From positions 1 through 54,619 of IMG/VR virus record IMGVR_UViG_3300031660_001429: a stretch of DNA of 54,619 nt; one strand, 5' to 3'. The position numbers and the translations under genes were made by a program. Shown piece after piece: positions 1 to 54,619 of the stretch (its first letter is position 1; the number at the start of each line of letters is the position of its first letter). The notes below the pieces were generated by a model. It saw only the letters and a list, made by a program, of their open reading frames with translations, was not told the DNA's origin and made no database searches. This DNA is from a virus. Its lineage: Duplodnaviria > Caudoviricetes.

Positions 1-1209
1 GGCAAGGGACTGCGGGAGGTTTTCAGCAACGTCGCGGATCAAATCACGCTGGGCGAGCTGATCGCCTCCGGCCATCTCGTGCCGCCACGCACCTTTGTCA
101 TCGATGTCGGCGCCCAGGAGCAGTTGACGCGAGTTCGTCGCACGGCCACCGACTTCGACATGACGGAAGTCGAGGCGATTCTCAACAAGACGCCCATCAC
201 CGATGCCGTGATCCGTCATTGGCGCGAGAAGGCCGGCGACCGCAAAACGATCGTGTTCTGCTCGACCGTCGCCCATGCCGAATGCGTGCGCCAGGCCTTT
301 CAGGATGCTGGTGTGTCTGCCGTGATCGTGCACGGTGAACTGTCCGATGCGGAGCGCAAGGCGCGCCTTGCAGAGTACGAGTCCGGTGCCGCACAGGTGG
401 TCGTCAATGTGGCGGTGCTCACGGAGGGCTACGACTTCACGCCTACGTCGTGTGTCGTTCTGCTGCGACCCAGCTCGCACAAATCGACGCTGACCCAGAT
501 GATCGGGCGCGGCCTGCGCACCATCGACCCTACTGAGCATCCCGGCGTCATCAAGACCGACTGCGTGGTGCTGGACTTCGGCACCGCCACCTTGATGCAC
601 GGTTCCTTGGAGCAGGACGTCAACCTCGACGGGCACCAGCATCACGGGGAAGCGCCGACCAAGGACTGCCCGTCCTGTGAAGCCACCGTCCCGCTCGGCT
701 GCCGCGAATGCCCGCTGTGCGGATTCGTCTGGGAGGACGAGACCACAGAGGAAGGTGATGCGCTGGCCGATTTCGTGATGACCGAGATCGACCTGCTCAA
801 GCGCTCCAACTTCCGCTGGTGCGACCTGTTCGGTTGCGACGACGCACTGATGGCCACCGGCTTCAACGCCTGGGGTGGCGTGTTCTTCCTGAATGGGCGC
901 TGGCACGCCGTGGGCGGAGGTAAGGATCTGCAGCCGCGCTTGTTGGCCGTTGGCGATCGCACCGTCTGCATGGCGAAGGCCGATGACTGGCTGAATGACC
1001 GCGAGTCGGCAGACTCCGCGCACAAGACCCGGCGCTGGTTGAACGAACCGCCGACCGCGAAGCAACTGCAGTATCTGCCGCAGGCGCTGCGCGCCGACTT
1101 TGGCATGACGCGCTATCAGGCCTCGGCGCTGCTGTCGTTCCAGTTCAACAAGTCGTCGATTCAGCGCCTCGTGGTGGCTGCCAACGATGCCCACCGGGAG
1201 GCCGCGTGA
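1..1209 (+). CDS. SF2 (DEAD/DEAH-type) helicase with C-terminal Zn finger, 5'-truncated by window edge
   Basis: Frame open from base 1; motifs VLTEGYD (V) and QMIGRGLR (VI); CPSC...CPLC Zn finger. Confidence 0.9.
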   Translation, partial: GKGLREVFSNVADQITLGELIASGHLVPPRTFVIDVGAQEQLTRVRRTATDFDMTEVEAILNKTPITDAVIRHWREKAGDRKTIVFCSTVAHAECVRQAFQDAGVSAVIVHGELSDAERKARLAEYESGAAQVVVNVAVLTEGYDFTPTSCVVLLRPSSHKSTLTQMIGRGLRTIDPTEHPGVIKTDCVVLDFGTATLMHGSLEQDVNLDGHQHHGEAPTKDCPSCEATVPLGCRECPLCGFVWEDETTEEGDALADFVMTEIDLLKRSNFRWCDLFGCDDALMATGFNAWGGVFFLNGRWHAVGGGKDLQPRLLAVGDRTVCMAKADDWLNDRESADSAHKTRRWLNEPPTAKQLQYLPQALRADFGMTRYQASALLSFQFNKSSIQRLVVAANDAHREAA

Positions 1210-1628
1210 AATGTGCAGTCTGCTCCCGAAAGGCCAAGGGATTCGGCTATTTCAATCCACGCCTGCCGCGCAGCGATCCACGACGTTACTCGGACCGCTG
1301 GGTGTTCTGCTCCATGCGCTGCCAGAACGCATTTTCGCGGCTCATGGAAAAGACGGGAGGTCACATGATCGATCCCAGTGATATGGAGCTCGCCGCCATG
1401 GCGTCCTGCCTGGCGCCGCTTGGAGAGTATGTCGGCGCCATCGGCATGCAGCGCCCGCTGGCGGACTACAGCAAAGACGAAGTGCTGATGCTGATCGACG
1501 TGGTGGTGACCGCCTACCAGGAACACATGCTCGTCGAGCACGAGCGGATGGCGGAGAAGGACCGCGCTTTTCTTGAGGAGCGACTCGCCCGCCAAGGCAA
1601 GTCCGCTTCGACGGGAGTGCCGTTCTGA
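1206..1628 (+). CDS. Phage hypothetical protein (DUF6511-like, Cys-containing N-terminus)
   Basis: GTGA overlap with helicase stop; CAVC...FCS..C. Confidence 0.7.
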   Translation: MKCAVCSRKAKGFGYFNPRLPRSDPRRYSDRWVFCSMRCQNAFSRLMEKTGGHMIDPSDMELAAMASCLAPLGEYVGAIGMQRPLADYSKDEVLMLIDVVVTAYQEHMLVEHERMAEKDRAFLEERLARQGKSASTGVPF

Positions 1629-2383
1629 TGCTGGACTTCAATCACCGCCCCAAGATCCACGAGCAGATCGGCGCGCTCATCGACGCCGCACTTAGCGCCG
1701 AACGCGACAACCAACCCCGTCGCAACTATCTCGGTGCGTCTCGGTTGGGCGTTGCCTGCGAGCGGGCGCTGCAATACGAGTATCTCCAAACCCCTGTCGA
1801 TGCTGGAAGGGAAATCCCGGGTCGCGTGTTGCGCATCTTCGAGGTGGGACACGCTCTCGAAGAGCTGGCCATTCGTTGGCTGCGCATGGCCGGATTCGAT
1901 CTGTACACCCAAAAGGCCAGCGGCGGTCAGTTCGGCTTTTCCGTTGCAGGCGGCCGTATTCAAGGGCACGTCGATGGCGTCCTGAACGGCGGCCCCGCAG
2001 AGCTACGAATGAGCTATCCGGCCCTGTGGGAGTGCAAGACCATGAACGACAAGTCCTGGCGGGATACGGTCAAGCACGGCGTCAGCAAATCCAAACCGGT
2101 CTATGCCGCGCAGATGGCCATCTATCAGGCCTACATGGAAGCCAGCATCCCGGGCATTTCCGCGAACCCAGCGTTGTTCACTGCGATCAACAAGGACTCC
2201 GAGGAGATCTGGTTCGAGTTGGTGCCGTTTGACGGCGGCCTGGCACAGCGCATGTCCGATCGCGCGGTTCGGGTCATCACGGCAACGGACAGCCAGGAAC
2301 TGCTGCCGCGCCATGCAACCACCCCAACGCATGTCGAGTGCAAGTTCTGCCCCTGGCAGGACCGCTGTTGGAGTTCGACATGA
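1628..2383 (+). CDS. PD-(D/E)XK exonuclease, Cas4/RecB-like
   Basis: GASRLG..C.R, GHVDG, WECK, QMAIY, CKFC..QDRC. Confidence 0.85.
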   Translation: MLDFNHRPKIHEQIGALIDAALSAERDNQPRRNYLGASRLGVACERALQYEYLQTPVDAGREIPGRVLRIFEVGHALEELAIRWLRMAGFDLYTQKASGGQFGFSVAGGRIQGHVDGVLNGGPAELRMSYPALWECKTMNDKSWRDTVKHGVSKSKPVYAAQMAIYQAYMEASIPGISANPALFTAINKDSEEIWFELVPFDGGLAQRMSDRAVRVITATDSQELLPRHATTPTHVECKFCPWQDRCWSST

Positions 2384-4569
2384 TGGCCGACAACATCATC
2401 TGGCTCGACTTCAATGACGCGCCCGAGCAGCGCGACGAACTGACCTCTGACACCGATGCCTTGCGCGCTGGCTTGCTGGATCGACTTGAGGCTGTCCTCC
2501 ACTACCTGTTTCCGCAGGGGCGCATCCGGGGTGGCAAGTTCTACGTCGGTGATGTCGATGGCAACCCGGGCAAGAGTCTGGTGGTTGAGCTGGACGGACC
2601 ACGGCGCGGCCTGTGGAAAGACTTCTCCACCGATGAGGGCGGCGACATCATCGATCTGTGGGCGCGCTCGCAAGGTCGATCCGCCCGCAGCGACTTCCCA
2701 CGTATCGCCGCAGAGATCCGGCAGTGGCTCGGCATTGCTACCCCGGTTGGCACGCCGATGCGCCGTGATGTTCGCAGCGTGCCGATGGATGACCTCGGCG
2801 CCTACACCGGCAAATGGGATTACCTGACTCCCGATGGCGAGCTGATCGCCTGCGTCTACCGGTATGACCCGCCGACGGGCAAAGAGTACCGCCCATGGGA
2901 TGTGCGAGCCCGCATGTGGCGCGCCCCCGACCCCAGGCCACTCTACAACCAGCCGGCCATCGGGAAAGCGCGAGAGGTCGTCCTGGTCGAAGGCGAGAAA
3001 TGTGCGGCTGCGTTGATTGCCTGCGGCATTGCGGCCACCACCGCGATGAACGGCGCCAAGGCACCAGTCGACAAGACCGACTGGCGTCCATTAGCCGGGA
3101 AATCCGTGGTCATCTGGCCGGACCGGGATGCCCCTGGCTGGGACTACGCCGAGAGCGTAGCACGCGCTTGCGTGATGGCGGGCAGCGCATCCGTGGCCAT
3201 TTTGGTGCCGCCGACCGACAAGCCGGCCAAGTGGGATGCTGCAGACGCTGTCGACGAGGGCTTCGACTGTGCGGCATTCATCGCCCAGGGTGACCGACGG
3301 ATCGTAAAGGCAGCGGCTCCCTCTCTGCCCACCTTCACGCTCGGCGAACTGCTCGATGACAACTCGCCGCTGCCCCCGGATCTGATCGCTCCGCGCGTGC
3401 TGACACCGGCTGGCATGTTGGTGTTCGGTGGCGCACCGAAAGTCGGCAAGAGCGACTTCCTGCTGTCTTGGCTGGCGCACATGGCTGCAGGCGCTGTATT
3501 CCTCGGCATGCAGCCACCCCGTCCGCTGCGCGTGTTCTACCTGCAGGCCGAGGTCCAGTACCACTACCTGCGCGAGCGCGTGAAGGATGTGCGCCTGCCA
3601 TCACACCGGCTTTTGGATGCCCGCGCCAACTTCGTCGCCACACCGCAGTTGCGGCTGGTGCTCGATGACGCAGGGCTGGCGCAGGTGATCCCGGCGATCG
3701 CGCAGGCTTTCGGCGGCGAGCCTCCCGACATCATCGCCATCGATCCGATCCGCAACGTTTTCGACGGCGGTGACGCCGGTGGCGAGAACGACAACGGCGC
3801 GATGCTGTTCTTCCTGTCCCAGCGGGTGGAGCGCATTCGCCAGGCAGTGAATCCGGACGCTGGCGTCATCCTCGCCCACCACACCAAGAAGCTCGGCAAG
3901 AAGCAGTTCGAGGAGGACCCGTTCCAGGCACTGGCCGGCGCGGGAAGTCTGCGCGGCTACTACTCGACCGGGATGTTGTTGTTCAGGCCCGACGAGACCA
4001 GAACGACCCGCCAGCTGATCTTTGAGCTGCGCAACGGCGCGGGTATCCCGCAACGGCATGTCGACAAGATCAACGGCGAGTGGCGCGAGGTCGATGCCAA
4101 CGAGCGGCTGGTGATGAAGGACTACGGCGAGCGCCTGGATGCCGAGCGCCGCCGCAAGCGCGACGCGATCCTCCAGATCTTGTTCGAGGAGGCCGGCAAC
4201 GGGCGCTGCTACACCGCCAACCAGTTCGCGGAGTCCTTCGAGGGCAAGGCTGGCCTGGGCGGCGAGCGCACCATCCGCGAACGCGTCTCCGCGCTCTCGA
4301 CGCAGGGCTACATCAAGTATTTCCGCAACGCGGCTGACTACGGTCTGCCGTCCAGCGGCCGCACCAAGTTCGGCTATCTCTGCGTAGAAGGCATGGTGCT
4401 GCGCTTGCCAGCTGGCGATGTCGACACGGCCACCGGCGAGCTGCCGATGCGCGAGCACACGGTGCTCCCCACCCACTACAAGTGCCCGCATTCCGGCGCC
4501 TCGATGCCTGTCGAGAACCCCGACGTGTGGGTCTACCACGACGAACTGAACGACCCGGAGGCCTCATGA
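2380..4569 (+). CDS. Primase (TOPRIM)-helicase (AAA_25/RepA-type) replication protein
   Basis: LVEGEKC and WPDRD TOPRIM motifs; Walker A GGAPKVGKS; ATGA overlap at 2380. Confidence 0.9.
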   Translation: MMADNIIWLDFNDAPEQRDELTSDTDALRAGLLDRLEAVLHYLFPQGRIRGGKFYVGDVDGNPGKSLVVELDGPRRGLWKDFSTDEGGDIIDLWARSQGRSARSDFPRIAAEIRQWLGIATPVGTPMRRDVRSVPMDDLGAYTGKWDYLTPDGELIACVYRYDPPTGKEYRPWDVRARMWRAPDPRPLYNQPAIGKAREVVLVEGEKCAAALIACGIAATTAMNGAKAPVDKTDWRPLAGKSVVIWPDRDAPGWDYAESVARACVMAGSASVAILVPPTDKPAKWDAADAVDEGFDCAAFIAQGDRRIVKAAAPSLPTFTLGELLDDNSPLPPDLIAPRVLTPAGMLVFGGAPKVGKSDFLLSWLAHMAAGAVFLGMQPPRPLRVFYLQAEVQYHYLRERVKDVRLPSHRLLDARANFVATPQLRLVLDDAGLAQVIPAIAQAFGGEPPDIIAIDPIRNVFDGGDAGGENDNGAMLFFLSQRVERIRQAVNPDAGVILAHHTKKLGKKQFEEDPFQALAGAGSLRGYYSTGMLLFRPDETRTTRQLIFELRNGAGIPQRHVDKINGEWREVDANERLVMKDYGERLDAERRRKRDAILQILFEEAGNGRCYTANQFAESFEGKAGLGGERTIRERVSALSTQGYIKYFRNAADYGLPSSGRTKFGYLCVEGMVLRLPAGDVDTATGELPMREHTVLPTHYKCPHSGASMPVENPDVWVYHDELNDPEAS

Positions 4570-5345
4570 ACATTGCCCAATCGGCAGTTGGCAGCGCCGT
4601 TGCCAACTGCACCCATTTCCTTGCCAACTACCCGCAGTTGGCAAACCCCTGCCAACTGGAAGTCCAGGTAAATCAGGGTATTGCGGGAAATTACCCGCAG
4701 TTGGCAGTTGGCAACGATGCCAACTTGCCAACTGGCGCAAACCCGCGTGGTTGCTGGACTTTCTCCCATTTTCCAGTTGGCGAAAACTCCCCCTCCTACT
4801 ACGTAGGAGAGGGACCAGATGGTCCCTCCACTCTACGTAGGGGGCTTGCCGGCCACCCGGGATCAGATCATCGGCGGCCATCCCTGTCCTCGATCCTGGC
4901 ATTGGATCTCGGCACCCAGACAGGCTGGGCACTGCGCGACCGCGATGGCGCAGTGACCAGTGGATCGGAATCCTTCAAGCCGCAGCGCTTCGAGGGTGGC
5001 GGCATGCGCTACCTGCGATTCAAACGCTGGCTCACCGAGATCAAGCAGTCCTGCGACGGCATCGACGCCGTGTACTTCGAGGAGGTGCGCCGCCACGCCG
5101 GGGTCGATGCGGCACACGCCTACGGCGGCTTCATGGCCCACCTCACCGCATGGTGCGAGCACCACCAGATCCCGTACCAGGGCGTTCCGGTGGGCACGAT
5201 CAAGAAGCACGCCACCGGCAAGGGCAACGCGAACAAGGATCAGATGATCAGCGCCGCCCGGTTGCGTGGCCACGCACCGGCTAACGACAACGAAGCCGAT
5301 GCCATTGCGCTGTTGCACTGGGCCGTCGAGACACAGGAGGTGTGA
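4566..5345 (+). CDS. RuvC-like Holliday junction resolvase (start uncertain)
   Basis: ILALDLGTQTGWA, VYFEEV, IKKHATGKGNA, NEADAIALL; ATGA overlap with primase stop. Confidence 0.85.
   Translation: MNIAQSAVGSAVANCTHFLANYPQLANPCQLEVQVNQGIAGNYPQLAVGNDANLPTGANPRGCWTFSHFPVGENSPSYYVGEGPDGPSTLRRGLAGHPGSDHRRPSLSSILALDLGTQTGWALRDRDGAVTSGSESFKPQRFEGGGMRYLRFKRWLTEIKQSCDGIDAVYFEEVRRHAGVDAAHAYGGFMAHLTAWCEHHQIPYQGVPVGTIKKHATGKGNANKDQMISAARLRGHAPANDNEADAIALLHWAVETQEV
4585..4840. repeat. Ten AGTTGGC/GCCAACT repeats in both orientations plus a large inverted repeat; putative replication origin
   Basis: AGTTGGC at 4586, 4636, 4699, 4706, 4775; GCCAACT at 4602, 4623, 4651, 4719, 4727; CTACGTAG..GAGGGACCA-GA-TGGTCCCTC..CTACGTAG at 4799-4840. 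Confidence 0.7.
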
Positions 5346-5346
5346 G

Positions 5347-5559
5347 ATGAAGGTTCCGACTCACGCCTACCGCTGTGCCCTGGCTCGACTGCAGCCCGAT
5401 CCGCGCCCCGATCCGGAGCAGATCAAGCGCGAAGGATGGCGCGACCAGCAGATCCTGGTGATCTCGCCCGACGACACGCGACTCGATTGGGTCGAACGCG
5501 AACTGCTTCGCCGGATCGGCGATCGGCTGTATGGGCCGAAGGAGCGTCGCCATGGCTGA
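5347..5559 (+). CDS. Phage hypothetical protein
   Basis: GGAGG RBS upstream; fills the gap between resolvase and HTH gene. Confidence 0.7.
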   Translation: MKVPTHAYRCALARLQPDPRPDPEQIKREGWRDQQILVISPDDTRLDWVERELLRRIGDRLYGPKERRHG

Positions 5560-5956
5560 GTGGACGATCGAGACTGTGGCGGATCGCTTCATCGAGGCCG
5601 CACGAACTGCCCACCGCCTTCCTCCGGTTCGGGTGCAGGGCTACTTCAACTGCTGGCCAGCGATCAAGCGCATGCCCTGGGAAAACCTGGGAGCTGAGCC
5701 ACGGGTCTACCGCTTTCCTCCCGACCCTGCTGCTATCGACCGGATGCTGGAGACGATGCGGTGGGTTCAGTGGCTGGAAGAAGAACAGCGACACCTCGTC
5801 TGGATGCGAGCACAACGGTATCCGTGGAAGGACATCTGTTGCCGCTTTGCCTGTGACCGAACAACCGCCTGGCGTCGCTGGCAGGCGGCACTGGAATTGG
5901 TCGTCGTGCACCTGCTGATGGAAAAGAAACCTGGGGCAGCCGGCAATTGCCGATGA
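5552..5956 (+). CDS. DUF6362-like HTH protein; probable late transcription regulator
   Basis: C-terminal HTH-like segment WKDICCRFACDRTTAWRRW; last gene before the packaging region. Confidence 0.7.
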   Translation: MAEWTIETVADRFIEAARTAHRLPPVRVQGYFNCWPAIKRMPWENLGAEPRVYRFPPDPAAIDRMLETMRWVQWLEEEQRHLVWMRAQRYPWKDICCRFACDRTTAWRRWQAALELVVVHLLMEKKPGAAGNCR

Positions 5957-6160
5957 CGTTGGGTGTAGTTGCGAACAGTCGCGAAGCCATTAGGAATCCT
6001 GCGTGACGATGCGGGTTTCGGCCGCTCTTTGGCGTGCAACATCCTGTGGCTTTTTCGCTAGTATTACGGCTAATCTTGCGAGCACTGGGTGCGTAAAGGC
6101 CACGGAGCGATCTGTGGCCTTCGTCGTTTCCGGCTCGCGATGGCAATGCCCCGTTGCGAC

Positions 6161-6272
6161 GGGTCCTTCCTGGCCAGAAGCCAATGCGGGGGGCGCGAGC
6201 GCGGCGCTTTTTTAGCGTCAGGGTGCGAACCAAGGTTCGCACAGTTCGCAGTTCGCACCCCGCCAGTTCGCA
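6161..6272 (+). other. Lambda-like cos site candidate (cosQ-like GGGTCCT, GC-rich cosN-like segment, GTTCGCA repeats as cosB-like sites)
   Basis: GGGTCCT 6161-6167; GCGGGGGGCGCGAGCGCGG about 6186-6204; TGCGAAC 6224; GTTCGCA 6235, 6244, 6251, 6266. Confidence 0.6.
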
Positions 6273-6280
6273 CCAACCCC

Positions 6281-6314
6281 AAAACCCGCCCACGGTTTGT
6301 CGTCGGCGGGTTTT
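6281..6314 (+). terminator. Terminator-like hairpin AAAACCCGCC...GGCGGGTTTT
   Basis: 10-bp inverted arms with T-rich tail, just before MTase RBS. Confidence 0.6.
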
Positions 6315-6334
6315 CTATTTTCAGGACACCATCT

Positions 6335-7768
6335 TTGAATACGCTCAACGTCGAGTACCGCAAGGTCGAGGCGCTGATTCCCTACGCCCGCAATCCGCGC
6401 ACACATTCCGATGCGCAGATCACCAAGATCGCCGCCAGCATCGTCGAATACGGCTGGACGAACCCGGTACTGGTTGATGGCGACAACGGCATTATCGCGG
6501 GCCACGGTCGTTTGGCTGCTGCACGCAAGCTGGGGCTGGATCAGGTGCCGGTGATCGAACTGGCCCATCTCACCACCGCGCAAAAGCGCGCCTTGGTCAT
6601 CGCCGACAACCGGCTGGCGCTTGACGCTGGCTGGGATGAGGAGATGTTGGCGCTCGAACTGGCGGAGCTTTCCGAAGCGGGTTTCGAACTGGCGCTGACC
6701 GGCTTCGAGAACATCGAGATCGATGCGCTGGTGGCAGATGCCCGGTCGACTGAAGGTGAACCGGCGGCGCAGGATGGTGTAGACGCCGATGAACCCGATA
6801 CGACCGATGACGTACCTGACACGCCAGTGGTGGCGGTGTCGCGCAAGGGAGATGTCTGGGCCATCGGCTCGCACCGGTTGATCTGTGGCGACGCCACCGA
6901 CCCAGCCGTGGTCGCCACGCTGATGCAGGGTGACACCGCGCAGCTTTGCTTCACCTCGCCGCCGTATGGCAACCAGCGCGACTACACCTCCGGCGGCATT
7001 GCCGATTGGGATGTCCTGATGCGCGGTGTGTTCGCACATCTGCCGATGGCGGGCGACGGACAGGTGCTGGTCAATCTTGGGCTGATCCACCGCGACAACG
7101 AAGTCATCCCCTATTGGGACGGCTGGCTGTCCTGGATGCGTCAGCAAGGGTGGCGGCGCTTCGCGTGGTACGTCTGGGACCAGGGGCCAGGCATGCCCGG
7201 CGACTGGCAGGGCCGATTGGCTCCCAGCTTCGAGTTTGTTTTCCACTTCAATCGCAGCACCCGCAAACCCAACAAGATTGTTCCTTGCAAGCACGCGGGC
7301 CAGGAATCGCACCTGCGCGCTGACGGGTCGTCCACAGCGATGCGTGGTAAGGATGGCGAGGTCGGCGGCTGGACGCACAAGGGTCAGCCGACGCAGGACA
7401 CCCGCATCCCCGATTCGGTGATTCGCGTGATGCGCCACAAGGGCAAGATTGGGCAGGACATTGATCACCCCGCCGTCTTCCCGGTGGCGTTGCCGGAGTT
7501 CGCCATCGAGTCCTACACCGACGCCGGAGAGATCGTGTTCGAGCCGTTCGGCGGCAGTGGCACGACGATGCTGGCCGCGCAGCGCACTGGCCGCATTTGT
7601 CGCAGCGTCGAGATTGCGCCGGAGTACGTGGACGTGGCCATCAAGCGCTTTCAGCAAAACCACCCCGGCGTGCCGGTCACGCTCATCGCAGGCTGTGGAA
7701 TCAAATCGGGCCAGTCCTTCGACGACGTGGCCACAGAACGGCTGGCGACCACGGAGGTAGAACAATGA
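6335..7768 (+). CDS. ParB-like N-domain + DNA methyltransferase (SPPY, likely N4-cytosine)
   Basis: IIAGHGRL ParB motif; FTSPPY; HPAVFP; FEPFGGSGTT; TTG start after AGGA. Confidence 0.9.
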   Translation: MNTLNVEYRKVEALIPYARNPRTHSDAQITKIAASIVEYGWTNPVLVDGDNGIIAGHGRLAAARKLGLDQVPVIELAHLTTAQKRALVIADNRLALDAGWDEEMLALELAELSEAGFELALTGFENIEIDALVADARSTEGEPAAQDGVDADEPDTTDDVPDTPVVAVSRKGDVWAIGSHRLICGDATDPAVVATLMQGDTAQLCFTSPPYGNQRDYTSGGIADWDVLMRGVFAHLPMAGDGQVLVNLGLIHRDNEVIPYWDGWLSWMRQQGWRRFAWYVWDQGPGMPGDWQGRLAPSFEFVFHFNRSTRKPNKIVPCKHAGQESHLRADGSSTAMRGKDGEVGGWTHKGQPTQDTRIPDSVIRVMRHKGKIGQDIDHPAVFPVALPEFAIESYTDAGEIVFEPFGGSGTTMLAAQRTGRICRSVEIAPEYVDVAIKRFQQNHPGVPVTLIAGCGIKSGQSFDDVATERLATTEVEQ

Positions 7769-9006
7769 GCGCGTCCTGGTTGGCAGACAAGATCGAGCAG
7801 TGGCCTACAGCCAAACTGCTGCCCTATGCCCGCAATGCGCGGACGCACTCGGATGATCAGGTGGCGCAGATCGCTGCATCGATTGCCGAGTTTGGCTTCA
7901 CCAATCCGATCCTTGCGGGCAGTGACGGCATCATCGTCGCTGGGCATGGCCGCTTGGCCGCTGCGCAGAAACTCGGGCTGGAAATCGTGCCCGTGGTCGT
8001 ACTGGATCACCTGAGCCCGACCCAGCGCCGCGCCTTGGTCATCGCAGACAACCGCATCGCGGAGAACGCTAGCTGGGATGACGCGATGTTGCGGATCGAA
8101 CTTGAGGCTTTGCAGCTGGAAGGTTTCGATCTGGACATCACCGGCTTCGACGCCGACGCGCTGGCCGAACTGATCGCGGGCGACGAGCCGCACAACGAGG
8201 GCCAGACCGATGAGGACGCGGTACCGGAGGTTGGCGAGACACCCATCTCGCGTCCGGGCGATGTCTGGATCATGGGCCAGCACCGACTGCTGTGCGGCGA
8301 CTCGACTGTGGCAGAGAGCTATGCCCGGCTGATGCAAGGCGACATGGCAGACATGGTCTTCACCGACCCGCCGTACAACGTGAACTACGCCAACAGCGCC
8401 AAAGACAAGATGCGCGGCAAGGATCGCGCGATCCTGAACGACAACCTGGGCGACGGGTTCTACGACTTCCTGCTGGCGGCATTGACGCCCACCGTGGCGC
8501 ATTGCCGGGGCGGTATCTACGTGGCGATGTCTTCCAGCGAACTGGATGTGCTGCAGGCCGCCTTCCGCGCAGCCGGTGGCAAGTGGTCGACCTTCATCAT
8601 CTGGGCCAAGAACACCTTCACGCTGGGCCGCGCCGACTACCAGCGCCAGTACGAGCCGATCCTGTACGGTTGGCCCGAGGGCGCGCAACGCCACTGGTGT
8701 GGCGACCGCGATCAGGGCGACGTCTGGAACATCAAGAAGCCACAGAAGAACGATCTGCACCCGACAATGAAGCCGGTGGAACTGGTCGAGCGCGCGATGC
8801 GCAATTCGAGCCGACCCGGCAACGTGGTTCTCGATCCCTTCGGTGGCTCTGGCACGACGTTGATCGCAGCGGAGAAGTCAGGCCGCGTTGCGCGGCTGAT
8901 CGAACTCGATCCGAAGTACGTGGACGTGATCGTGCGCCGGTGGGAGGACTTCACCGGCCAGACGGCCATCCGCGAGGCAGCAGACCAGGAAGTGTGCGCC
9001 AGTTGA
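7765..9006 (+). CDS. ParB-like N-domain + DNA methyltransferase (DPPY, likely N6-adenine)
   Basis: IVAGHGRL; FTDPPY; HPTMKP; LDPFGGSGTT; ATGA overlap and GGAGG RBS. Confidence 0.9.
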   Translation: MSASWLADKIEQWPTAKLLPYARNARTHSDDQVAQIAASIAEFGFTNPILAGSDGIIVAGHGRLAAAQKLGLEIVPVVVLDHLSPTQRRALVIADNRIAENASWDDAMLRIELEALQLEGFDLDITGFDADALAELIAGDEPHNEGQTDEDAVPEVGETPISRPGDVWIMGQHRLLCGDSTVAESYARLMQGDMADMVFTDPPYNVNYANSAKDKMRGKDRAILNDNLGDGFYDFLLAALTPTVAHCRGGIYVAMSSSELDVLQAAFRAAGGKWSTFIIWAKNTFTLGRADYQRQYEPILYGWPEGAQRHWCGDRDQGDVWNIKKPQKNDLHPTMKPVELVERAMRNSSRPGNVVLDPFGGSGTTLIAAEKSGRVARLIELDPKYVDVIVRRWEDFTGQTAIREAADQEVCAS

Positions 9007-9190
9007 ATGGCTGGCCAGGCTGCTTGGCCTCTTCTTCCTCGGCGATGCGCCGCAGGATTTGCAGGGTAGTGAGATCGCGCGGCAGTGCCATGCACATGAC
9101 GCGCACTGCCTGCTCGATGGAGACGTCTGGACGCCGGTTGGCAATCAGCCAACGCAGCGCCTGCTCCCGTTCGGTGGCGGGCGTTGTCAT
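8951..9190 (-). CDS. Small hypothetical protein
   Basis: ATG at 9190 overlaps the stop of the upstream gene (TGATG coupling). Confidence 0.6.
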   Translation of the reverse strand: MTTPATEREQALRWLIANRRPDVSIEQAVRVMCMALPRDLTTLQILRRIAEEEEAKQPGQPFNWRTLPGLLPRGWPSGR

Positions 9191-9552
9191 CAGGCAGCCA
9201 TCTCTTCGCAGATTTCGCAGTGGATCACAAAGCCTGTCAGGTAAGGCAGGCCGCGCGGGATGCCGTACTGCTTGCTGGTCTGGCGGCCAATCGTCCAGCC
9301 CATCCAGCGTTGGGTGGCGGCGTTGATCGCATCCTGCAACGCTTGGCCTTGGTACAAACCGTTCTGGACGTCGTCGGCAAAGTGGCGTCCGTGACGGCTG
9401 TCGAGGAAGGTCCGCACCGATTCGAGGGGCTGATGGGCGGCTTCCGAAATGGCGTTCATGGCCAGGGGCCATGCGGCGCTGGCGTGTTCGTTCATCGTGC
9501 CCCAGAAACCCCAGGCTTCGTTCTGGGTGGTGGGGATCTGGTTGGTGGTCAT
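9190..9552 (-). CDS. Hypothetical protein
   Basis: GGAGA RBS; preceded by motif copy 1. Confidence 0.8.
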   Translation of the reverse strand: MTTNQIPTTQNEAWGFWGTMNEHASAAWPLAMNAISEAAHQPLESVRTFLDSRHGRHFADDVQNGLYQGQALQDAINAATQRWMGWTIGRQTSKQYGIPRGLPYLTGFVIHCEICEEMAA

Positions 9553-9590
9553 GGTGTCTTCTCCGGGTTGATCGTTGCGACACCTGTAGT

Positions 9591-9618
9591 AACGCGCTGT
9601 TCGATTGAGAAGCCAAGC
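9591..9618 (-). promoter_or_regulatory. 28-bp motif copy 1
   Basis: + strand aacgcgctgttcgattgagaagccaagc. Confidence 0.8.
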
Positions 9619-9649
9619 TGTTCCTGGCTTCTTTCTCGATCAATTTCGC

Positions 9650-10009
9650 TTACCCGAGACGGGCTACGTAGCGGGCGTAATCACCGCCCTCGGGATTGAC
9701 GTAGAGGTAAGAGCGTCCGGGAGCAGTGACCTCGACGCAGAGGTAGCCGTCGCCAGTGCCGCCACCCTTGCCACGCAGCCAGTCGCGTGACACCAGCAGG
9801 CTGCGCCCAAAGGCGTCGAATTCGGCAGGGGTGAGCTCCTTGGTCTCGGTGACGTAGACCTTGTGCTGGTCGCTCCCGCCCAGTTCGCCGAGGTCGGCAG
9901 GTTTGCGTGCAAACGGCAGGCGGACACTCAACTCTTCGACCTGGAGGCTTTGGCCTGCGAACTGCAGGGTGCGTGGGGTGCGTTCGATGGTGATGGTCAT
10001 GGTGCTCAT
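9650..10009 (-). CDS. Hypothetical protein (C-terminus resembles DUF6329)
   Basis: AGGA RBS; C-terminal VNPEGGDYARY; preceded by motif copy 2. Confidence 0.75.
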   Translation of the reverse strand: MSTMTITIERTPRTLQFAGQSLQVEELSVRLPFARKPADLGELGGSDQHKVYVTETKELTPAEFDAFGRSLLVSRDWLRGKGGGTGDGYLCVEVTAPGRSYLYVNPEGGDYARYVARLG

Positions 10010-10053
10010 GGCGATTTTCCTGGTATGGCGTCGTCAATCACGACATCTGTATG

Positions 10054-10081
10054 AACGCGCTGGTGGGGAGAGAAGCCAAGC
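10054..10081 (-). promoter_or_regulatory. 28-bp motif copy 2
   Basis: + strand aacgcgctggtggggagagaagccaagc. Confidence 0.8.
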
Positions 10082-10138
10082 TATTCATGGCTCCTCTCGC
10101 CGTCTTTTTGGCTTTGCCGAAACTCGCTGTGCTCGCTT

Positions 10139-10702
10139 TCAGGCGATGCGGTAGATCCGCTCGCCACCCTGCGGCTTGTCCGAGACGATGGTCAGGCCAA
10201 GTTTTTTCTTGAAGGCTCCGGCGAAGGTGCCGCGCACCGTGTGCGCCTGCCAACCGGTGGCGGTGCAGATCTGGCCGATGGTTGCGCCCTCGGGGCGTTG
10301 CAGCATCCGGATCACTTCGGCCTGCTTGCTGTTCTCGCGGGTGCGCGGCTTGACCCACGTGGCTTCGGCGGCGGTAACAAAGGCTTCCAGTTCGGGATCG
10401 CTCGCGGCCGCAGGCGCGCCTTCAGCGTTGGCGATGATCCGGTCGAGATTGGCTTCGAACTGACCGATGCCCGTCCTGTTCACGTCGGGACGCGGAATGT
10501 CCAGGGCGTCGTAGCCCTCCGCAGCGACCAACCAGTCGGTGCCGTCGGTGGTGATCAGTGCGCGGTTGAACAGGCCATTGAGCACTTTCTTGCGCGCGCC
10601 GCCTTTGATGTTGTCGGGGAACCAGTCGATCTTGCCGCTGGTGTGTTCAACCGCGTGGGCCAGGATCGCGTGCTGGGCAGGGGTCAGTTGGGTGGTGGTC
10701 AT
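10139..10702 (-). CDS. DUF3489 family winged-helix protein
   Basis: SKQAEVIRMLQRPEGATI...TGWQAHTVRG...RIYRI; AAGGAG RBS before ATG 10702. Confidence 0.85.
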   Translation of the reverse strand: MTTTQLTPAQHAILAHAVEHTSGKIDWFPDNIKGGARKKVLNGLFNRALITTDGTDWLVAAEGYDALDIPRPDVNRTGIGQFEANLDRIIANAEGAPAAASDPELEAFVTAAEATWVKPRTRENSKQAEVIRMLQRPEGATIGQICTATGWQAHTVRGTFAGAFKKKLGLTIVSDKPQGGERIYRIA

Positions 10703-10739
10703 GTTTTGCTCCTTCGATGTGGTGGACGGTGATGTGATG

Positions 10740-10767
10740 AACGCGCTGTTCTCAAGTGAAGCCAAGC
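10740..10767 (-). promoter_or_regulatory. 28-bp motif copy 3, with a perfect 10-bp inverted repeat extending to 10784
   Basis: + strand aacgcgctgttctcaagtgaagccaagc followed by gctttct-gcttggcttc. Confidence 0.8.
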
Positions 10768-10796
10768 GCTTTCTGCTTGGCTTCTTCGCTTCGCAA

Positions 10797-10994
10797 TCAG
10801 GTGTTGGCCTTGTCTGACGGGTTGGCATTGCGCCCCTGCTCGAGACCCGCGTTGAAGGCGGCTTCAAGCGCATCGCGTAGGCACCAGACCGCCACATCGT
10901 GGAAATCGAGTCTGTCCGAGCGGCGGGTTTCCAGGGTTTCGATGCCCAGCTTGTTTTGCGCGATCTGGGTCAGGAGTTGTTCGAGCTTGCTCAT
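10797..10994 (-). CDS. DUF6900-like small protein
   Basis: IETLETRRSDRLDFHDVAVW..RDALEAAF.AG; AAGGA RBS. Confidence 0.8.
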   Translation of the reverse strand: MSKLEQLLTQIAQNKLGIETLETRRSDRLDFHDVAVWCLRDALEAAFNAGLEQGRNANPSDKANT

Positions 10995-11031
10995 GTCCGT
11001 GTCCTTTCATGGTGTTGATGACGAACGTATG

Positions 11032-11059
11032 AACGCGCTGTTCCAGATGGAAGCCAAGC
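11032..11059 (-). promoter_or_regulatory. 28-bp motif copy 4
   Basis: + strand aacgcgctgttccagatggaagccaagc. Confidence 0.8.
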
Positions 11060-11111
11060 TCAATTCGCATGAATGACGAACAAATGATTGAAGGTGCCCC
11101 GAAGGGGAAAT

Positions 11112-11660
11112 ATGGGTATTTCGATTCGTGCCTACGCACGCCACCGAGGGGTGTCCGATGCAGCGGTGCGCAAGGCCATCGCTGCTGGGCGGATCACGCC
11201 GGAGGCAGACGGAACGATTGATGCCGAGCGCGTCGACCGCGAGTGGGCGCGCAATTCCGATGCACCGCGCAGTGGCACGGCCACCCGCGCGGTCAAGGTC
11301 GCCGTCCCGGAGTCCAGCGGACCTACAGCAGATGGACAAGCAGCCTCATTGGCAACATCCGCAGCAGGTGGAACGTCCTTGCTCCAAGCGCGGACGGTCA
11401 ACGAGGTGGTCAAAGCGCAAACCAACAAGGTGCGCCTGGCCCGCCTCAAGGGTGAGCTGGTAGATCGGCCGCAGGCCATCGCCCATGTTTTCAAGCTGGC
11501 GCGCTCCGAACGCGATGCCTGGCTCAACTGGCCCGCACGCATCTCGGCACAAATGGCAGCCAAGCTCGGCGTCGATCCCCACACGATGCACATCGCCTTG
11601 GAGGCGGCGGTGCGTGAGCACCTGCAGGAACTGGGCGAGATGCGCCCGAGGGTGGATTGA
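11112..11660 (+). CDS. Terminase small subunit (Nu1-like)
   Basis: N-terminal HTH SIRAYARHRGVSDAAVRKAI; directly upstream of and overlapping terL. Confidence 0.75.
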   Translation: MGISIRAYARHRGVSDAAVRKAIAAGRITPEADGTIDAERVDREWARNSDAPRSGTATRAVKVAVPESSGPTADGQAASLATSAAGGTSLLQARTVNEVVKAQTNKVRLARLKGELVDRPQAIAHVFKLARSERDAWLNWPARISAQMAAKLGVDPHTMHIALEAAVREHLQELGEMRPRVD

Positions 11661-13621
11661 TGGACATGGACTACGAAGGCGCTGCCGAGATTGAACGCGC
11701 GTGGCGCGAAGGACTGACTCCCGACCCGCTGCTCACCGTGTCCGAATGGTCAGATCGCCACCGGATGCTCTCCAGCAAAGCCTCTGCCGAACCGGGTCGC
11801 TGGCGCACCAGCCGCACGCCTTACCTGAAAGCGATCATGGATTGCCTGTCGCCGACCTCGCCGGTCGAGCGTGTGGTGTTCATGAAAGCGGCGCAGCTTG
11901 GCGCGACCGAGATGGGGTCGAACTGGATCGGCTATGTGATCCATCACGCACCCGGGCCAATGATGGCGGTCTGGCCGACAGTGGAGATGGCCAAGCGCAA
12001 CTCCAAGCAGCGGATCGATCCGCTGATCGAGGAGTCGTCCGCACTGGCTGAACTGATTGCACCGGCACGCAGCCGGGATTCCGGCAACACCATCCTGGCC
12101 AAGGAGTTCCGGGGTGGCGTGCTGGTGATGACCGGGGCCAACAGCGCGGTCGGACTGCGCTCGATGCCGGTGCGGTATCTGTTTCTCGACGAGGTCGACG
12201 GCTATCCGTTGGACGTCGAGGGTGAAGGCGATGCGATCTCGCTGGCCGAGGCGCGTACACGCACCTTCGCGCGGCGCAAGATCTTCATCGTCTCGACGCC
12301 GACAATCTCAGGTGCGTCGGCTATCGAGCGCGAGTACGAGGCCAGTGACCAACGTCGCTACTTTGTGCCGTGTCCGCATTGCTCGCACCGGCAGTGGCTG
12401 CGTTTCGAGCAGCTGCGTTGGGACAAAGGGCAACCGGAGACCGCTGCCTACATCTGTGAGTCATGTGACACCGCGATTGCCGAGCACCACAAGACGTGGA
12501 TGCTGGAGCACGGCGAGTGGCGCGCGATGATCACCGATGGCACGGGCAAGACGGCAGGCTTTCACCTGTCATCGCTGTACAGCCCGGTTGGCTGGCGCTC
12601 GTGGCGGGAGATCGCCGCTGCGTGGGAAGCCGCAGTCAGTAAAGATTCGGGATCGGCCGCCGCCATCAAGACCTTTAAGAACACCGAGTTGGGTGAAACC
12701 TGGGTCGAGGAAGGCGAAGCGCCGGACTGGCAACGACTGGTCGAACGCCGCGAGGACTACCGTGTCGGTACGGTGCCGCAAGGCGGTCTGCTCTTGGTCG
12801 GCGCGGCAGACGTGCAGAAGGATCGCATCGAGGCCTCGGTCTGGGCCTTCGGGCGTGGCAAGGAGTCCTGGCTGGTTGAGCACCGCGTGCTGATGGGTGA
12901 CACCGCCCGCGACGCGGTGTGGAAGCGCCTTACTGAAATGCTGGCCGAAACCTGGACTCACGCCTCCGGCGCGGTGATGCCGCTGGTGCGCTTTGCACTG
13001 GATACCGGGTTTGCAACGCAGGAGGCCTACGCCTTTGTGCGGGCTTGCCGCGATTCGCGTTTGATGGCGGTCAAGGGGGTGCCTCGCGGTGCAGCCTTGA
13101 TCGGCACGCCGACCGCCATCGATGTCTCGCAGGGTGGCAAGAAGCTGCGCCGGGGCATCAAGGTGTACACGGTGGCGGTCAGCATCGCCAAGCTCGAGTT
13201 CTACAACAACCTGCGCAAGAGCGCAGATGTTGGCGAGGACGGATTGACCACGGTGTTCCCGGCCGGGTTCGTCCATCTGCCCAAGATCGACGCTGAGTTC
13301 ATCCAGCAACTCTGCGCGGAACAACTGATCACCCGCCGCGACCGCAACGGCTTCCCGGTGCGTGAGTGGCAAAAGATGCGTGAGCGCAATGAGGCGCTCG
13401 ACTGCTACGTCTACGCCCGCGCGGCTGCATCGGCGGCGGGTCTGGATCGCTTCGAGGAACGTCACTGGCGGGAACTGGAGCGACAACTGGGGCTGGCCGG
13501 TCCGCCAGCCCTTGAAACACCTACTGAATCGATCAACGAGGCCACCCAACGCGGTGGCCTCGCTGTTTCTGGCAACCGTAACACCGGTCGGCGCGTGATC
13601 AAAAGCCGCTGGCTGTCCTGA
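11657..13621 (+). CDS. Terminase large subunit, lambda GpA family
   Basis: KAAQLGAT Walker A, LFLDEVD Walker B, STPT, RNEALDC. Confidence 0.95.
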   Translation: MMDMDYEGAAEIERAWREGLTPDPLLTVSEWSDRHRMLSSKASAEPGRWRTSRTPYLKAIMDCLSPTSPVERVVFMKAAQLGATEMGSNWIGYVIHHAPGPMMAVWPTVEMAKRNSKQRIDPLIEESSALAELIAPARSRDSGNTILAKEFRGGVLVMTGANSAVGLRSMPVRYLFLDEVDGYPLDVEGEGDAISLAEARTRTFARRKIFIVSTPTISGASAIEREYEASDQRRYFVPCPHCSHRQWLRFEQLRWDKGQPETAAYICESCDTAIAEHHKTWMLEHGEWRAMITDGTGKTAGFHLSSLYSPVGWRSWREIAAAWEAAVSKDSGSAAAIKTFKNTELGETWVEEGEAPDWQRLVERREDYRVGTVPQGGLLLVGAADVQKDRIEASVWAFGRGKESWLVEHRVLMGDTARDAVWKRLTEMLAETWTHASGAVMPLVRFALDTGFATQEAYAFVRACRDSRLMAVKGVPRGAALIGTPTAIDVSQGGKKLRRGIKVYTVAVSIAKLEFYNNLRKSADVGEDGLTTVFPAGFVHLPKIDAEFIQQLCAEQLITRRDRNGFPVREWQKMRERNEALDCYVYARAAASAAGLDRFEERHWRELERQLGLAGPPALETPTESINEATQRGGLAVSGNRNTGRRVIKSRWLS

Positions 13622-13638
13622 CACCCCAAGGAGAAAAC

Positions 13639-14130
13639 ATGAGTCTTGCTACCCGTATCGAAAGCCTGGTCATCCGCGTCGCGCAGGAGTTCAACGACGT
13701 CCGCGCCAAGGCAGGCAACCTGGCAAACCTCACCACCACCGACAAGTCGAATCTGGTCGCGGCCATCAACGAACTGAAGGCCGCCGTGGTGTCGTCGGCG
13801 GTGATCGACGATGCGCACGTCGCGGCCACGACCACGTACTCGTCCAACAAGATCGTCTCGCTGCTCGATGCGCTCAAGACCGAAATCTTGGGCGGTGCCG
13901 ATGCCGCCTACGACACGCTGGTGGAAATCCAGCAACTGCTGCAGAACGGCACCAGTGGCCTGGATGCCCTGCTGGCCGCCGTCAACAACCGTGTGCGCTT
14001 CGATGCGGCGCAGTCGTTGACCGTGGTCGAGCAACTTCAGGCACGCAGCAACATCGGTGCCGTCGCGGCCAGTGATGTCGGCAACACAGACACTGACTTC
14101 GTCGCGGTCTTTGTGGGTGCGCTGGTCTGA
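13639..14130 (+). CDS. Hypothetical virion-associated protein
   Basis: AAGGAG RBS; LTTTDKSNLVAAINEL and DTL.EI segments typical of phage fibre proteins. Confidence 0.75.
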   Translation: MSLATRIESLVIRVAQEFNDVRAKAGNLANLTTTDKSNLVAAINELKAAVVSSAVIDDAHVAATTTYSSNKIVSLLDALKTEILGGADAAYDTLVEIQQLLQNGTSGLDALLAAVNNRVRFDAAQSLTVVEQLQARSNIGAVAASDVGNTDTDFVAVFVGALV

Positions 14131-14522
14131 TGAGTCTCGCATCGCGCATCAGTGCGCTGGCCAGTCGTGTCGGACTCGAGGTCAAGACCAAGATCGACGC
14201 AACCCACCCCGGTCTGGCCCGGGCGTGGGTGTGTTTCGGCTACGTCGGCACGCAGGTCGTCGTGCGTGCATCGCACAACGTGGCCAGCGTGACCCGGACG
14301 GCGGCTGGCCGCTACCGGGTGACCTTCGCCACTGCCATGCCGGATTCCAACTACTGCTGGACGGCGCTCGCCCGTAGCAGCACCAACAGCGGCACGCAGC
14401 GCATTGCGATCGTGCGATCCAGCACCGACCAGAAGACCGCTCAGTACGTCGACATCAGTTGCGCCACCACGTCCGCATCCTTCGACGACTCCTCCGAAAT
14501 CAACCTCACGGTGTACCGCTGA
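14130..14522 (+). CDS. Hypothetical protein with fibre-tip-like beta domain
   Basis: RAWVCF...NVASVTRTAAGRYRVTF; TGATG coupling at both ends. Confidence 0.75.
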   Translation: MSLASRISALASRVGLEVKTKIDATHPGLARAWVCFGYVGTQVVVRASHNVASVTRTAAGRYRVTFATAMPDSNYCWTALARSSTNSGTQRIAIVRSSTDQKTAQYVDISCATTSASFDDSSEINLTVYR

Positions 14523-14743
14523 TGGCCTACACACAAGCACATCTCGACGCACTGGAAGCGGCGCTGGTCAAGGGCGAAAAGCGCGTGACTTTCGGCGACA
14601 AGACCGTCGAATACCGCAGCGTCGATGAACTCCAGGCCGCCATCGCGGCGGTCAAGCGCGATCTCTTCGAGCAGGCCGTGGACACCGGACTATGGCCCGG
14701 TGCGCCGCGCCAGATCCGGGTCACCACCGGCAAAGGGTTCTGA
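14522..14743 (+). CDS. Head-tail joining protein, gpW-like
   Basis: LDALEAAL..G.KRV...KTVEYRS.DEL; sits before portal. Confidence 0.85.
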   Translation: MAYTQAHLDALEAALVKGEKRVTFGDKTVEYRSVDELQAAIAAVKRDLFEQAVDTGLWPGAPRQIRVTTGKGF

Positions 14744-14745
14744 AC

Positions 14746-16266
14746 ATGCAATGGTTTGACCGTATGCGCAGACGCGTCGGCATGAGCCTGCTTGGCGGCA
14801 CGCCGTTCTATGACGGCATCGGTGGCGGCCGCCGCGCGTTGGCATGGCAGGTCGGCAATCCCGGTGCGGTCGCAGCTCTGGCGTTCACCCAGAACGAATT
14901 GCGCGCCAAGAGCCGCGATCTGGTACGCCGCAATGCCTGGGCAGCGGCAGGCGTCGAGGCCTTTGTCTCGAACGCCATCGGCACCGGCATCAAGCCGCAA
15001 AGCATGCTGGCCGATCAGCCCCTGCGCGAAGCCATCCACAGCCTGTGGTGGGACTGGTGCGAGGAAGCCGATGCTGCCGGACTGACTGATTTCTACGGCC
15101 TGCAGGCCTTGGCCTGTCGCGCCATGCTCGAAGGCGGGGAATGTCTGGTGCGGCTGCGCTATCGCCGCCCGGAGGATGTCCTGCCGGTGGGCTTGCAACT
15201 GCAGCTGCTCGAACCCGAACACCTGCCAGCCACGCTGAATCAGGAGTTGGCTTCGGGAAACGTGATCCGTGCGGGCATCGAGTTCGACAAGCTCGGACGG
15301 CGGGTGGCTTACCACCTGTATCGCTCGCACCCGGGTGATGGCTCACTGGCCCCGATGTCGGGCACCGGTGGCGTGGTGGGCGGTCTCGACACGGTGCGTA
15401 TCCCGGCCAGCGAAGTCATCCACCTGTTTCGTCCCTTGCGGCCCGGACAGATCCGGGGCGAACCGTGGCTGGCGCGCGCATTGGTCAAGCTCAATGAACT
15501 CGACCAGTACGACGACGCCGAGCTCGTGCGCAAGAAGACGGCAGCCATGTTCGCAGGCTTCATCACGCGCCTTTCGCCTGAGGACAACCTGATGGGCGAA
15601 GGGCTGCCGGATGCCAGCGGTGCGGCATTGGCCGGGCTGGAGCCGGGCACGATGCAGATCCTGGAGCCCGGCGAGGACGTGAAGTTCAGTCAGCCTGCCG
15701 ACGTCGGCGCGAGCTACGCCGAATTCCTGCGCATGCAGTTTCGGGCGGTGGCAGCGGCGATGGGCATCACCTACGAGATGCTGACCGGCGACCTGACGCA
15801 AGTGAACTACTCGTCGATCCGGGCAGGGTTGCTGGAGTTTCGCCGCCGCTGTGAGGCCATCCAGCACGGCGTGATCGTCCACCAGCTGTGCCGCCCGATC
15901 TGGCGTGCCTGGATGGAACAGGCGCTACTTGAAGGCGCGCTGGTGCTGCCGCAATTCACCGAGAAGAAGCGCGACTACTTCGCCGCCAAGTGGATTCCAC
16001 AGGGCTGGCAGTGGGTCGATCCCAAGAAGGAATTCGACGCCATGCTGACCGCCATTCGCGCCGGTCTGCTGTCTCGCTCGGAAGCCATCTCGGCCTTCGG
16101 CTATGACGCCGAGGACATCGATCGCGAGATCGCCGCCGACAACCAGCGGGCGGACGAACTCGGTCTGGTTTTCGATTCCGACCCGCGACATGACAAAGCG
16201 CCGCTGAGCGCTCCCATGAATGCGGCCGCCACGGTGGCAGTGCCGCAAGACCATCAGGACAACTGA
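14746..16266 (+). CDS. Portal protein, lambda family
   Basis: LRAKSRDLVRRN, RPGQIRGEP, VNYSSIRAGLLE. Confidence 0.95.
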   Translation: MQWFDRMRRRVGMSLLGGTPFYDGIGGGRRALAWQVGNPGAVAALAFTQNELRAKSRDLVRRNAWAAAGVEAFVSNAIGTGIKPQSMLADQPLREAIHSLWWDWCEEADAAGLTDFYGLQALACRAMLEGGECLVRLRYRRPEDVLPVGLQLQLLEPEHLPATLNQELASGNVIRAGIEFDKLGRRVAYHLYRSHPGDGSLAPMSGTGGVVGGLDTVRIPASEVIHLFRPLRPGQIRGEPWLARALVKLNELDQYDDAELVRKKTAAMFAGFITRLSPEDNLMGEGLPDASGAALAGLEPGTMQILEPGEDVKFSQPADVGASYAEFLRMQFRAVAAAMGITYEMLTGDLTQVNYSSIRAGLLEFRRRCEAIQHGVIVHQLCRPIWRAWMEQALLEGALVLPQFTEKKRDYFAAKWIPQGWQWVDPKKEFDAMLTAIRAGLLSRSEAISAFGYDAEDIDREIAADNQRADELGLVFDSDPRHDKAPLSAPMNAAATVAVPQDHQDN

Positions 16267-16267
16267 C

Positions 16268-17575
16268 ATGCAACTCGTTCATCTGGCGTCCCGCCTCTAC
16301 GGGACGCCGCTCCTTATTGCGCGCCCCAAACTCGACGTGATCCTCTCGGTGCTCGGTTCACGCATCGGCTTGCCCGATCTGGACATGGCCATGCCGCTGC
16401 CCACGCCGCGCCAGAGCGCCACATCGGGTCGGGCGGGCATTGCCGTCATCCCGGTGGTCGGCACGCTGGTCAGGCGTTCGATGGGCATCGAAGCCGCCTC
16501 TGGCCTGATGTCCTACGGGGAGATCGAAGCCCGCCTGGACGCCGCGCTGGCCGATCCGCAGGTGGCGGGCATCCTGCTTGATCTGGATTCGCCCGGCGGC
16601 GAGGCCTCGGGCGTGTTCGAACTGGCCGAGCGCATCCGCGCCGCCAGCACCATTAAGCCGATCTGGGCACACGCCAACGATGCCGCGTACTCGGCGGCTT
16701 TTGCCATCGCGGCTGCCTGCCAGCGCCTGACGCTGTCGCAGACCGCTGGCGTCGGATCGATTGGCGTGATCGCGCTGCACGTCGACCAGTCGGTGAAGGA
16801 CGCCAAGGACGGCCTGAACTACACCGCCGTCTTCGCGGGCAGCCACAAGAACGATTTCTCCCCGCACGAGCCCCTCAGCCCGCAGGCCACCACCGCGTTG
16901 CAGACCGAGGTGGATCGCCTCTACGACATCTTCGTGAATCAGGTCGGCCAGATGCGCGGCCTCGATCCGGATGCTGTGCGCGCCACCGAGGCGGGGCTGT
17001 TCTACGGCGAGCAGGCGGTGGCAGCAGGCCTCGCCGACGCCGTGCTGCCGCTCGAACAGGTGATGACCGAATTCACCGACGCGTTGGCGGCCAAGCAGCG
17101 GCTGGCGCAGCCCGGCGTGGCCCGCGCCTCGCCGCGAAGCCTGTCCACTCAAGCCATCTCAAGCCCGCCCCGAAGCAAATCTTTCACCCTGGAGAACACC
17201 ATGACCACCCCAAAAGACGACCACGACAACCCGAGCGACCCGGCCGACACCGACCCGCAGGGCGACCAGCCGCAGACCGACGTCGATCCGCAACCAACAC
17301 CTGCTGCCCATGCCGCGCTGGCGCAATCCTTCGCCAGCGGACGCGGCCAAGCACAGGCCATTGCAGAGCTGTGCCTGATCGCTGGCCAGTCGCAACGCAC
17401 GGCGGAGTTCCTCGCTGCAGGTTTCTCCGAGGCGCAGGTGCGCCGGGCTTTGCTCGATGCCCGTGCCGACCAGCCCGAAATTGCCTCGCGCATCACCGCC
17501 GATGCAGGTACCAGCCAGCGCCCGGAAAACAGTCCGGTGGTCGCTGCCGTCAAAAAACTCACCGCCAAGGAGTAA
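16268..17575 (+). CDS. S49 family capsid maturation protease (gpC-like)
   Basis: DLDSPGGE, AYSAAF, VGSIGV. Confidence 0.93.
   Translation: MQLVHLASRLYGTPLLIARPKLDVILSVLGSRIGLPDLDMAMPLPTPRQSATSGRAGIAVIPVVGTLVRRSMGIEAASGLMSYGEIEARLDAALADPQVAGILLDLDSPGGEASGVFELAERIRAASTIKPIWAHANDAAYSAAFAIAAACQRLTLSQTAGVGSIGVIALHVDQSVKDAKDGLNYTAVFAGSHKNDFSPHEPLSPQATTALQTEVDRLYDIFVNQVGQMRGLDPDAVRATEAGLFYGEQAVAAGLADAVLPLEQVMTEFTDALAAKQRLAQPGVARASPRSLSTQAISSPPRSKSFTLENTMTTPKDDHDNPSDPADTDPQGDQPQTDVDPQPTPAAHAALAQSFASGRGQAQAIAELCLIAGQSQRTAEFLAAGFSEAQVRRALLDARADQPEIASRITADAGTSQRPENSPVVAAVKKLTAKE
17201..17575 (+). CDS. Nested in-frame scaffold protein (Nu3-like)
   Basis: GGAGA RBS at 17191 followed by in-frame ATG 17201; acidic, Pro-rich N-terminus. 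Confidence 0.55.
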   Translation: MTTPKDDHDNPSDPADTDPQGDQPQTDVDPQPTPAAHAALAQSFASGRGQAQAIAELCLIAGQSQRTAEFLAAGFSEAQVRRALLDARADQPEIASRITADAGTSQRPENSPVVAAVKKLTAKE

Positions 17576-17578
17576 GCC

Positions 17579-17956
17579 ATGCCCACTGTCTCTCAACCCA
17601 AGAACCTCGGCGACCTGCTGAAGTACGAAGCGCCGAATCTCTACTCGCGTGACCAAGACACCGTCGCTGCCGCGCAGAACCTGTCGCTGGGCACCGTGGT
17701 GGGCCGCGAAATGGCCACGGCCAAGCTCAAGGCCATCGATCCGACCGCCTCCGACGGCACGGAAACCGCCGTCGGCGTGCTCGGCAATGACGTCGATGCG
17801 ACGCTGATCGACCGTGAGGACGCGATCCTGATCGCCCGCCACGCCATCGTCGCGCGCGGCGCATTGGTCTGGCCGACCGGTCTCACGGTTGCACAGAAGG
17901 CAACTGCCGTTGCCCAACTCACCGCCCTTGGGGTGCTGGTGCGCGACAGCGCCTGA
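17579..17956 (+). CDS. Head decoration protein (gpD-like)
   Basis: YSRD..T...L.LGTVVG; DGTETAVGVL; position before MCP. Confidence 0.9.
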   Translation: MPTVSQPKNLGDLLKYEAPNLYSRDQDTVAAAQNLSLGTVVGREMATAKLKAIDPTASDGTETAVGVLGNDVDATLIDREDAILIARHAIVARGALVWPTGLTVAQKATAVAQLTALGVLVRDSA

Positions 17957-17988
17957 TCCCGTCCCGACGATCCATCTCACTCCCCCGA

Positions 17989-18009
17989 AAACCCGCCGCT
18001 GGCGGGTTT
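17989..18009 (+). terminator. Terminator-like hairpin AAACCCGCC-GCT-GGCGGGTTT
   Basis: Perfect 9-bp stem, followed by ATTTCTGGAGA RBS of MCP. Confidence 0.6.
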
Positions 18010-18030
18010 CGTCATTTCTGGAGATCCCAA

Positions 18031-19053
18031 ATGCAGAACCCTTTTGAAAACCCCGGCTTCTCGATGGCCAGCCTGACGGCCGCCATCAACCTCCTGCCCA
18101 ACCGCTATGGGCGGCTGGAGCAACTCAACCTGTTCCCGGCCAAGCCGGTGCGCACCCGGCAGATCATCGTCGAGGAGTACGCCGGTCGTCTGAACCTGCT
18201 GCCCACCCGGGCGCCCGGTTCGCCCGGCACGGTGGGTGAACGTGGCAAGCGCAACCTGCGCTCCTTCGTGATCCCGCACATCCCGCACGACGACGTGGTG
18301 CTGCCCGAGGAAGTGCAAGGACTGCGCGCCTTCGGTTCCGAAACCGAAATGGAAGCCATCGGCGGTGTCATGGCCCGCCATCTGGAGACCATGCGCAACA
18401 AGCACGCGATCACCCTGGAGCATCTGCGCATGGGTGCGCTCAAGGGCAAGATCCTCGACGCTGATGGCAGTGAGCTCGTCGATCTGTTCGACGAGTTCGA
18501 CATCACTGCGCAATCGGTGTCCTTCGAGTTTTCGACGGCGGCCGACAACGGGCAAATCAAGACTGCCTGCCTCGAGTTGCTGGGCCTCATGGAAGATGGG
18601 CTCACCGGCGAGTTCTCGACCGGCGTGCATGTGCTGTGCTCGACCGAGTTCTTCCGGGCACTGACCACCCATAAGGAGGTTAAGACGGCCTACCAGAACT
18701 GGCAGCAGGGCGCAGTGCTGATCAACGACATGCGCTCGGGCTTCAGCTACAGCGGCATCACCTTCGAGGAATACCGTGGCCAGGCTTCCTTTGTGCAGGC
18801 CGACGGCACGCTGGGGTCGCGCCGCTTCATTGCCGCAGGGGAAGCCCATGCCTTCCCGGTCGGCACGGTGGATACCTTCGCGACCTACTTCGCGCCAGCG
18901 GACTTCAACGAGACCGTGAACACCATCGGCCAGCCGCTGTATGCCAAGCAGGAGCCACGCAAGTTTGATCGGGGCACTGATCTGCACACGCAGAGCAACC
19001 CCCTGCCGATGTGCCATCGCCCTGGCGTGCTGATCAAGCTCGTTGCTGCCTGA
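18031..19053 (+). CDS. Major capsid protein, lambda gpE family
   Basis: SLTAAIN, TLEHLRMGALKG, QSNPLPMCHRP. Confidence 0.95.
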   Translation: MQNPFENPGFSMASLTAAINLLPNRYGRLEQLNLFPAKPVRTRQIIVEEYAGRLNLLPTRAPGSPGTVGERGKRNLRSFVIPHIPHDDVVLPEEVQGLRAFGSETEMEAIGGVMARHLETMRNKHAITLEHLRMGALKGKILDADGSELVDLFDEFDITAQSVSFEFSTAADNGQIKTACLELLGLMEDGLTGEFSTGVHVLCSTEFFRALTTHKEVKTAYQNWQQGAVLINDMRSGFSYSGITFEEYRGQASFVQADGTLGSRRFIAAGEAHAFPVGTVDTFATYFAPADFNETVNTIGQPLYAKQEPRKFDRGTDLHTQSNPLPMCHRPGVLIKLVAA

Positions 19054-19331
19054 TGGATGTCGCGACGTTGTACGAGGCGGCCCGCAGTGCAGGACTGCTG
19101 ACCCCCGTCACGGTGGCGGGCAGCACCGTGCACTGCGCCTTCCGTGCCCCCGACGAAACCGTGCTGGATGGTTTTGCGCTGTCGCGGGACTACCAGATCG
19201 ACTACCCGGCGTCCTGGCTGACGCTGGCAGCCGGGGACACCGTCGAGGTGGCAGGCAATACCTATCAGGTGCGCGACGTGCGCGCCATCGGCGACGGCAC
19301 CGAGCGTCGCGCCTCGCTCTCCCAACTCTGA
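19053..19331 (+). CDS. Head-tail joining protein (FII-like)
   Basis: L..GDTVEVAG..YQVR; follows MCP. Confidence 0.7.
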   Translation: MDVATLYEAARSAGLLTPVTVAGSTVHCAFRAPDETVLDGFALSRDYQIDYPASWLTLAAGDTVEVAGNTYQVRDVRAIGDGTERRASLSQL

Positions 19332-19341
19332 GGAACACCCC

Positions 19342-19767
19342 ATGAACTCCGTCCGCGAGCGCGTCTTGCGGGAAATCGTCACGCGCCTGGCATCTGCGAT
19401 TGCCCCGACACCGGTGCTGCGCATGCCTGCCGTGCCGGTCACCCGCGAGGCCAGTCCAGCGCTGCTGCTCTTCGTCGATGGCGACAGCATCACCGCCCAC
19501 GCCAACCACCTGGTCGACAGGCTGCTGATCGTCCGGCTTGCCGTGGTGGTACGCGGTGCGGATGCCTTCGACGTCGCCGACCAGGCGCTGGTCGCGGCCC
19601 ACGCGGCAATGCTCGCCGACCCGAATCTGGGCGGTCTGGCCATCGCCGTGCGCGAGATCGACTGCGAATGGGAGTTCGACGACGCCGACGCCGGGGCCGT
19701 CGCGCTGCCCGCCCGCTACGAGATCCGTTACCGCACCCACGCCATCGACCTCACCCAAACAGGATGA
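19342..19767 (+). CDS. Tail terminator/completion protein (gpU-like)
   Basis: S.RE..L, AAMLADPNLGGLA, Y.IRYRT. Confidence 0.7.
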   Translation: MNSVRERVLREIVTRLASAIAPTPVLRMPAVPVTREASPALLLFVDGDSITAHANHLVDRLLIVRLAVVVRGADAFDVADQALVAAHAAMLADPNLGGLAIAVREIDCEWEFDDADAGAVALPARYEIRYRTHAIDLTQTG

Positions 19768-19774
19768 ACACCCT

Positions 19775-19987
19775 ATGCAAACCCTCTCCATCGAACTACT
19801 GAAACCCCATACCCACGCAGGCAAGCGCCTCGCCGTAGGTGATCGCCTTGATCTGAATGACGCCAGCGCCCGTTGGCTGATCACACAAGGCACGGCCAAA
19901 GCGGCCACCCCCGCCACTGGTTCCAAACCCACCCGCCGTGATGCCACGTCCGGTGTTTCCACAACTGCAGCCACCCAAGGAGACTGA
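19775..19987 (+). CDS. Small phage hypothetical protein
   Basis: LLKPHTHAGK..GD.L....ARWL; AGGA upstream. Confidence 0.65.
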   Translation: MQTLSIELLKPHTHAGKRLAVGDRLDLNDASARWLITQGTAKAATPATGSKPTRRDATSGVSTTAATQGD

Positions 19988-19989
19988 AC

Positions 19990-20742
19990 ATGGCTTACTT
20001 TTCCGGACAAGGCCGCGTCTACATCGGCGCACGTGATGAACTCGGCAACCCTGCTGGGCTGACCTTCGTTGGCAACGTGCCCGAGCTGAAGGTGTCGCTG
20101 TCGGTAGACACCATCGAGCACCAGGAAGCGCAGTCGGGTCAGCGCTTGACCGACCTGCAACTCATCAAGACCAAGAAAGGCGAGTTCGCCTGCACGTTGG
20201 AAGAGCTGATCGCCACCAACCTGGCGCTCGCGCTCTATGGCACCACGACCACGATCACCCCCGGTACGGTGACTGGCGAACTACTGCCCAACCCTGTCAC
20301 GCCGGGCAGTCTGTATCCGTTGGCCATGCAAAACGTGTCCGCCGTGCAGATCCAGGACTCGGATGCCACGCCCAAGACGCTCCCGGTCAGCCAGTACAGC
20401 GTCAATGCCAAGCACGGTTCACTGGTGGTGCTCGATGCCACGTCGGGCGGCCCGTACACCGAGCCGTTCACCGTCGATTACGCCTATGGCGCGGCGCAGA
20501 GCACGGCGATGTTCACCCAGCCCTTGCCCGAGCGCTGGATTCGCTTCGAGGGGCTCAACACCGCCGACGGCAACCGCGAGGTGGTGATCGACCTCTACCG
20601 CGTGGCCATCAACCCGGCCAAGGAACTCTCGATCATCACGGACGAACTGCTGAAGTTCGAGCTATCGGGCCAGGTACTGGCGGATCTGACCAAACCGGTG
20701 GGCGGTGATCTCGGTCAGTTCGGACGTCTGGTGCTGCTGTGA
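19990..20742 (+). CDS. Major tail tube protein
   Basis: YFSGQGRVYIG, FVGNVPEL, RFEGLNTA; AAGGAG RBS. Confidence 0.85.
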   Translation: MAYFSGQGRVYIGARDELGNPAGLTFVGNVPELKVSLSVDTIEHQEAQSGQRLTDLQLIKTKKGEFACTLEELIATNLALALYGTTTTITPGTVTGELLPNPVTPGSLYPLAMQNVSAVQIQDSDATPKTLPVSQYSVNAKHGSLVVLDATSGGPYTEPFTVDYAYGAAQSTAMFTQPLPERWIRFEGLNTADGNREVVIDLYRVAINPAKELSIITDELLKFELSGQVLADLTKPVGGDLGQFGRLVLL

Positions 20743-21155
20743 TGGACGGCTTCAAGACCTTCCCCCCTGAGCCTGTGGTCGTCACGCTGTCCGGCACCGC
20801 GCTGGAACTGACGCCGATCCGGCTGGGTGAGTTGCCACGGCTGCTGGCCGTGGTGCGCCCGCTGGCCGAGGAAATCACCAGTGATCCGGACTGGATGACG
20901 CTGCTGGGACGGCACGGCGATGCCGTGCTGGATTTGCTGGCGATCACCACCCGGCGTGAACGCGCGTGGATCAACGACCTGTCGCTGGAAGACGCCGTGC
21001 AACTGGCCGCCGCCGTGTTCGAGGTGAACGCGGATTTTTTCGTGGCGCACGTCGTCCCGGCGATTCAGGGCGCGGCCCAGCGACTCGCGCCGACGCTGCG
21101 CTCACTGACGACCTCGGCTGGCAATGTGGGTGGGATGGTGCCGTCGCCCACCTGA
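20739..21155 (+). CDS. Tail assembly chaperone (gpG-like)
   Basis: Follows tail tube; EVNADFF encoded by a slippery T-TTT-TTC. Confidence 0.75.
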   Translation: MMDGFKTFPPEPVVVTLSGTALELTPIRLGELPRLLAVVRPLAEEITSDPDWMTLLGRHGDAVLDLLAITTRRERAWINDLSLEDAVQLAAAVFEVNADFFVAHVVPAIQGAAQRLAPTLRSLTTSAGNVGGMVPSPT

Positions 21156-21340
21156 TCCGCGCCGGGCACCGCGTGGGCGACGTGATGGCCTACACGCTCA
21201 CTCAGGCGCAAGCCTTTCTGGACGCTGACGGACAGATCGAACGGCAGCAACTTGCCCAGCTGCTCGGCATTCATGCGGTGGCAGCCCAGGGCGAGAAGCG
21301 TGGCATCGAACAACTGCAACGCGATCTGCTCAAGGACTGA
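21035..21340 (+). CDS. gpT-like -1 frame extension of the tail assembly chaperone
   Basis: -1 frame open 20966-21340; W..AVAHLIRAGH...MAYTLTQ. Confidence 0.55.
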   Translation, partial: FFRGARRPGDSGRGPATRADAALTDDLGWQCGWDGAVAHLIRAGHRVGDVMAYTLTQAQAFLDADGQIERQQLAQLLGIHAVAAQGEKRGIEQLQRDLLKD

Positions 21341-21343
21341 CCC

Positions 21344-21985
21344 ATGCGCCTCTCGCTTACCACCACCGGTCTGCTGGACCCGCGCCAGTTGGCGGCGTGG
21401 AGTACCGAGCGGCGTCGTGCCATCCACACCGCTGTCGCCAAGGGCATGCAATCGGGCGGGCGTGAAGTGCGTGATGCGGCGCGATCTGAGATGCGCAGTG
21501 CCTTCACCGTCAAGCGCAACAGCTTCATCTCCTCGATGGGCGTGAAGGTGTTCGACAAGAAGCCCGAACTGCTGCCCGCCTTGCTGGTCGGCAGCAAGAT
21601 TCCTTGGCTCGGTCTGCATGAAAAAGGCGGCACGGTGAGCGGCAATTTGCTGATACCGCTGCTGCCCGGGCGCATCGGCCCCAAGCGTTTCAAGGCGGTC
21701 ATTGACGGCCTGATGCGCTCGGGCAATGCCTTCTTCATCGAGAAGAACGGTCGCGTGCTGCTGATGGCCGAGAACATCAAAGAGAACGCCGGGCAGCTGG
21801 GCCGCTTCAAGCGTGCCGAGCGTGGTCGTACCGGGGCCAAGCAGATCAAGCGTGGCCAGGAGATTCCCATCGCCGTGCTGGTCAAGCGCGTCGATCTCAA
21901 ACGACGACTGAATCTGGCGGGTGGCGTGCAACGCGCACTACCTGCCTTGGCGCGGGCGATTCAACAAGAACTGGACAAAGTCTGA
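21344..21985 (+). CDS. DUF6441-like basic virion morphogenesis protein
   Basis: Basic 213-aa ORF coupled to TMP; WL.LHEKGGT. Confidence 0.7.
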   Translation: MRLSLTTTGLLDPRQLAAWSTERRRAIHTAVAKGMQSGGREVRDAARSEMRSAFTVKRNSFISSMGVKVFDKKPELLPALLVGSKIPWLGLHEKGGTVSGNLLIPLLPGRIGPKRFKAVIDGLMRSGNAFFIEKNGRVLLMAENIKENAGQLGRFKRAERGRTGAKQIKRGQEIPIAVLVKRVDLKRRLNLAGGVQRALPALARAIQQELDKV

Positions 21986-24690
21986 TGGCAAGCAATCGTG
22001 CCCAAATCCTGATCAGTGCCGTCGACCAGACCAAGACCGCTTTCGATTCGATCAAGCGGGGCCTGGGTGGCCTGACCGACACCGCCAAGAGTGTCAATGG
22101 CGTACTGGCCAACCTTGGCGTGGCCGTGTCGGTGGCCGGTCTGACCGCGATGGTGAAATCGGCCATCGACACTGGCGACGCGCTGGATGAGATGTCGCAA
22201 CGTGTCGGTGTCAGCGTCGAGACCCTGTCGGTATGGAAACCGGCAGCCGAGCAGTCCGGTGTGTCGGGCGAATCGTTCGAGAAGGGGCTGCGCAAGCTGT
22301 CCACCACGATGCTGGAAGCCGCGACTGGGTCGGAAGATGCCGCGCGCGGATTCTCCGCCGTGGGTGTCGAGTTCAAGAACCAGGACGGCACCCTGCGGGC
22401 CACCGATCAGGTGCTGCTCGATCTGGCCGAGCGCTTCAAGGCCATGCCCGATGGCGCAGAAAAGACTGCGCTGGCCGTGCAACTGTTCGGCAAGTCGGGA
22501 GCCGAGCTGATCCCGTTCCTGAATCAGGGGCGCGACGGCATCAATGAGCTCGCCACCGAGATGCAGGCGCTCGGCGTGCAGATGAGTAGTGAGACTGCGG
22601 CGCAGGCGGGCAACTTCAACGATGCGCTCGACAAGCTGAAACTGGCCACCACCAGCATCGGCAACCAGATCATCGCGTCCTTGCTGCCCGCCCTGAACGA
22701 TATGGCCGGTGGCATGGTCGAGTCGGCCAAGCAAGGCGGCACGCTGCGTGTGATCCTTGATGGCGTGGTGCTGGTGCTAAAGACCCTGGCCCTCGGTGCC
22801 GCCACCGTCGGCAAGGCCTTCGTCGCCTTGGGCGAAGCCATTGGCGCGGGTGTCGCCGCCGCTGTGGAAGCGCTCAAGGGCAACACCGAAGGGGCCAAGG
22901 CCATCATTGCCGACCTCAAAGGCAATCTGGTCAAACGGCTGGATGAACTAGCGTCCTTCCGTGACAGCCTGTTCGACCCCAAGCCCATCGAGGTCAAGGC
23001 ACCCAAGATCCAGGCCGATCCGGAACTGCTTCAACGCCTGACCAAGCCCAAGGCCGCCAAGCCTGCGCAGGATACGACCGGCGCGCAAACCACGCTGATG
23101 AAAGCGCAGTTGGACGTCGAGTTCGCCCTGCTCAAGGACGGTCTGACCCGGCAACAAACTGCGCTGGATGCTGCACTCGAAGACCGTCTGGTTTCGGTGC
23201 GCGACTACTACACGCAGAAAACAGCCATCGAGCAGCGCGAGGTCGATGCCGAGATTGCCCGCAAGCAGCAGGAGCTGGCCCGCAGTCAGCAAGTCGCCAC
23301 TACGGGCAAATCGGAAAACGACCGCCTGCGTGCCAAGGCCGAGGTCGCCAAGGCGGAAGCCGACCTGATCACGCTCAACAATCGGCGTACGGACATCGAG
23401 CAGGCCAATGCGCGTAAGGCCGCGCAAGCCGAGCGTGAGCTGGCCGATGCCTTGGCGCAGGCGCGTGAGGAACTGGCGCAGATCACCGGCACGGCCACTG
23501 ATGCCGACCGGCAAGCTGCCATTGAGCGCAGCTACCGGGATCTACGGGCGCGACTGGCGGCAGAAAGCGATGCCGATGGCGTGTCGCTCGTTGATCGGCT
23601 CATCAATGTGAAGGCTGCACAGGCCAATCTGGCTGCGCTTGAAACTCAGTGGCGGCAAGTCACTGAGCGTCTGCGTAATGCGCAGGAGGCCATTCAGACC
23701 CAGCAGCAGGCTGGGCTGCTGACCGAAGCACAGGCTCGTCAGCAGATCGTGGCCCTGCAACAGCAATCGGCCACCGAGATGGAGCGCTTGTTGCCGACCA
23801 TGCAGCAAGCCGCGCAGGCCATCGGGCCGGATGCGGTGATTCGCGTGCAGGCGTGGCGCAACGAGCTGGATCGCACCAAGCTCACCGTCGATGAAATGGC
23901 CCCGCTGTGGAATCGCATCGGCGAGAGCTTTGGTGGTGCGCTCAACGGGATGATCACCGGCGCGCAGACCTGGCGCAGTGCCTTGGCGAGCATCTTTCAG
24001 CAGGTGGCCGACGCCTTCCTGCAACAAATCGTGATCCAGCCGTTTCAGCAGTGGATCGCCATGCAGGCTCGGATGCTCGCGCTCAAGCTCGGTTTCATCC
24101 AGCAGGAGCAGACCGTCGATGCGGCGGCCAGCGCCGCCAAGGTCGCCCAAAAGACCACCGAAACCACCGCCGTGGTGTCGATGGATGCGGCCAAGGCGGG
24201 AGCTGGGGCGGCGGCGTCGCAGGCTTCCATTCCCTACGTTGGCCCGGCACTCGCGGTTGCCGCGATGGTAGCCATGGTCGCCGCTGTGATGGCGCTCTTG
24301 GGTGGCATCAAGAAGTTCGCGGGTGGCGGTCTGGTCTCCGGCCCGGGTAGCGCCACCTCGGATTCGATCCCAGCGCGTCTGTCCGCAGGCGAGTACGTGG
24401 TGCGGGCGGCCGCCGTGCGCCAAGTCGGCGTGGCCTTCCTTGACTCGCTCAACGGCTTATCGGCAGGCCCACGTTTCAAGGGTGGCGAACTGGCCTTCGC
24501 AGCGGGCGGGCTGGTACCGGAGGTGAAAGTGCCGCCCGCACAGCCGCAGATCAATCAGGCGGTGCGCATCGTCAACGCGGTCGATCCGGGCGTGACCCAC
24601 GACCACCTGCAGTCGCCTGCCGGAGAGAAAGTCATCGTCAACATCATCGGGCGCAATGCACGGGCCATCCGTGCGGCGCTGCAAGGCTGA
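21985..24690 (+). CDS. Tail tape measure protein
   Basis: Ala/Gln-rich helical 901 aa; LFGKSGAELIP; FAGGG.V.GPG...SDSIPARLS.GEYV. Confidence 0.93.
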   Translation: MASNRAQILISAVDQTKTAFDSIKRGLGGLTDTAKSVNGVLANLGVAVSVAGLTAMVKSAIDTGDALDEMSQRVGVSVETLSVWKPAAEQSGVSGESFEKGLRKLSTTMLEAATGSEDAARGFSAVGVEFKNQDGTLRATDQVLLDLAERFKAMPDGAEKTALAVQLFGKSGAELIPFLNQGRDGINELATEMQALGVQMSSETAAQAGNFNDALDKLKLATTSIGNQIIASLLPALNDMAGGMVESAKQGGTLRVILDGVVLVLKTLALGAATVGKAFVALGEAIGAGVAAAVEALKGNTEGAKAIIADLKGNLVKRLDELASFRDSLFDPKPIEVKAPKIQADPELLQRLTKPKAAKPAQDTTGAQTTLMKAQLDVEFALLKDGLTRQQTALDAALEDRLVSVRDYYTQKTAIEQREVDAEIARKQQELARSQQVATTGKSENDRLRAKAEVAKAEADLITLNNRRTDIEQANARKAAQAERELADALAQAREELAQITGTATDADRQAAIERSYRDLRARLAAESDADGVSLVDRLINVKAAQANLAALETQWRQVTERLRNAQEAIQTQQQAGLLTEAQARQQIVALQQQSATEMERLLPTMQQAAQAIGPDAVIRVQAWRNELDRTKLTVDEMAPLWNRIGESFGGALNGMITGAQTWRSALASIFQQVADAFLQQIVIQPFQQWIAMQARMLALKLGFIQQEQTVDAAASAAKVAQKTTETTAVVSMDAAKAGAGAAASQASIPYVGPALAVAAMVAMVAAVMALLGGIKKFAGGGLVSGPGSATSDSIPARLSAGEYVVRAAAVRQVGVAFLDSLNGLSAGPRFKGGELAFAAGGLVPEVKVPPAQPQINQAVRIVNAVDPGVTHDHLQSPAGEKVIVNIIGRNARAIRAALQG

Positions 24691-24709
24691 ATTTTCAGGG
24701 GAAAGTCCA

Positions 24710-25780
24710 ATGGCACTTCTGTTCATCGACGGTTTCGATCACTACGACCCACAGGCCGTGGACAGCTTTGGCGATCCGTGGCTCGCACGTGGCAAGGCGG
24801 CGTATCTCTCGCCGCAGGCCACCCGGATCAATGGCCGTCGTCCGTCCTCCTATGCCCTGCGTTTGCCGGAAGGTTCGGGTGGTGGCTACGTCAAGAACCT
24901 CGACGCCACCAAGACCAGCCTGATCGTCGGGGCAGCCATTCGCGTGGTGCCGTACCAGAACACCTACACCGAGCCACTGCTGCTGGGCGTGCGCGATGTC
25001 AACTCTCAGGTCGCGCATCTCGTGAAGATCGGCGAGGACGGTCGGCTCAAGCTCTACCGCTGGCAATACGGCTATGACCAGTTGATCTCTGTCTCAGTTG
25101 CCAGCGCTCCGGCGCGCGGCTGGCACTACATCGAGTTGCAGGTCACGCAGGGCACGAGCAACGGGATTCTGTCAGTGCGCATCAACGGCATCCTGGCCAT
25201 CCAGATGACCGCGCAGAACACCATCCAGGGCGGTGGCCAACTGCTCACGGCATTCGTGGGTGCAGTGCCTGGCCAAAACTGCCCGCTCACCGTCGACGTC
25301 GACGACTTCTACATCGCCGACACCAGCGGCACGATCAACAACACCTTTCTCGGCGATGTGCGCGTCGATGCCTTGCAGACACAGGCCGATGGCAGCCTGA
25401 ACCAGTGGACCGTCAGTCCGGTCGCGAATTTGGGTAACTTGGCCGCATGGGAAGCCGTGAGCGACGAGGACGAAGCTACGGCGATCAATGCGCTGAACGT
25501 GGGGTTGCGCCAGTCCTTCGATATCGAGCCGCTGCCGGTGATGGCCACGCCCGCCATTTACGGCGTGCAACTGACCATGCTGGCCCGCAAGACCGATGCT
25601 GGTCTGGGCAAGGTCAAAGGACTCGTGGTCAGTGGTGCGCAAAGCGCCGTCAGCACCGACATCATTCTGCAGGAGCAACTGGCCTGGCAGAGCACGCTGT
25701 TCGAACGCAACCCGAACGGCAACGTGCAGTGGACGGAGGCCGCCTTCAATGCTGCTGAGTTCGGCGTGGAGTCGGCATGA
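24710..25780 (+). CDS. Tail-associated protein (beta-rich)
   Basis: MALLFIDGFD, WHYIE, DDFYI..FLGDVRV; follows TMP. Confidence 0.7.
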   Translation: MALLFIDGFDHYDPQAVDSFGDPWLARGKAAYLSPQATRINGRRPSSYALRLPEGSGGGYVKNLDATKTSLIVGAAIRVVPYQNTYTEPLLLGVRDVNSQVAHLVKIGEDGRLKLYRWQYGYDQLISVSVASAPARGWHYIELQVTQGTSNGILSVRINGILAIQMTAQNTIQGGGQLLTAFVGAVPGQNCPLTVDVDDFYIADTSGTINNTFLGDVRVDALQTQADGSLNQWTVSPVANLGNLAAWEAVSDEDEATAINALNVGLRQSFDIEPLPVMATPAIYGVQLTMLARKTDAGLGKVKGLVVSGAQSAVSTDIILQEQLAWQSTLFERNPNGNVQWTEAAFNAAEFGVESA

Positions 25781-27339
25781 CGGATCGCATCGTCGTTCAA
25801 GACCTCGCGGAGGTTTCCAGCAAACCGACGCCGGGAAGCGAACTGCCCGCCTTCCAGAGTGAAGTGCTCTCGCGCGCCACTTTTGGGGCGAGCGCAGCCA
25901 GCTTCATGCCGGAAACAGCTGTCGCTCCGCTGCCGCCCAATCTGGCGGCCAGCCTGCTGGCGGAATCCTTGGCGGGCCCCTGGCCACCCATCGATGCACC
26001 GATCTTTCTGGTCGAAGTGTTGCGCCGTGATACGGCCTCAAGCGCCATCGTCGCCACCGGTATGGATGCCTTTGGCGACCAGCCTTGGCCGGATGCGCAA
26101 CGCGGCGTGTTTGCCTTCCGCCATGATTGGATGGAGCCCCTCGTGGAACGGCTGGAGTGGCAGACCAGCGTCACGCGGCTGGCCAGTGGCAACGAATCCC
26201 GTCAGGCACGCCGACGTGTTCCTCGGCGCTGGCTCACCTACAAAGTAGGCAACGCCCGCCAGACCGATGCCTTGATTGGCGACTGGCTGGCCGATCATCT
26301 GGGCCAGGCCGCGTGGTGGCCACTGCCACAGTACGCCGTTCATCTCACTGAGAACGCTGAGGAGGGCGCGCTGACTCTCGGGGTGTCGGAGGCTGACTGG
26401 CGGCGCTTTGTCCCACCGGCTGCTGCGCTGCGGCTGACCTATGACGGCGTGCAGGGCTGGGACAGCGACGAACGCTGGGTGCTGATCATTGCGCCCGAGG
26501 GCTGGCAAGTCGCCCAACTCAGCGACGTGGAAACCGATCTGCTGTGGCTGGCCGAACCCTTGGCGCGTGCTGCCGGAGCCGGTAGCAGCGTGATGCCGCT
26601 GGTGTGGGGCTGCGCTGTCGATCCGGCGGACTTGACCCAGTGGGTGCCGGGGATGGTCGGCGGCAGCGTCACCACGACTGTCACGCCCGCGCAAACGCCG
26701 GACATGGATGCACTCGACGACGCGTGGCTCGACGAGATTCCGGTCTGGCCAGATGGCAACTGGCGTGACGATCCGACGGCCGTAGCTCTTGCCACGATCA
26801 CCCGACAAGACTTCTCGCCTGCAGATCCGTGGGTGCGCCGGGACGATCCCTGGGCGACGACAGCTTTGCAACGGCGCTATCTGGCAAGCTCACTCGATGA
26901 AATCGAGATCTGGCGGGCGCGGCTATGGCGCACCCAGGGGCGTCTGGAAGCCTTCTGGCTGCCCGATAGCTTGGCCCCGATCCTGTGGGTGAACGTCGAA
27001 GCCGATCCTGAGGATGGCTTCCTGCGCATGGATGGCAAAGACATCTCGGCGTTCTGGCATCGCCCCGCCGCCTGCTTGATCGTGCACCCAGACGGCTATC
27101 GGCAGTACGCCCTGACGGCGACCTGCCATCTGGATCAAGGCGGTGTGCTGGTGCTGCGCTCTGGCCTTGACGACTGGGTGCCCGCAGGCAGCCGCGTCAT
27201 TCGCCTCGTGCGCTGCCGCCTCGACCACGACGCCGTCGATCTGTACTGGCACAGCCCGACGCTGCTGGAGATCACCTTGACCGCGCGCCAGTTGCCCGAA
27301 CCGCGCGGCAATGACCGTCAAACCTACGAGGGAGAGTAA
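25777..27339 (+). CDS. Tail protein (distal tail-like)
   Basis: ERLEWQTSV..E.RQARR..PRR; GRLEAFWLP. Confidence 0.75.
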   Translation: MTDRIVVQDLAEVSSKPTPGSELPAFQSEVLSRATFGASAASFMPETAVAPLPPNLAASLLAESLAGPWPPIDAPIFLVEVLRRDTASSAIVATGMDAFGDQPWPDAQRGVFAFRHDWMEPLVERLEWQTSVTRLASGNESRQARRRVPRRWLTYKVGNARQTDALIGDWLADHLGQAAWWPLPQYAVHLTENAEEGALTLGVSEADWRRFVPPAAALRLTYDGVQGWDSDERWVLIIAPEGWQVAQLSDVETDLLWLAEPLARAAGAGSSVMPLVWGCAVDPADLTQWVPGMVGGSVTTTVTPAQTPDMDALDDAWLDEIPVWPDGNWRDDPTAVALATITRQDFSPADPWVRRDDPWATTALQRRYLASSLDEIEIWRARLWRTQGRLEAFWLPDSLAPILWVNVEADPEDGFLRMDGKDISAFWHRPAACLIVHPDGYRQYALTATCHLDQGGVLVLRSGLDDWVPAGSRVIRLVRCRLDHDAVDLYWHSPTLLEITLTARQLPEPRGNDRQTYEGE

Positions 27340-27344
27340 GCACG

Positions 27345-28133
27345 ATGAGCCAGAACCCATTGCTGGAAGTCGAGCTATACGCCTTCGCCAGCAACAGCGC
27401 GCAGTTCTATCTGACGCCGCACGAGTTCGATGTTGATCTGGATGGCAACCTCTACAAGAGCCTGGCCTTGGAACGCAACGAACTGGCGCTGGGTGCTGAA
27501 GCTGCGAAGGCTGGCTTGGATCTGAAACTGCCGCCGAACTGTGATTTGGTGCGCCACCTGCTCGCCAACTCGCTGACCGGCGACACTACCTCGATCACCC
27601 TGCGCATCGGACGGCGCGATACCTGGGGCGACTACTGGTGGATCTCCGGCACGCGCTGGATGGGCCGGGTGCTGGGCGTCGAAGTCGCCGACGATGTGGC
27701 TCGCGTTCGCTGCGAATCCGCGCAAGTCAGTCTCAAGCGTATCGGGTTGCGGCGGCTCTACAGCCGCAAATGTTCCCACGTGCTGTATTCGGCTGCCTGT
27801 GGTGCCTCACCGATTTCTGCCAGCGCCTTGGTGAGCAACAGCAATGGCCGCAACGTCGATCTCGACGGTGGCACGCCCGGCAGCGTCAGTGGTGGCTTGG
27901 CCGGTGGCTGGCTGCAAACCCCGGAAGGTGCCCGCCACATGATCGTCAATGATTACGGTGGCGGCGTCGAGTTGCTCTATCCGGTCGCCATTGAAGCCGG
28001 TACCGAGGTTCTGCTGACGGTCGGCTGCGATCACAGCACGGCCACGTGCGTGTCGCGCTTCGGCAACCTCGACAACTACGGCGGCTTTCCCGCCATCCCG
28101 AGCAAAAACCCGTTCTCGACGGGCGTGTTCTGA
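27345..28133 (+). CDS. BR0599-family tail tip/baseplate hub protein
   Basis: C.HVLY...C; GCDH...C..RFGNLDNYGGFP.IP. Confidence 0.88.
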   Translation: MSQNPLLEVELYAFASNSAQFYLTPHEFDVDLDGNLYKSLALERNELALGAEAAKAGLDLKLPPNCDLVRHLLANSLTGDTTSITLRIGRRDTWGDYWWISGTRWMGRVLGVEVADDVARVRCESAQVSLKRIGLRRLYSRKCSHVLYSAACGASPISASALVSNSNGRNVDLDGGTPGSVSGGLAGGWLQTPEGARHMIVNDYGGGVELLYPVAIEAGTEVLLTVGCDHSTATCVSRFGNLDNYGGFPAIPSKNPFSTGVF

Positions 28134-28151
28134 ATCCCTGGAGAAATCGCC

Positions 28152-28379
28152 ATGTGGTACCTCGTCGTCATCGTGGTGGCGGCGCTGGTTTCGGTCGCGC
28201 TCGCGCCGAAACCGCCCGAACCCAAACCGGCGTCCCTGTCTGACGTCGATGCCCCCACCGCAGAAGAAGGCCGACCGATTCCCGTCGTGTTCGGCACCGT
28301 GCTGCTGCGTGGCTCCAACGTCGTCTGGTATGGCGACCTCGAAGCCGACCCGATCAAGAAGAAAGGTGGCAAGAAATGA
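28152..28379 (+). CDS. Small tail protein
   Basis: PTAEEGRPIPVVFGT...NVVWYGD. Confidence 0.8.
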   Translation: MWYLVVIVVAALVSVALAPKPPEPKPASLSDVDAPTAEEGRPIPVVFGTVLLRGSNVVWYGDLEADPIKKKGGKK

Positions 28380-28591
28380 CCACTCAGACCGTCATCACCA
28401 TCGATCACGTGCGCGCCGTGGGCCTGTGCGTGAACGGCACGCGCACTTGGTTTGCGCGTCACGATCTGGATTTCCGAGCCTTCCTGCGCGATGGCTGTGA
28501 TGCCGAAACCTTGCTGGCCACTGGCGATGCAATGGCACAACGTGTGGTCGATCACGCCCGCAATCGATCCAGCCAGCGGGAGCAAGGCTGA
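28376..28591 (+). CDS. Small tail-associated protein
   Basis: LC..G.R.WF.RH.LD...FL..G; coupled at both ends. Confidence 0.8.
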   Translation: MTTQTVITIDHVRAVGLCVNGTRTWFARHDLDFRAFLRDGCDAETLLATGDAMAQRVVDHARNRSSQREQG

Positions 28592-30864
28592 TGGGTGGCA
28601 GCAGCAAGAAGCAAACCGTTGGTTATCGCTACCGGATGGGTCTGCATCTGGCCCTGTGCCAAGGCCCGGTCGATGCCGTGCAGGAGATTCAGATGGGCGA
28701 CCGTACCGCGTGGGGTGATGCCGACCGTGCGCCGCTGTCCAGCGGGCATGGCCTGACCAGCCTCTCTATCAACAAGCCCACGCTGTTTGGCGGCGACGAG
28801 CGCGAAGGCGGCGTGGTCGGCACCATCGATGTGCTTTCTGGTCATGCCGGACAAGGACGTAACGACTATCTGATGAGCCGCCTCGGCAGTTCCATTCCGG
28901 CATTTCGGGGCGTGCTGTCCTTGGTGGCACGCAAGATCCTGTTCGCGGCCAACAACCCCTACATCAAGCCATGGGCGGTACGGGTGCGTCGCTTCACGGC
29001 GGGTTGGTTCGATGCGCCGTGGATGGAGTGGAATGCCGAAGTCCGCACCTGGGATGAGGACGAAGGCCAGGAAATCAGCATCGGCATGAACCCGGCGCAC
29101 ATCCTGGTGCAGTGCCTCACCGATCCGCACTGGGGCATGGGCTATCCGCAGAGCACCATCGGCTGGAGTTTCTGGAACGCGGCATGGGCTTTGTCGAGTG
29201 AGGGCTTCGGCCTCAATCTGATCTGGACACGGCAGCAGCCCATCGAGAGCTTCATCGGCCAGGTCATCGACCACATTGGCGGCATCCTCTACACCGATCC
29301 GGAGCAAGGCACGTTTGAGCTCAAGCTGCTGCGCGACGACTATTGGATCGACAGCCTGCCGCAGTTGGGGCCTGACGAAATTGTGCGGCTGGAACGCTTC
29401 GAACGCGCCCAGTGGGGCGAGCTGCCCAATGAACTGACCGTGGTCTACACCGACTGGCAGACCGGCGGTGATGCTGCCGTCACGGTTGAGAACCTGGCCG
29501 CCATCCAGTTGCAAGGCGGCGTGATCAATCAACGCCGCGACTACCCGGGCGTTAACTACGGACCACTGGCTGCGCGACTGGCCTTGCGTGACCTGCGCGC
29601 CTTGGGTTCGCCGCTGGCCCGGATGAGTCTGACGGTTGCACGCGACACGCTGGAGCGTGCGCCGCTGCCGGGTGATGTATTTCTGCTGAACTGGCCGCGC
29701 TTGGGTGTTGATCAGATGGTGGTGCGCGTCACCGGCATCGACACCGGCACCTTGGGCGCGGCCGAGTGGCGCATCGAAGCCATGGAAGATGTGTTCGGGA
29801 TGAGCAACACCGTGCTGTCGCCCCCGCCACCGCACGTCGAGGAGCCGCCCATCGAACCTTTGCCGCCCGCCGTGGTGCTGGCCGTCGAGGTGCCGTATTG
29901 GGAACTGGCCCGGCGCTTGTCGCGGGCCGATCTCGCGTTCCTGACCGACACAGACACCTATCTCGGCGCGCTGGCGGCCGCAGGCGGTACCGGGCAACTG
30001 AACTGGCAACTGGCCACCGGTGCTACGAGCGGCGATCTCGCTGCCGTCGTGGGTGAGGACTACGCGCCACTGCTCACGCTCAATGCCGTTTTGCCTGCGA
30101 GCGAGGTTGATGCCGTTGGTGTTCCGGTGACGGCCATCAGCCAGCCGGAGAGACTGGCCGTGGGCGACTACGCCTATCTGGTGGCGGCCAATGGGGCAAT
30201 TGCAGAGGCCGTTGCCGTCCTGGCCTTTGATGCTGCCAACGCGACCATCGATCTCGCACGCGGCGTGCTCGACACCACACCCCAAGCACATGCCCCGGGG
30301 ACTCGGTTGATCGGTGTCGGCGAATGGCTGGCATCCGAAGGCGCGGAGCGGGCCCCGGGCGAATCGGTGTTCGTGGGCGCGATCCCTCGCACTTCGACCG
30401 ATCAGGGCGATCCTGTGTTGGCTGCCAATGGGCAGCCGATGGTGCTGGCTGGTCGGCAGGCTTTGCCGTATCCACCCGGTCGTATCCGCCTCAATGGCCA
30501 GACCGAGCCTGTCGTAGTGGCCGGTGACCTCACCGTCGCGTGGGCCCATCGCGACCGCACACAGCAGACCGCCTATCTAGTGCAGCAAGACGAGGGCGAT
30601 ATCGGGCCAGAACTGGGCGTGACCTACACGGTGCACATCCGCAATCGCAACAACGTGCTGGTTCGTACTGAGACGGGGCTGCTCGGCACCGCCTACATCT
30701 GGACGGCAGCAGTGGCCGCGCTGGATGCCGGTGCGCTGGGCGACCGCATCACGGCGGAGATCAGTGCCGTGCGCGATGGTTTGAGTAGCTGGCAGCCGCA
30801 GGTGCGGATCATGGATCGCGCGGGCTACGGCCTGCGCTGGGGGCAGTATTGGGGAGGTGTGTGA
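28591..30864 (+). CDS. Tail tip / central tail fibre-like protein
   Basis: MGGSSKKQTVGYRY, NNPYIKPW, MNPAHI, RGVLDTTP, W.HRDR. Confidence 0.88.
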   Translation: MGGSSKKQTVGYRYRMGLHLALCQGPVDAVQEIQMGDRTAWGDADRAPLSSGHGLTSLSINKPTLFGGDEREGGVVGTIDVLSGHAGQGRNDYLMSRLGSSIPAFRGVLSLVARKILFAANNPYIKPWAVRVRRFTAGWFDAPWMEWNAEVRTWDEDEGQEISIGMNPAHILVQCLTDPHWGMGYPQSTIGWSFWNAAWALSSEGFGLNLIWTRQQPIESFIGQVIDHIGGILYTDPEQGTFELKLLRDDYWIDSLPQLGPDEIVRLERFERAQWGELPNELTVVYTDWQTGGDAAVTVENLAAIQLQGGVINQRRDYPGVNYGPLAARLALRDLRALGSPLARMSLTVARDTLERAPLPGDVFLLNWPRLGVDQMVVRVTGIDTGTLGAAEWRIEAMEDVFGMSNTVLSPPPPHVEEPPIEPLPPAVVLAVEVPYWELARRLSRADLAFLTDTDTYLGALAAAGGTGQLNWQLATGATSGDLAAVVGEDYAPLLTLNAVLPASEVDAVGVPVTAISQPERLAVGDYAYLVAANGAIAEAVAVLAFDAANATIDLARGVLDTTPQAHAPGTRLIGVGEWLASEGAERAPGESVFVGAIPRTSTDQGDPVLAANGQPMVLAGRQALPYPPGRIRLNGQTEPVVVAGDLTVAWAHRDRTQQTAYLVQQDEGDIGPELGVTYTVHIRNRNNVLVRTETGLLGTAYIWTAAVAALDAGALGDRITAEISAVRDGLSSWQPQVRIMDRAGYGLRWGQYWGGV

Positions 30865-31460
30865 TGGAAGCACGCATTGATGTTCATCTGCTCACCCTGA
30901 ACGAGCCTGCCGAATGGCGGGAGACCTGCATCGCCAGCCTCGAGGACGCACCGATCCAGTTGCACGTTTTGTCCGGCATTCCGGGCCGTATTGGTGAGGC
31001 ACGCGCGGCAGGCTACGCACAAGGCACGCTGCCGCTGGTGTCCTTTGTCGATCCCGACGATTTGTACGAAGCCAGTGCCTTCACACAACTGGCCGATGCG
31101 CTGGATGCCTGCCCGCAGGCCGTGATGGCCTACACCGACGAAGCACTGACCGACGAAAACGGCCGGGACATCGCCGTACGGCGTCTGGCCTACAGCCGTT
31201 GGCAACACGCCAACAGCGCCAGCCACGTGCACGGCCTGATCGTGATGCGTCGATCCGTCGTCGAAGCCGTGCTCAAGGAAACTACCGACCTCAACAACTT
31301 CGCCGACTGGCTGTTGACCCTGCTCATAGCCAAGCGCGGCGGCGTGCTGTACCTGCCCATCGTCGGGCGGCATTGGCGACAACACCCGCAGCAAAGCCAC
31401 CGAACCGGCGATCCGGAAGCAGTCCGGCGCATTCGCCAAGCATCGAACCTCTGGAGATAA
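30864..31460 (+). CDS. GT-A fold glycosyltransferase-like protein
   Basis: ARAAGY..GT...VSFVDPDD (DxD), AYTDE, DW..L, WRQHP.Q typical of GT2 enzymes. Confidence 0.7.
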   Translation: MEARIDVHLLTLNEPAEWRETCIASLEDAPIQLHVLSGIPGRIGEARAAGYAQGTLPLVSFVDPDDLYEASAFTQLADALDACPQAVMAYTDEALTDENGRDIAVRRLAYSRWQHANSASHVHGLIVMRRSVVEAVLKETTDLNNFADWLLTLLIAKRGGVLYLPIVGRHWRQHPQQSHRTGDPEAVRRIRQASNLWR

Positions 31461-31463
31461 GCC

Positions 31464-31814
31464 ATGTCATCAACCGATCCGAACCTTGGACTCAACTACG
31501 GCTGGACGCTCGGCGAGAGCGGCTGGGACACCGGCATGGACGCCAACCTGAAGCGCCTCGGCGCGGTAGTCGGCCTGTCCGTGAAAGACCGCGACCTGAC
31601 CACGCCACCGGCCAGCCCCACCAACGGCGACCGCTACCTCATTCCTGCCGCCGCCACCGGCGTGTGGGCAGGCAAGACCAACCAGATCGCCGTGCGCATC
31701 GCCGATGCCTGGGAGTACCACACGCCCAAGATCGGCTGGCTTTGCTACATCGAGGACGAGGCCAAGCTCTCGGCCTTCAAATCCACCGGCTGGAGCGCAG
31801 GCCTCGCCATCTGA
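31464..31814 (+). CDS. DUF2793 family protein
   Basis: TPPASP..GDRYLI...ATG.WAG....IA......W....PK.GW. Confidence 0.85.
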   Translation: MSSTDPNLGLNYGWTLGESGWDTGMDANLKRLGAVVGLSVKDRDLTTPPASPTNGDRYLIPAAATGVWAGKTNQIAVRIADAWEYHTPKIGWLCYIEDEAKLSAFKSTGWSAGLAI

Positions 31815-31839
31815 GTTTCCATCCCTTCGCAACCACCTG

Positions 31840-31862
31840 AACCCGCCCACGAGGCGGGTTTT
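31840..31862 (+). terminator. Terminator-like hairpin AACCCGCC-CACGA-GGCGGGTTTT
   Basis: 8-bp stem plus T run, followed by ATTTCTGGAGA RBS. Confidence 0.6.
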
Positions 31863-31881
31863 GCATTTCTGGAGAACGCCA

Positions 31882-32187
31882 ATGACCGAACCCGAACAAC
31901 AACAGCCTGGGCACGTAGAGAACATGCTGCTTCTGCGCCGCGAGGACTTCGACGAGCTGCTGGCCCATGCCGCCGAGCGCGGTGCCGAGCGTGTGCTCGC
32001 CCATCTCGGATTAGAAAACGGCCACGCCGCACGCGACATCCGCGAACTGCGTGACCTGCTGGAAGCCTGGCGTGATGCCCGGCGTACCGCGTGGCAAACC
32101 ACCGTGAAGGTCATCACCACCGGCATCCTGGCCGCGCTGCTGGTCGGTGCCGCCATCAAGTTGAAGCTGATGGGAGGCGTGCAATGA
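31882..32187 (+). CDS. DUF6127-like membrane protein (holin/antiholin candidate)
   Basis: AAERGA..L..LGL....AARDIRELRDLL; C-terminal TM segment. Confidence 0.75.
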   Translation: MTEPEQQQPGHVENMLLLRREDFDELLAHAAERGAERVLAHLGLENGHAARDIRELRDLLEAWRDARRTAWQTTVKVITTGILAALLVGAAIKLKLMGGVQ

Positions 32188-32411
32188 CTGCCAAGCCGAA
32201 GATCTGCCTGCTAGACGACTGGCGGCGCGTGTTGCGACGTGCCTGGAGCATCCGCTTCTCGCTGCTGGCCGCTGCTTTCACGGCAGCGGAAGTGGTGGTG
32301 CCGCTGTTCGGGGACGTGCTGCCTCGCGGCACCTTCGTGCTGCTGGCCTTTGCCGCCAGCATCGGCGCGACCGTTGCGCGCATCGTGGCGCAGCCGGAGA
32401 TGCACCGATGA
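32184..32411 (+). CDS. Putative holin
   Basis: Two hydrophobic segments; WRR.L.RAWS; directly before lysozyme. Confidence 0.7.
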   Translation: MTAKPKICLLDDWRRVLRRAWSIRFSLLAAAFTAAEVVVPLFGDVLPRGTFVLLAFAASIGATVARIVAQPEMHR

Positions 32412-32908
32412 TCCGGCCACCGCAAAGACGCACCGTGGCCGCGCTGACGCTGTCCGCCGCCGCCCTGGTCGGCATCGTGCTGCACGAGGGCTACACCGAC
32501 CGCGCGGTGATTCCGGTCAAGGGCGATGTGCCGACCATCGGCTTCGGTACCACGACCGACGTGAAGCTGGGCGACACCACCACGCCGCCGAAGGCGCTGG
32601 CCCGCGCGCTCACGGATGTGCAGCAGTTCGAGGGCGCATTGAAAACGTGCGTGACCGTGCCGCTGGCCCAGCACGAGTACGACGCGCTGGTGAGCTTCTC
32701 CTACAACGTCGGCAGCCGTGCCTTCTGCCAGTCCACGCTGGTGAGAAAACTCAACGCCGAGGACTACGCGGGAGCCTGCGCCGAGCTGCTGCGCTGGCGC
32801 TTCTTCCAGGGCAAGGACTGCGCGCTGCCTGCCAACGCGCGCCTGTGCGGCGGGCTGGCCACACGGCGCGAGGCCGAGTACCGCCAGTGCGTCGGAGAAG
32901 CCCCATGA
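32408..32908 (+). CDS. Lysozyme (GH24), SAR-type endolysin
   Basis: Hydrophobic N-terminus, HEG...D.PTIGFG.T, ALVSFSYNVG, GL..RR..E. Confidence 0.92.
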   Translation: MIRPPQRRTVAALTLSAAALVGIVLHEGYTDRAVIPVKGDVPTIGFGTTTDVKLGDTTTPPKALARALTDVQQFEGALKTCVTVPLAQHEYDALVSFSYNVGSRAFCQSTLVRKLNAEDYAGACAELLRWRFFQGKDCALPANARLCGGLATRREAEYRQCVGEAP

Positions 32909-33402
32909 ACTTGATTCCGTGGCCGTACCGGCTGCTGGCTCTCACGGCGCTCGGCGTCGCCCTTTTCGGGTTTGGCTGGATCAAGGGGGCGAGCCACGTT
33001 CAAGCGCAATGGGATGCCGCCATCCAGCAACAAACCCTTCAAGCCGCAGCTGCCCGCGAGCGGCAGGCACAAGCCACCGTCAAGGTCGTCGCCCAGTATG
33101 TCGACCGCGTCCGCGTCGTCCGCGAGAAGGGCGACACGATCATCAAGGAGGTTCCCGTCTATGTGCCCGTTCAAGCCGATGCTGCTTGCACTATCAACCG
33201 TGGCTTTGTGCGCCTGCACGACGCTGCCGCCACCGGTGAACTGCCCGAGCCCGCCCGAGATGCTGATGCGGCCCCCGCAGGCATTGCGCTCACTGCCGCC
33301 GCCGGAACACTTGCCGCCAACTACCAGACCTGCCACGAAAATGCCGAGCAACTGAGGGCGTTGCAGGCGTGGGTCAGGGAAATGGAGTCTGCCACCAAGT
33401 AA
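32905..33402 (+). CDS. Rz-like inner membrane spanin
   Basis: N-terminal TM, coiled coil, IIKEVPVYV...C; follows endolysin. Confidence 0.8.
   Translation: MNLIPWPYRLLALTALGVALFGFGWIKGASHVQAQWDAAIQQQTLQAAAARERQAQATVKVVAQYVDRVRVVREKGDTIIKEVPVYVPVQADAACTINRGFVRLHDAAATGELPEPARDADAAPAGIALTAAAGTLAANYQTCHENAEQLRALQAWVREMESATK
33161..33355 (+). CDS. Rz1-like outer membrane lipoprotein spanin, embedded in Rz in the +1 frame
   Basis: AAGGAGG RBS at 33145; signal peptide MCPFKPMLLALSTVALCAC with lipobox; Pro-rich mature part. Confidence 0.75.
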   Translation: MCPFKPMLLALSTVALCACTTLPPPVNCPSPPEMLMRPPQALRSLPPPEHLPPTTRPATKMPSN

Positions 33403-33449
33403 TCAGCGCTTGGCGACTTCGCAACACCTGATCGTTACATCCCGAATGC

Positions 33450-33477
33450 GCTTGGCTTTCCAGCCGAACAGCGCGTT
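33450..33477 (+). promoter_or_regulatory. 28-bp motif copy 5 (opposite orientation to copies 1-4)
   Basis: gcttggctttccagccgaacagcgcgtt, followed by CAT. Confidence 0.8.
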
Positions 33478-33510
33478 CATGTCATCCACGCCAACTAAGG
33501 AGTGATCATC

Positions 33511-33801
33511 ATGAGTAACCGATTCAAGCGCGCCGTCATTGACGACGTGACCTCGCGCAACATCGATGCCAGCCAGCAGGACTACCTTCTTGATCTATTC
33601 GAGTCGGCCATGAAGTCGGTAGCCACGACGCTGGTGCGCGAGGCCAAGCTCGACACGTCAGATTTTGCTACGGCAAAAACACGGGGCTGCGAAGGCTTTG
33701 CGCTAGTCTTGAGCCGGGTTCGTACCGACTCACGCACCGAGTGGCTTGGCACGTTTCAGCGTGGCGAACAGCACCTCGATGTCATTGGTCATCTTGAGTA
33801 A
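33511..33801 (+). CDS. Small hypothetical protein
   Basis: TAAGGAG RBS; preceded by motif copy 5. Confidence 0.75.
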   Translation: MSNRFKRAVIDDVTSRNIDASQQDYLLDLFESAMKSVATTLVREAKLDTSDFATAKTRGCEGFALVLSRVRTDSRTEWLGTFQRGEQHLDVIGHLE

Positions 33802-33807
33802 AAACCA

Positions 33808-34755
33808 TCAATCTGTGGTTTCTGGCACATCCCAATCAGCCAGACGAGCTTCTCCAGTTTGGTAGAACTGCTTCACCAACTTTACGTACTCCAGAAAATC
33901 CCTGTTCTCCGTGGCCAGTCGATTGGCCATATCCCAATCGATCTCGTCTCTTTCACGGGCTGGAATCAAGACCTGGCTTTCTGCCGGATTGTCGGCATCC
34001 AGTTTGATCAAACCGATGCCATGTGCCGCAAACAACATGCGCAGTTCTTTGAGCGTGTCCTGCCCCTCGATCTCCGCCGCGACCAAATAGCCGAAGTTCG
34101 CCCACGACGAGTTCGAGACGGCCTGGAAAAAGCATTCGCGCACGTTCGACCGGTTGATCAGCAACTTGGCCTCGAATGACCACAGCTTTGTTCGCTTGTC
34201 TGAATACTGGTTCACGCAGTCCCGCACCTCCTGGTGCCAATCCGCGCCCAAATCCTCCATCCCGACCACGTCCGGGTATAGCCAGCGATTGCCGTTCGGT
34301 CCTCGCTTGTTCGATGAGCGCTTCTCGTCAATGCGCTTTGAGTAAACGCCGAATTCTTCCCACAGATACAGCGAAAGTAGTGGGTACAGCGCGTGCTCTC
34401 CATGCCACTTTCCACTTGTGTCTGCCGCTGGCGTGGCAACCACACTCTCGACCGCAGCCACTTCAGCGACATCGGACATTGTCGAGTAGTAATACTTGCG
34501 TGGCCGCCCCTCGGTTGTCTTTAGCTCCTGGTTACGTTTCTGCAAGCGAGGTCGCTGAGAACTGATCTCAGCAACCAGTTGTTGAACCAAGTCGGCATCG
34601 GTCTTGATGTAATCGCCCCGGCTATTGGATCGTTTCTCTTGGCATTCGGCAGGATATGTCTCAAAAATCCACTCGGCGATCTGTCGAGCGGAGAACTTCT
34701 GTTCTGGATGCGTGGCCAGGTAGTCCACAACCACTTTGCCGAGGTTAAGTGCCAT
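33808..34755 (-). CDS. COG2958/HrgA-like protein (N-terminal HTH + PD-(D/E)XK fold)
   Basis: EH.LYP.L, WLYPDVVG, WSFEAK, FFQAVSNSSWANFGYLV. Confidence 0.8.
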   Translation of the reverse strand: MALNLGKVVVDYLATHPEQKFSARQIAEWIFETYPAECQEKRSNSRGDYIKTDADLVQQLVAEISSQRPRLQKRNQELKTTEGRPRKYYYSTMSDVAEVAAVESVVATPAADTSGKWHGEHALYPLLSLYLWEEFGVYSKRIDEKRSSNKRGPNGNRWLYPDVVGMEDLGADWHQEVRDCVNQYSDKRTKLWSFEAKLLINRSNVRECFFQAVSNSSWANFGYLVAAEIEGQDTLKELRMLFAAHGIGLIKLDADNPAESQVLIPARERDEIDWDMANRLATENRDFLEYVKLVKQFYQTGEARLADWDVPETTD

Positions 34756-34781
34756 CTATGTTTCCCCAATCTTCTTTGGTC

Positions 34782-36119
34782 TCAAGCCGGAACAGCGTTC
34801 AAGTTGTCAGCCCGGGCTTTGTTTGAATTGTCCTGAACGAATGTGACGTCGAATGCTGGCGAAGCTGGCAGCATGAGTTGGCGCTTCGTGAGGCAAAACG
34901 GCAGCACCCAAAGCCGCATCCCATTCGCCTTCGGGAATTCGAAGACAGGCAGCGGTTCTGCAAAGGCGTCTGTCTTGGGATAGATCAATACGATGTCTCC
35001 GTTGCCGTCCAGGTAGTGATGACCATAGGCGTACAGCTGATAGAAATCTGCCTGGCTGAGTTGGTATTTCTCTCGCCCGTTCTTTTTCGCTGAATCCAGC
35101 AGCTTCCACTTCGTGTCCAATACCAAGCGTGTGGTTTGCTTCTGCTTGACCAATAAGTCGGGCTTCAAGCGAAACCATCGCTGAGCGTCGTGCGCAACGA
35201 GGTGCTGACTGCTTGCCTGTGCCTTCAAGACGAAGTCATCGCGTAGCTGCCTCGCCAAGTGCTTCTCGACATACGCCTCAAACACGGCCTCCATCGGAAA
35301 CAGCAGAGAAGGGGCGTGATGCTTTCCCATACCAGAGATGGGGCTGAGACCCTGCAGTATCAGCTTCGCCCAGTCTAGTGCCGACTCGTAGTAGCCCATG
35401 CCTCGATCCAGCCTGATCCGCTGAATGTCCTGGGCGACATCAACTGACAGTGGAACATCCGCGAAGACGAAACCGAGTTCGCGTGCGACTCGCTGGCTCT
35501 CCTGTGACCGGCAAAGGGTCTGCACATGGCGAAGCGCCGTGTGAATCAGTCTGTTCTCTGCGCGGTCCTGCGAAAACTCGTCATGCTCGGTGAAGAACCG
35601 ATCTCGCCTGACCAGATTCTGAGAGATCTGTCGTGCCACCAACAACCGGCCACGAAGTGCAAAGAGGTTGTCCTGTCGCGCGACATAGTCACTGCGCAGT
35701 CCATGCTTGACCAGAAAGCCGACGGCCATCAGGAACTGCTGGATGAACACCTCCAGGAGTGGCATGCGTTCCGCGATCAAGTCCGCGTTGGCTGTTTTGA
35801 TGTGTCGAAACCCAGCCAGGCACTTCAACATCTCGATCAGGAGCGCACGCGCCTGCTCAGGCGAAGTATCCCTTCCGGTCTTTGGCAGTACCTCGATCTG
35901 AAATCCGCAAGGGGCGCGAATAACGCCAACATAGCTGGTGACCTGTATGGCTCGCTGGCCGTTCAGTTGGGTCGGCTTGAGCCAGCCAGGGGCATCTTCA
36001 TCACTTCTAAGGGACTGCGTGTCCAGCCATGCGAAGACACGCTTGGGCACAGCAAGCCCGGCCGCTCCGGCCTTTGCTTCGACGACCTTGTCGAACTCAA
36101 AGATCGTCAGGTAATTCAT
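34782..36119 (-). CDS. mcrC: McrC family nuclease subunit
   Basis: IEVLPK, LLFPMEAVFEAYV, KPDL, LDTKWK, ADFYQLYAY. Confidence 0.9.
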   Translation of the reverse strand: MNYLTIFEFDKVVEAKAGAAGLAVPKRVFAWLDTQSLRSDEDAPGWLKPTQLNGQRAIQVTSYVGVIRAPCGFQIEVLPKTGRDTSPEQARALLIEMLKCLAGFRHIKTANADLIAERMPLLEVFIQQFLMAVGFLVKHGLRSDYVARQDNLFALRGRLLVARQISQNLVRRDRFFTEHDEFSQDRAENRLIHTALRHVQTLCRSQESQRVARELGFVFADVPLSVDVAQDIQRIRLDRGMGYYESALDWAKLILQGLSPISGMGKHHAPSLLFPMEAVFEAYVEKHLARQLRDDFVLKAQASSQHLVAHDAQRWFRLKPDLLVKQKQTTRLVLDTKWKLLDSAKKNGREKYQLSQADFYQLYAYGHHYLDGNGDIVLIYPKTDAFAEPLPVFEFPKANGMRLWVLPFCLTKRQLMLPASPAFDVTFVQDNSNKARADNLNAVPA

Positions 36120-38110
36120 CCGGCGGTCACGTCAGGTTTGGCTGCGTAAATGCCTACATACGCATCTGGTTCATCAAGAGCAGCAGCATTCAACTGGTAG
36201 CGAGAACGAATCGCGTACTGATCCAGCTCGTGCTCACGACCGAAGAGTGCCAGCAGGTCCTCCTCGCGGCCGATTTCATACACGAACTGATGCTCCTGCT
36301 TCGGCTTCTGGTTATCGCCCAAGACCAGTCGAATCTTCTGCCAGTCCTCAAAGAAGTACTCTTCCAGCAGCGGAATGATCTTGTTCCGGAACACGGTCTT
36401 CAGTTCGCTGAAGCGATCTTCATCTTTCAGGTCTTTGATGCGCGTGAAGTAGGCATGGCCCACTGTGTGGTCGCGGTCGTACAGTGCCTCGATCCGCTTG
36501 TTGAGCATTATCAGCAACTGCTCGATGTCGATGCCCACGCCGTTGTGGGAGACGATGGTGCCCGCCAGAACCGAGGGCTTAGGCATTGATTCAATGAACT
36601 CGAAACGGCGGCGAAGCGCAGTGTCGACCAATGCCAACGATCGGTCTGCAGTGTTCATCGTCCCGATCACATCGACGTTCGAAGGCACGCTGAAACTTTC
36701 TGCGGAGTACGGCAGCATCACGGAAACGGGATACATCGCGCCCTCGCGTTTGTCCACTTCCACGAGTGTTATGAGCTCGCCGAAGATCTTGCTGATGTTC
36801 CCGCGATTGATCTCGTCGATCACCATCGCGTACTGTCGCGATGGGTTCTTCCGTGCCCGGTCACAAAGTCTCAAGAAGGCGCCGGGTTTGATCTCGTAGC
36901 GCACCTCGCCATTCGACGCAGCTGCTGTCTCATTGTCCGCCGCGCGCTTCTTGCCTCGCTTGGTGATCACGGGGCGCAGGCCCTCGACAAACTCCTCGTA
37001 CCCGTAGGACTGATGGAAGGTGACGAACTCGTAGCGCTCGCCATACTCAGCGTCGGTGTAGTCCTTCTTGAGCAATGCCTGCAAATCGAATGTCTTGCCG
37101 GTTCCAGGCGGGCCATAGTAGATGACGTTCTTTGGCGGCTTATCGCTTTTGGGCTCGTCTTCAATATCGTAGTCATCGGGCCAGTAGCCGTTGCGCCCAG
37201 CACGCGGTCCGAGCTTGGCTGGCCAACTGCCTTCATCTTTGTCAGCAGCCTCGAAGAGCTGAACCAGCTCGCTGGTGAGATCGGTGGACTCCAGATCATC
37301 CAGCCCGGCAAAAGCAGACCAACTGACCCGGATTCCATCCTTGCGTAAGAACAGCCATCCGACGGGGCCACCTTTGACCGCCCCCTTTTCCTTGCGTCCG
37401 AAGCGCAGCTGACTGTTTGTGGCACGGGTGAACCACCAGTCCAACCCCATTTCGTTTACTGCACGTGCCAGGCGACCGAATAGCTCTGTCGTCGTGGCGG
37501 TCCACAATGGTTGGCGTTCGACGAAGTCTTCATGCCCTTGGAAGTGGTGCAACAAGGTTTCCTGGTCTTGCCCTGCGGATAGGCCCAACTGGTCGGCAAC
37601 TTCGTCGTAGGTCAGTTTGAATTTCTGGATCGATTCGACGCTCCAATCGACCAGTGCGGTGAAGTCCAGTGCGAGCCCCTCGTCAGCTGACTTGATGGCG
37701 ACGATGGGGGAGGAAGTAAGTGGCCCGCGAATCTGTTCGTACTTTTTCCGCAATGCCGGATCGTCGACCTTGATATCTACCAGGTCGATCTTGACCACAA
37801 AACCAAGGTCGGCGTCGATTCCAACCGTATAGGCCAGCCCCTCGGGCGCATTGTTCGAAGGGTAAATTCGCCCCCAGTTGTATGGGATGAACTTTTTTTG
37901 CCACTGATCTGTCGGCTTGCGAACAGTCTTGGTCCATCCGTCCTTGAACAGTTGCTGTTGCAGCGCCTCAGCCCAGTGCTTGGTGATGTCGTATGCCTGT
38001 CCCAGCGCCTCATAGACGCGCTGCTGCTCAGGATTAGTCTTGTCATAGACCGTTCCCTTCCACTTGTTCAGCAGCTTGAAATGGTCGTTGTTGAAATAGT
38101 TCTGTGCCAT
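36116..38110 (-). CDS. mcrB: McrB family AAA+ GTPase
   Basis: GPPGTGKT, TFHQSYGYEEFVEG, IDEINRGN, MNTADRS, IIPLLEEYF. Confidence 0.92.
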   Translation of the reverse strand: MAQNYFNNDHFKLLNKWKGTVYDKTNPEQQRVYEALGQAYDITKHWAEALQQQLFKDGWTKTVRKPTDQWQKKFIPYNWGRIYPSNNAPEGLAYTVGIDADLGFVVKIDLVDIKVDDPALRKKYEQIRGPLTSSPIVAIKSADEGLALDFTALVDWSVESIQKFKLTYDEVADQLGLSAGQDQETLLHHFQGHEDFVERQPLWTATTTELFGRLARAVNEMGLDWWFTRATNSQLRFGRKEKGAVKGGPVGWLFLRKDGIRVSWSAFAGLDDLESTDLTSELVQLFEAADKDEGSWPAKLGPRAGRNGYWPDDYDIEDEPKSDKPPKNVIYYGPPGTGKTFDLQALLKKDYTDAEYGERYEFVTFHQSYGYEEFVEGLRPVITKRGKKRAADNETAAASNGEVRYEIKPGAFLRLCDRARKNPSRQYAMVIDEINRGNISKIFGELITLVEVDKREGAMYPVSVMLPYSAESFSVPSNVDVIGTMNTADRSLALVDTALRRRFEFIESMPKPSVLAGTIVSHNGVGIDIEQLLIMLNKRIEALYDRDHTVGHAYFTRIKDLKDEDRFSELKTVFRNKIIPLLEEYFFEDWQKIRLVLGDNQKPKQEHQFVYEIGREEDLLALFGREHELDQYAIRSRYQLNAAALDEPDAYVGIYAAKPDVTAG

Positions 38111-38114
38111 CGTC

Positions 38115-38810
38115 TCAAATCCCTTCTACGTCCATACCGTGCTCTGCCAGCCAAATCTTTCGTCGCTCGAAATCAGGCAGTGCCCGTTCGACCCGCTGCC
38201 AGAACTCTGGCGTGTGATGTCGTTGGTGCAGATGTGCCAGCTCATGTACAACCACGTACTCGGCGATGCGCGGCGGCAACAGGATGGTCTTCCAGTGAAA
38301 GTACAGCCAGTCGCCTTTGCCGCATGACCCCCAGCGGTAACCCAGATCCTGCACCTTCACGCCAACGGGCCGGACCTCCATGCGTGCCACATAGTCCTGC
38401 ATCTTGTCCCACAGCCAAAGCTTGGCCCGGCCGCTGTACCACTGGACCAAATGGGTCCGGGCGTTTTCGACTAGATCGCGGCGCAACATGAATCGGCCAT
38501 TCAGCAGTTTCAAAGCCACATCCTGTTCATCCACCAGTCGCAATCGGTAGCTTCGCCCCAGGTATAGAAAACCCTCGCCATCGACGTAGCTCTTGGTCGG
38601 TACCGCCTTTTGCAGCCGATCTTTCTCTGCCAGCTTGGTGTAGATCCAGAAGCGCTTTTCCAGGATGAAATCCCGCAGACGATCCTCTTCAACACCGGGT
38701 GGTGCCGACAGCACCAAATCGCCACTGCGATCGACAGTGATCTGCAGCGTTCTGCGCCGACTGCTGGGCTTCAGCTCGAAGGAGAGATCGTCGACGGTCA
38801 GCACACTCAT
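38115..38810 (-). CDS. M48/SprT-like (YgjP/DUF45) zinc metallohydrolase
   Basis: RWGSC, YVVVHELAH....H...FW. Confidence 0.9.
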   Translation of the reverse strand: MSVLTVDDLSFELKPSSRRRTLQITVDRSGDLVLSAPPGVEEDRLRDFILEKRFWIYTKLAEKDRLQKAVPTKSYVDGEGFLYLGRSYRLRLVDEQDVALKLLNGRFMLRRDLVENARTHLVQWYSGRAKLWLWDKMQDYVARMEVRPVGVKVQDLGYRWGSCGKGDWLYFHWKTILLPPRIAEYVVVHELAHLHQRHHTPEFWQRVERALPDFERRKIWLAEHGMDVEGI

Positions 38811-41800
38811 GCCTTGATTAACCTCTCATGGTTGGCCCGGGCCAATTCCAGCAAGCGATCCTTCAGGGCGGAGACATCACCTGGCGCAACCAACCGCGAC
38901 GTGCGCAGCGTTTTGAAGATGCGCGCCCCCAAAGCGTCCTGTGCTGGCCGCTTGTGCGGCTCCCAGAAGGTGTCGGTCAATTCACCTGCAATCATGTCGA
39001 CCAGCTCTACGGTCAGATCACGAATCTTGAGCAGCTGTTCATCAGTCGGGTGCTCACTTCCCGCCACGGCCTCCAGCAGCATGCGCAGGAACGGCAAGTA
39101 ATGTTCTGGCATGTCGGAGGGAGTCAAATCGTCACTACTGGACCCTGTACGCATTTCGTCGATGATCTTTTGTAATGCGGTAATCAGGTCATCCCACTGA
39201 TCCGCCAACGTTTTGAGAATTTCACTTAACCGCTCACTGAGCTTGCGGAACAACACCGGGTCCTCATCCAGATGTTTGCGGATGTGAGAGCGAATGGCGT
39301 GCTCCATCTCCGACGCCTTGGCGCGGTCATTGGCCTGGCGCGATAGATGCGTGTCAAACTCCGCGTCGGTCAGTGCAATCGGTGGGATCTTTGGATCGAT
39401 GCCCAACGAAATCACGTGGTCATCAATCAGCTTGCGAACCTTGGCCCCGACATCCTTACCAAGCGCGGGGGTGTCCTTGTAGCGGTTGCGGGCCCGTGCG
39501 TAGATGTACGAAAGAGTCTTGGCGTCCTTGGAGAAAGGCAAGCCTTCCGGGCGCGGCAGCACCATGTCCAGCGACCCCAGGAACTGCTTGAGCTTGACGG
39601 TGAACTCCGCGCGCAGCCGTTCGTCCGCCAACACCTCGACGCAGGTTTCGACATCGTCCAAAGATTCAATGTCACGGCTGCGGAATAGGTCCACCACACG
39701 CATGTGCCGATCGCGTAACGCCGGTACTTCGTCTTTCAGACTTTGCAATGCACCTTGGATGTCCTCGTCAGCGTAAGCTGCCAAGGCTTCCTTCAGATGT
39801 TGAGCGACACCGTAGTAGTCCACCACGATGCCACAACGTTTGCCGAAGCCTGTTCGGTTCACGCGGGCAATGGCCTGGAGCAACTCTGCCTCGCGGATCG
39901 GCCGATCGAGATACATCACGCCTTCGATTGGCGCATCGAAGCCGGTCAACAGCATCGACTTAACGACTAGGAAAGCCAGCGGGTCGGTCTTTTCCGGTTT
40001 GGTATGGAACAGCGGTTTCTTGAAGCGCTTGATTCGTGTCTCATTGGCCGCCGCGTCGGTCCACAGCTTCCACGCCGGATCGTCGTTGTTGCCACCGGAG
40101 ATCACTGCCGCGAACTCGATCTTCTTCAGCGTGTCGCGATAGCGCCAGGCCTGCACAATGGCTTGCACTTGGGGAGGACGCTGACACAGCGTTTCGTCGT
40201 CCAGCGCCTTGTCTTCGGGTGGAAGCGCTTCGGCCTCGGCCAGCAATTCGGCCCTGGCCGTTTCAAACGCGGCCACGTAGCGCACAGCGGCCAAACGGCT
40301 GTAAGCCACCACCTGCGCTTTGAAGCCATTGGGCAGAATGTTGGTCACGTAGTGGCGCAGCATGTCGCGCGCCTTGTCCGCAATCAGCAGCGGGGCGTCG
40401 AAGATCTGGCCCTTGGTGGCGTACTTCTGCTTGATCGCCTCCAGTTCTTCCGCGCTGCGCTCGCGGAACAAGTCCTCGAACAACTCATCCAAACTGGCCC
40501 CGTCTTTGACTGCACCCTGTGCGGTGCGCCCCTCGTACAGCACGGGCACCGTCGCACCGTCTTCCTCGGCCTCTTTGATCGTGTAACGGTCGATGAATTC
40601 GCCAAAGATCTCGTGGGTGCGTTTTTTGTCACCCATGATGATCGGGGTGCCGGTGAAGCCGATACGTGCGCAGTTGGGTAGCCCCGCCAGCAGATTGGCA
40701 TGCAGATCACCCGCCTGAGTGCGGTGCGCCTCATCTACGAGCACGAGGATGGTCTCGTCCTCGTTCAAAACTTCAAACGTCTTTGTCGAAGGCTTTGCTA
40801 CATAGGCCGCCGCCGCTGGCTCCTTCACCCCCATCTGTCCGTCGTGCCAGCCTTCTGGAATGTCATCCTCGGTCAAGCCCGGCTCACCGGCGGCATCTGG
40901 ATCGCGGTACTTCTGGATGGTGGCAAAGAGCAGCCCCGGCCCTTTGCGGCGCACCAGCTTCTGCACGGCCACTGTGGACGTGGCCACCTCAACCACTTCG
41001 CCGGTCAGCGTTGCCGTGGCGCTGAGCTGGTCCTGCAGGTCTTTGCGGTCTGTAACCACCACCACTTTGAAACGGCGCAGAGTGGCATTCGTTCGCAGCT
41101 TGCGCACCAGGAACACCATGGTTAGCGATTTGCCAGAGCCCTGGGTGTGCCAGATCACGCCACCGCGCCGGTCATACTCGCCATCCTGCAGACGCGTCTT
41201 GCCGCTCTGCAGGCGTTCGATCGCCTTGTTCACAGCACGGAACTGCTGATAACGACAAGCCACCTTGATGGTCTGACCACCTGCCTGCATGAACAGGGTG
41301 AAGTGGCGCACGATGTCCAGCAAGTTGGCGCGGGTGAGCATGCCCGCTACCAAGCGTTGCTGCTCTGAAAGCTGCTCAACGCCAAGGCTGGCCGCAACGT
41401 CTGCCTCCCGCGCCGGTGCCACCGTCTTCCAGCTTGCAAAGTGCTCGAACAAGCCGCCGATGGTGCCCACGCGCGCCTCGTCAAAGCTGGTCGCGATCAA
41501 CAGCTGATTGGTGAAGAAGAGCGGCTCGTTGCCCTCAAAGTCTTCCACCTCGTAGTTGGCGTGCCGCTGGTTGCTGTAGCGGCGCAACTGGTCAATCGCC
41601 TCGGCCAGCGGTTCCGGGACGGAGGGGCTCTTGCATTCCACCACCACCAGCGGAATGCCGTTCACCAGCAATACCAGGTCCGGCACGATGAAGGCCTTAC
41701 CGCTGTTGTAGCCAGGTGGGCAATCCACGCGGTACTGGTTAACGACCGTAAAACTGTTGTTCTCGGGCGTGTCCCAGTCGATGAAGCGGATGGTCTGGCC

Positions 41801-42145
41801 ACGTCCGCCATCCCAGCCGGGCAGGCCATCAACGGTGATGCCGAGCAACAGCAATTCTGTCGCCGCCTGGTTGGCCTCGATTAGTTTGGGCCGCGCAATG
41901 CGCGTGATCGCGGCAACGGCCTCAGACAGGCGTTCATCATCCAGCCAAGGCACGAGAGCACCATCGACTTCGCGCAAGTTGATTTCGGCCAGCTTCTTGC
42001 GCAGCACGCCTTCCTGGATGACTTCCGTGAAGCTGCTACGCCCGGTGACCACGGGGTCGTCAATGCTGCCCTCGATATGCGTCCAGCCCAGACCTTCCAG
42101 TTGTGTGACGAACGGCTTTTCTACGTCCTCAAGTTCCCATCCCAT
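38807..42145 (-). CDS. hsdR: Type I restriction endonuclease subunit R
   Basis: PDLVLLVNGIPLVVVECK, HTQGSGKS, DEAH, LLTGFDAP, QAIARVNR. Confidence 0.95.
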   Translation of the reverse strand: MGWELEDVEKPFVTQLEGLGWTHIEGSIDDPVVTGRSSFTEVIQEGVLRKKLAEINLREVDGALVPWLDDERLSEAVAAITRIARPKLIEANQAATELLLLGITVDGLPGWDGGRGQTIRFIDWDTPENNSFTVVNQYRVDCPPGYNSGKAFIVPDLVLLVNGIPLVVVECKSPSVPEPLAEAIDQLRRYSNQRHANYEVEDFEGNEPLFFTNQLLIATSFDEARVGTIGGLFEHFASWKTVAPAREADVAASLGVEQLSEQQRLVAGMLTRANLLDIVRHFTLFMQAGGQTIKVACRYQQFRAVNKAIERLQSGKTRLQDGEYDRRGGVIWHTQGSGKSLTMVFLVRKLRTNATLRRFKVVVVTDRKDLQDQLSATATLTGEVVEVATSTVAVQKLVRRKGPGLLFATIQKYRDPDAAGEPGLTEDDIPEGWHDGQMGVKEPAAAAYVAKPSTKTFEVLNEDETILVLVDEAHRTQAGDLHANLLAGLPNCARIGFTGTPIIMGDKKRTHEIFGEFIDRYTIKEAEEDGATVPVLYEGRTAQGAVKDGASLDELFEDLFRERSAEELEAIKQKYATKGQIFDAPLLIADKARDMLRHYVTNILPNGFKAQVVAYSRLAAVRYVAAFETARAELLAEAEALPPEDKALDDETLCQRPPQVQAIVQAWRYRDTLKKIEFAAVISGGNNDDPAWKLWTDAAANETRIKRFKKPLFHTKPEKTDPLAFLVVKSMLLTGFDAPIEGVMYLDRPIREAELLQAIARVNRTGFGKRCGIVVDYYGVAQHLKEALAAYADEDIQGALQSLKDEVPALRDRHMRVVDLFRSRDIESLDDVETCVEVLADERLRAEFTVKLKQFLGSLDMVLPRPEGLPFSKDAKTLSYIYARARNRYKDTPALGKDVGAKVRKLIDDHVISLGIDPKIPPIALTDAEFDTHLSRQANDRAKASEMEHAIRSHIRKHLDEDPVLFRKLSERLSEILKTLADQWDDLITALQKIIDEMRTGSSSDDLTPSDMPEHYLPFLRMLLEAVAGSEHPTDEQLLKIRDLTVELVDMIAGELTDTFWEPHKRPAQDALGARIFKTLRTSRLVAPGDVSALKDRLLELARANHERLIKA

Positions 42146-42160
42146 ATTCCGGCCCTTTTC

Positions 42161-43502
42161 TTATTGCGCCAGCAACGGCGTGACCCGGACGCGGCCGGTG
42201 AGAAGGTCGTCCATGAGGCCAATCTTCTGTTGCCTGAGCTTCGCAAGATCAGCCAATTCTTGATTCATACGCAGGGTCGCAGCCTTCAGTCGGAGAGTAA
42301 TTTCGTTTTGCTCATCTACTATCGGCCGCGCAATGGTCAGTTCCGCAAGGATTGCCGTGTTCAGATTCGCCATTGTTGAGCCGACTGCACGCCCAAGAAC
42401 TTGCGACTGGACGCCGGGTTGCTGATAAACCAGAGCTAACCAAAAGGCATTGATCTCTTTCTTGGGGAGGCGCGCAAGAAGACACCCAGTTCCACACAAC
42501 CAGCCGGTGTGCTCATCTTCAATTGCGACACACCTCGACAAATCACCTCGACGAGAAAAAACGATGTCATTTGGAATTAGGCGGTGACGTGAGAGCGCAA
42601 CTGCTTTGCGTGTTGTGATTCGTGCGATATGTTGGACGGAAAGACGCCCATCGATCATGTCTTGAGGCATGACAACGGGAACGCCATCGGCAACATACTC
42701 ATGAGCGTGGAGTTGAGAGCCAAACGGACCCGTCTGCAAGATACCCGAGGATCTTGACGCGATCTGTCCCAGCGTCACGATCTCCCAATCCTTTGGCACC
42801 CACCCCAGCGGCGAGTCTTGATAAAGCTCTGGTGCCTGCTCGTAGCTGGGCCGCAATTCGCCATTGGCATCCACACCCCGGGTCAGCAGGTCATGCAACA
42901 AGCCCTGCTTGACCTGCTTCAGCTTGTCGACGATGGCCTCGGTTTGACGGATGGCTGTGTCGAGAGTGTCCAGCAACTCAGCGATCTTCAGCTTCTCCTC
43001 GGGCGAGGGGCTGGGCAACTTGATGGAGCCAAACTCCGCGCCTGAGATTTCCAAGAAGGTGGTACCGGACGCGCGACGCACCAGCTCAGGCTTCACCTTC
43101 TCAAAGAGGTGGTAGTAGTAGCTGGCTTCCTCTGGCTTCTTGAAGACGATCGACTTGAAACCCTGATTTGTCGCCATTGGCACTGCATTGATCGCACGGG
43201 CACCCAGCGTTGCGCGTGTCGTCACCAGAAGCGAGCCTGCAGGCAGCAGATTTGCGCCACTCCCGGCCAAGCCTGAAAGGCTGATGTGCTCCTGCGTATC
43301 GTGAAGCAGCTTGCTGGCCTCGCCGCTGACTTCGCCAGGCGTGACCCAGGGAATTGGGCCTCGCCAGAACGATGGCACCTCGCGCGACGGCGTACCTCCC
43401 CCAACGACAGCACCAAGCTGCGTGATTTCTTGGTGATCCCAATCGGCTGGCAGTTGACGTAGAAATGCCTCGTACTGATGACGCGGAGCGTGGTTTACAG
43501 GC

Positions 43503-43510
<8 letters not shown>
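42161..43510 (-). CDS. hsdS: Type I restriction-modification specificity subunit S
   Basis: Two TRDs with conserved spacers ([12 protein letters not shown]; [15 protein letters not shown]). Confidence 0.93.
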
Positions 43511-46244
<2,734 letters not shown>

Positions 46245-46290
46245 GTAGGAAATCCAGTCAAATTTGGTTGTTCTGTCGTGGCGTGGCGCA

Positions 46291-47205
46291 TCAGTCGGCC
46301 TTGCCCATGATGTTTTGTGAGTCAGGCGATCGGTAACCCGGGGCCAGCACTGCGTTCTTTACGCCGTAAAGCGCCAGGTGATCTTTCAGCCAGAGTCGGT
46401 ATTCGTGGCCCCGCAGGCTGTGGTCTGGCGAGCAGTCGACGCTCCACTGACGCAGGATGTACCCAGCTGTGGCTGCGCGAAGTTTCATGGTCAGCACACC
46501 ACGATCCATGGCGTAGTCCATCTCAGTGATCTCTGGACGTGGCTGGTCCGGGTGCGGCACCAGCTCAATTTCTACGATCCGCGTCCACTGGATGTCTTGG
46601 TTACTCATCTCATGAGCTGCAACTGGCTGCCCCTTGAGCACGACAGGGTTCTTGATCCGGGTGATGACGAAATCCCGGAACTCTTGGGACTTCCTGTCGA
46701 AGGCGCGGACATGCCAGCGCAGGCCGTTGTCGATCAATGCGAAGGGAACAATCTCTCGTTCGGACTTGCCACTTGAGATCGAGTAATAGTCGACAGCGAG
46801 AGCGCATTCCTGGTGGATGGCTCGAGTCACACTTGCCAACACATCCAGATCCGGGTGCGTAAGCCGCGACGGACTCTCGCTAGCCACCCACACCTTGAGT
46901 CGCATCGGTTCGCCGTCACCAAATCCTTGAGTCAGCCACGACATCACCCGCTCCGGGGGGTAGTCGAACACGGGCCGGAAGTCCGACCCCAGGACGTAGG
47001 CCTTGCCTTTGGGGTCATAGTCGATGTTGCCGGGAGCGATCTCTTTATACAGAGCCAAGTCCCGGGTGGCTGCGGCCGATTGGATGCCAAACCGCGACAC
47101 CAAGTCCTGACGGCGGATCTCCCCGATGAAGCGCACGCGCAACTCCACAAACGCGAGACGGTCGCGTTGCGGCTGGGTCAAGTCGGCAAGTTGCTCTATC
47201 GACAT
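46291..47205 (-). CDS. WYL-domain transcriptional regulator (BrxR/CapW-like)
   Basis: N-terminal wHTH (LVSRFGI...ATRDLALY), RWHVRAF...FRDFV..RI. Confidence 0.9.
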
Positions 47206-47255
47206 CTTGTCTGGCTCATTCGGATCAACAATGGTTTGTTAGCTCTATTGCGTAC

Positions 47256-47290
47256 AGTATATAAGCCGCTCTAAAATGTGTCCAACACAT
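47256..47290 (-). promoter_or_regulatory. Sigma70-type promoter for the WYL-RM operon with overlapping palindrome
   Basis: Minus strand TGGACA (47284-47279)-17 bp-TATACT (47261-47256); ATGTGT-CCA-ACACAT at 47276-47290. Confidence 0.6.
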
Positions 47291-47429
47291 CTCCAAAGCA
47301 TTTGTGTACTGCGCATGATGATTAGCATCAATGACCAGCGGAGATAGATAAGTGCCTTCAATTGCCGGGAGCTGGTGCAGCGACGATATGAAGTGAGCGA
47401 CCAGAATCAGGGATAAAACAGGAACAAGA

Positions 47430-50400
47430 ATGGATCAACGGACCCAACCTCGCAGAAGCGGCTCGTACACCGCGAACCTGCTTGGAAACATACGTAGCCA
47501 CTTGGCAGGGCTGCAGGGCTACGACGTCATGGCCCTCGAACTCATCCAGAATGCGGATGACGCCAAGGCGGAGTCCGTTGTCTTCGATATCACCGACCGG
47601 GGCCTTCTTGTTGTCAACAGTGGCAAGTTCACCTACTGCGGTGATCTACACACGCGGCCTTGCAGCTTTATCGCCAGCAACAACTACAGCTGCGACTACC
47701 ATCGGATCGCGGATGTAGGCAGCGGGGGGAAGCTTTCTCGTGGCGAGAACATCGGACGTTTCGGCATCGGCTTCGTCTCAACGTATCAGGTCACTGACCA
47801 CCCGGAGATCCGGTCCTCTGGGGTGAAGCTGACGCTTCACCCGGAAGAAGGACAGTGGTTCATCGAGCCATTCGAGCAACCCGAAGGCACCACGTTCTTC
47901 TTGCCTTGGGCGGACGACCCCAACACCGAGGCTCGACTTGCGCTAGGAGTGTCGCACGTCAGCGCCGCTCACATCGACCAGCTCGCTGACGATTTTCAGA
48001 GAGTCCTTCGCAAGAGCTTGTTGTTCCTCCGGCATGTCCGGACGGCGGAAGTGAGGCGAAACGGCGAACTGCTGTTGGCCTGTGACCTGGATCGTGGTGA
48101 TGGGTCTGACCTGATCGTCAGCTTCCGCCCGAGTGGCGAGGTCGAGCAATGGCACATCTTGCGGGCCGATGTTGCGGAGGCTGCTGCGCGTCTGTACGCC
48201 TCGCATCCCCGCCTTGAGTCGCTCGGTCGCGGCACCAAGATCAGCATCGGGCTCCGGATCGATCCGGAGCCTTTGGCGGAGGGAGTGCTTTACGCGTTCT
48301 TGCCCACCGAGCAGGCGACCGGATTGCCGATGCACATCAATGCCGACTTCTTTCCCGAGTCCGATCGTAAGGCGGTCATCTTTGCCGGGCACCAACATGA
48401 GCAGGCCTGGAACGAGATGCTCATCGATGCCGCCGCTGCCGAACTCGCCAGAGACCCTGAGGGCCTTCGGAAGATGCTCGGAGATGTCCAACTCTGGCAG
48501 ATCCTGGCGCGGGCGTTTGAGCTGTCGAAGCCATCGAACCACCCGGCCTGCTTTAAGCGATTCTGGGAACGATTGAAGGTCACTGGAGCCCAGGCACAAA
48601 TTACCTTGACCCAGGACGGCACCGTTCAACGTCCCAGCGGAGTCTTCCTGCCGCGAGGCCCATTGACAAGCCATCAGGCAAAGACGTTGCTGGAGATCGG
48701 TGGAAGGTTGGTCGCCGAAGATCTGCGGCCATTCCAGACCGCGATAAACCAGTTGGGCGCGCCAATCCTCACGTTCGACCGTTTGGTGACCCTGCTTGAG
48801 CAAGCGATGGCGCAGCAGGTCCCCGGCGAGGTGCAAGTCGAAGCGGACAGGCTGGAGGCCTTCTACCGCCCGCTGTGGAGCATGGTCAACGATCTGCTGC
48901 CGGATGCCGCGAACCAGACGGCAGCCACGAATCCAAGCATTCAGAAATTGCTGGCCATCCCATTCGTCGTCACTGAAGATCTGTACGCGGTCACGATCAG
49001 CCAATCATTTGTGGCGCCGGCGGCGCTGGAGGCTGGACGCGTCGCTTCGTTGCTGCCAAGGCTGGCGATTGCAGCGCATCACATCCTTGGATTTCCAAAG
49101 CTTGCCCGCCTGATCCGGCAACTTGAGCTCGGCGCGGTCGTCAATCACATCAGTTCGATGTGTGCCAGCGAGCCTGTCGAAGATGTCATTGGCGTTGAGC
49201 AGACAGAGTTGCGCGACCTGTATGCCATGTTCGCGGACCTCGATCGTCAAGGCAACGTCGACAAGACGGTGTACCAGGCGCTTCGCAACCTGCCGATCTG
49301 GCTATCCAGTCGAGGTCTCATTAAGGCGACCCAGGCGCTCCTGCCCGGCAACTTCACTGATCCCACCGGACAGGCCGACCTTCTTGAAACGTCCGTCCTG
49401 ACCGATTACGCCAGAGAGTTCGTGTCGAGCAAGCTTGGTGTTCAGACGCAGACGATCGAGGCATTCGTACAAAATGTCCTGCCGAAGTTCTTCAACGACG
49501 ACGGGCCACTGGACGCGCAGAAGTACACCCGCCTCATCACTGAACTCGCCAGCCACCCGGCGCTCGTGAATGACGAGAACATTCGCCGACTGTTGGGAGC
49601 CCTGCCGATCGTGCCGACGCAGGACGGGAATTGGTCGCGCCCCACCAACACCTACAGGCGCACCGATGACTTGGTGAAGGTGCTTGGCGATGCGACGCAC
49701 TTATGGCTCGATGCCAGTCGGGTGCCCAACGCCCGGTCGGTCCACACTTTCATCGACAGCCTCGGAATACGCCGGTCACCGCTTGCGCAGCACCTGGTGG
49801 AGCGGATGCTCTTCATCGCAGAGAAGTACCTGCCGACGGAAGATGCAAAGCGCGCCAGCGGAGAAGCCTTCTATGTCCTGTGTGACCACTACGACGAGTG
49901 GAAGGAGAAGCCATTCTTCCCGGGTGCGATCAACAGCCTCCGTGGGGTGGCGTGCTTCCCGGCTGAAGGCGATACGGAGAACTGGCATTCTGGCGGCGAT
50001 CTATACGCACCATACCGTGCCGAGGCATTCAGGTCTCAGGCCAACATCCTCGATTTCAGAAACACCGCACGCCTGAAAACAGAGCTGCTGGAAGATCTGG
50101 ACGTCACCATCAATCCGGAAACGAGGCTGGTGATCGACCATTTGCAGTACTGCATGAAGACTGGCGCCCAGCCCCACGTTTCGACCTACCAGGTACTGAA
50201 CGAGCGCGTCCGTTCCGATCCTCTGATACCTACGTTGGCAGGCTCCAGATGCATCTATCTGAGTAGCCAGAAGGCATTCGTCAGGCCGAACCAGGTCTAC
50301 TGGACACCGCAGCAGCTCGGGCGCTACGCCTTCACCATTCAAGGTGACTATGAAGTGTTCAAGCCCTTGTTCTCCGCGCTTGGGGTGAAGAACGCACCCG

Positions 50401-52211
50401 AAGGCCGGGACTACGTTGACATCCTGTTGGACATCGTCGGCGAGTACTTCGAACAGTCGAAGCCAGTGGAAGGGGCGGATCGATCGGTGTATGACGCCTG
50501 CTTGATGGGCGTGTCGGCAGCAGACGAGCGTGAGGAGATTGGTGCCCCGGACATTCGAAGGTTGCAAGAGGCACCAACGATATTGAACCTCATGGGGCAG
50601 CCCACGCATCCTGACGAAGTGCTTCTTCAGGACAGCGAGTGGCACGCAGGTTTCTTCAATGGGGAGCTTGATCGGGCTCTGTGCAAACCTGCCCCCGAGC
50701 TGTGGCCGTTCATTGAGAAGGTCGGGGTCAGGCGGCTCAGTGAAAGCGCTGAGGTCGCGCTAGAGTTCGTTGATGGTCAAAGGACTGAGGAACCGCAGCT
50801 TGCCCAAAAGCTGATGGAGAGGATCGACATCCTTGCGCGATTGCTCCACGACAAACCGACGCCAGTCAAACAAAAGGTGCGGAAGGCGCTTTCAGAGCTG
50901 ACTGCCATCAGCTATGAACTGGTGCGCATCCAAGCGTCCGTGCACGTTGGCGGGGATTGGGCATCGGCTCCACCCACGGCAGCGCATGCGTTTTATGACA
51001 TCGACAAACGTCAGCTGATCTTGGCGCGACCGGTGGGAGATCGCAGTTGGCCCCACGTCCTGAATGCCATCTTCCACCAGTTGATGCCAGAAGAGTCTGG
51101 AAGCGAGATCTCGAAACTGACCCTCAGCGTTCGACCGCTGATGAGCATGCCTGTCGAAGAGGCTCACCGAGAACTGACCGATGCGGGCATCCCGTACCTG
51201 GATGCTGAAAGCGCAAGCGGGCAGGCAGATGACTTGACCTCGTCGAGCTTGGACGACATGGGGAGCACGACCGACCCCGGCTACCAGCCAGAGAGCAAGC
51301 CGGATACCGCGTCAGCCGACACGTGCAAAGGTGGGGAACGCACACCGGATAGGCCTGGTACGATTCGGCCGACGGGCGAGCCGAAAACGCCTCACAGGGA
51401 TGAGACACCGCCCGATCCAGGACAACGCGGAACCGGGTCTACGGGCTCGCAAGAACAGACTGTGCCCGCTGGTGACCAGCCTTCTGGGCAGGGCCACGGC
51501 AAGGCTTCGCCGACTGGTGACAAGCGCGCCAAGACGCCACGTCCAAAGCACAAGGAGCAGTGGGATAGGCGACTGCTTTCCTATGTTCGGAAGAAGCAGG
51601 AGGGATCTGCAGATGCCGACGAGCATGAGGGTCCCTCGGAGCACAACCTGGCTGTTGAGGTGGTGGCCCGCTCCGCTGTCTGCGCCTATGAAAAGGCTCG
51701 GGGGCGCGTGGCAGAACAGATGGCCCAAACCCATCCTGGTTACGACATCATCAGCCGAAACCCGCTGACAGGCGAAGACCGGTTCATCGAGGTGAAGGGG
51801 GTCAACGGCGAGTGGAACCAGACGGGCGTAGGCTTGTCCAGGTTGCAGTTCAGCAACGCCCAGGACTACGGCGAGCGCTACTGGCTGTACGTGGTTGAGT
51901 TTGTTTCTGACCCTGAACACACGCGCGTTCACGCCATTCGCAGCCCTGCCACGCAGGTGACGTCGTTCATGTTCGACGGTAACTGGCGCGATGCCGTCGC
52001 CGATGAGCGCGCCGACCCCGCGCTTGCCTTCATCGCCGGCGCCAGGGTGAAGCACCAGCATTTCGGTTTCGGGCGGATCGAGTCGATGGAGCTGCGAGGC
52101 TCGACACGGGTGATGTCCATCGAGTTTGTTACCAGTGGTCGGCGCACGGTCACGCTGAACCTGCAGACGATGACCGTGGTCGAGGAAGACGATGACAACG
52201 ATCATTCCTGA
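47430..52211 (+). CDS. Sacsin-like GHKL ATPase + DUF3883 (NOV-C) nuclease + C-terminal UvrD/PcrA-type Tudor-like domain
   Basis: ELIQNADDA, GRFGIGF, HINADF; GYDI.S....RFIEVKG; GARVKHQHFGFGRI. Confidence 0.85.
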   Translation: MDQRTQPRRSGSYTANLLGNIRSHLAGLQGYDVMALELIQNADDAKAESVVFDITDRGLLVVNSGKFTYCGDLHTRPCSFIASNNYSCDYHRIADVGSGGKLSRGENIGRFGIGFVSTYQVTDHPEIRSSGVKLTLHPEEGQWFIEPFEQPEGTTFFLPWADDPNTEARLALGVSHVSAAHIDQLADDFQRVLRKSLLFLRHVRTAEVRRNGELLLACDLDRGDGSDLIVSFRPSGEVEQWHILRADVAEAAARLYASHPRLESLGRGTKISIGLRIDPEPLAEGVLYAFLPTEQATGLPMHINADFFPESDRKAVIFAGHQHEQAWNEMLIDAAAAELARDPEGLRKMLGDVQLWQILARAFELSKPSNHPACFKRFWERLKVTGAQAQITLTQDGTVQRPSGVFLPRGPLTSHQAKTLLEIGGRLVAEDLRPFQTAINQLGAPILTFDRLVTLLEQAMAQQVPGEVQVEADRLEAFYRPLWSMVNDLLPDAANQTAATNPSIQKLLAIPFVVTEDLYAVTISQSFVAPAALEAGRVASLLPRLAIAAHHILGFPKLARLIRQLELGAVVNHISSMCASEPVEDVIGVEQTELRDLYAMFADLDRQGNVDKTVYQALRNLPIWLSSRGLIKATQALLPGNFTDPTGQADLLETSVLTDYAREFVSSKLGVQTQTIEAFVQNVLPKFFNDDGPLDAQKYTRLITELASHPALVNDENIRRLLGALPIVPTQDGNWSRPTNTYRRTDDLVKVLGDATHLWLDASRVPNARSVHTFIDSLGIRRSPLAQHLVERMLFIAEKYLPTEDAKRASGEAFYVLCDHYDEWKEKPFFPGAINSLRGVACFPAEGDTENWHSGGDLYAPYRAEAFRSQANILDFRNTARLKTELLEDLDVTINPETRLVIDHLQYCMKTGAQPHVSTYQVLNERVRSDPLIPTLAGSRCIYLSSQKAFVRPNQVYWTPQQLGRYAFTIQGDYEVFKPLFSALGVKNAPEGRDYVDILLDIVGEYFEQSKPVEGADRSVYDACLMGVSAADEREEIGAPDIRRLQEAPTILNLMGQPTHPDEVLLQDSEWHAGFFNGELDRALCKPAPELWPFIEKVGVRRLSESAEVALEFVDGQRTEEPQLAQKLMERIDILARLLHDKPTPVKQKVRKALSELTAISYELVRIQASVHVGGDWASAPPTAAHAFYDIDKRQLILARPVGDRSWPHVLNAIFHQLMPEESGSEISKLTLSVRPLMSMPVEEAHRELTDAGIPYLDAESASGQADDLTSSSLDDMGSTTDPGYQPESKPDTASADTCKGGERTPDRPGTIRPTGEPKTPHRDETPPDPGQRGTGSTGSQEQTVPAGDQPSGQGHGKASPTGDKRAKTPRPKHKEQWDRRLLSYVRKKQEGSADADEHEGPSEHNLAVEVVARSAVCAYEKARGRVAEQMAQTHPGYDIISRNPLTGEDRFIEVKGVNGEWNQTGVGLSRLQFSNAQDYGERYWLYVVEFVSDPEHTRVHAIRSPATQVTSFMFDGNWRDAVADERADPALAFIAGARVKHQHFGFGRIESMELRGSTRVMSIEFVTSGRRTVTLNLQTMTVVEEDDDNDHS

Positions 52212-53913
52212 ACTGACCGATGCCCAGCTGGCCGACTTGCCATCCCAGGCAGAGGCAAAGGTCTACAGGGCGTTGAGGGACGGCCTTCCCCGCGACTTTG
52301 TCGTCTTCTTCCAGGTGGGTTGGATCTTGCGCCGAGAAGAAGAGCAGGCCAAGGATGGCGAGACCGACTTCGTCGTCTGTCACCCGGATCTCGGGTACGT
52401 GTGCATCGAAGTCAAGGGCGGCGGCGTCGGGTTCGACTCCAGCAGCGGGGAATGGTTTTCCATCGATCGCCATCATCAAAAGCATGCGATCAACAACCCC
52501 GTCAGCCAGGCTCTGAAAGCCAAGTATTCGATTCGGTCCAAGCTGAATGAACACCAGCGTTGGCGCGATCTGTCGCTCGCCAACGTTCTCAGAGGCCATG
52601 CGGTGTTCTTCCCGGATGTCGGGGATGCGAACGCCCTGAGTCGGCCCGACATGCCGCCGACCCTGATCGGCTGCGCGAAGGATCTCCAAGATCCGAAGGC
52701 GTGGATCGATGCGGTCTTTGCCTATTGGGGTAACGATGCATCGGGATTCACCCCCATGGGCAGGCGCGGCATCGATGTCCTTCGGGATGTGTTTGCACGC
52801 TCTTTCGTAGTCGCTCCGCTGATCTCGTCGCAGTTGGCCGACCAGGAGGCGCGTCGACTGGTTCTCACCAAGGACCAGATTCGCGTGCTCGATTTCCTGC
52901 GCTCCCACCGCAGAGTCGCCGTCAGCGGTGGCGCAGGCACGGGCAAGACTGTGTTGGCACTTGAAAAGGCACGTCGCCTTGCATCCGAGGGGTTCCGAAC
53001 GCTGCTGACTTGCTACAACCGGCAGCTCGCGGACCACCTATCAAGTCTTTGCTCAGCCACCCCGAATCTGGATGTGATGAGCTTCCACCAACTGTGCCAC
53101 CGGCAGGTTGAGAGGGCCAATCGTGCATCTGGGCGGGATCTGGTTTCCGAAGCCAAGGTCACCTATCCGGGCAAGGATCTCTACGAGGTGCAACTACCCA
53201 ACGCGCTCGGATACTCCCTCGAAATCCTCCCGGATCGGTACGACGCCATCGTCTGCGACGAGGGCCAGGACTTTCGCGAGGAGTTCTGGGTTCCGCTCGA
53301 GTTGCTACTGACTGACTATGACAGCAGCCCGCTGTACGTGTTCTACGACGACAACCAGAACCTGTATGCCCGCGCAGGGACTTTCCCCATCCGCGACGAG
53401 CCATTCTCGTTGACTACGAATTGCCGCAATACGGCGCCGATTCACGAAGCCGCCTACAAGCACTACAAGGGCGTGCCAGTGAGTCCACCTGACATTCAGG
53501 GTGATGACGTTCAGTTTGACGAGTCGCCAAGCCGAGACCCACAGGCAGCCAAGATCAATGCTCGCATCGTCGACCTGGTTGCGAAACAGGGTGTCGCGCC
53601 CGGCGACATCACGGTGCTGGTGGCCGATGCCCTGCACAAGGCCGAGTACTACGCTGCCCTGAAAAGACTTCCGTTGCCGAAGCCAGCGACTTGGCTTGAG
53701 GAGGGGGTTCGAGGCAAGTCCACTGTCCTGATCGACACCATCCAACGGTTCAAGGGTCTCGAATCGCCGATCGTGATCTTGTGGGGTTTGGACACCATCG
53801 ACTTGTCACAGCGGCAAGAACTGCTCTACGTCGGCATGAGCCGCGCGAAGTCGCTGCTGGTCATCGTGGGGCGTGCGGCAACTTGCGCTTTATTCAAAGA
53901 TGCGACACTCTGA
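52192..53913 (+). CDS. NERD nuclease + SF1 (UvrD-like) helicase
   Basis: ETDFVV...IEVKGG; GGAGTGKT; DEGQD; N.RN; FKGLE; YVGMSRA. Confidence 0.9.
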   Translation: MTTIIPELTDAQLADLPSQAEAKVYRALRDGLPRDFVVFFQVGWILRREEEQAKDGETDFVVCHPDLGYVCIEVKGGGVGFDSSSGEWFSIDRHHQKHAINNPVSQALKAKYSIRSKLNEHQRWRDLSLANVLRGHAVFFPDVGDANALSRPDMPPTLIGCAKDLQDPKAWIDAVFAYWGNDASGFTPMGRRGIDVLRDVFARSFVVAPLISSQLADQEARRLVLTKDQIRVLDFLRSHRRVAVSGGAGTGKTVLALEKARRLASEGFRTLLTCYNRQLADHLSSLCSATPNLDVMSFHQLCHRQVERANRASGRDLVSEAKVTYPGKDLYEVQLPNALGYSLEILPDRYDAIVCDEGQDFREEFWVPLELLLTDYDSSPLYVFYDDNQNLYARAGTFPIRDEPFSLTTNCRNTAPIHEAAYKHYKGVPVSPPDIQGDDVQFDESPSRDPQAAKINARIVDLVAKQGVAPGDITVLVADALHKAEYYAALKRLPLPKPATWLEEGVRGKSTVLIDTIQRFKGLESPIVILWGLDTIDLSQRQELLYVGMSRAKSLLVIVGRAATCALFKDATL

Positions 53914-54094
53914 TTTGCGGACGCGGGTTCAATTCCGCAAATGGGAATCGAACTGGCGCCCTCAGTGATGCCCTGGACGGATGACCTCGATAAGGCAGAA
54001 CTGGTAGGATTGCAGGCATGAAGGGCTGGATTCCGCACCTTTCCGCAGGAGTTCGCAGCGGTTCTAGGGCGCTGAGTTACATAGGTTTGGCGCA

Positions 54095-54154
54095 GGGTTC
54101 CACGCCACCACCATAATGTGAAATCCCAACCCTTATCCGGTTGGGATTTTTTTT
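54095..54154 (+). terminator. tRNA/tmRNA-3'-like end (..GCCACCACCA) followed by intrinsic terminator; possible attR
   Basis: GGGTTCCACGCCACCACCA 54095-54113; AAATCCCAACC-N7-GGTTGGGATTT plus T run 54121-54154. Confidence 0.5.
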
Positions 54155-54381
54155 GCCCGTTCCCCCTGTGTTGGCGCGGTTTCGGGCATCTGCCTCTTGA
54201 GCGCGCCCCTTGGGAAGTCGCCGTTCCAGGCGCGCTTTCCGCCGTTTTTCTCTCTCTGTTCTCTGTTGGTCTCTTGACCGTGCAAGTGCCGAAGTCCGCT
54301 GTTTTCGTGGGTTTGAGGGTCAGCAGTTGCGTTTTTCGTTTGCATAGCGCTGGCGACCGAAAACGGACAAGTGCGGGGGCG

Positions 54382-54492
54382 TCACGCACCCGTAGCCGGT
54401 TGCAGTGCGATGACCGCCATGCCGACCAATGCGATGGCCGCTCCTACGAAGTCCCAGCGGGTCAGCGCAACGCCGTCGACAAAGTGCAGCCA
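54382..54492 (-). pseudogene. ynfA: 3' fragment of a YnfA-family (SMR-like) membrane protein gene, interrupted by IS
   Basis: [28 protein letters not shown] matches the YnfA C-terminus; similarity stops exactly at the TG at 54493. Confidence 0.7.
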
Positions 54493-54619
54493 TGTTGGCG
54501 CTGATGGAAAATTGACCCACCCTGCCGATTGAAATTTGACCCAGGGCGGATTGCTGATTTGTGCATCAGCAACTGTGGATAAGTTTAGCAACGCAGCTGC
54601 TTTTTAATCCCTCCTTTCG
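54493..54619. mobile_element. IS21-family insertion sequence end (continues beyond window)
   Basis: Starts TGTT; tandem GAAAATTGACCCA (54507) and GAAATTTGACCCA (54531), typical of IS21-family ends. Confidence 0.8.

Follow-up and report, generated by a model that had tools for sequence, protein, structure and literature searches.

The stretch of DNA analysed here (the window, all 54,619 nucleotides of the caudoviricete record IMGVR_UViG_3300031660_001429) raises the question of why one bipartite sequence is repeated, at fixed spacing, ahead of several small genes, and of what may read it. A search of the window with a tolerance of two mismatches gave exactly five matches to GCTTGGCTT-N10-CAGCGCGTT, all without a mismatch (Table 1). 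On average, 0.03 matches are expected by chance, and none of 100 dinucleotide shuffles reached five. Outside the five copies neither block 1 nor block 2 occurred exactly, with the sole exception of an inverted block 1 at 10775-10783 (+). All five copies are co-oriented with the small gene downstream, and the sequence preceding each of these starts reads as a purine-rich RBS. The initial annotation had described the five copies correctly, with their coordinates, co-orientation and RBS-equipped starts, together with the triplet CAT that follows four of them (ACT in copy 1) and the inverted half-site upstream of copies 1-3, a perfect one only in copy 3; only the gaps between the motif end and the start codon, given as 34-45 bp, were measured as 33-44 nt. 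The extended consensus comprises 31 bp, (C/A)GCTTGGCTTC-N5-CGAACAGCGCGTTCAT, and its block 2 (conserved 16 bp) contains a GAAC-N5-GTTC dyad.

Table 1 Motif copies, stem-loops and genes in the window
Feature	Position	Strand	Remarks
120-aa gene, family c0	9190..9552	-	phrog_8020
119-aa gene	9650..10009	-	No assigned function; with copy 2 forms the ~497-nt cassette missing from many relatives
DUF3489 gene, 187 aa	10139..10702	-	Pfam; two predicted winged-helix-like domains
DUF6900 gene, 65 aa	10797..10994	-	First gene of the array; Pfam PF21841, E 3e-25
96-aa gene, family c6	33511..33801	+	No assigned function; 14 motif-headed homologues
Motif copy 1, 31 bp	9588..9618	-	Core (28 bp) 9591-9618; ends in ACT; 38 nt ahead of the 120-aa gene (start 9552)
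Motif copy 2, 31 bp	10051..10081	-	Core 10054-10081; 44 nt ahead of the 119-aa gene (start 10009)
Motif copy 3, 31 bp	10737..10767	-	Core 10740-10767; 37 nt ahead of the DUF3489 gene (start 10702)
Motif copy 4, 31 bp	11029..11059	-	Core 11032-11059; ends in CAT; first copy of the array; 37 nt ahead of the DUF6900 gene (start 10994)
Motif copy 5, 31 bp	33450..33480	+	Core 33450-33477; past the lysis genes, end of the late operon; 33 nt ahead of the 96-aa gene (start 33511)
Stem-loop at copy 1	9608..9632	-	3' arm is block 1; z -4.9; 0/200 shuffles fold as well
Stem-loop at copy 2	10068..10098	-	Upstream sequence pairs with block 1 and the first variable bases; z -2.16
Perfect stem-loop at copy 3	10758..10784	-	10-bp arms, 7-nt loop; 3' arm is block 1; after the DUF6900 stop codon
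Terminator-like hairpin	9013..9029	+	T-rich tail; directly after the second methylase gene

The motif also occurs far beyond the window. Exact copies number 443 in the 240 loci that were fetched, one-mismatch copies 69 and two-mismatch copies 12, as against none, none and one, respectively, for the reversed pattern. They lie in prophages of Beta-, Gamma- and Alphaproteobacteria, in the Acidithiobacillus phage AcaML1 and in a Nitrospira genome. In the whole genomes examined, exact and extended-consensus copies were confined to one prophage or integrase island each, and matches with one or two mismatches were scattered elsewhere at the rate of the reversed pattern. This confinement to mobile elements argues against a host regulon. 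In 76 DUF3489 loci picked by the protein and not by the motif, the motif was found in 73, in 66 of them exactly and in seven with a single mismatch, and the start codon follows 36-41 nt beyond its end; positions 1-10 and 17-31 were conserved to 90-100% and the flanks were variable. In diverged lineages only CTTG-N18-GCGTTCAT is left, with its spacing unchanged, and CTTG and GCGT(T/A)(C/A)AT with the 18-nt gap intact were present in seven of the ten DUF3489 loci lacking a copy with at most one mismatch. The placement proposed from the window, upstream of a gene and co-oriented with it, holds in the relatives: a downstream ORF was called for 510 copies, of which 317 stop 36-39 nt short of its start codon, and the copies are all on one strand in 130 of the 134 loci that have more than one. 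Downstream, position 37 is C in 68% and position 38 a purine in 84%, and RBS purines follow at positions 55-60. As a cis-element, the motif is real and under strong selection, with the same orientation as the gene it precedes and a fixed distance from it. A literature search yielded no published description of it, in agreement with the initial suggestion of a candidate undescribed regulon.

We consider it reasonably probable that a portable, family-specific, non-σ70 promoter cassette with a minimal leader has the motif as its core, and we infer that transcription begins at the motif and that the reader differs from the plain σ70 holoenzyme. Block 1 (CTTGGCTT) would be a −35-like element, and block 2 (..GCGTTCAT), at a distance of 17 bp from the TTGGCT hexamer, would serve as an extended −10-like element. 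The retention of CTTG and GCGT(T/A)(C/A)AT at a fixed gap is the behaviour expected for −35 and −10 elements. The start site would be the conserved pyrimidine-purine step at motif positions 37/38, about 7 nt past the final T, and a T-poor, unstructured leader of about 28 nt would lead into the Shine-Dalgarno sequence. Each cassette would form its own transcription unit for its gene or small operon. Copy 4 and its counterparts lie in the divergent gap beside terS (52 nt from its start codon at 11112 in the window) with no co-directional gene upstream, so that a promoter is needed there. No σ70-like site was found on either strand of 8900-11300 or 33200-34000. The motif itself speaks against σ70, which requires an A at position 2 of the −10 hexamer, whereas the −10-like hexamer here is GTTCAT. 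To our knowledge, neither block fits the σ32, σ54, σ28 or ECF consensus. The reader may be an element-encoded factor or an unusual recognition mode of the host RNA polymerase, possibly modulated by DUF3489. No sigma-like protein was recognised among 31 ORFs of AcaML1 or 47 ORFs of the Nitrospira prophage, the lone sigma-type match being a sub-threshold Sigma70_r3 in AcaML1 Gp1. Assembled RNA contigs covered the whole region, with breaks at the repeats.

Internal copies often have a stem-loop ahead, in which block 1 serves as the 3' arm; that of copy 1 is lengthened by an outer stem to about 9601-9639. Block 1 has an upstream pairing partner in 76% of the DUF3489-type, 59% of the c0-type and 32% of the first-in-array DUF6900-type copies. 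If the motif is a promoter, the stem-loop closing the upstream unit would borrow block 1 as its 3' arm, giving a composite stem-loop/promoter module. The participation of block 1 in stem-loops also favours a different explanation, which we regard as doubtful, namely that the motif lies inside a polycistronic or read-through message and is a processing, stability or translation-control signal at a constant distance ahead of each RBS. The stem reaches into the variable bases weakly but significantly (mean 1.37 pairs compared with 0.99 ± 0.04 with shuffled partners; 0/1000 shuffles reach 1.37, a significance overstated by the relatedness of the sequences), and the tight spacing to the start codon, kept though the sequence between varies, would also suit an element acting on mRNA. 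However, both blocks are conserved in sequence and not as pairing partners. An upstream inverted block 1 (at most two mismatches) accompanies only 183 of 531 unique copies, the possible 4-bp hairpin in block 2 is marginal, and the motif has no match in Rfam. Moreover, the first-in-array copies in the divergent gap, without a co-directional gene upstream, have no other promoter-like site near them.

Block 2 is conserved over more base pairs than a −10 element and contains a dyad, so that a bound regulator may explain part of the conservation. The motif might even be mainly an operator, an asymmetric bipartite site at which an element-encoded regulator co-switches the accessory genes and the integrase on or off, the true promoter being weak or overlapping. 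This explanation, which partly overlaps with the promoter reading, is in our estimate possible though unlikely. Its best candidate regulator is a DUF3489 monomer placing one winged-helix domain on each block. Of the two families named in the initial annotation, DUF3489 was confirmed by Pfam, and DUF6362 had no match among the 29 ORFs of the window (Pfam scan, E <= 0.01). The predicted domains of DUF3489 span residues 8-66 and 126-186, with a low-confidence linker of about 55 aa; the best Foldseek matches of the model (pLDDT 81.7) were the ArsR/SmtB, MarR and TFE winged helices, although with weak E-values (best 0.015, none <= 0.001). Its putative recognition regions are invariant in 61 homologues (52-95% identity), which matches an invariant target. 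The gene, itself motif-headed in the 73 loci mentioned above, lies inside the 8-kb locus for 36 of 38 well-flanked arrays and, for the other two, about 20 kb off in the same contig, where a motif copy of its own stands shortly ahead of it. A precedent is reported for Cluster A mycobacteriophages (PMC9283540 and PMC6550527), whose stoperators are likewise asymmetric, orientation-dependent and repeated within one genome, and are read by a monomeric repressor with two DNA-binding domains (PMC9283540). Stoperators are 13-17 bp long, number 20-30 per genome, occur throughout operons and block elongation, whereas the motif has 31 bp and 4-6 copies, which stand outside the early and late operons and each keep a fixed distance to the start codon that follows. 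On the other hand, exact or one-mismatch copies precede DUF2924-recombinase operons in three genomes without DUF3489 (G004, G110 and G240), and canonical-type DUF3489 occurs alongside strongly diverged motifs in two loci (L336 and L337), so that no clean co-variation was seen. Judging from its predicted structure, DUF3489, which the initial annotation had suggested as the regulator, is a candidate recognising factor.

The motif-headed array is syntenic and runs from DUF6900 and DUF3489 through variable cassettes to c0, which is the most frequent motif-headed family; DUF6900 has 69 motif-headed homologues. The operon of DUF2924 and a serine recombinase, genes found in five of five genomes examined, is also motif-headed. 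In the Nitrospira prophage the motif lies 38 nt before the start of a DUF499/DUF1156-methylase/PLD-helicase defence operon, and the same type of operon is motif-headed again in a second prophage (L013). The initial proposal of a regulon of small proteins apart from the late operon stands in so far as it is supported that the motif sets apart a gene set from the early and late operons; its restriction to small proteins does not, since the integrase operon and defence cargo are included. The terminator-like hairpin behind the second methylase gene would close the rightward early operon ahead of the array. The proposed transcription units would be the DUF6900 > DUF3489 > variable genes > c0 array, the DUF2924-serine recombinase operon, the post-lysis gene and, in some prophages, defence cargo. 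If the promoter reading is true, one shared, nearly invariant signal drives accessory genes as well as the integrase operon and, in some prophages, defence genes.

In BLAST comparisons of relatives, the homology blocks begin at the 5' edges of motif copies (11059, 10767, 10081 and 9618 in the window). The cassette containing copy 2 is absent from many three-gene arrays, and differing cassettes are inserted between DUF3489 and c0 from relative to relative. Such breaks are what the idea of cassette gain or loss at the repeats, raised in the initial annotation, predicts. A promoter module that is repeated and nearly invariant may, for this reason, double as a recombination point. The same boundaries, together with the constant presence of DUF2924 and the serine recombinase, would be accounted for if the motif were primarily a recombination site or cassette boundary like integron attC, where the DUF2924/large serine recombinase or phage recombination proteins insert and delete cassettes and any role in expression is secondary. 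This is very improbable in our opinion: the core array is syntenic and not shuffled freely, the motif stands ahead of fixed genes that occur singly and even of the recombinase operon, and it is asymmetric and placed at the gene 5' end at a fixed distance from the start codon, none of which a pure recombination site needs. As 31 bp of identity suffice for homologous exchange without a dedicated enzyme, mosaic edges are to be expected as a by-product of any conserved repeat.

Of 562 unique copies of the motif, 449 have a reverse complement that opens with ATG, and DUF2924-type copies lie within the 3' end of a conserved sense ORF of about 70 aa, which reads through them and in one lineage has a synonymous change inside the motif. 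Part of the conservation of these copies could be coding. There is hardly any likelihood, however, that the motif as such opens a small antisense ORF or encodes part of a peptide on the sense strand, and for the array copies this is largely refuted. The antisense ORFs are inconsistent in length, from <10 to >130 codons (233 of the 449 under 30), no consistent upstream ORF exists in the sense frame (median 23 open codons), stop codons in that frame fall within the motif in 22 of 562 copies, copy 3 of the window among them, and third-codon positions vary no more than the first and second.

The proposed cassettes share features with several known systems. Morons, autonomous promoter-gene-terminator units in prophages (criteria in PMC5567305), are likewise independently transcribed accessory units between or after core modules. 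They differ in having individual σ70 promoters and no shared invariant element. The CUP (conserved upstream) repeats in the leading region of the IncN plasmid pKM101/R46 bear promoters and stand ahead of small accessory and anti-restriction genes; a regulator is under the same control, and recombination between the repeats occurs. The analogy with them drawn in the initial annotation is functionally fair, both being repeated elements ahead of several small genes, but it does not extend to membership: CUP repeats are plasmid-borne and longer, contain promoters of the ordinary kind and are not known to resemble the motif in sequence. Frpo single-strand promoters, in our judgement, are a poor analogy for a dsDNA prophage. 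In phage lambda, the CII-dependent promoters pI/pRE/paQ, with the CII site TTGC-N6-TTGC around the −35 region, similarly couple integrase expression with other non-lytic functions through one shared signal, although this site bears no likeness to the motif. Start-associated sequences (SAS/ESAS), reportedly described in Cluster K mycobacteriophages (PMC3203893), are also conserved repeats of putative function at a short fixed distance upstream of the starts of some genes; SAS are said to lie within a few bases of the start codon, with the RBS included, whereas the motif ends about 37 nt upstream, separate from the RBS.

PeSL (promoter-early stem-loop) cassettes of T4-type phages were reportedly treated by Arbiol et al. 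2010 (PMC2839356). As described by Comeau et al. 2014 (PMC4122927), these are small repeated composite stem-loop and promoter modules which flank small, variable genes mostly without an assigned function and mark spots of insertion, deletion and replacement between relatives. PeSL cassettes contain a host-type T4 early promoter and belong to large virulent myoviruses, whereas the motif is not σ70-like and its phages, among which tails of both siphovirus and myovirus type occur, are temperate and resemble AcaML1. The motif also differs in being near-invariant across bacterial classes and in driving, as proposed here, an integrase operon and defence cargo as well. In function, the motif cassettes would resemble PeSL cassettes.

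All five copies of the two-block motif GCTTGGCTT-N10-CAGCGCGTT that the initial annotation had read in the window were recovered as exact matches of the pattern. Shuffling of the window gave a chance expectation of 0.03, and none of 100 shuffles yielded five matches; the sole further exact occurrence of either 9-mer block in the window is an inverted block 1 (the 5' half) at 10775-10783. The triplet CAT follows four copies, as had been noted, and ACT follows copy 1. The small genes that the copies had been said to head start at 9552, 10009, 10702, 10994 and 33511, which leaves gaps of 38, 44, 37, 37 and 33 nt, and a purine-rich ribosome-binding site (RBS) is indeed present at all five start codons. 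The window, 54,619 bases long, is an entire IMG/VR virus record, for which the completeness rating is 56%.

Motif copies and surrounding features (window coordinates unless another sequence is named)
Feature	Position	Strand	Remarks
Motif copy 1	9591-9618	-	exact pattern match
Motif copy 2	10054-10081	-	exact pattern match
Motif copy 3	10740-10767	-	exact pattern match
Motif copy 4	11032-11059	-	exact pattern match
Motif copy 5	33450-33477	+	exact pattern match
Replication genes	1-9006	+	helicase, DUF6511, PD-(D/E)XK nuclease, AAA_25 primase/helicase-like, RuvC-like resolvase, two ParB_N-methylase fusions
Terminator-like hairpin	9013-9029	+	closes the replication block
Four motif-headed genes	9190-10994	-	divergent from terS (ATG at 11112) and GpA-type terL
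Siphovirus-type late operon	up to 33402	+	lysis genes at its end
Copy 5, then 96-aa gene	33450 onward	+	downstream of the lysis genes
Lower-GC defence cargo	from 33808		McrBC, type I R-M, WYL, TmtA, NERD-UvrD helicase
ParB_N-methylase fusion pair, window	6089-7768 and 7597-9006
ParB_N-methylase fusion pair, AcaML1	Gp24/25
ParB_N-methylase fusion pair, locus L249	17255-19902
Motif copies in AcaML1 (JX507079, L246)	20437-20464, 21115-21142, 22247-22274, 3018-3045

Two adjacent ParB_N-DNA methylase fusion genes are a conserved feature just ahead of the array in each of the three phages examined. Between copy 4 and the terS start there is a further conserved element, of about 24 nt (11071-11094); it is directly upstream of copy 4 and extends toward the terS RBS. 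Judged by eye and uncounted, it is near-unchanged in most of 52 loci with a DUF6900-type copy, one sub-group differing at this place. Possibly this is the promoter or leader of the late operon, and the motif would then stand back to back with the late control region. The GC content of the cargo region (33808-53913) is 0.56-0.61 against 0.63-0.67. The region also encodes a YgjP-like peptidase, its type I R-M system is HsdR/S/M and its TmtA corresponds to PADLOC PDLC03969. None of the defence cargo genes in 33808-53913 is headed by a motif copy at up to two mismatches. McrBC cargo is also found in AcaML1, an isolated phage of Acidithiobacillus caldus.

Exact-pattern scans of two collections gave at least 120 stretches from genome contigs and at least 120 from viral contigs; about 17 exact matches would be expected by chance in 596 Gb (both strands, by arithmetic with uniform base composition). 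In 240 loci, exact copies numbered 443, one-mismatch copies 69 and two-mismatch copies 12, against 0, 0 and 1 for the reversed pattern. The hosts among the matches listed are mostly Betaproteobacteria, with Lysobacterales and other Gammaproteobacteria and some Alphaproteobacteria, and the motif is also found in the complete genome of Candidatus Nitrospira defluvii. The few single-copy matches in metagenome-assembled genomes of other phyla, among the matches listed, may be chance or binning errors. Sequence near-identical to window 9000-11700 (0.86-0.97 of sampled words) was present in DNA runs of several studies (X7-X12, X14 and X15; salt-lake, lake-water and bioreactor metagenomes), in addition to six runs marked as possible sources, so the carrier organism is widespread or else a recurrent contaminant.

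In seven whole genomes (G001-G007), exact copies are confined to one or two prophage or island regions. Exact and extended-consensus copies number 1-5 in each of G001-G005, 8 in G006 and 5 in G007, all inside a prophage or an integrase island, and other matches with one or two mismatches are scattered over other contigs at the rate of the reversed-pattern control. Among 301 genomes drawn evenly from the order of G001, 36 had a match with at most one mismatch and 14 had two or more copies, which were clustered. The reversed control matched in 7 of the 301, so isolated one-mismatch matches are largely chance. Sites before chromosomal host genes, as a host regulon would have, were not found in G001-G007 or the 301-genome sample. 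The one exception is in the fetched locus L034 (2970-4937), where the gene 86 nt beyond an exact copy encodes a PhaC-like PHB synthase and is not one that the motif usually heads; this copy is a caveat to the promoter cassette reading. A DUF932 gene, likewise not among the genes usually headed by the motif, starts 37 nt after the end of an exact copy in locus L046 (820-1806); DUF932 is a family known from conjugative-element leading regions.

AcaML1 has the same layout as the window, with three exact copies and one with a single mismatch. Its copies overlap the annotated CDSs Gp29, Gp30, Gp33 ('terminase small subunit') and Gp5, so several annotated starts or genes in this record are probably wrong. 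The tail encoded in the window is of siphovirus type (13639-33402; Ig-like major tail protein, tape measure), that of AcaML1 has a sheath and a tube, and phages of different tail types thus have the motif array in common. AcaML1 Gp20 (14552-15079) has a weak DUF6456 match (E 1.9e-4, below the family cut-off). DUF6456 is the family of GafA, the activator of the Rhodobacter gene transfer agent, and by this analogy Gp20 may activate the late genes in these phages.

The consensus drawn from 414 unique exact copies is longer than the search pattern and reads (C/A)GCTTGGCTTC-N5-CGAACAGCGCGTTCAT, with T31 conserved in 97%, A30 in 84% and C29 in 83% of the copies. Downstream, C occupies position 37 in 68% and a purine occupies position 38 in 84%, followed by a T-poor, A/C-rich stretch and by the RBS purines at 55-60. 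Since this set had been chosen by the motif itself, the analysis was repeated on a set picked by protein. Among 76 loci with DUF3489 (61-97% identity to the window protein), an exact copy is present in 66 and a one-mismatch copy in 7, the other 3 having none, and the motif ends 36-41 nt before the DUF3489 start codon. In the 62 unique upstream regions, conservation is 90-100% at positions 1-10 and 17-31, and positions 11-16 and 35-62 are variable. A downstream ORF was found for 510 of 533 copies at up to two mismatches, and 317 of the 510 start 36-39 nt past the motif; the ORF caller was crude and mis-framed the gene of window copy 4. Consistent placement upstream of genes thus extends to homologous loci, and co-orientation does so as well, all copies being on one strand in 130 of 134 multi-copy loci.

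Diverged forms were sought through DUF3489, which is present in 28 of the 301 sampled genomes, 11 of them having no copy at up to one mismatch. Ten of these 11 loci were fetched: in three, a three-mismatch variant stands at the canonical distance; in four, the variants are stronger, e.g. CTTGATTG...GAAGCGTTCAT or ...GAGCGTAAAT; and in three there is no motif within the fetched 1.25 kb. The forms of the motif include the canonical one, ...AGAGCGTTCAT and CTTGATTG...GAAGCGTTCAT. Diverged lineages keep only CTTG-N18-GCGTTCAT, the CTTG-to-GCGT distance being constant in 7 of 7 variants. The parts that persist are a −35-like block that includes TTG and an 8-bp block with AT at its end, which corresponds to a distance of 17 bp between hexamers. 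Retained blocks at constant spacing are the pattern expected of promoter elements.

Single-linkage clustering of 483 downstream ORFs gave four larger families, namely c0 (phrog_8020, about 120 aa; 122 members), the two-domain DUF3489 (88), DUF6900 (69) and DUF2924 (32), and smaller ones, to one of which (14 members) the copy 5 gene belongs. The window 119-aa gene behind copy 2 was placed with c0, yet it matches a different PHROG. The usual array order is DUF6900, DUF3489, c0, and the extra cassettes between DUF3489 and c0 vary from relative to relative. Copies of the DUF2924 type head an operon of DUF2924 and a large serine recombinase (Gp4-Gp3 in AcaML1; also HdN1). In the Nitrospira prophage, a one-mismatch copy stands 38 nt before a DUF499/DUF1156-methyltransferase/PLD-helicase defence operon, which Thoeris genes follow, and locus L013 has a second DUF499 gene behind an exact copy. 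No function was assigned to the five motif-headed genes of the window by PHROGs or PADLOC, and the c0 family matched only hypothetical-protein clusters in the ESM Atlas.

The suggestion that the repeats could allow gain or loss of cassettes was supported by BLAST of the array against all loci, in which homology blocks begin at motif starts. Identity changes abruptly across motifs, at copy 2 for instance from 79% to 90% in loci L172 and L195, and a cassette of about 497 nt (copy 2 and the 119-aa gene) is present in the window and missing from many relatives. Candidate culturable lysogens with a near-identical array are Thiomonas bhubaneswarensis DSM 18181 (97% identity over the array), Dechloromonas agitata DSM 13637 and Acidithiobacillus caldus ATCC 51756 with AcaML1. 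The inverted half-sites reported upstream of copies 1-3 are present, that of copy 3 being perfect. Among 404 unique copies, 78 have an inverted block 1 (at most one mismatch) within 45 nt upstream; for a control region the figure is 2 of 404. Loops of 3 or 7 nt predominate, and their variable length suits a hairpin more than a dimer operator. Pairing of block 1 with the sequence upstream is seen in 76% of DUF3489-type, 59% of c0-type and 32% of DUF6900-type copies; the last are usually first in the array, and the stem-loop is thus enriched at internal copies. In the window, the regions around copies 1-3 fold better than shuffled sequences (z −4.9, −2.2 and −1.8), and the region of copy 4 does not. 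The stems reach slightly into variable bases beyond chance in a shuffle test, a result inflated by sequence relatedness. Rfam 15 covariance models gave no match at E ≤ 1 on either strand of 8900-11300.

We consider it fairly probable that the motif is a promoter cassette. It shares the architecture of the σ70 family, with two blocks at fixed spacing and a pyrimidine-purine step about 7 nt after the second, and would be compatible in this respect with a σ-family promoter, the step being a putative start. A housekeeping σ70 promoter was rejected, since the motif reads TTGGCT, a 17-bp spacer and GTTCAT, with T instead of A at position 2 of the −10 element. No σ70-like site (approximately TTGACA and TATAAT at a spacing of 16-18 bp, the −10 having A as its second and T as its sixth base) was found on either strand in 8900-11300 and 33200-34000. 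The σ32 consensus is CTTGAA-N13/14-CCCCAT, and σ54 promoters have GC at −12; the motif spacing would be 18 in the former case and GC at −12 is missing in the latter, and neither was adopted. The σ28 and ECF types were also compared and not adopted; with an ECF-like alternative (GAAC at 17-20, N16, CRYC at 37-40), the invariance of the two blocks would have no explanation. Assembled metatranscriptome contigs (four of six runs) cover early, array and late genes alike and show no start, strand or level. Contig ends at 9586/9589, 11058/11071 and similar positions fall at the repeated motif, where assembly breaks would be expected.

Several points weigh against a promoter. Block 2 exceeds a −10 element in length and includes a small GAAC-N5-GTTC dyad, and the strict distance from motif to start codon would equally suit a role at the RNA level. 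At DUF2924-type copies (L031, L117, L330-L332 and others), the motif lies within the 3' end of a conserved ORF of about 70 aa, which has a conserved N-terminal helix and a variable middle and ends at the DUF2924 start codon. The prophage lineages of these copies have a block 2 variant ending in GTGAAT, and one lineage has a synonymous difference within the ORF at the motif. This embedding is a caveat to the promoter reading. Conservation for coding, as an antisense ATG ORF or a sense peptide, was rejected for the array copies.

Pfam recognised no sigma factor among the 31 ORFs of AcaML1 or the 47 ORFs of the Nitrospira prophage flanks. DUF3489 is the best candidate regulator. Its predicted structure, called confident (pLDDT 81.7), has two winged-helix-like domains, for which Foldseek gave ArsR/SmtB, MarR and TFE as best matches (E ≥ 0.015), and its putative recognition residues are invariant; a PDB sequence search with the protein gave nothing below E 0.2. 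The gene lies within 36 of 38 well-flanked arrays, and in the other two it is found on the same contig, at a distance of about 20 kb and headed by a motif copy of its own. Exact or one-mismatch copies also stand ahead of DUF2924-recombinase operons in the DUF3489-free genomes G004, G110 and G240, the G004 site being a defence island adjoining smpB, which counts against DUF3489 as the reader. Comparison of DUF3489 with the motif variants in 10 loci gave no clean pattern of co-variation. DUF2924 was found in all five genomes first examined, and it and DUF3489 each occur in 13 of the 14 multi-copy sample genomes. As a candidate for DNA binding, DUF2924 gave a good AlphaFold model (pLDDT 86), which had no significant match in PDB by Foldseek (best E 0.1). 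We know of no function for either protein.

A bolder proposal, which we think unlikely, is that the 31-bp element and an element-encoded protein form a self-contained transcription socket independent of the host. The protein would most plausibly be DUF3489, each of its two predicted winged-helix domains reading one block much as σ regions 4 and 2 do, or alternatively DUF2924, and it would recruit or redirect the host RNA polymerase to a promoter poorly read by the host alone. One phage lineage could then express its integrase, its accessory or anti-defence genes and any defence cargo swapped in alike across hosts, from Betaproteobacteria to Nitrospira. Integrase islands with the motif and without the factor would stay silent until infection by a related phage provides the factor, a satellite-like behaviour.

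If the promoter cassette reading is right, the motif defines the transcription units of the least understood genes in a very common prophage family (arrays in 14 of the 301 sampled genomes of one order) and is probably the common switch of small unknown genes, the serine-integrase operon and defence cargo. Since the sequence is nearly invariant across bacterial classes and yet not of σ70 type, an unrecognised way of directing RNA polymerase or a new family of DNA-binding regulators would be indicated. The motif would also serve as an annotation mark that corrects gene starts (e.g. in AcaML1) and flags accessory cassettes, and could be used as a portable expression part for Proteobacteria. Temperate phages would join the idea of repeated regulatory cassettes driving modular gene shuffling.

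A literature search with the two block sequences, supplementary files excluded, gave no description of the element among the matches listed, of which the only text with both block strings is on a human gene. DUF3489 received a bare mention only, and an AcaML1-related paper does not mention the element. Integron attC sites are imperfect palindromes with GTTRRRY/RYYYAAC cores that lie 3' of promoterless ORFs, with the tyrosine recombinase IntI nearby. The motif, in contrast, is found on the 5' side of genes with a constant distance to the start codon, its GTTCAT misfits GTTRRRY, and the associated recombinase is a large serine recombinase; no tyrosine recombinase was found among the window ORFs scanned. 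Stoperators are sites of the phage immunity repressor and lie in large numbers inside operons, whereas the window has only five motif sites, none within the early or late operon. The stoperator repressor is reported to be a two-domain monomer (PMC9283540). Together with IncN CUP repeats, cluster K start-associated sequences and morons, stoperators are partial analogies.

Functionally, the closest described thing is PeSL, a composite terminator/promoter cassette of T4-type phages (PMC4122927). PeSLs have a stem-loop overlapping or before a promoter and are repeated in variable regions at the boundaries of indels and replacements, a layout that the motif resembles in its upstream inverted block 1, enriched at internal copies, and in the homology boundaries at its copies. 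The PeSL promoter, however, is of the T4-type early class (host σ70) in a T4-like myovirus, whereas the motif has no σ70-like hexamer pair and the window phage is temperate, with a lambda-GpA-type terminase and a siphovirus-type tail. The motif works like PeSL and is not a member, because neither the promoter type nor the phage type agrees. Repeated regulatory cassettes organising accessory genes are a known sort of system, to which the motif adds the unusual features of near-invariance across bacterial classes, a non-σ70 sequence and control of integrase and defence cargo.

Follow-up and report, generated by a model that had tools for sequence, protein, structure and literature searches.

The question raised by this locus is why a domain resembling the C-terminal Tudor domain of the UvrD/PcrA helicases should lie at the end of an ATPase-nuclease, and to which partner it would bind there. 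The window, by which we mean the whole stretch of viral DNA analysed (54,619 nucleotides), encodes the ATPase-nuclease in the open reading frame at 47430-52211, which is the Tiamat protein TmtA, composed of a sacsin-like ATPase and a NOV_C/DUF3883 nuclease (Table 1). The PADLOC TmtA model PDLC03969 matches it end to end with 2320 bits, positions 1-1563 of the 1563 in the model covering residues 1-1583, and matches to Pfam SACS and NOV_C and to NCBIfam P_loop_sacsin are also present. After the end of NOV_C (residue 1496) there are 97 further residues, which fold into a beta-barrel in the AF2 model. They start with the nuclease extension V..I.SPA..V.SFMFDGNW, which is kept in 120 of 120 homologues among the matches listed and which served as the anchor for comparing representatives. 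Codon 1531 starts at position 52020 and the stop codon occupies 52209-52211, with the peptide quoted in an earlier sequence-only reading of this DNA being found at residues 1534-1574 of the 1593-aa frame, on the plus strand. The start of the downstream helicase gene overlaps the end of tmtA by 20 nt, with a GAGGA Shine-Dalgarno-like site (52182-52186) inside the end of tmtA preceding the helicase ATG at 52192, and the overlap of the two genes recurs in related loci.

Table 1. Features of the tmtA-helicase locus in the window.
Feature	Coordinates	Strand	Basis
tmtA (Tiamat protein, Type I-G kind), 1593 aa	47430..52211	+	PADLOC, Pfam, NCBIfam matches
Sacsin-like GHL ATPase N-terminal domain, residues 33-134	47526..47831	+	PF25794 SACS E 2.1e-19; NF047352 E 2.8e-15
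NOV_C/DUF3883 PD-(D/E)xK nuclease-like domain, residues 1410-1496	51657..51917	+	PF13020 E 7.7e-18
Conserved nuclease extension and short acidic linker, residues 1497-1533	51918..52028	+	
PcrA/UvrD-type Tudor domain, residues 1534-1584	52029..52181	+	AF2, Foldseek, VIA, profile searches
Acidic end EEDDDNDHS and stop codon of tmtA	52182..52211	+	read directly from sequence
NERD + SF1 helicase, 573 aa, predicted tail partner	52192..53913	+	Pfam NERD, AAA_19, UvrD_C_2
Predicted docking site on helicase, residues 317-371	53140..53304	+	complex-prediction interface, AF2 secondary structure

The locus is a member of Type I-G Tiamat, and there is no structural difference from the description in the accessible text of the preprint of October 2026 (bioRxiv 10.64898/2026.09.30.754977). 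There, the Type I-G system has an ATPase, a DUF3684 region and a PD-(D/E)xK nuclease, then at the C-terminus 83-100 further aa (97 at this locus) forming a beta-barrel, and an adjoining NERD-helicase, with the barrel being termed 'SH3-type', 'unique' and helicase-recruiting; the biochemistry reported is for the tail-less B. cereus Tiamat, while the I-G complex is obtained by prediction. The terms 'Tudor' and 'RNA polymerase' have 0 occurrences each in the main text of the preprint, and in the literature nothing relevant was found that links DUF3883 with Tudor or Tiamat with Tudor. The system and the barrel are thus already known from the preprint, as is the likely role of the barrel in recruiting the helicase, and calling the barrel a Tudor homologue is a modest addition; the present analysis contributes the homology, the divergence of the surface, the clade-specific docking segment and the counts on linkage. 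It is also noted that we discarded the idea of a typically phage-borne system, with one other viral contig only against 35 loci in genomes. A WYL regulator was rejected as a constant component, being upstream in just 3 of the 36 related loci.

The C-terminal 60 residues of TmtA are a true homologue of the PcrA/UvrD C-terminal Tudor domain. The sequence-only reading had held that the last ~55 aa follow a G-x-x-V-x-H-x-x-FG-x-G pattern, which residues 1537-1570 bear out (G1537-x-x-V1540-x-H1542-x-x-F1545-G1546-x-G1548-x-I1550 ... I1564-x-F1566 ... G1570). With the window's own tail, the Tudor family PF21196 gives 15.9-16.8 bits (E 0.006-0.012; 16.3 bits in the genome scan), under the Pfam gathering cut-off of 23.9 bits, which is a threshold and not a structural feature. 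Searching the PDB with this single tail by phmmer, all five matches at E <= 10 are to the tails of UvrD, UvrD1 or helicase II. Over the family, PF21196 matches 50 of 67 tails at E <= 0.01 (best 2.2e-10), the top nine PDB matches of the 67-tail profile are all UvrD/PcrA (6yi2 at E 1.3e-9, 7egs at E 1.4e-9), and hhalign aligns the tail profile with 32 UvrD tails over 60 columns with a probability of 98.5 and E 1.9e-15, so that the UvrD/PcrA-type identity suspected earlier from the letters is upheld. Profile A1 consists of 66 tails chosen by eye out of 149 representatives. In each of five host genomes (5/5) the tail profile matches nothing but the TmtA tail and the C-terminal end of a protein identified as UvrD/PcrA in scans. 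Of 122 frames matched across 201 sampled genomes, 109 have a length of 690-872 aa; a 1673-aa frame in genome G204 that matches the profile was rejected as a TmtA, being a UvrD whose reading frame stays open upstream. The tail is kept in 120 of 120 close homologues among the matches listed, which was the conservation that the sequence-only reading had wanted checked. The Tudor-like RNA polymerase (RNAP) interaction domains of Mfd (RID) and CarD share the general fold, standing lower in the tail's fold lists, but have no significant sequence relation to it: the RID-type family PF02559 weakly matches 3 of 67 tails, and CarD chains appear at E 0.18-0.41 in the PDB profile search. These two domains are described as binding the beta1 lobe through sheet extension (PMC5397179).

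The fold agrees with this assignment. In the AF2 model (pLDDT 88.4) the tail is a five-stranded barrel, with strands at residues 1539-1542, 1546-1556, 1559-1566, 1570-1575 and 1581-1583, and a Tudor-like fold, which the sequence-only reading had left to be checked, is therefore predicted. The nearest solved chains to the modelled tail are the Tudor domains of UvrD1, PcrA and UvrD: in VIA, 9dqs_B gives Z 7.5 (rmsd 2.3 over 53 residues), 5dma gives Z 7.3 (2.2 over 52) and 7egs_B gives Z 7.1 (2.4 over 54), with unrelated or generic Tudor domains tying with these UvrD/PcrA chains at Z about 7. The top Foldseek matches are 5dma, 7egs_B, 9dqs and 6yi2, with no match in the PDB at E <= 0.001, the best being 5dma at 2.1e-3. 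Of the solved structures, 7EGS has the RNAP lobe as partner and 7EGT has UvrB. With the PcrA/UvrD Tudor domain (PF21196; 5DMA, 6YI2, 7EGS, 9DQS) the tail thus has in common the five-stranded barrel, the frame G-x-x-V-x-H-x-x-(F/W)-G-x-G ... F ... G-x-K-x-L, the extreme C-terminal position and, by prediction here, the role of a protein-protein adaptor in a system based on an SF1 helicase. By contrast, the TmtA tail is carried by a GHL-ATPase/nuclease, with the helicase being a separate gene, and by prediction it binds a helical insert in the NERD-helicase instead of a T-G-E hairpin on RpoB or UvrB.

The neighbouring helicase is matched by the PADLOC model RTasNERD-Hel at E 2.1e-66 and also by 'NERD+UvrD'. 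As the sequence-only reading had noted, it ends shortly after motif VI (VGMSRAK, residues 547-553), its C-terminus lying 20 residues past the motif, and a Tudor tail on it was looked for with PF21196 (no row at E <= 1) and with the tail HMM (no match at E <= 10). The solved folds nearest to it (AF2 model, pLDDT 89.9) are human Schlafen 11/14, followed by Upf1, UvrD and RecD2, and it is not a UvrD/PcrA orthologue. Therefore, no Tudor tail would be expected on this helicase, and the earlier framing, in which the domain had been appended to the ATPase-nuclease rather than to the helicase, falls away.

We now consider how the tail is linked to the helicase gene. Among 35 genome loci surveyed, 31 have an intact tail, and in 25 of these the helicase is immediately downstream; it is intact in 20, interrupted by a gap or frameshift in 2 and cut off by the end of the contig in 3. 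Of the other intact-tail loci, four have helicase remains only (L003, L004, L012, L022) and two have no helicase in reach (L025, L028); therefore, TmtA with its tail can persist without the helicase. The sole TmtA without a tail among the genome loci (L033) has no helicase, and a distant pair (35% and 42% identity) retains the arrangement of tail and helicase. In the reverse survey, started from the helicase in 80 metagenome loci, the TmtA nuclease is upstream in 30; the tail HMM matches 27 of these 30, with the other three ending in a divergent, beta-rich stretch of 60-65 aa, while 30 metagenome helicase loci without TmtA upstream yielded 0 tails.

In the complex prediction for tail and helicase the score is 0.63, as against 0.00 for the best of 3 controls, and it passes a mark that 58 out of 80 solved complexes reach, as do 2 out of 110 mismatched pairs; this calibration holds only roughly with the custom unpaired alignments used here. 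At least 95% of the contacts recur between runs, with the pLDDT of the partners being at least 81. On the tail, the modelled contacts come from the beta2-beta3 hairpin (R1556-G-S-T1559) and from the beta4-beta5 segment (T1573-T1580, which is the P/T-L-N motif of the family), and on the helicase from a helical insert between motifs Ia and II (317-342) and from the helix after motif II (363-371), with R1556 being placed opposite E363/E364 and N1577 opposite T324, N337 and Y341. According to AF2 the docking site consists of helix 317-324, the turn YPGKD, helix 330-342, motif II DEGQD and helix 363-371, so that residues 320-331 were rejected as a beta-hairpin extending the Tudor sheet in analogy to the T-G-E hairpin of RpoB/UvrB. 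Judged by sequence, the docking segment 319-327 (EAKxTYPG) is specific to the clade of TmtA-linked helicases: all 29 of these with coverage of the segment have it, and among the 26 TmtA-less helicases with such coverage it recurs in L107 and L131 only. Residues 337 of the helicase and 1559 of the tail switch class together (N with T/S, V/I with V/I, F/Y with F/L), the switches following clades and amounting to few independent events; the pair ranks 460 of 40,110 in the global covariation test, where interface pairs number 2 in the top 100 (0.79 expected) and 8 in the top 400 (3.1 expected). This test, which used mutual information between the two proteins from 48 pairs (Neff 31), gives a roughly 2.5-fold enrichment at the interface, which is too weak and was set aside as support. 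The same conclusion of helicase binding is reached in the accessible text of the preprint with AF3 models of 12 homologues (ipTM 0.67-0.86), where the I-G tail-helicase interaction is drawn from structure prediction only (10.64898/2026.09.30.754977).

Based on the linkage and the predicted interface, the tail probably serves as an adaptor through which the nuclease end of TmtA is joined to the NERD + SF1 helicase of the overlapping gene, rather than to RNA polymerase. A partner within TmtA itself, with the tail serving in dimerisation or in auto-inhibition of the nuclease, for instance through the T-G-E hairpin of the DUF3883 domain (NPLTGEDRF, 1444-1452), seems very improbable to us. Such a T-G-E turn is indeed present in the nuclease domain, C-terminal extensions are predicted to aid nuclease dimerisation in tail-less clades (10.64898/2026.09.30.754977), and the Tudor domain of Mycobacterium UvrD1 is described as docking back on a helicase core (PMC11912403). 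However, the strict helicase-interaction motif [VIL]-D-x-x-T-G-E-[VIL]-[VILT] was found in neither TmtA nor the helicase, where there are only loose T/S-G-E turns (TmtA 1447, helicase 85), similar G-E turns occur also in tail-less relatives, and the linkage to the helicase would be left unexplained.

The surface residues bear on the remaining partners. In the sequence-only reading it was supposed that the nuclease may be recruited to stalled or phage-modified RNAP, or that the domain may be a decoy sensor for phage proteins; this finds no support, with the tail travelling with the helicase gene, the complex prediction passing and two cage residues being lost. In a more general form, the tail would bind the T-G-E hairpin of RNAP beta (or of UvrB) and bring the nuclease to transcribing or stalled polymerase, which is compatible with helicase binding and which we regard as unlikely. 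The homology to UvrD/PcrA is real, and the four PcrA residues whose mutation weakens the RNAP pull-down (H681, W684, K712, L714; PMC5397179) have conservative counterparts in the tail, H1542, F1545, R1572 and V1574, of which the first three are absent from the contact residues in the predicted helicase complex, so that this face may stay free. Against it, of the aromatic cage of UvrD (H678, F681, W709, Y714; PMC7585439) the latter two are replaced in the alignment by T1573 and L1578. Moreover, while in 32 UvrD tails the H is invariant and the F and K are kept in at least 90%, only 61-76% of the family tails keep them (H in 41 of 67, an aromatic residue in 44 of 67, K/R in 50 of 66). The near-invariant E-G hairpin of UvrD has become R-G in the tail, and its K-W-L ... 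Y-A-x-L has become K/R-x-L-P/T-L-N ... M. The linker before the tail is short, unlike the disordered linker between helicase core and Tudor domain in UvrD1, of which 38 residues were not observed (PMC11912403), and the tail tracks the helicase gene and no polymerase feature.

The lost aromatics bear equally on a weak, non-specific DNA-binding role, by which the tail would help the nuclease to hold single-stranded DNA, as the C-terminal domain (CTD) of E. coli UvrD reportedly does, and to which we give little credence. That domain is described as weakly binding ssDNA and dsDNA via F681, W709, Y714 and a basic surface (PMC7585439), and the barrel of the tail has seven K/R against three D/E. However, two of these three DNA-contacting aromatics are lost, the end after the barrel is strongly acidic, the CTD of PcrA is reported not to bind DNA (PMC5397179), and the restriction of the tail to the helicase clade would be left unexplained.

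Returning to the adaptor model, it is expected that the Tudor tail would hold the NERD + SF1 helicase encoded by the overlapping downstream gene, that the helicase would unwind or thread DNA and that it would pass single strands to the TmtA nuclease; both the physical binding and the DNA hand-over are what we infer from the above. The preference for single strands comes from the tail-less Bacillus cereus Tiamat (10.64898/2026.09.30.754977). The preprint draws an analogy to mismatch repair, where a GHKL-type ATPase, MutL, recruits and loads the SF1 helicase UvrD (10.64898/2026.09.30.754977); by contrast with the present case, MutL is described as acting on the 2B domain of UvrD with no Tudor domain involved (PMC8318588), and homology of the contacts is not implied. 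The BREX protein BrxHII and related Swi2/Snf2 helicases also have an accessory domain of Tudor fold in an anti-phage helicase system, but there the domain is RapA-like and forms part of the helicase itself, at its N-terminal end (PMC12839542).

It is conceivable, though quite unlikely, that the tail is two-faced, with the R-G hairpin and the L-N-L segment holding the NERD-helicase while the ancestral UvrD face (H1542, F1545, R1572), free in the predicted complex, still grips the T-G-E hairpin of RNAP beta or UvrB. If this were true, invading DNA that is being transcribed or repaired would have a machine of ATPase, nuclease and helicase brought to the complexes at work on it, and transcription of phage DNA would be part of the target finding of Tiamat I-G.

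With the homology, part of a poorly understood defence protein is tied to an adaptor domain that has been studied in detail and whose structure has been solved, and candidate interface residues are provided. On the tail these are R1556, T1559 and N1577; for the helicase they comprise N337, E363/E364 and the helix-turn at 317-329. Provided that the adaptor model is true, the TmtA tail would show how an adaptor of repair helicases can move onto another enzyme and be retuned to a new partner.

On sequence comparison, the C-terminal tail of TmtA (the last ~60 residues) is a diverged UvrD/PcrA Tudor domain carried on the Tiamat nuclease, and this homology is well founded. When the tail of the window is searched by itself, the family model PF21196 gives a borderline match (E 0.006-0.012, 15.9-16.8 bits, with the cut-off at 23.9), the best phmmer matches in the PDB are 9dqs (E 0.011) and 9dci (0.033), with all five matches to E 10 being UvrD-type tails, and the NCBIfam UvrD model reaches residues 1480-1578 of TmtA (E 0.0095). 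A search with the C-terminal 214 residues found 379 homologues, and among these the tail is kept in all 120 that were listed (74-98% identity), three of the 120 carrying a precomputed PF21196 label. From 1.84 billion cluster representatives 1799 matches were obtained, of which 150 were listed, 149 of them new proteins; 66 visibly tailed proteins were chosen by eye from the 149, and their last 70 residues were aligned with those of the window, giving an alignment, A1, of 67 rows with 18-71% identity to the window.

PF21196 is matched by 50 of the 67 members of A1 at E <= 0.01 (lowest E 2.2e-10); after it come DUF3553 (4) and CarD_TRCF_RID (3). With the A1 profile the top nine PDB matches are all UvrD/PcrA, including 6yi2 (E. 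coli UvrD's C-terminal domain, 1.3e-9), 7egs_B (1.4e-9), 9dqs (6.8e-8), 4c2t (1.9e-7), 9dci (5.8e-6) and the PcrA structure 5dma (2.3e-5), while CarD and SETDB1 come next at E > 0.02. In each of five system-carrying host genomes the profile finds exactly two sites, the tail of TmtA and the C-terminal end of a frame scanning as UvrD/PcrA, the latter with E from 8.7e-12 to 1.9e-7. A sample of 201 genomes from a single phylum yields matches (E <= 1e-4) in 117, and 109 of the 122 matched frames are 690-872 aa long, with the identity of six cases checked. Moreover, hhalign of A1 against 32 UvrD tails (those of the five hosts and of 27 of 30 loci, with L061, L067 and L076 left out) gives, over 60 columns, a probability of 98.5 with E 1.9e-15.

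The fold, as modelled, is by itself 'Tudor-like'. The AlphaFold2 model of residues 1524-1593 (52 alignment rows drawn from window and locus DNA and from whole short proteins; mean pLDDT 88.4, core about 96) comprises five strands plus a short helix at the N-terminus. Foldseek against the PDB ranks 5dma, 7egs_B, 9dqs and 6yi2 best (E 2.1e-3 to 6.7e-3), with no match reaching E 0.001. By VIA-align, 9dqs_B (Z 7.5), 5dma (7.3) and 7egs_B (7.1) are on top at 21-26% identity, and since generic Tudor domains such as that of PHF1 follow closely (Z 7.0, identity 11-14%), the family assignment rests on sequence and not on fold. The sequence-only reading, which had placed a UvrD/PcrA-type Tudor tail on the ATPase-nuclease and had asked for its fold and its conservation, is thus borne out by the profile homology and the five-strand model, and so is its remark that the adjacent helicase ends soon past motif VI.

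The features concerned are collected in the table. The PADLOC TmtA model PDLC03969 matches residues 1-1583 with 2320 bits from end to end (model positions 1-1563 of 1563), and therefore the 1593-aa protein is a Tiamat protein; it is noted that this 2023 model extends through the tail already. The closest solved folds of the NERD-helicase by Foldseek are human Schlafen 11 and 14 (E 2.7e-19 to 1e-14), then Upf1, UvrD and RecD2, and Pfam gives a weak SLFN-g3_helicase match. Positions 52182-52211 are dual-coding: they specify EEDDDNDHS, TmtA's conserved acidic end, and also hold the ribosome-binding site and the first six codons of the helicase, so that part of the conservation of this end may stem from the overlap. 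Past the phage structural genes of this IMG/VR virus record (54,619 bases, completeness rating 56%), McrBC, a type I restriction-modification system and a WYL-domain protein precede tmtA and the helicase. Of 36 related loci, only 3 have the WYL-domain protein upstream of tmtA, and it is therefore local, not a system component. The record itself is classed viral, and its right end may be host DNA or prophage cargo, because just one other viral contig has this Tiamat.

Table. Positions of the genes, domains and predicted contact residues
Feature	Position	Strand	Remarks
Phage structural genes	~11-31 kb		terminase, portal, S49 protease, baseplate, tail
Defence island	33808-46244		directly past phage tail genes
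McrBC	34782-38110		part of defence island
YgjP-like metallopeptidase	38115-38810		part of defence island
Type I hsdR/S/M	38807-46244		part of defence island
WYL-domain protein	46291-47205	-	PF13280, E 7.8e-13; divergent from tmtA
tmtA	47430..52211	+	ORF, 1593 residues
Sacsin-type ATPase domain of TmtA	residues 33-134		Pfam, E 2.1e-19
NOV_C/DUF3883 of TmtA	residues 1410-1496		Pfam, E 7.7e-18
GAGGA site	52182-52186		inside codons for TmtA acidic end, as is the helicase start codon
NERD + SF1 helicase	52192..53913	+	573 aa; 20-nt overlap with tmtA; stops 20 residues past motif VI
Predicted interface, helicase side	residues 320-344, 362-376, 397		complex prediction
Predicted interface, tail side	residues 1531, 1544, 1556-1559, 1561, 1573-1580		complex prediction

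The tail is linked to the helicase gene across loci. Among 35 genome loci, 31 have an intact tail; in 20 of the 31 an intact helicase gene begins inside the end of tmtA, in two it is interrupted by an assembly gap or frameshift, in three it runs off the contig end, and in two (L025, L028) no helicase is found. In the other four (L003, L004, L012, L022) a helicase remnant is present, that of L004 being interrupted by transposase-like sequence and the others comprising about 70 N-terminal codons each, with a DUF772 transposase adjoining the remnant in L022; here tmtA with an intact tail survives beside a decayed helicase gene. A Rhodothermales TmtA (L033:1942-6393) has no Tudor tail, terminating immediately past FMFDGNWRQAAE, and has no NERD-helicase within 6 kb. 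In L035 the tail is frameshifted and the helicase intact, and L029 and L030 break off close to the contig end. The overlap is retained even in the distant pair of genome G103 (35% and 42% identity).

A helicase-based set of 80 metagenome loci (identity 27-95%) has the TmtA nuclease upstream in 30, and the tail HMM matches 27 of these (E <= 1e-3), with L113, L115 and L123 having a similar-looking beta-rich TmtA end of 60-65 aa below the threshold. The tail is found in none of the 30 TmtA-less loci whose upstream sequence spans about 800 nt or more, and 16 of 21 scanned upstream frames of TmtA-less loci have an MrfA zinc-binding (MZB, PF09369) domain near the C-terminal end instead. The other 20 loci cannot be judged for both features, L125 and L129 among them showing the tail in the 169-214 upstream nt available. 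Distant NERD-helicases (L137-L168, about 27-36% identity) are preceded, in those 16 of 21 scanned frames, by a large MZB protein and lack the helix-turn at 317-329. Where the helicase clade changes, its partner protein and the end domain of that partner seem to change too. There is also a TmtA-like class of ~1870-1970 aa (cluster representatives P0225, P0227, P0231, P0241, P0244, P0266 and P0271), the beta-rich end of which is tail-like in length and rhythm, gives no tail HMM match and may be a further diverged barrel.

The complex of the helicase (22-row alignment) and the tail (52 rows) is predicted with a score of 0.63, the best of three controls having 0.00. Of 80 solved complexes 58 reach that mark, and so do 2 of 110 mismatched pairs; these counts are only approximate here because our own alignments were used. 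Contact agreement between runs is at least 95% and partner pLDDT at least 81. In the helicase model (pLDDT 89.9) helices 317-324 and 330-342 are joined by a YPGKD turn, and helix 363-371 lies directly past motif II; the SF1 motif order leads us to infer that the 317-342 region is the 1B-like insert. The 'EAKxTYPG' motif at 319-327 is carried by all 29 TmtA-linked helicases covering this segment and by only 2 of the 26 TmtA-less ones covering it, L107 and L131, both of the TmtA-linked clade by identity; in the MZB-linked helicases among the 26 it is absent through deletion or unrelated sequence. On the tail, R1556 (R/K in 45/67), G1557 (60/67), P/T1575 and N1577 (49/67), conserved in TmtA tails and unconserved in UvrD, are predicted contact residues, with R1556 opposite E363/E364. 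Across 48 pairs, a change of class at residue 337 of the helicase goes with one at residue 1559 of the tail; this follows clades, and the formal covariation test is weak.

The sequence-only reading had suggested recruitment to RNA polymerase, which finds no support here; binding of polymerase by the tail as by the PcrA/UvrD Tudor domain, perhaps as a second partner besides the helicase, is improbable. The PcrA pull-down of RNA polymerase requires H681, W684, K712 and L714 (PMC5397179), of which the window tail has the conservative counterparts H, F, R and V, and the H/F/R face is absent from the contacts of the predicted helicase complex, leaving room for such a partner. However, W709 and Y714 of the UvrD cage (PMC7585439) correspond to T and L in the window tail, and the histidine, the aromatic and the basic residue are each present in only 61-76% of family tails, whereas they are invariant or at least 90% conserved in UvrD. 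The partner motif in RpoB and UvrB is a T-G-E hairpin (PMC8318588), which loose T/S-G-E turns in the TmtA nuclease domain (NPLTGEDRF, 51768-51794) and the NERD domain (FDSSSGEWF, 52435-52461) resemble; neither meets the strict motif or lies in the predicted interface.

The linkage and the prediction tests point to the same partner as an October 2026 preprint (10.64898/2026.09.30.754977), namely the NERD-helicase. There, Tiamat with the NERD-helicase is described as 'Type I-G Tiamat', and AF3 models of 12 homologues (ipTM 0.67-0.86), as predictions only, have the barrel gripping one face of the helicase; thus the system and the helicase-tethering role are already in the preprint, in the main text of which 'Tudor' and 'RNA polymerase' do not occur. 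A Tudor domain on an SF1 core has a precedent in Mycobacterium UvrD1, where it rests between 2A and 2B (PMC11912403), although the docking site predicted for the TmtA tail differs. Tethering of the neighbouring NERD-helicase is the best-supported role of the tail, on the basis of the linkage, the complex prediction and the clade-specific segment. What the present analysis adds to the preprint is that the tail is a Tudor domain with a retuned surface, and that the docking segment predicted on the helicase is clade-specific.
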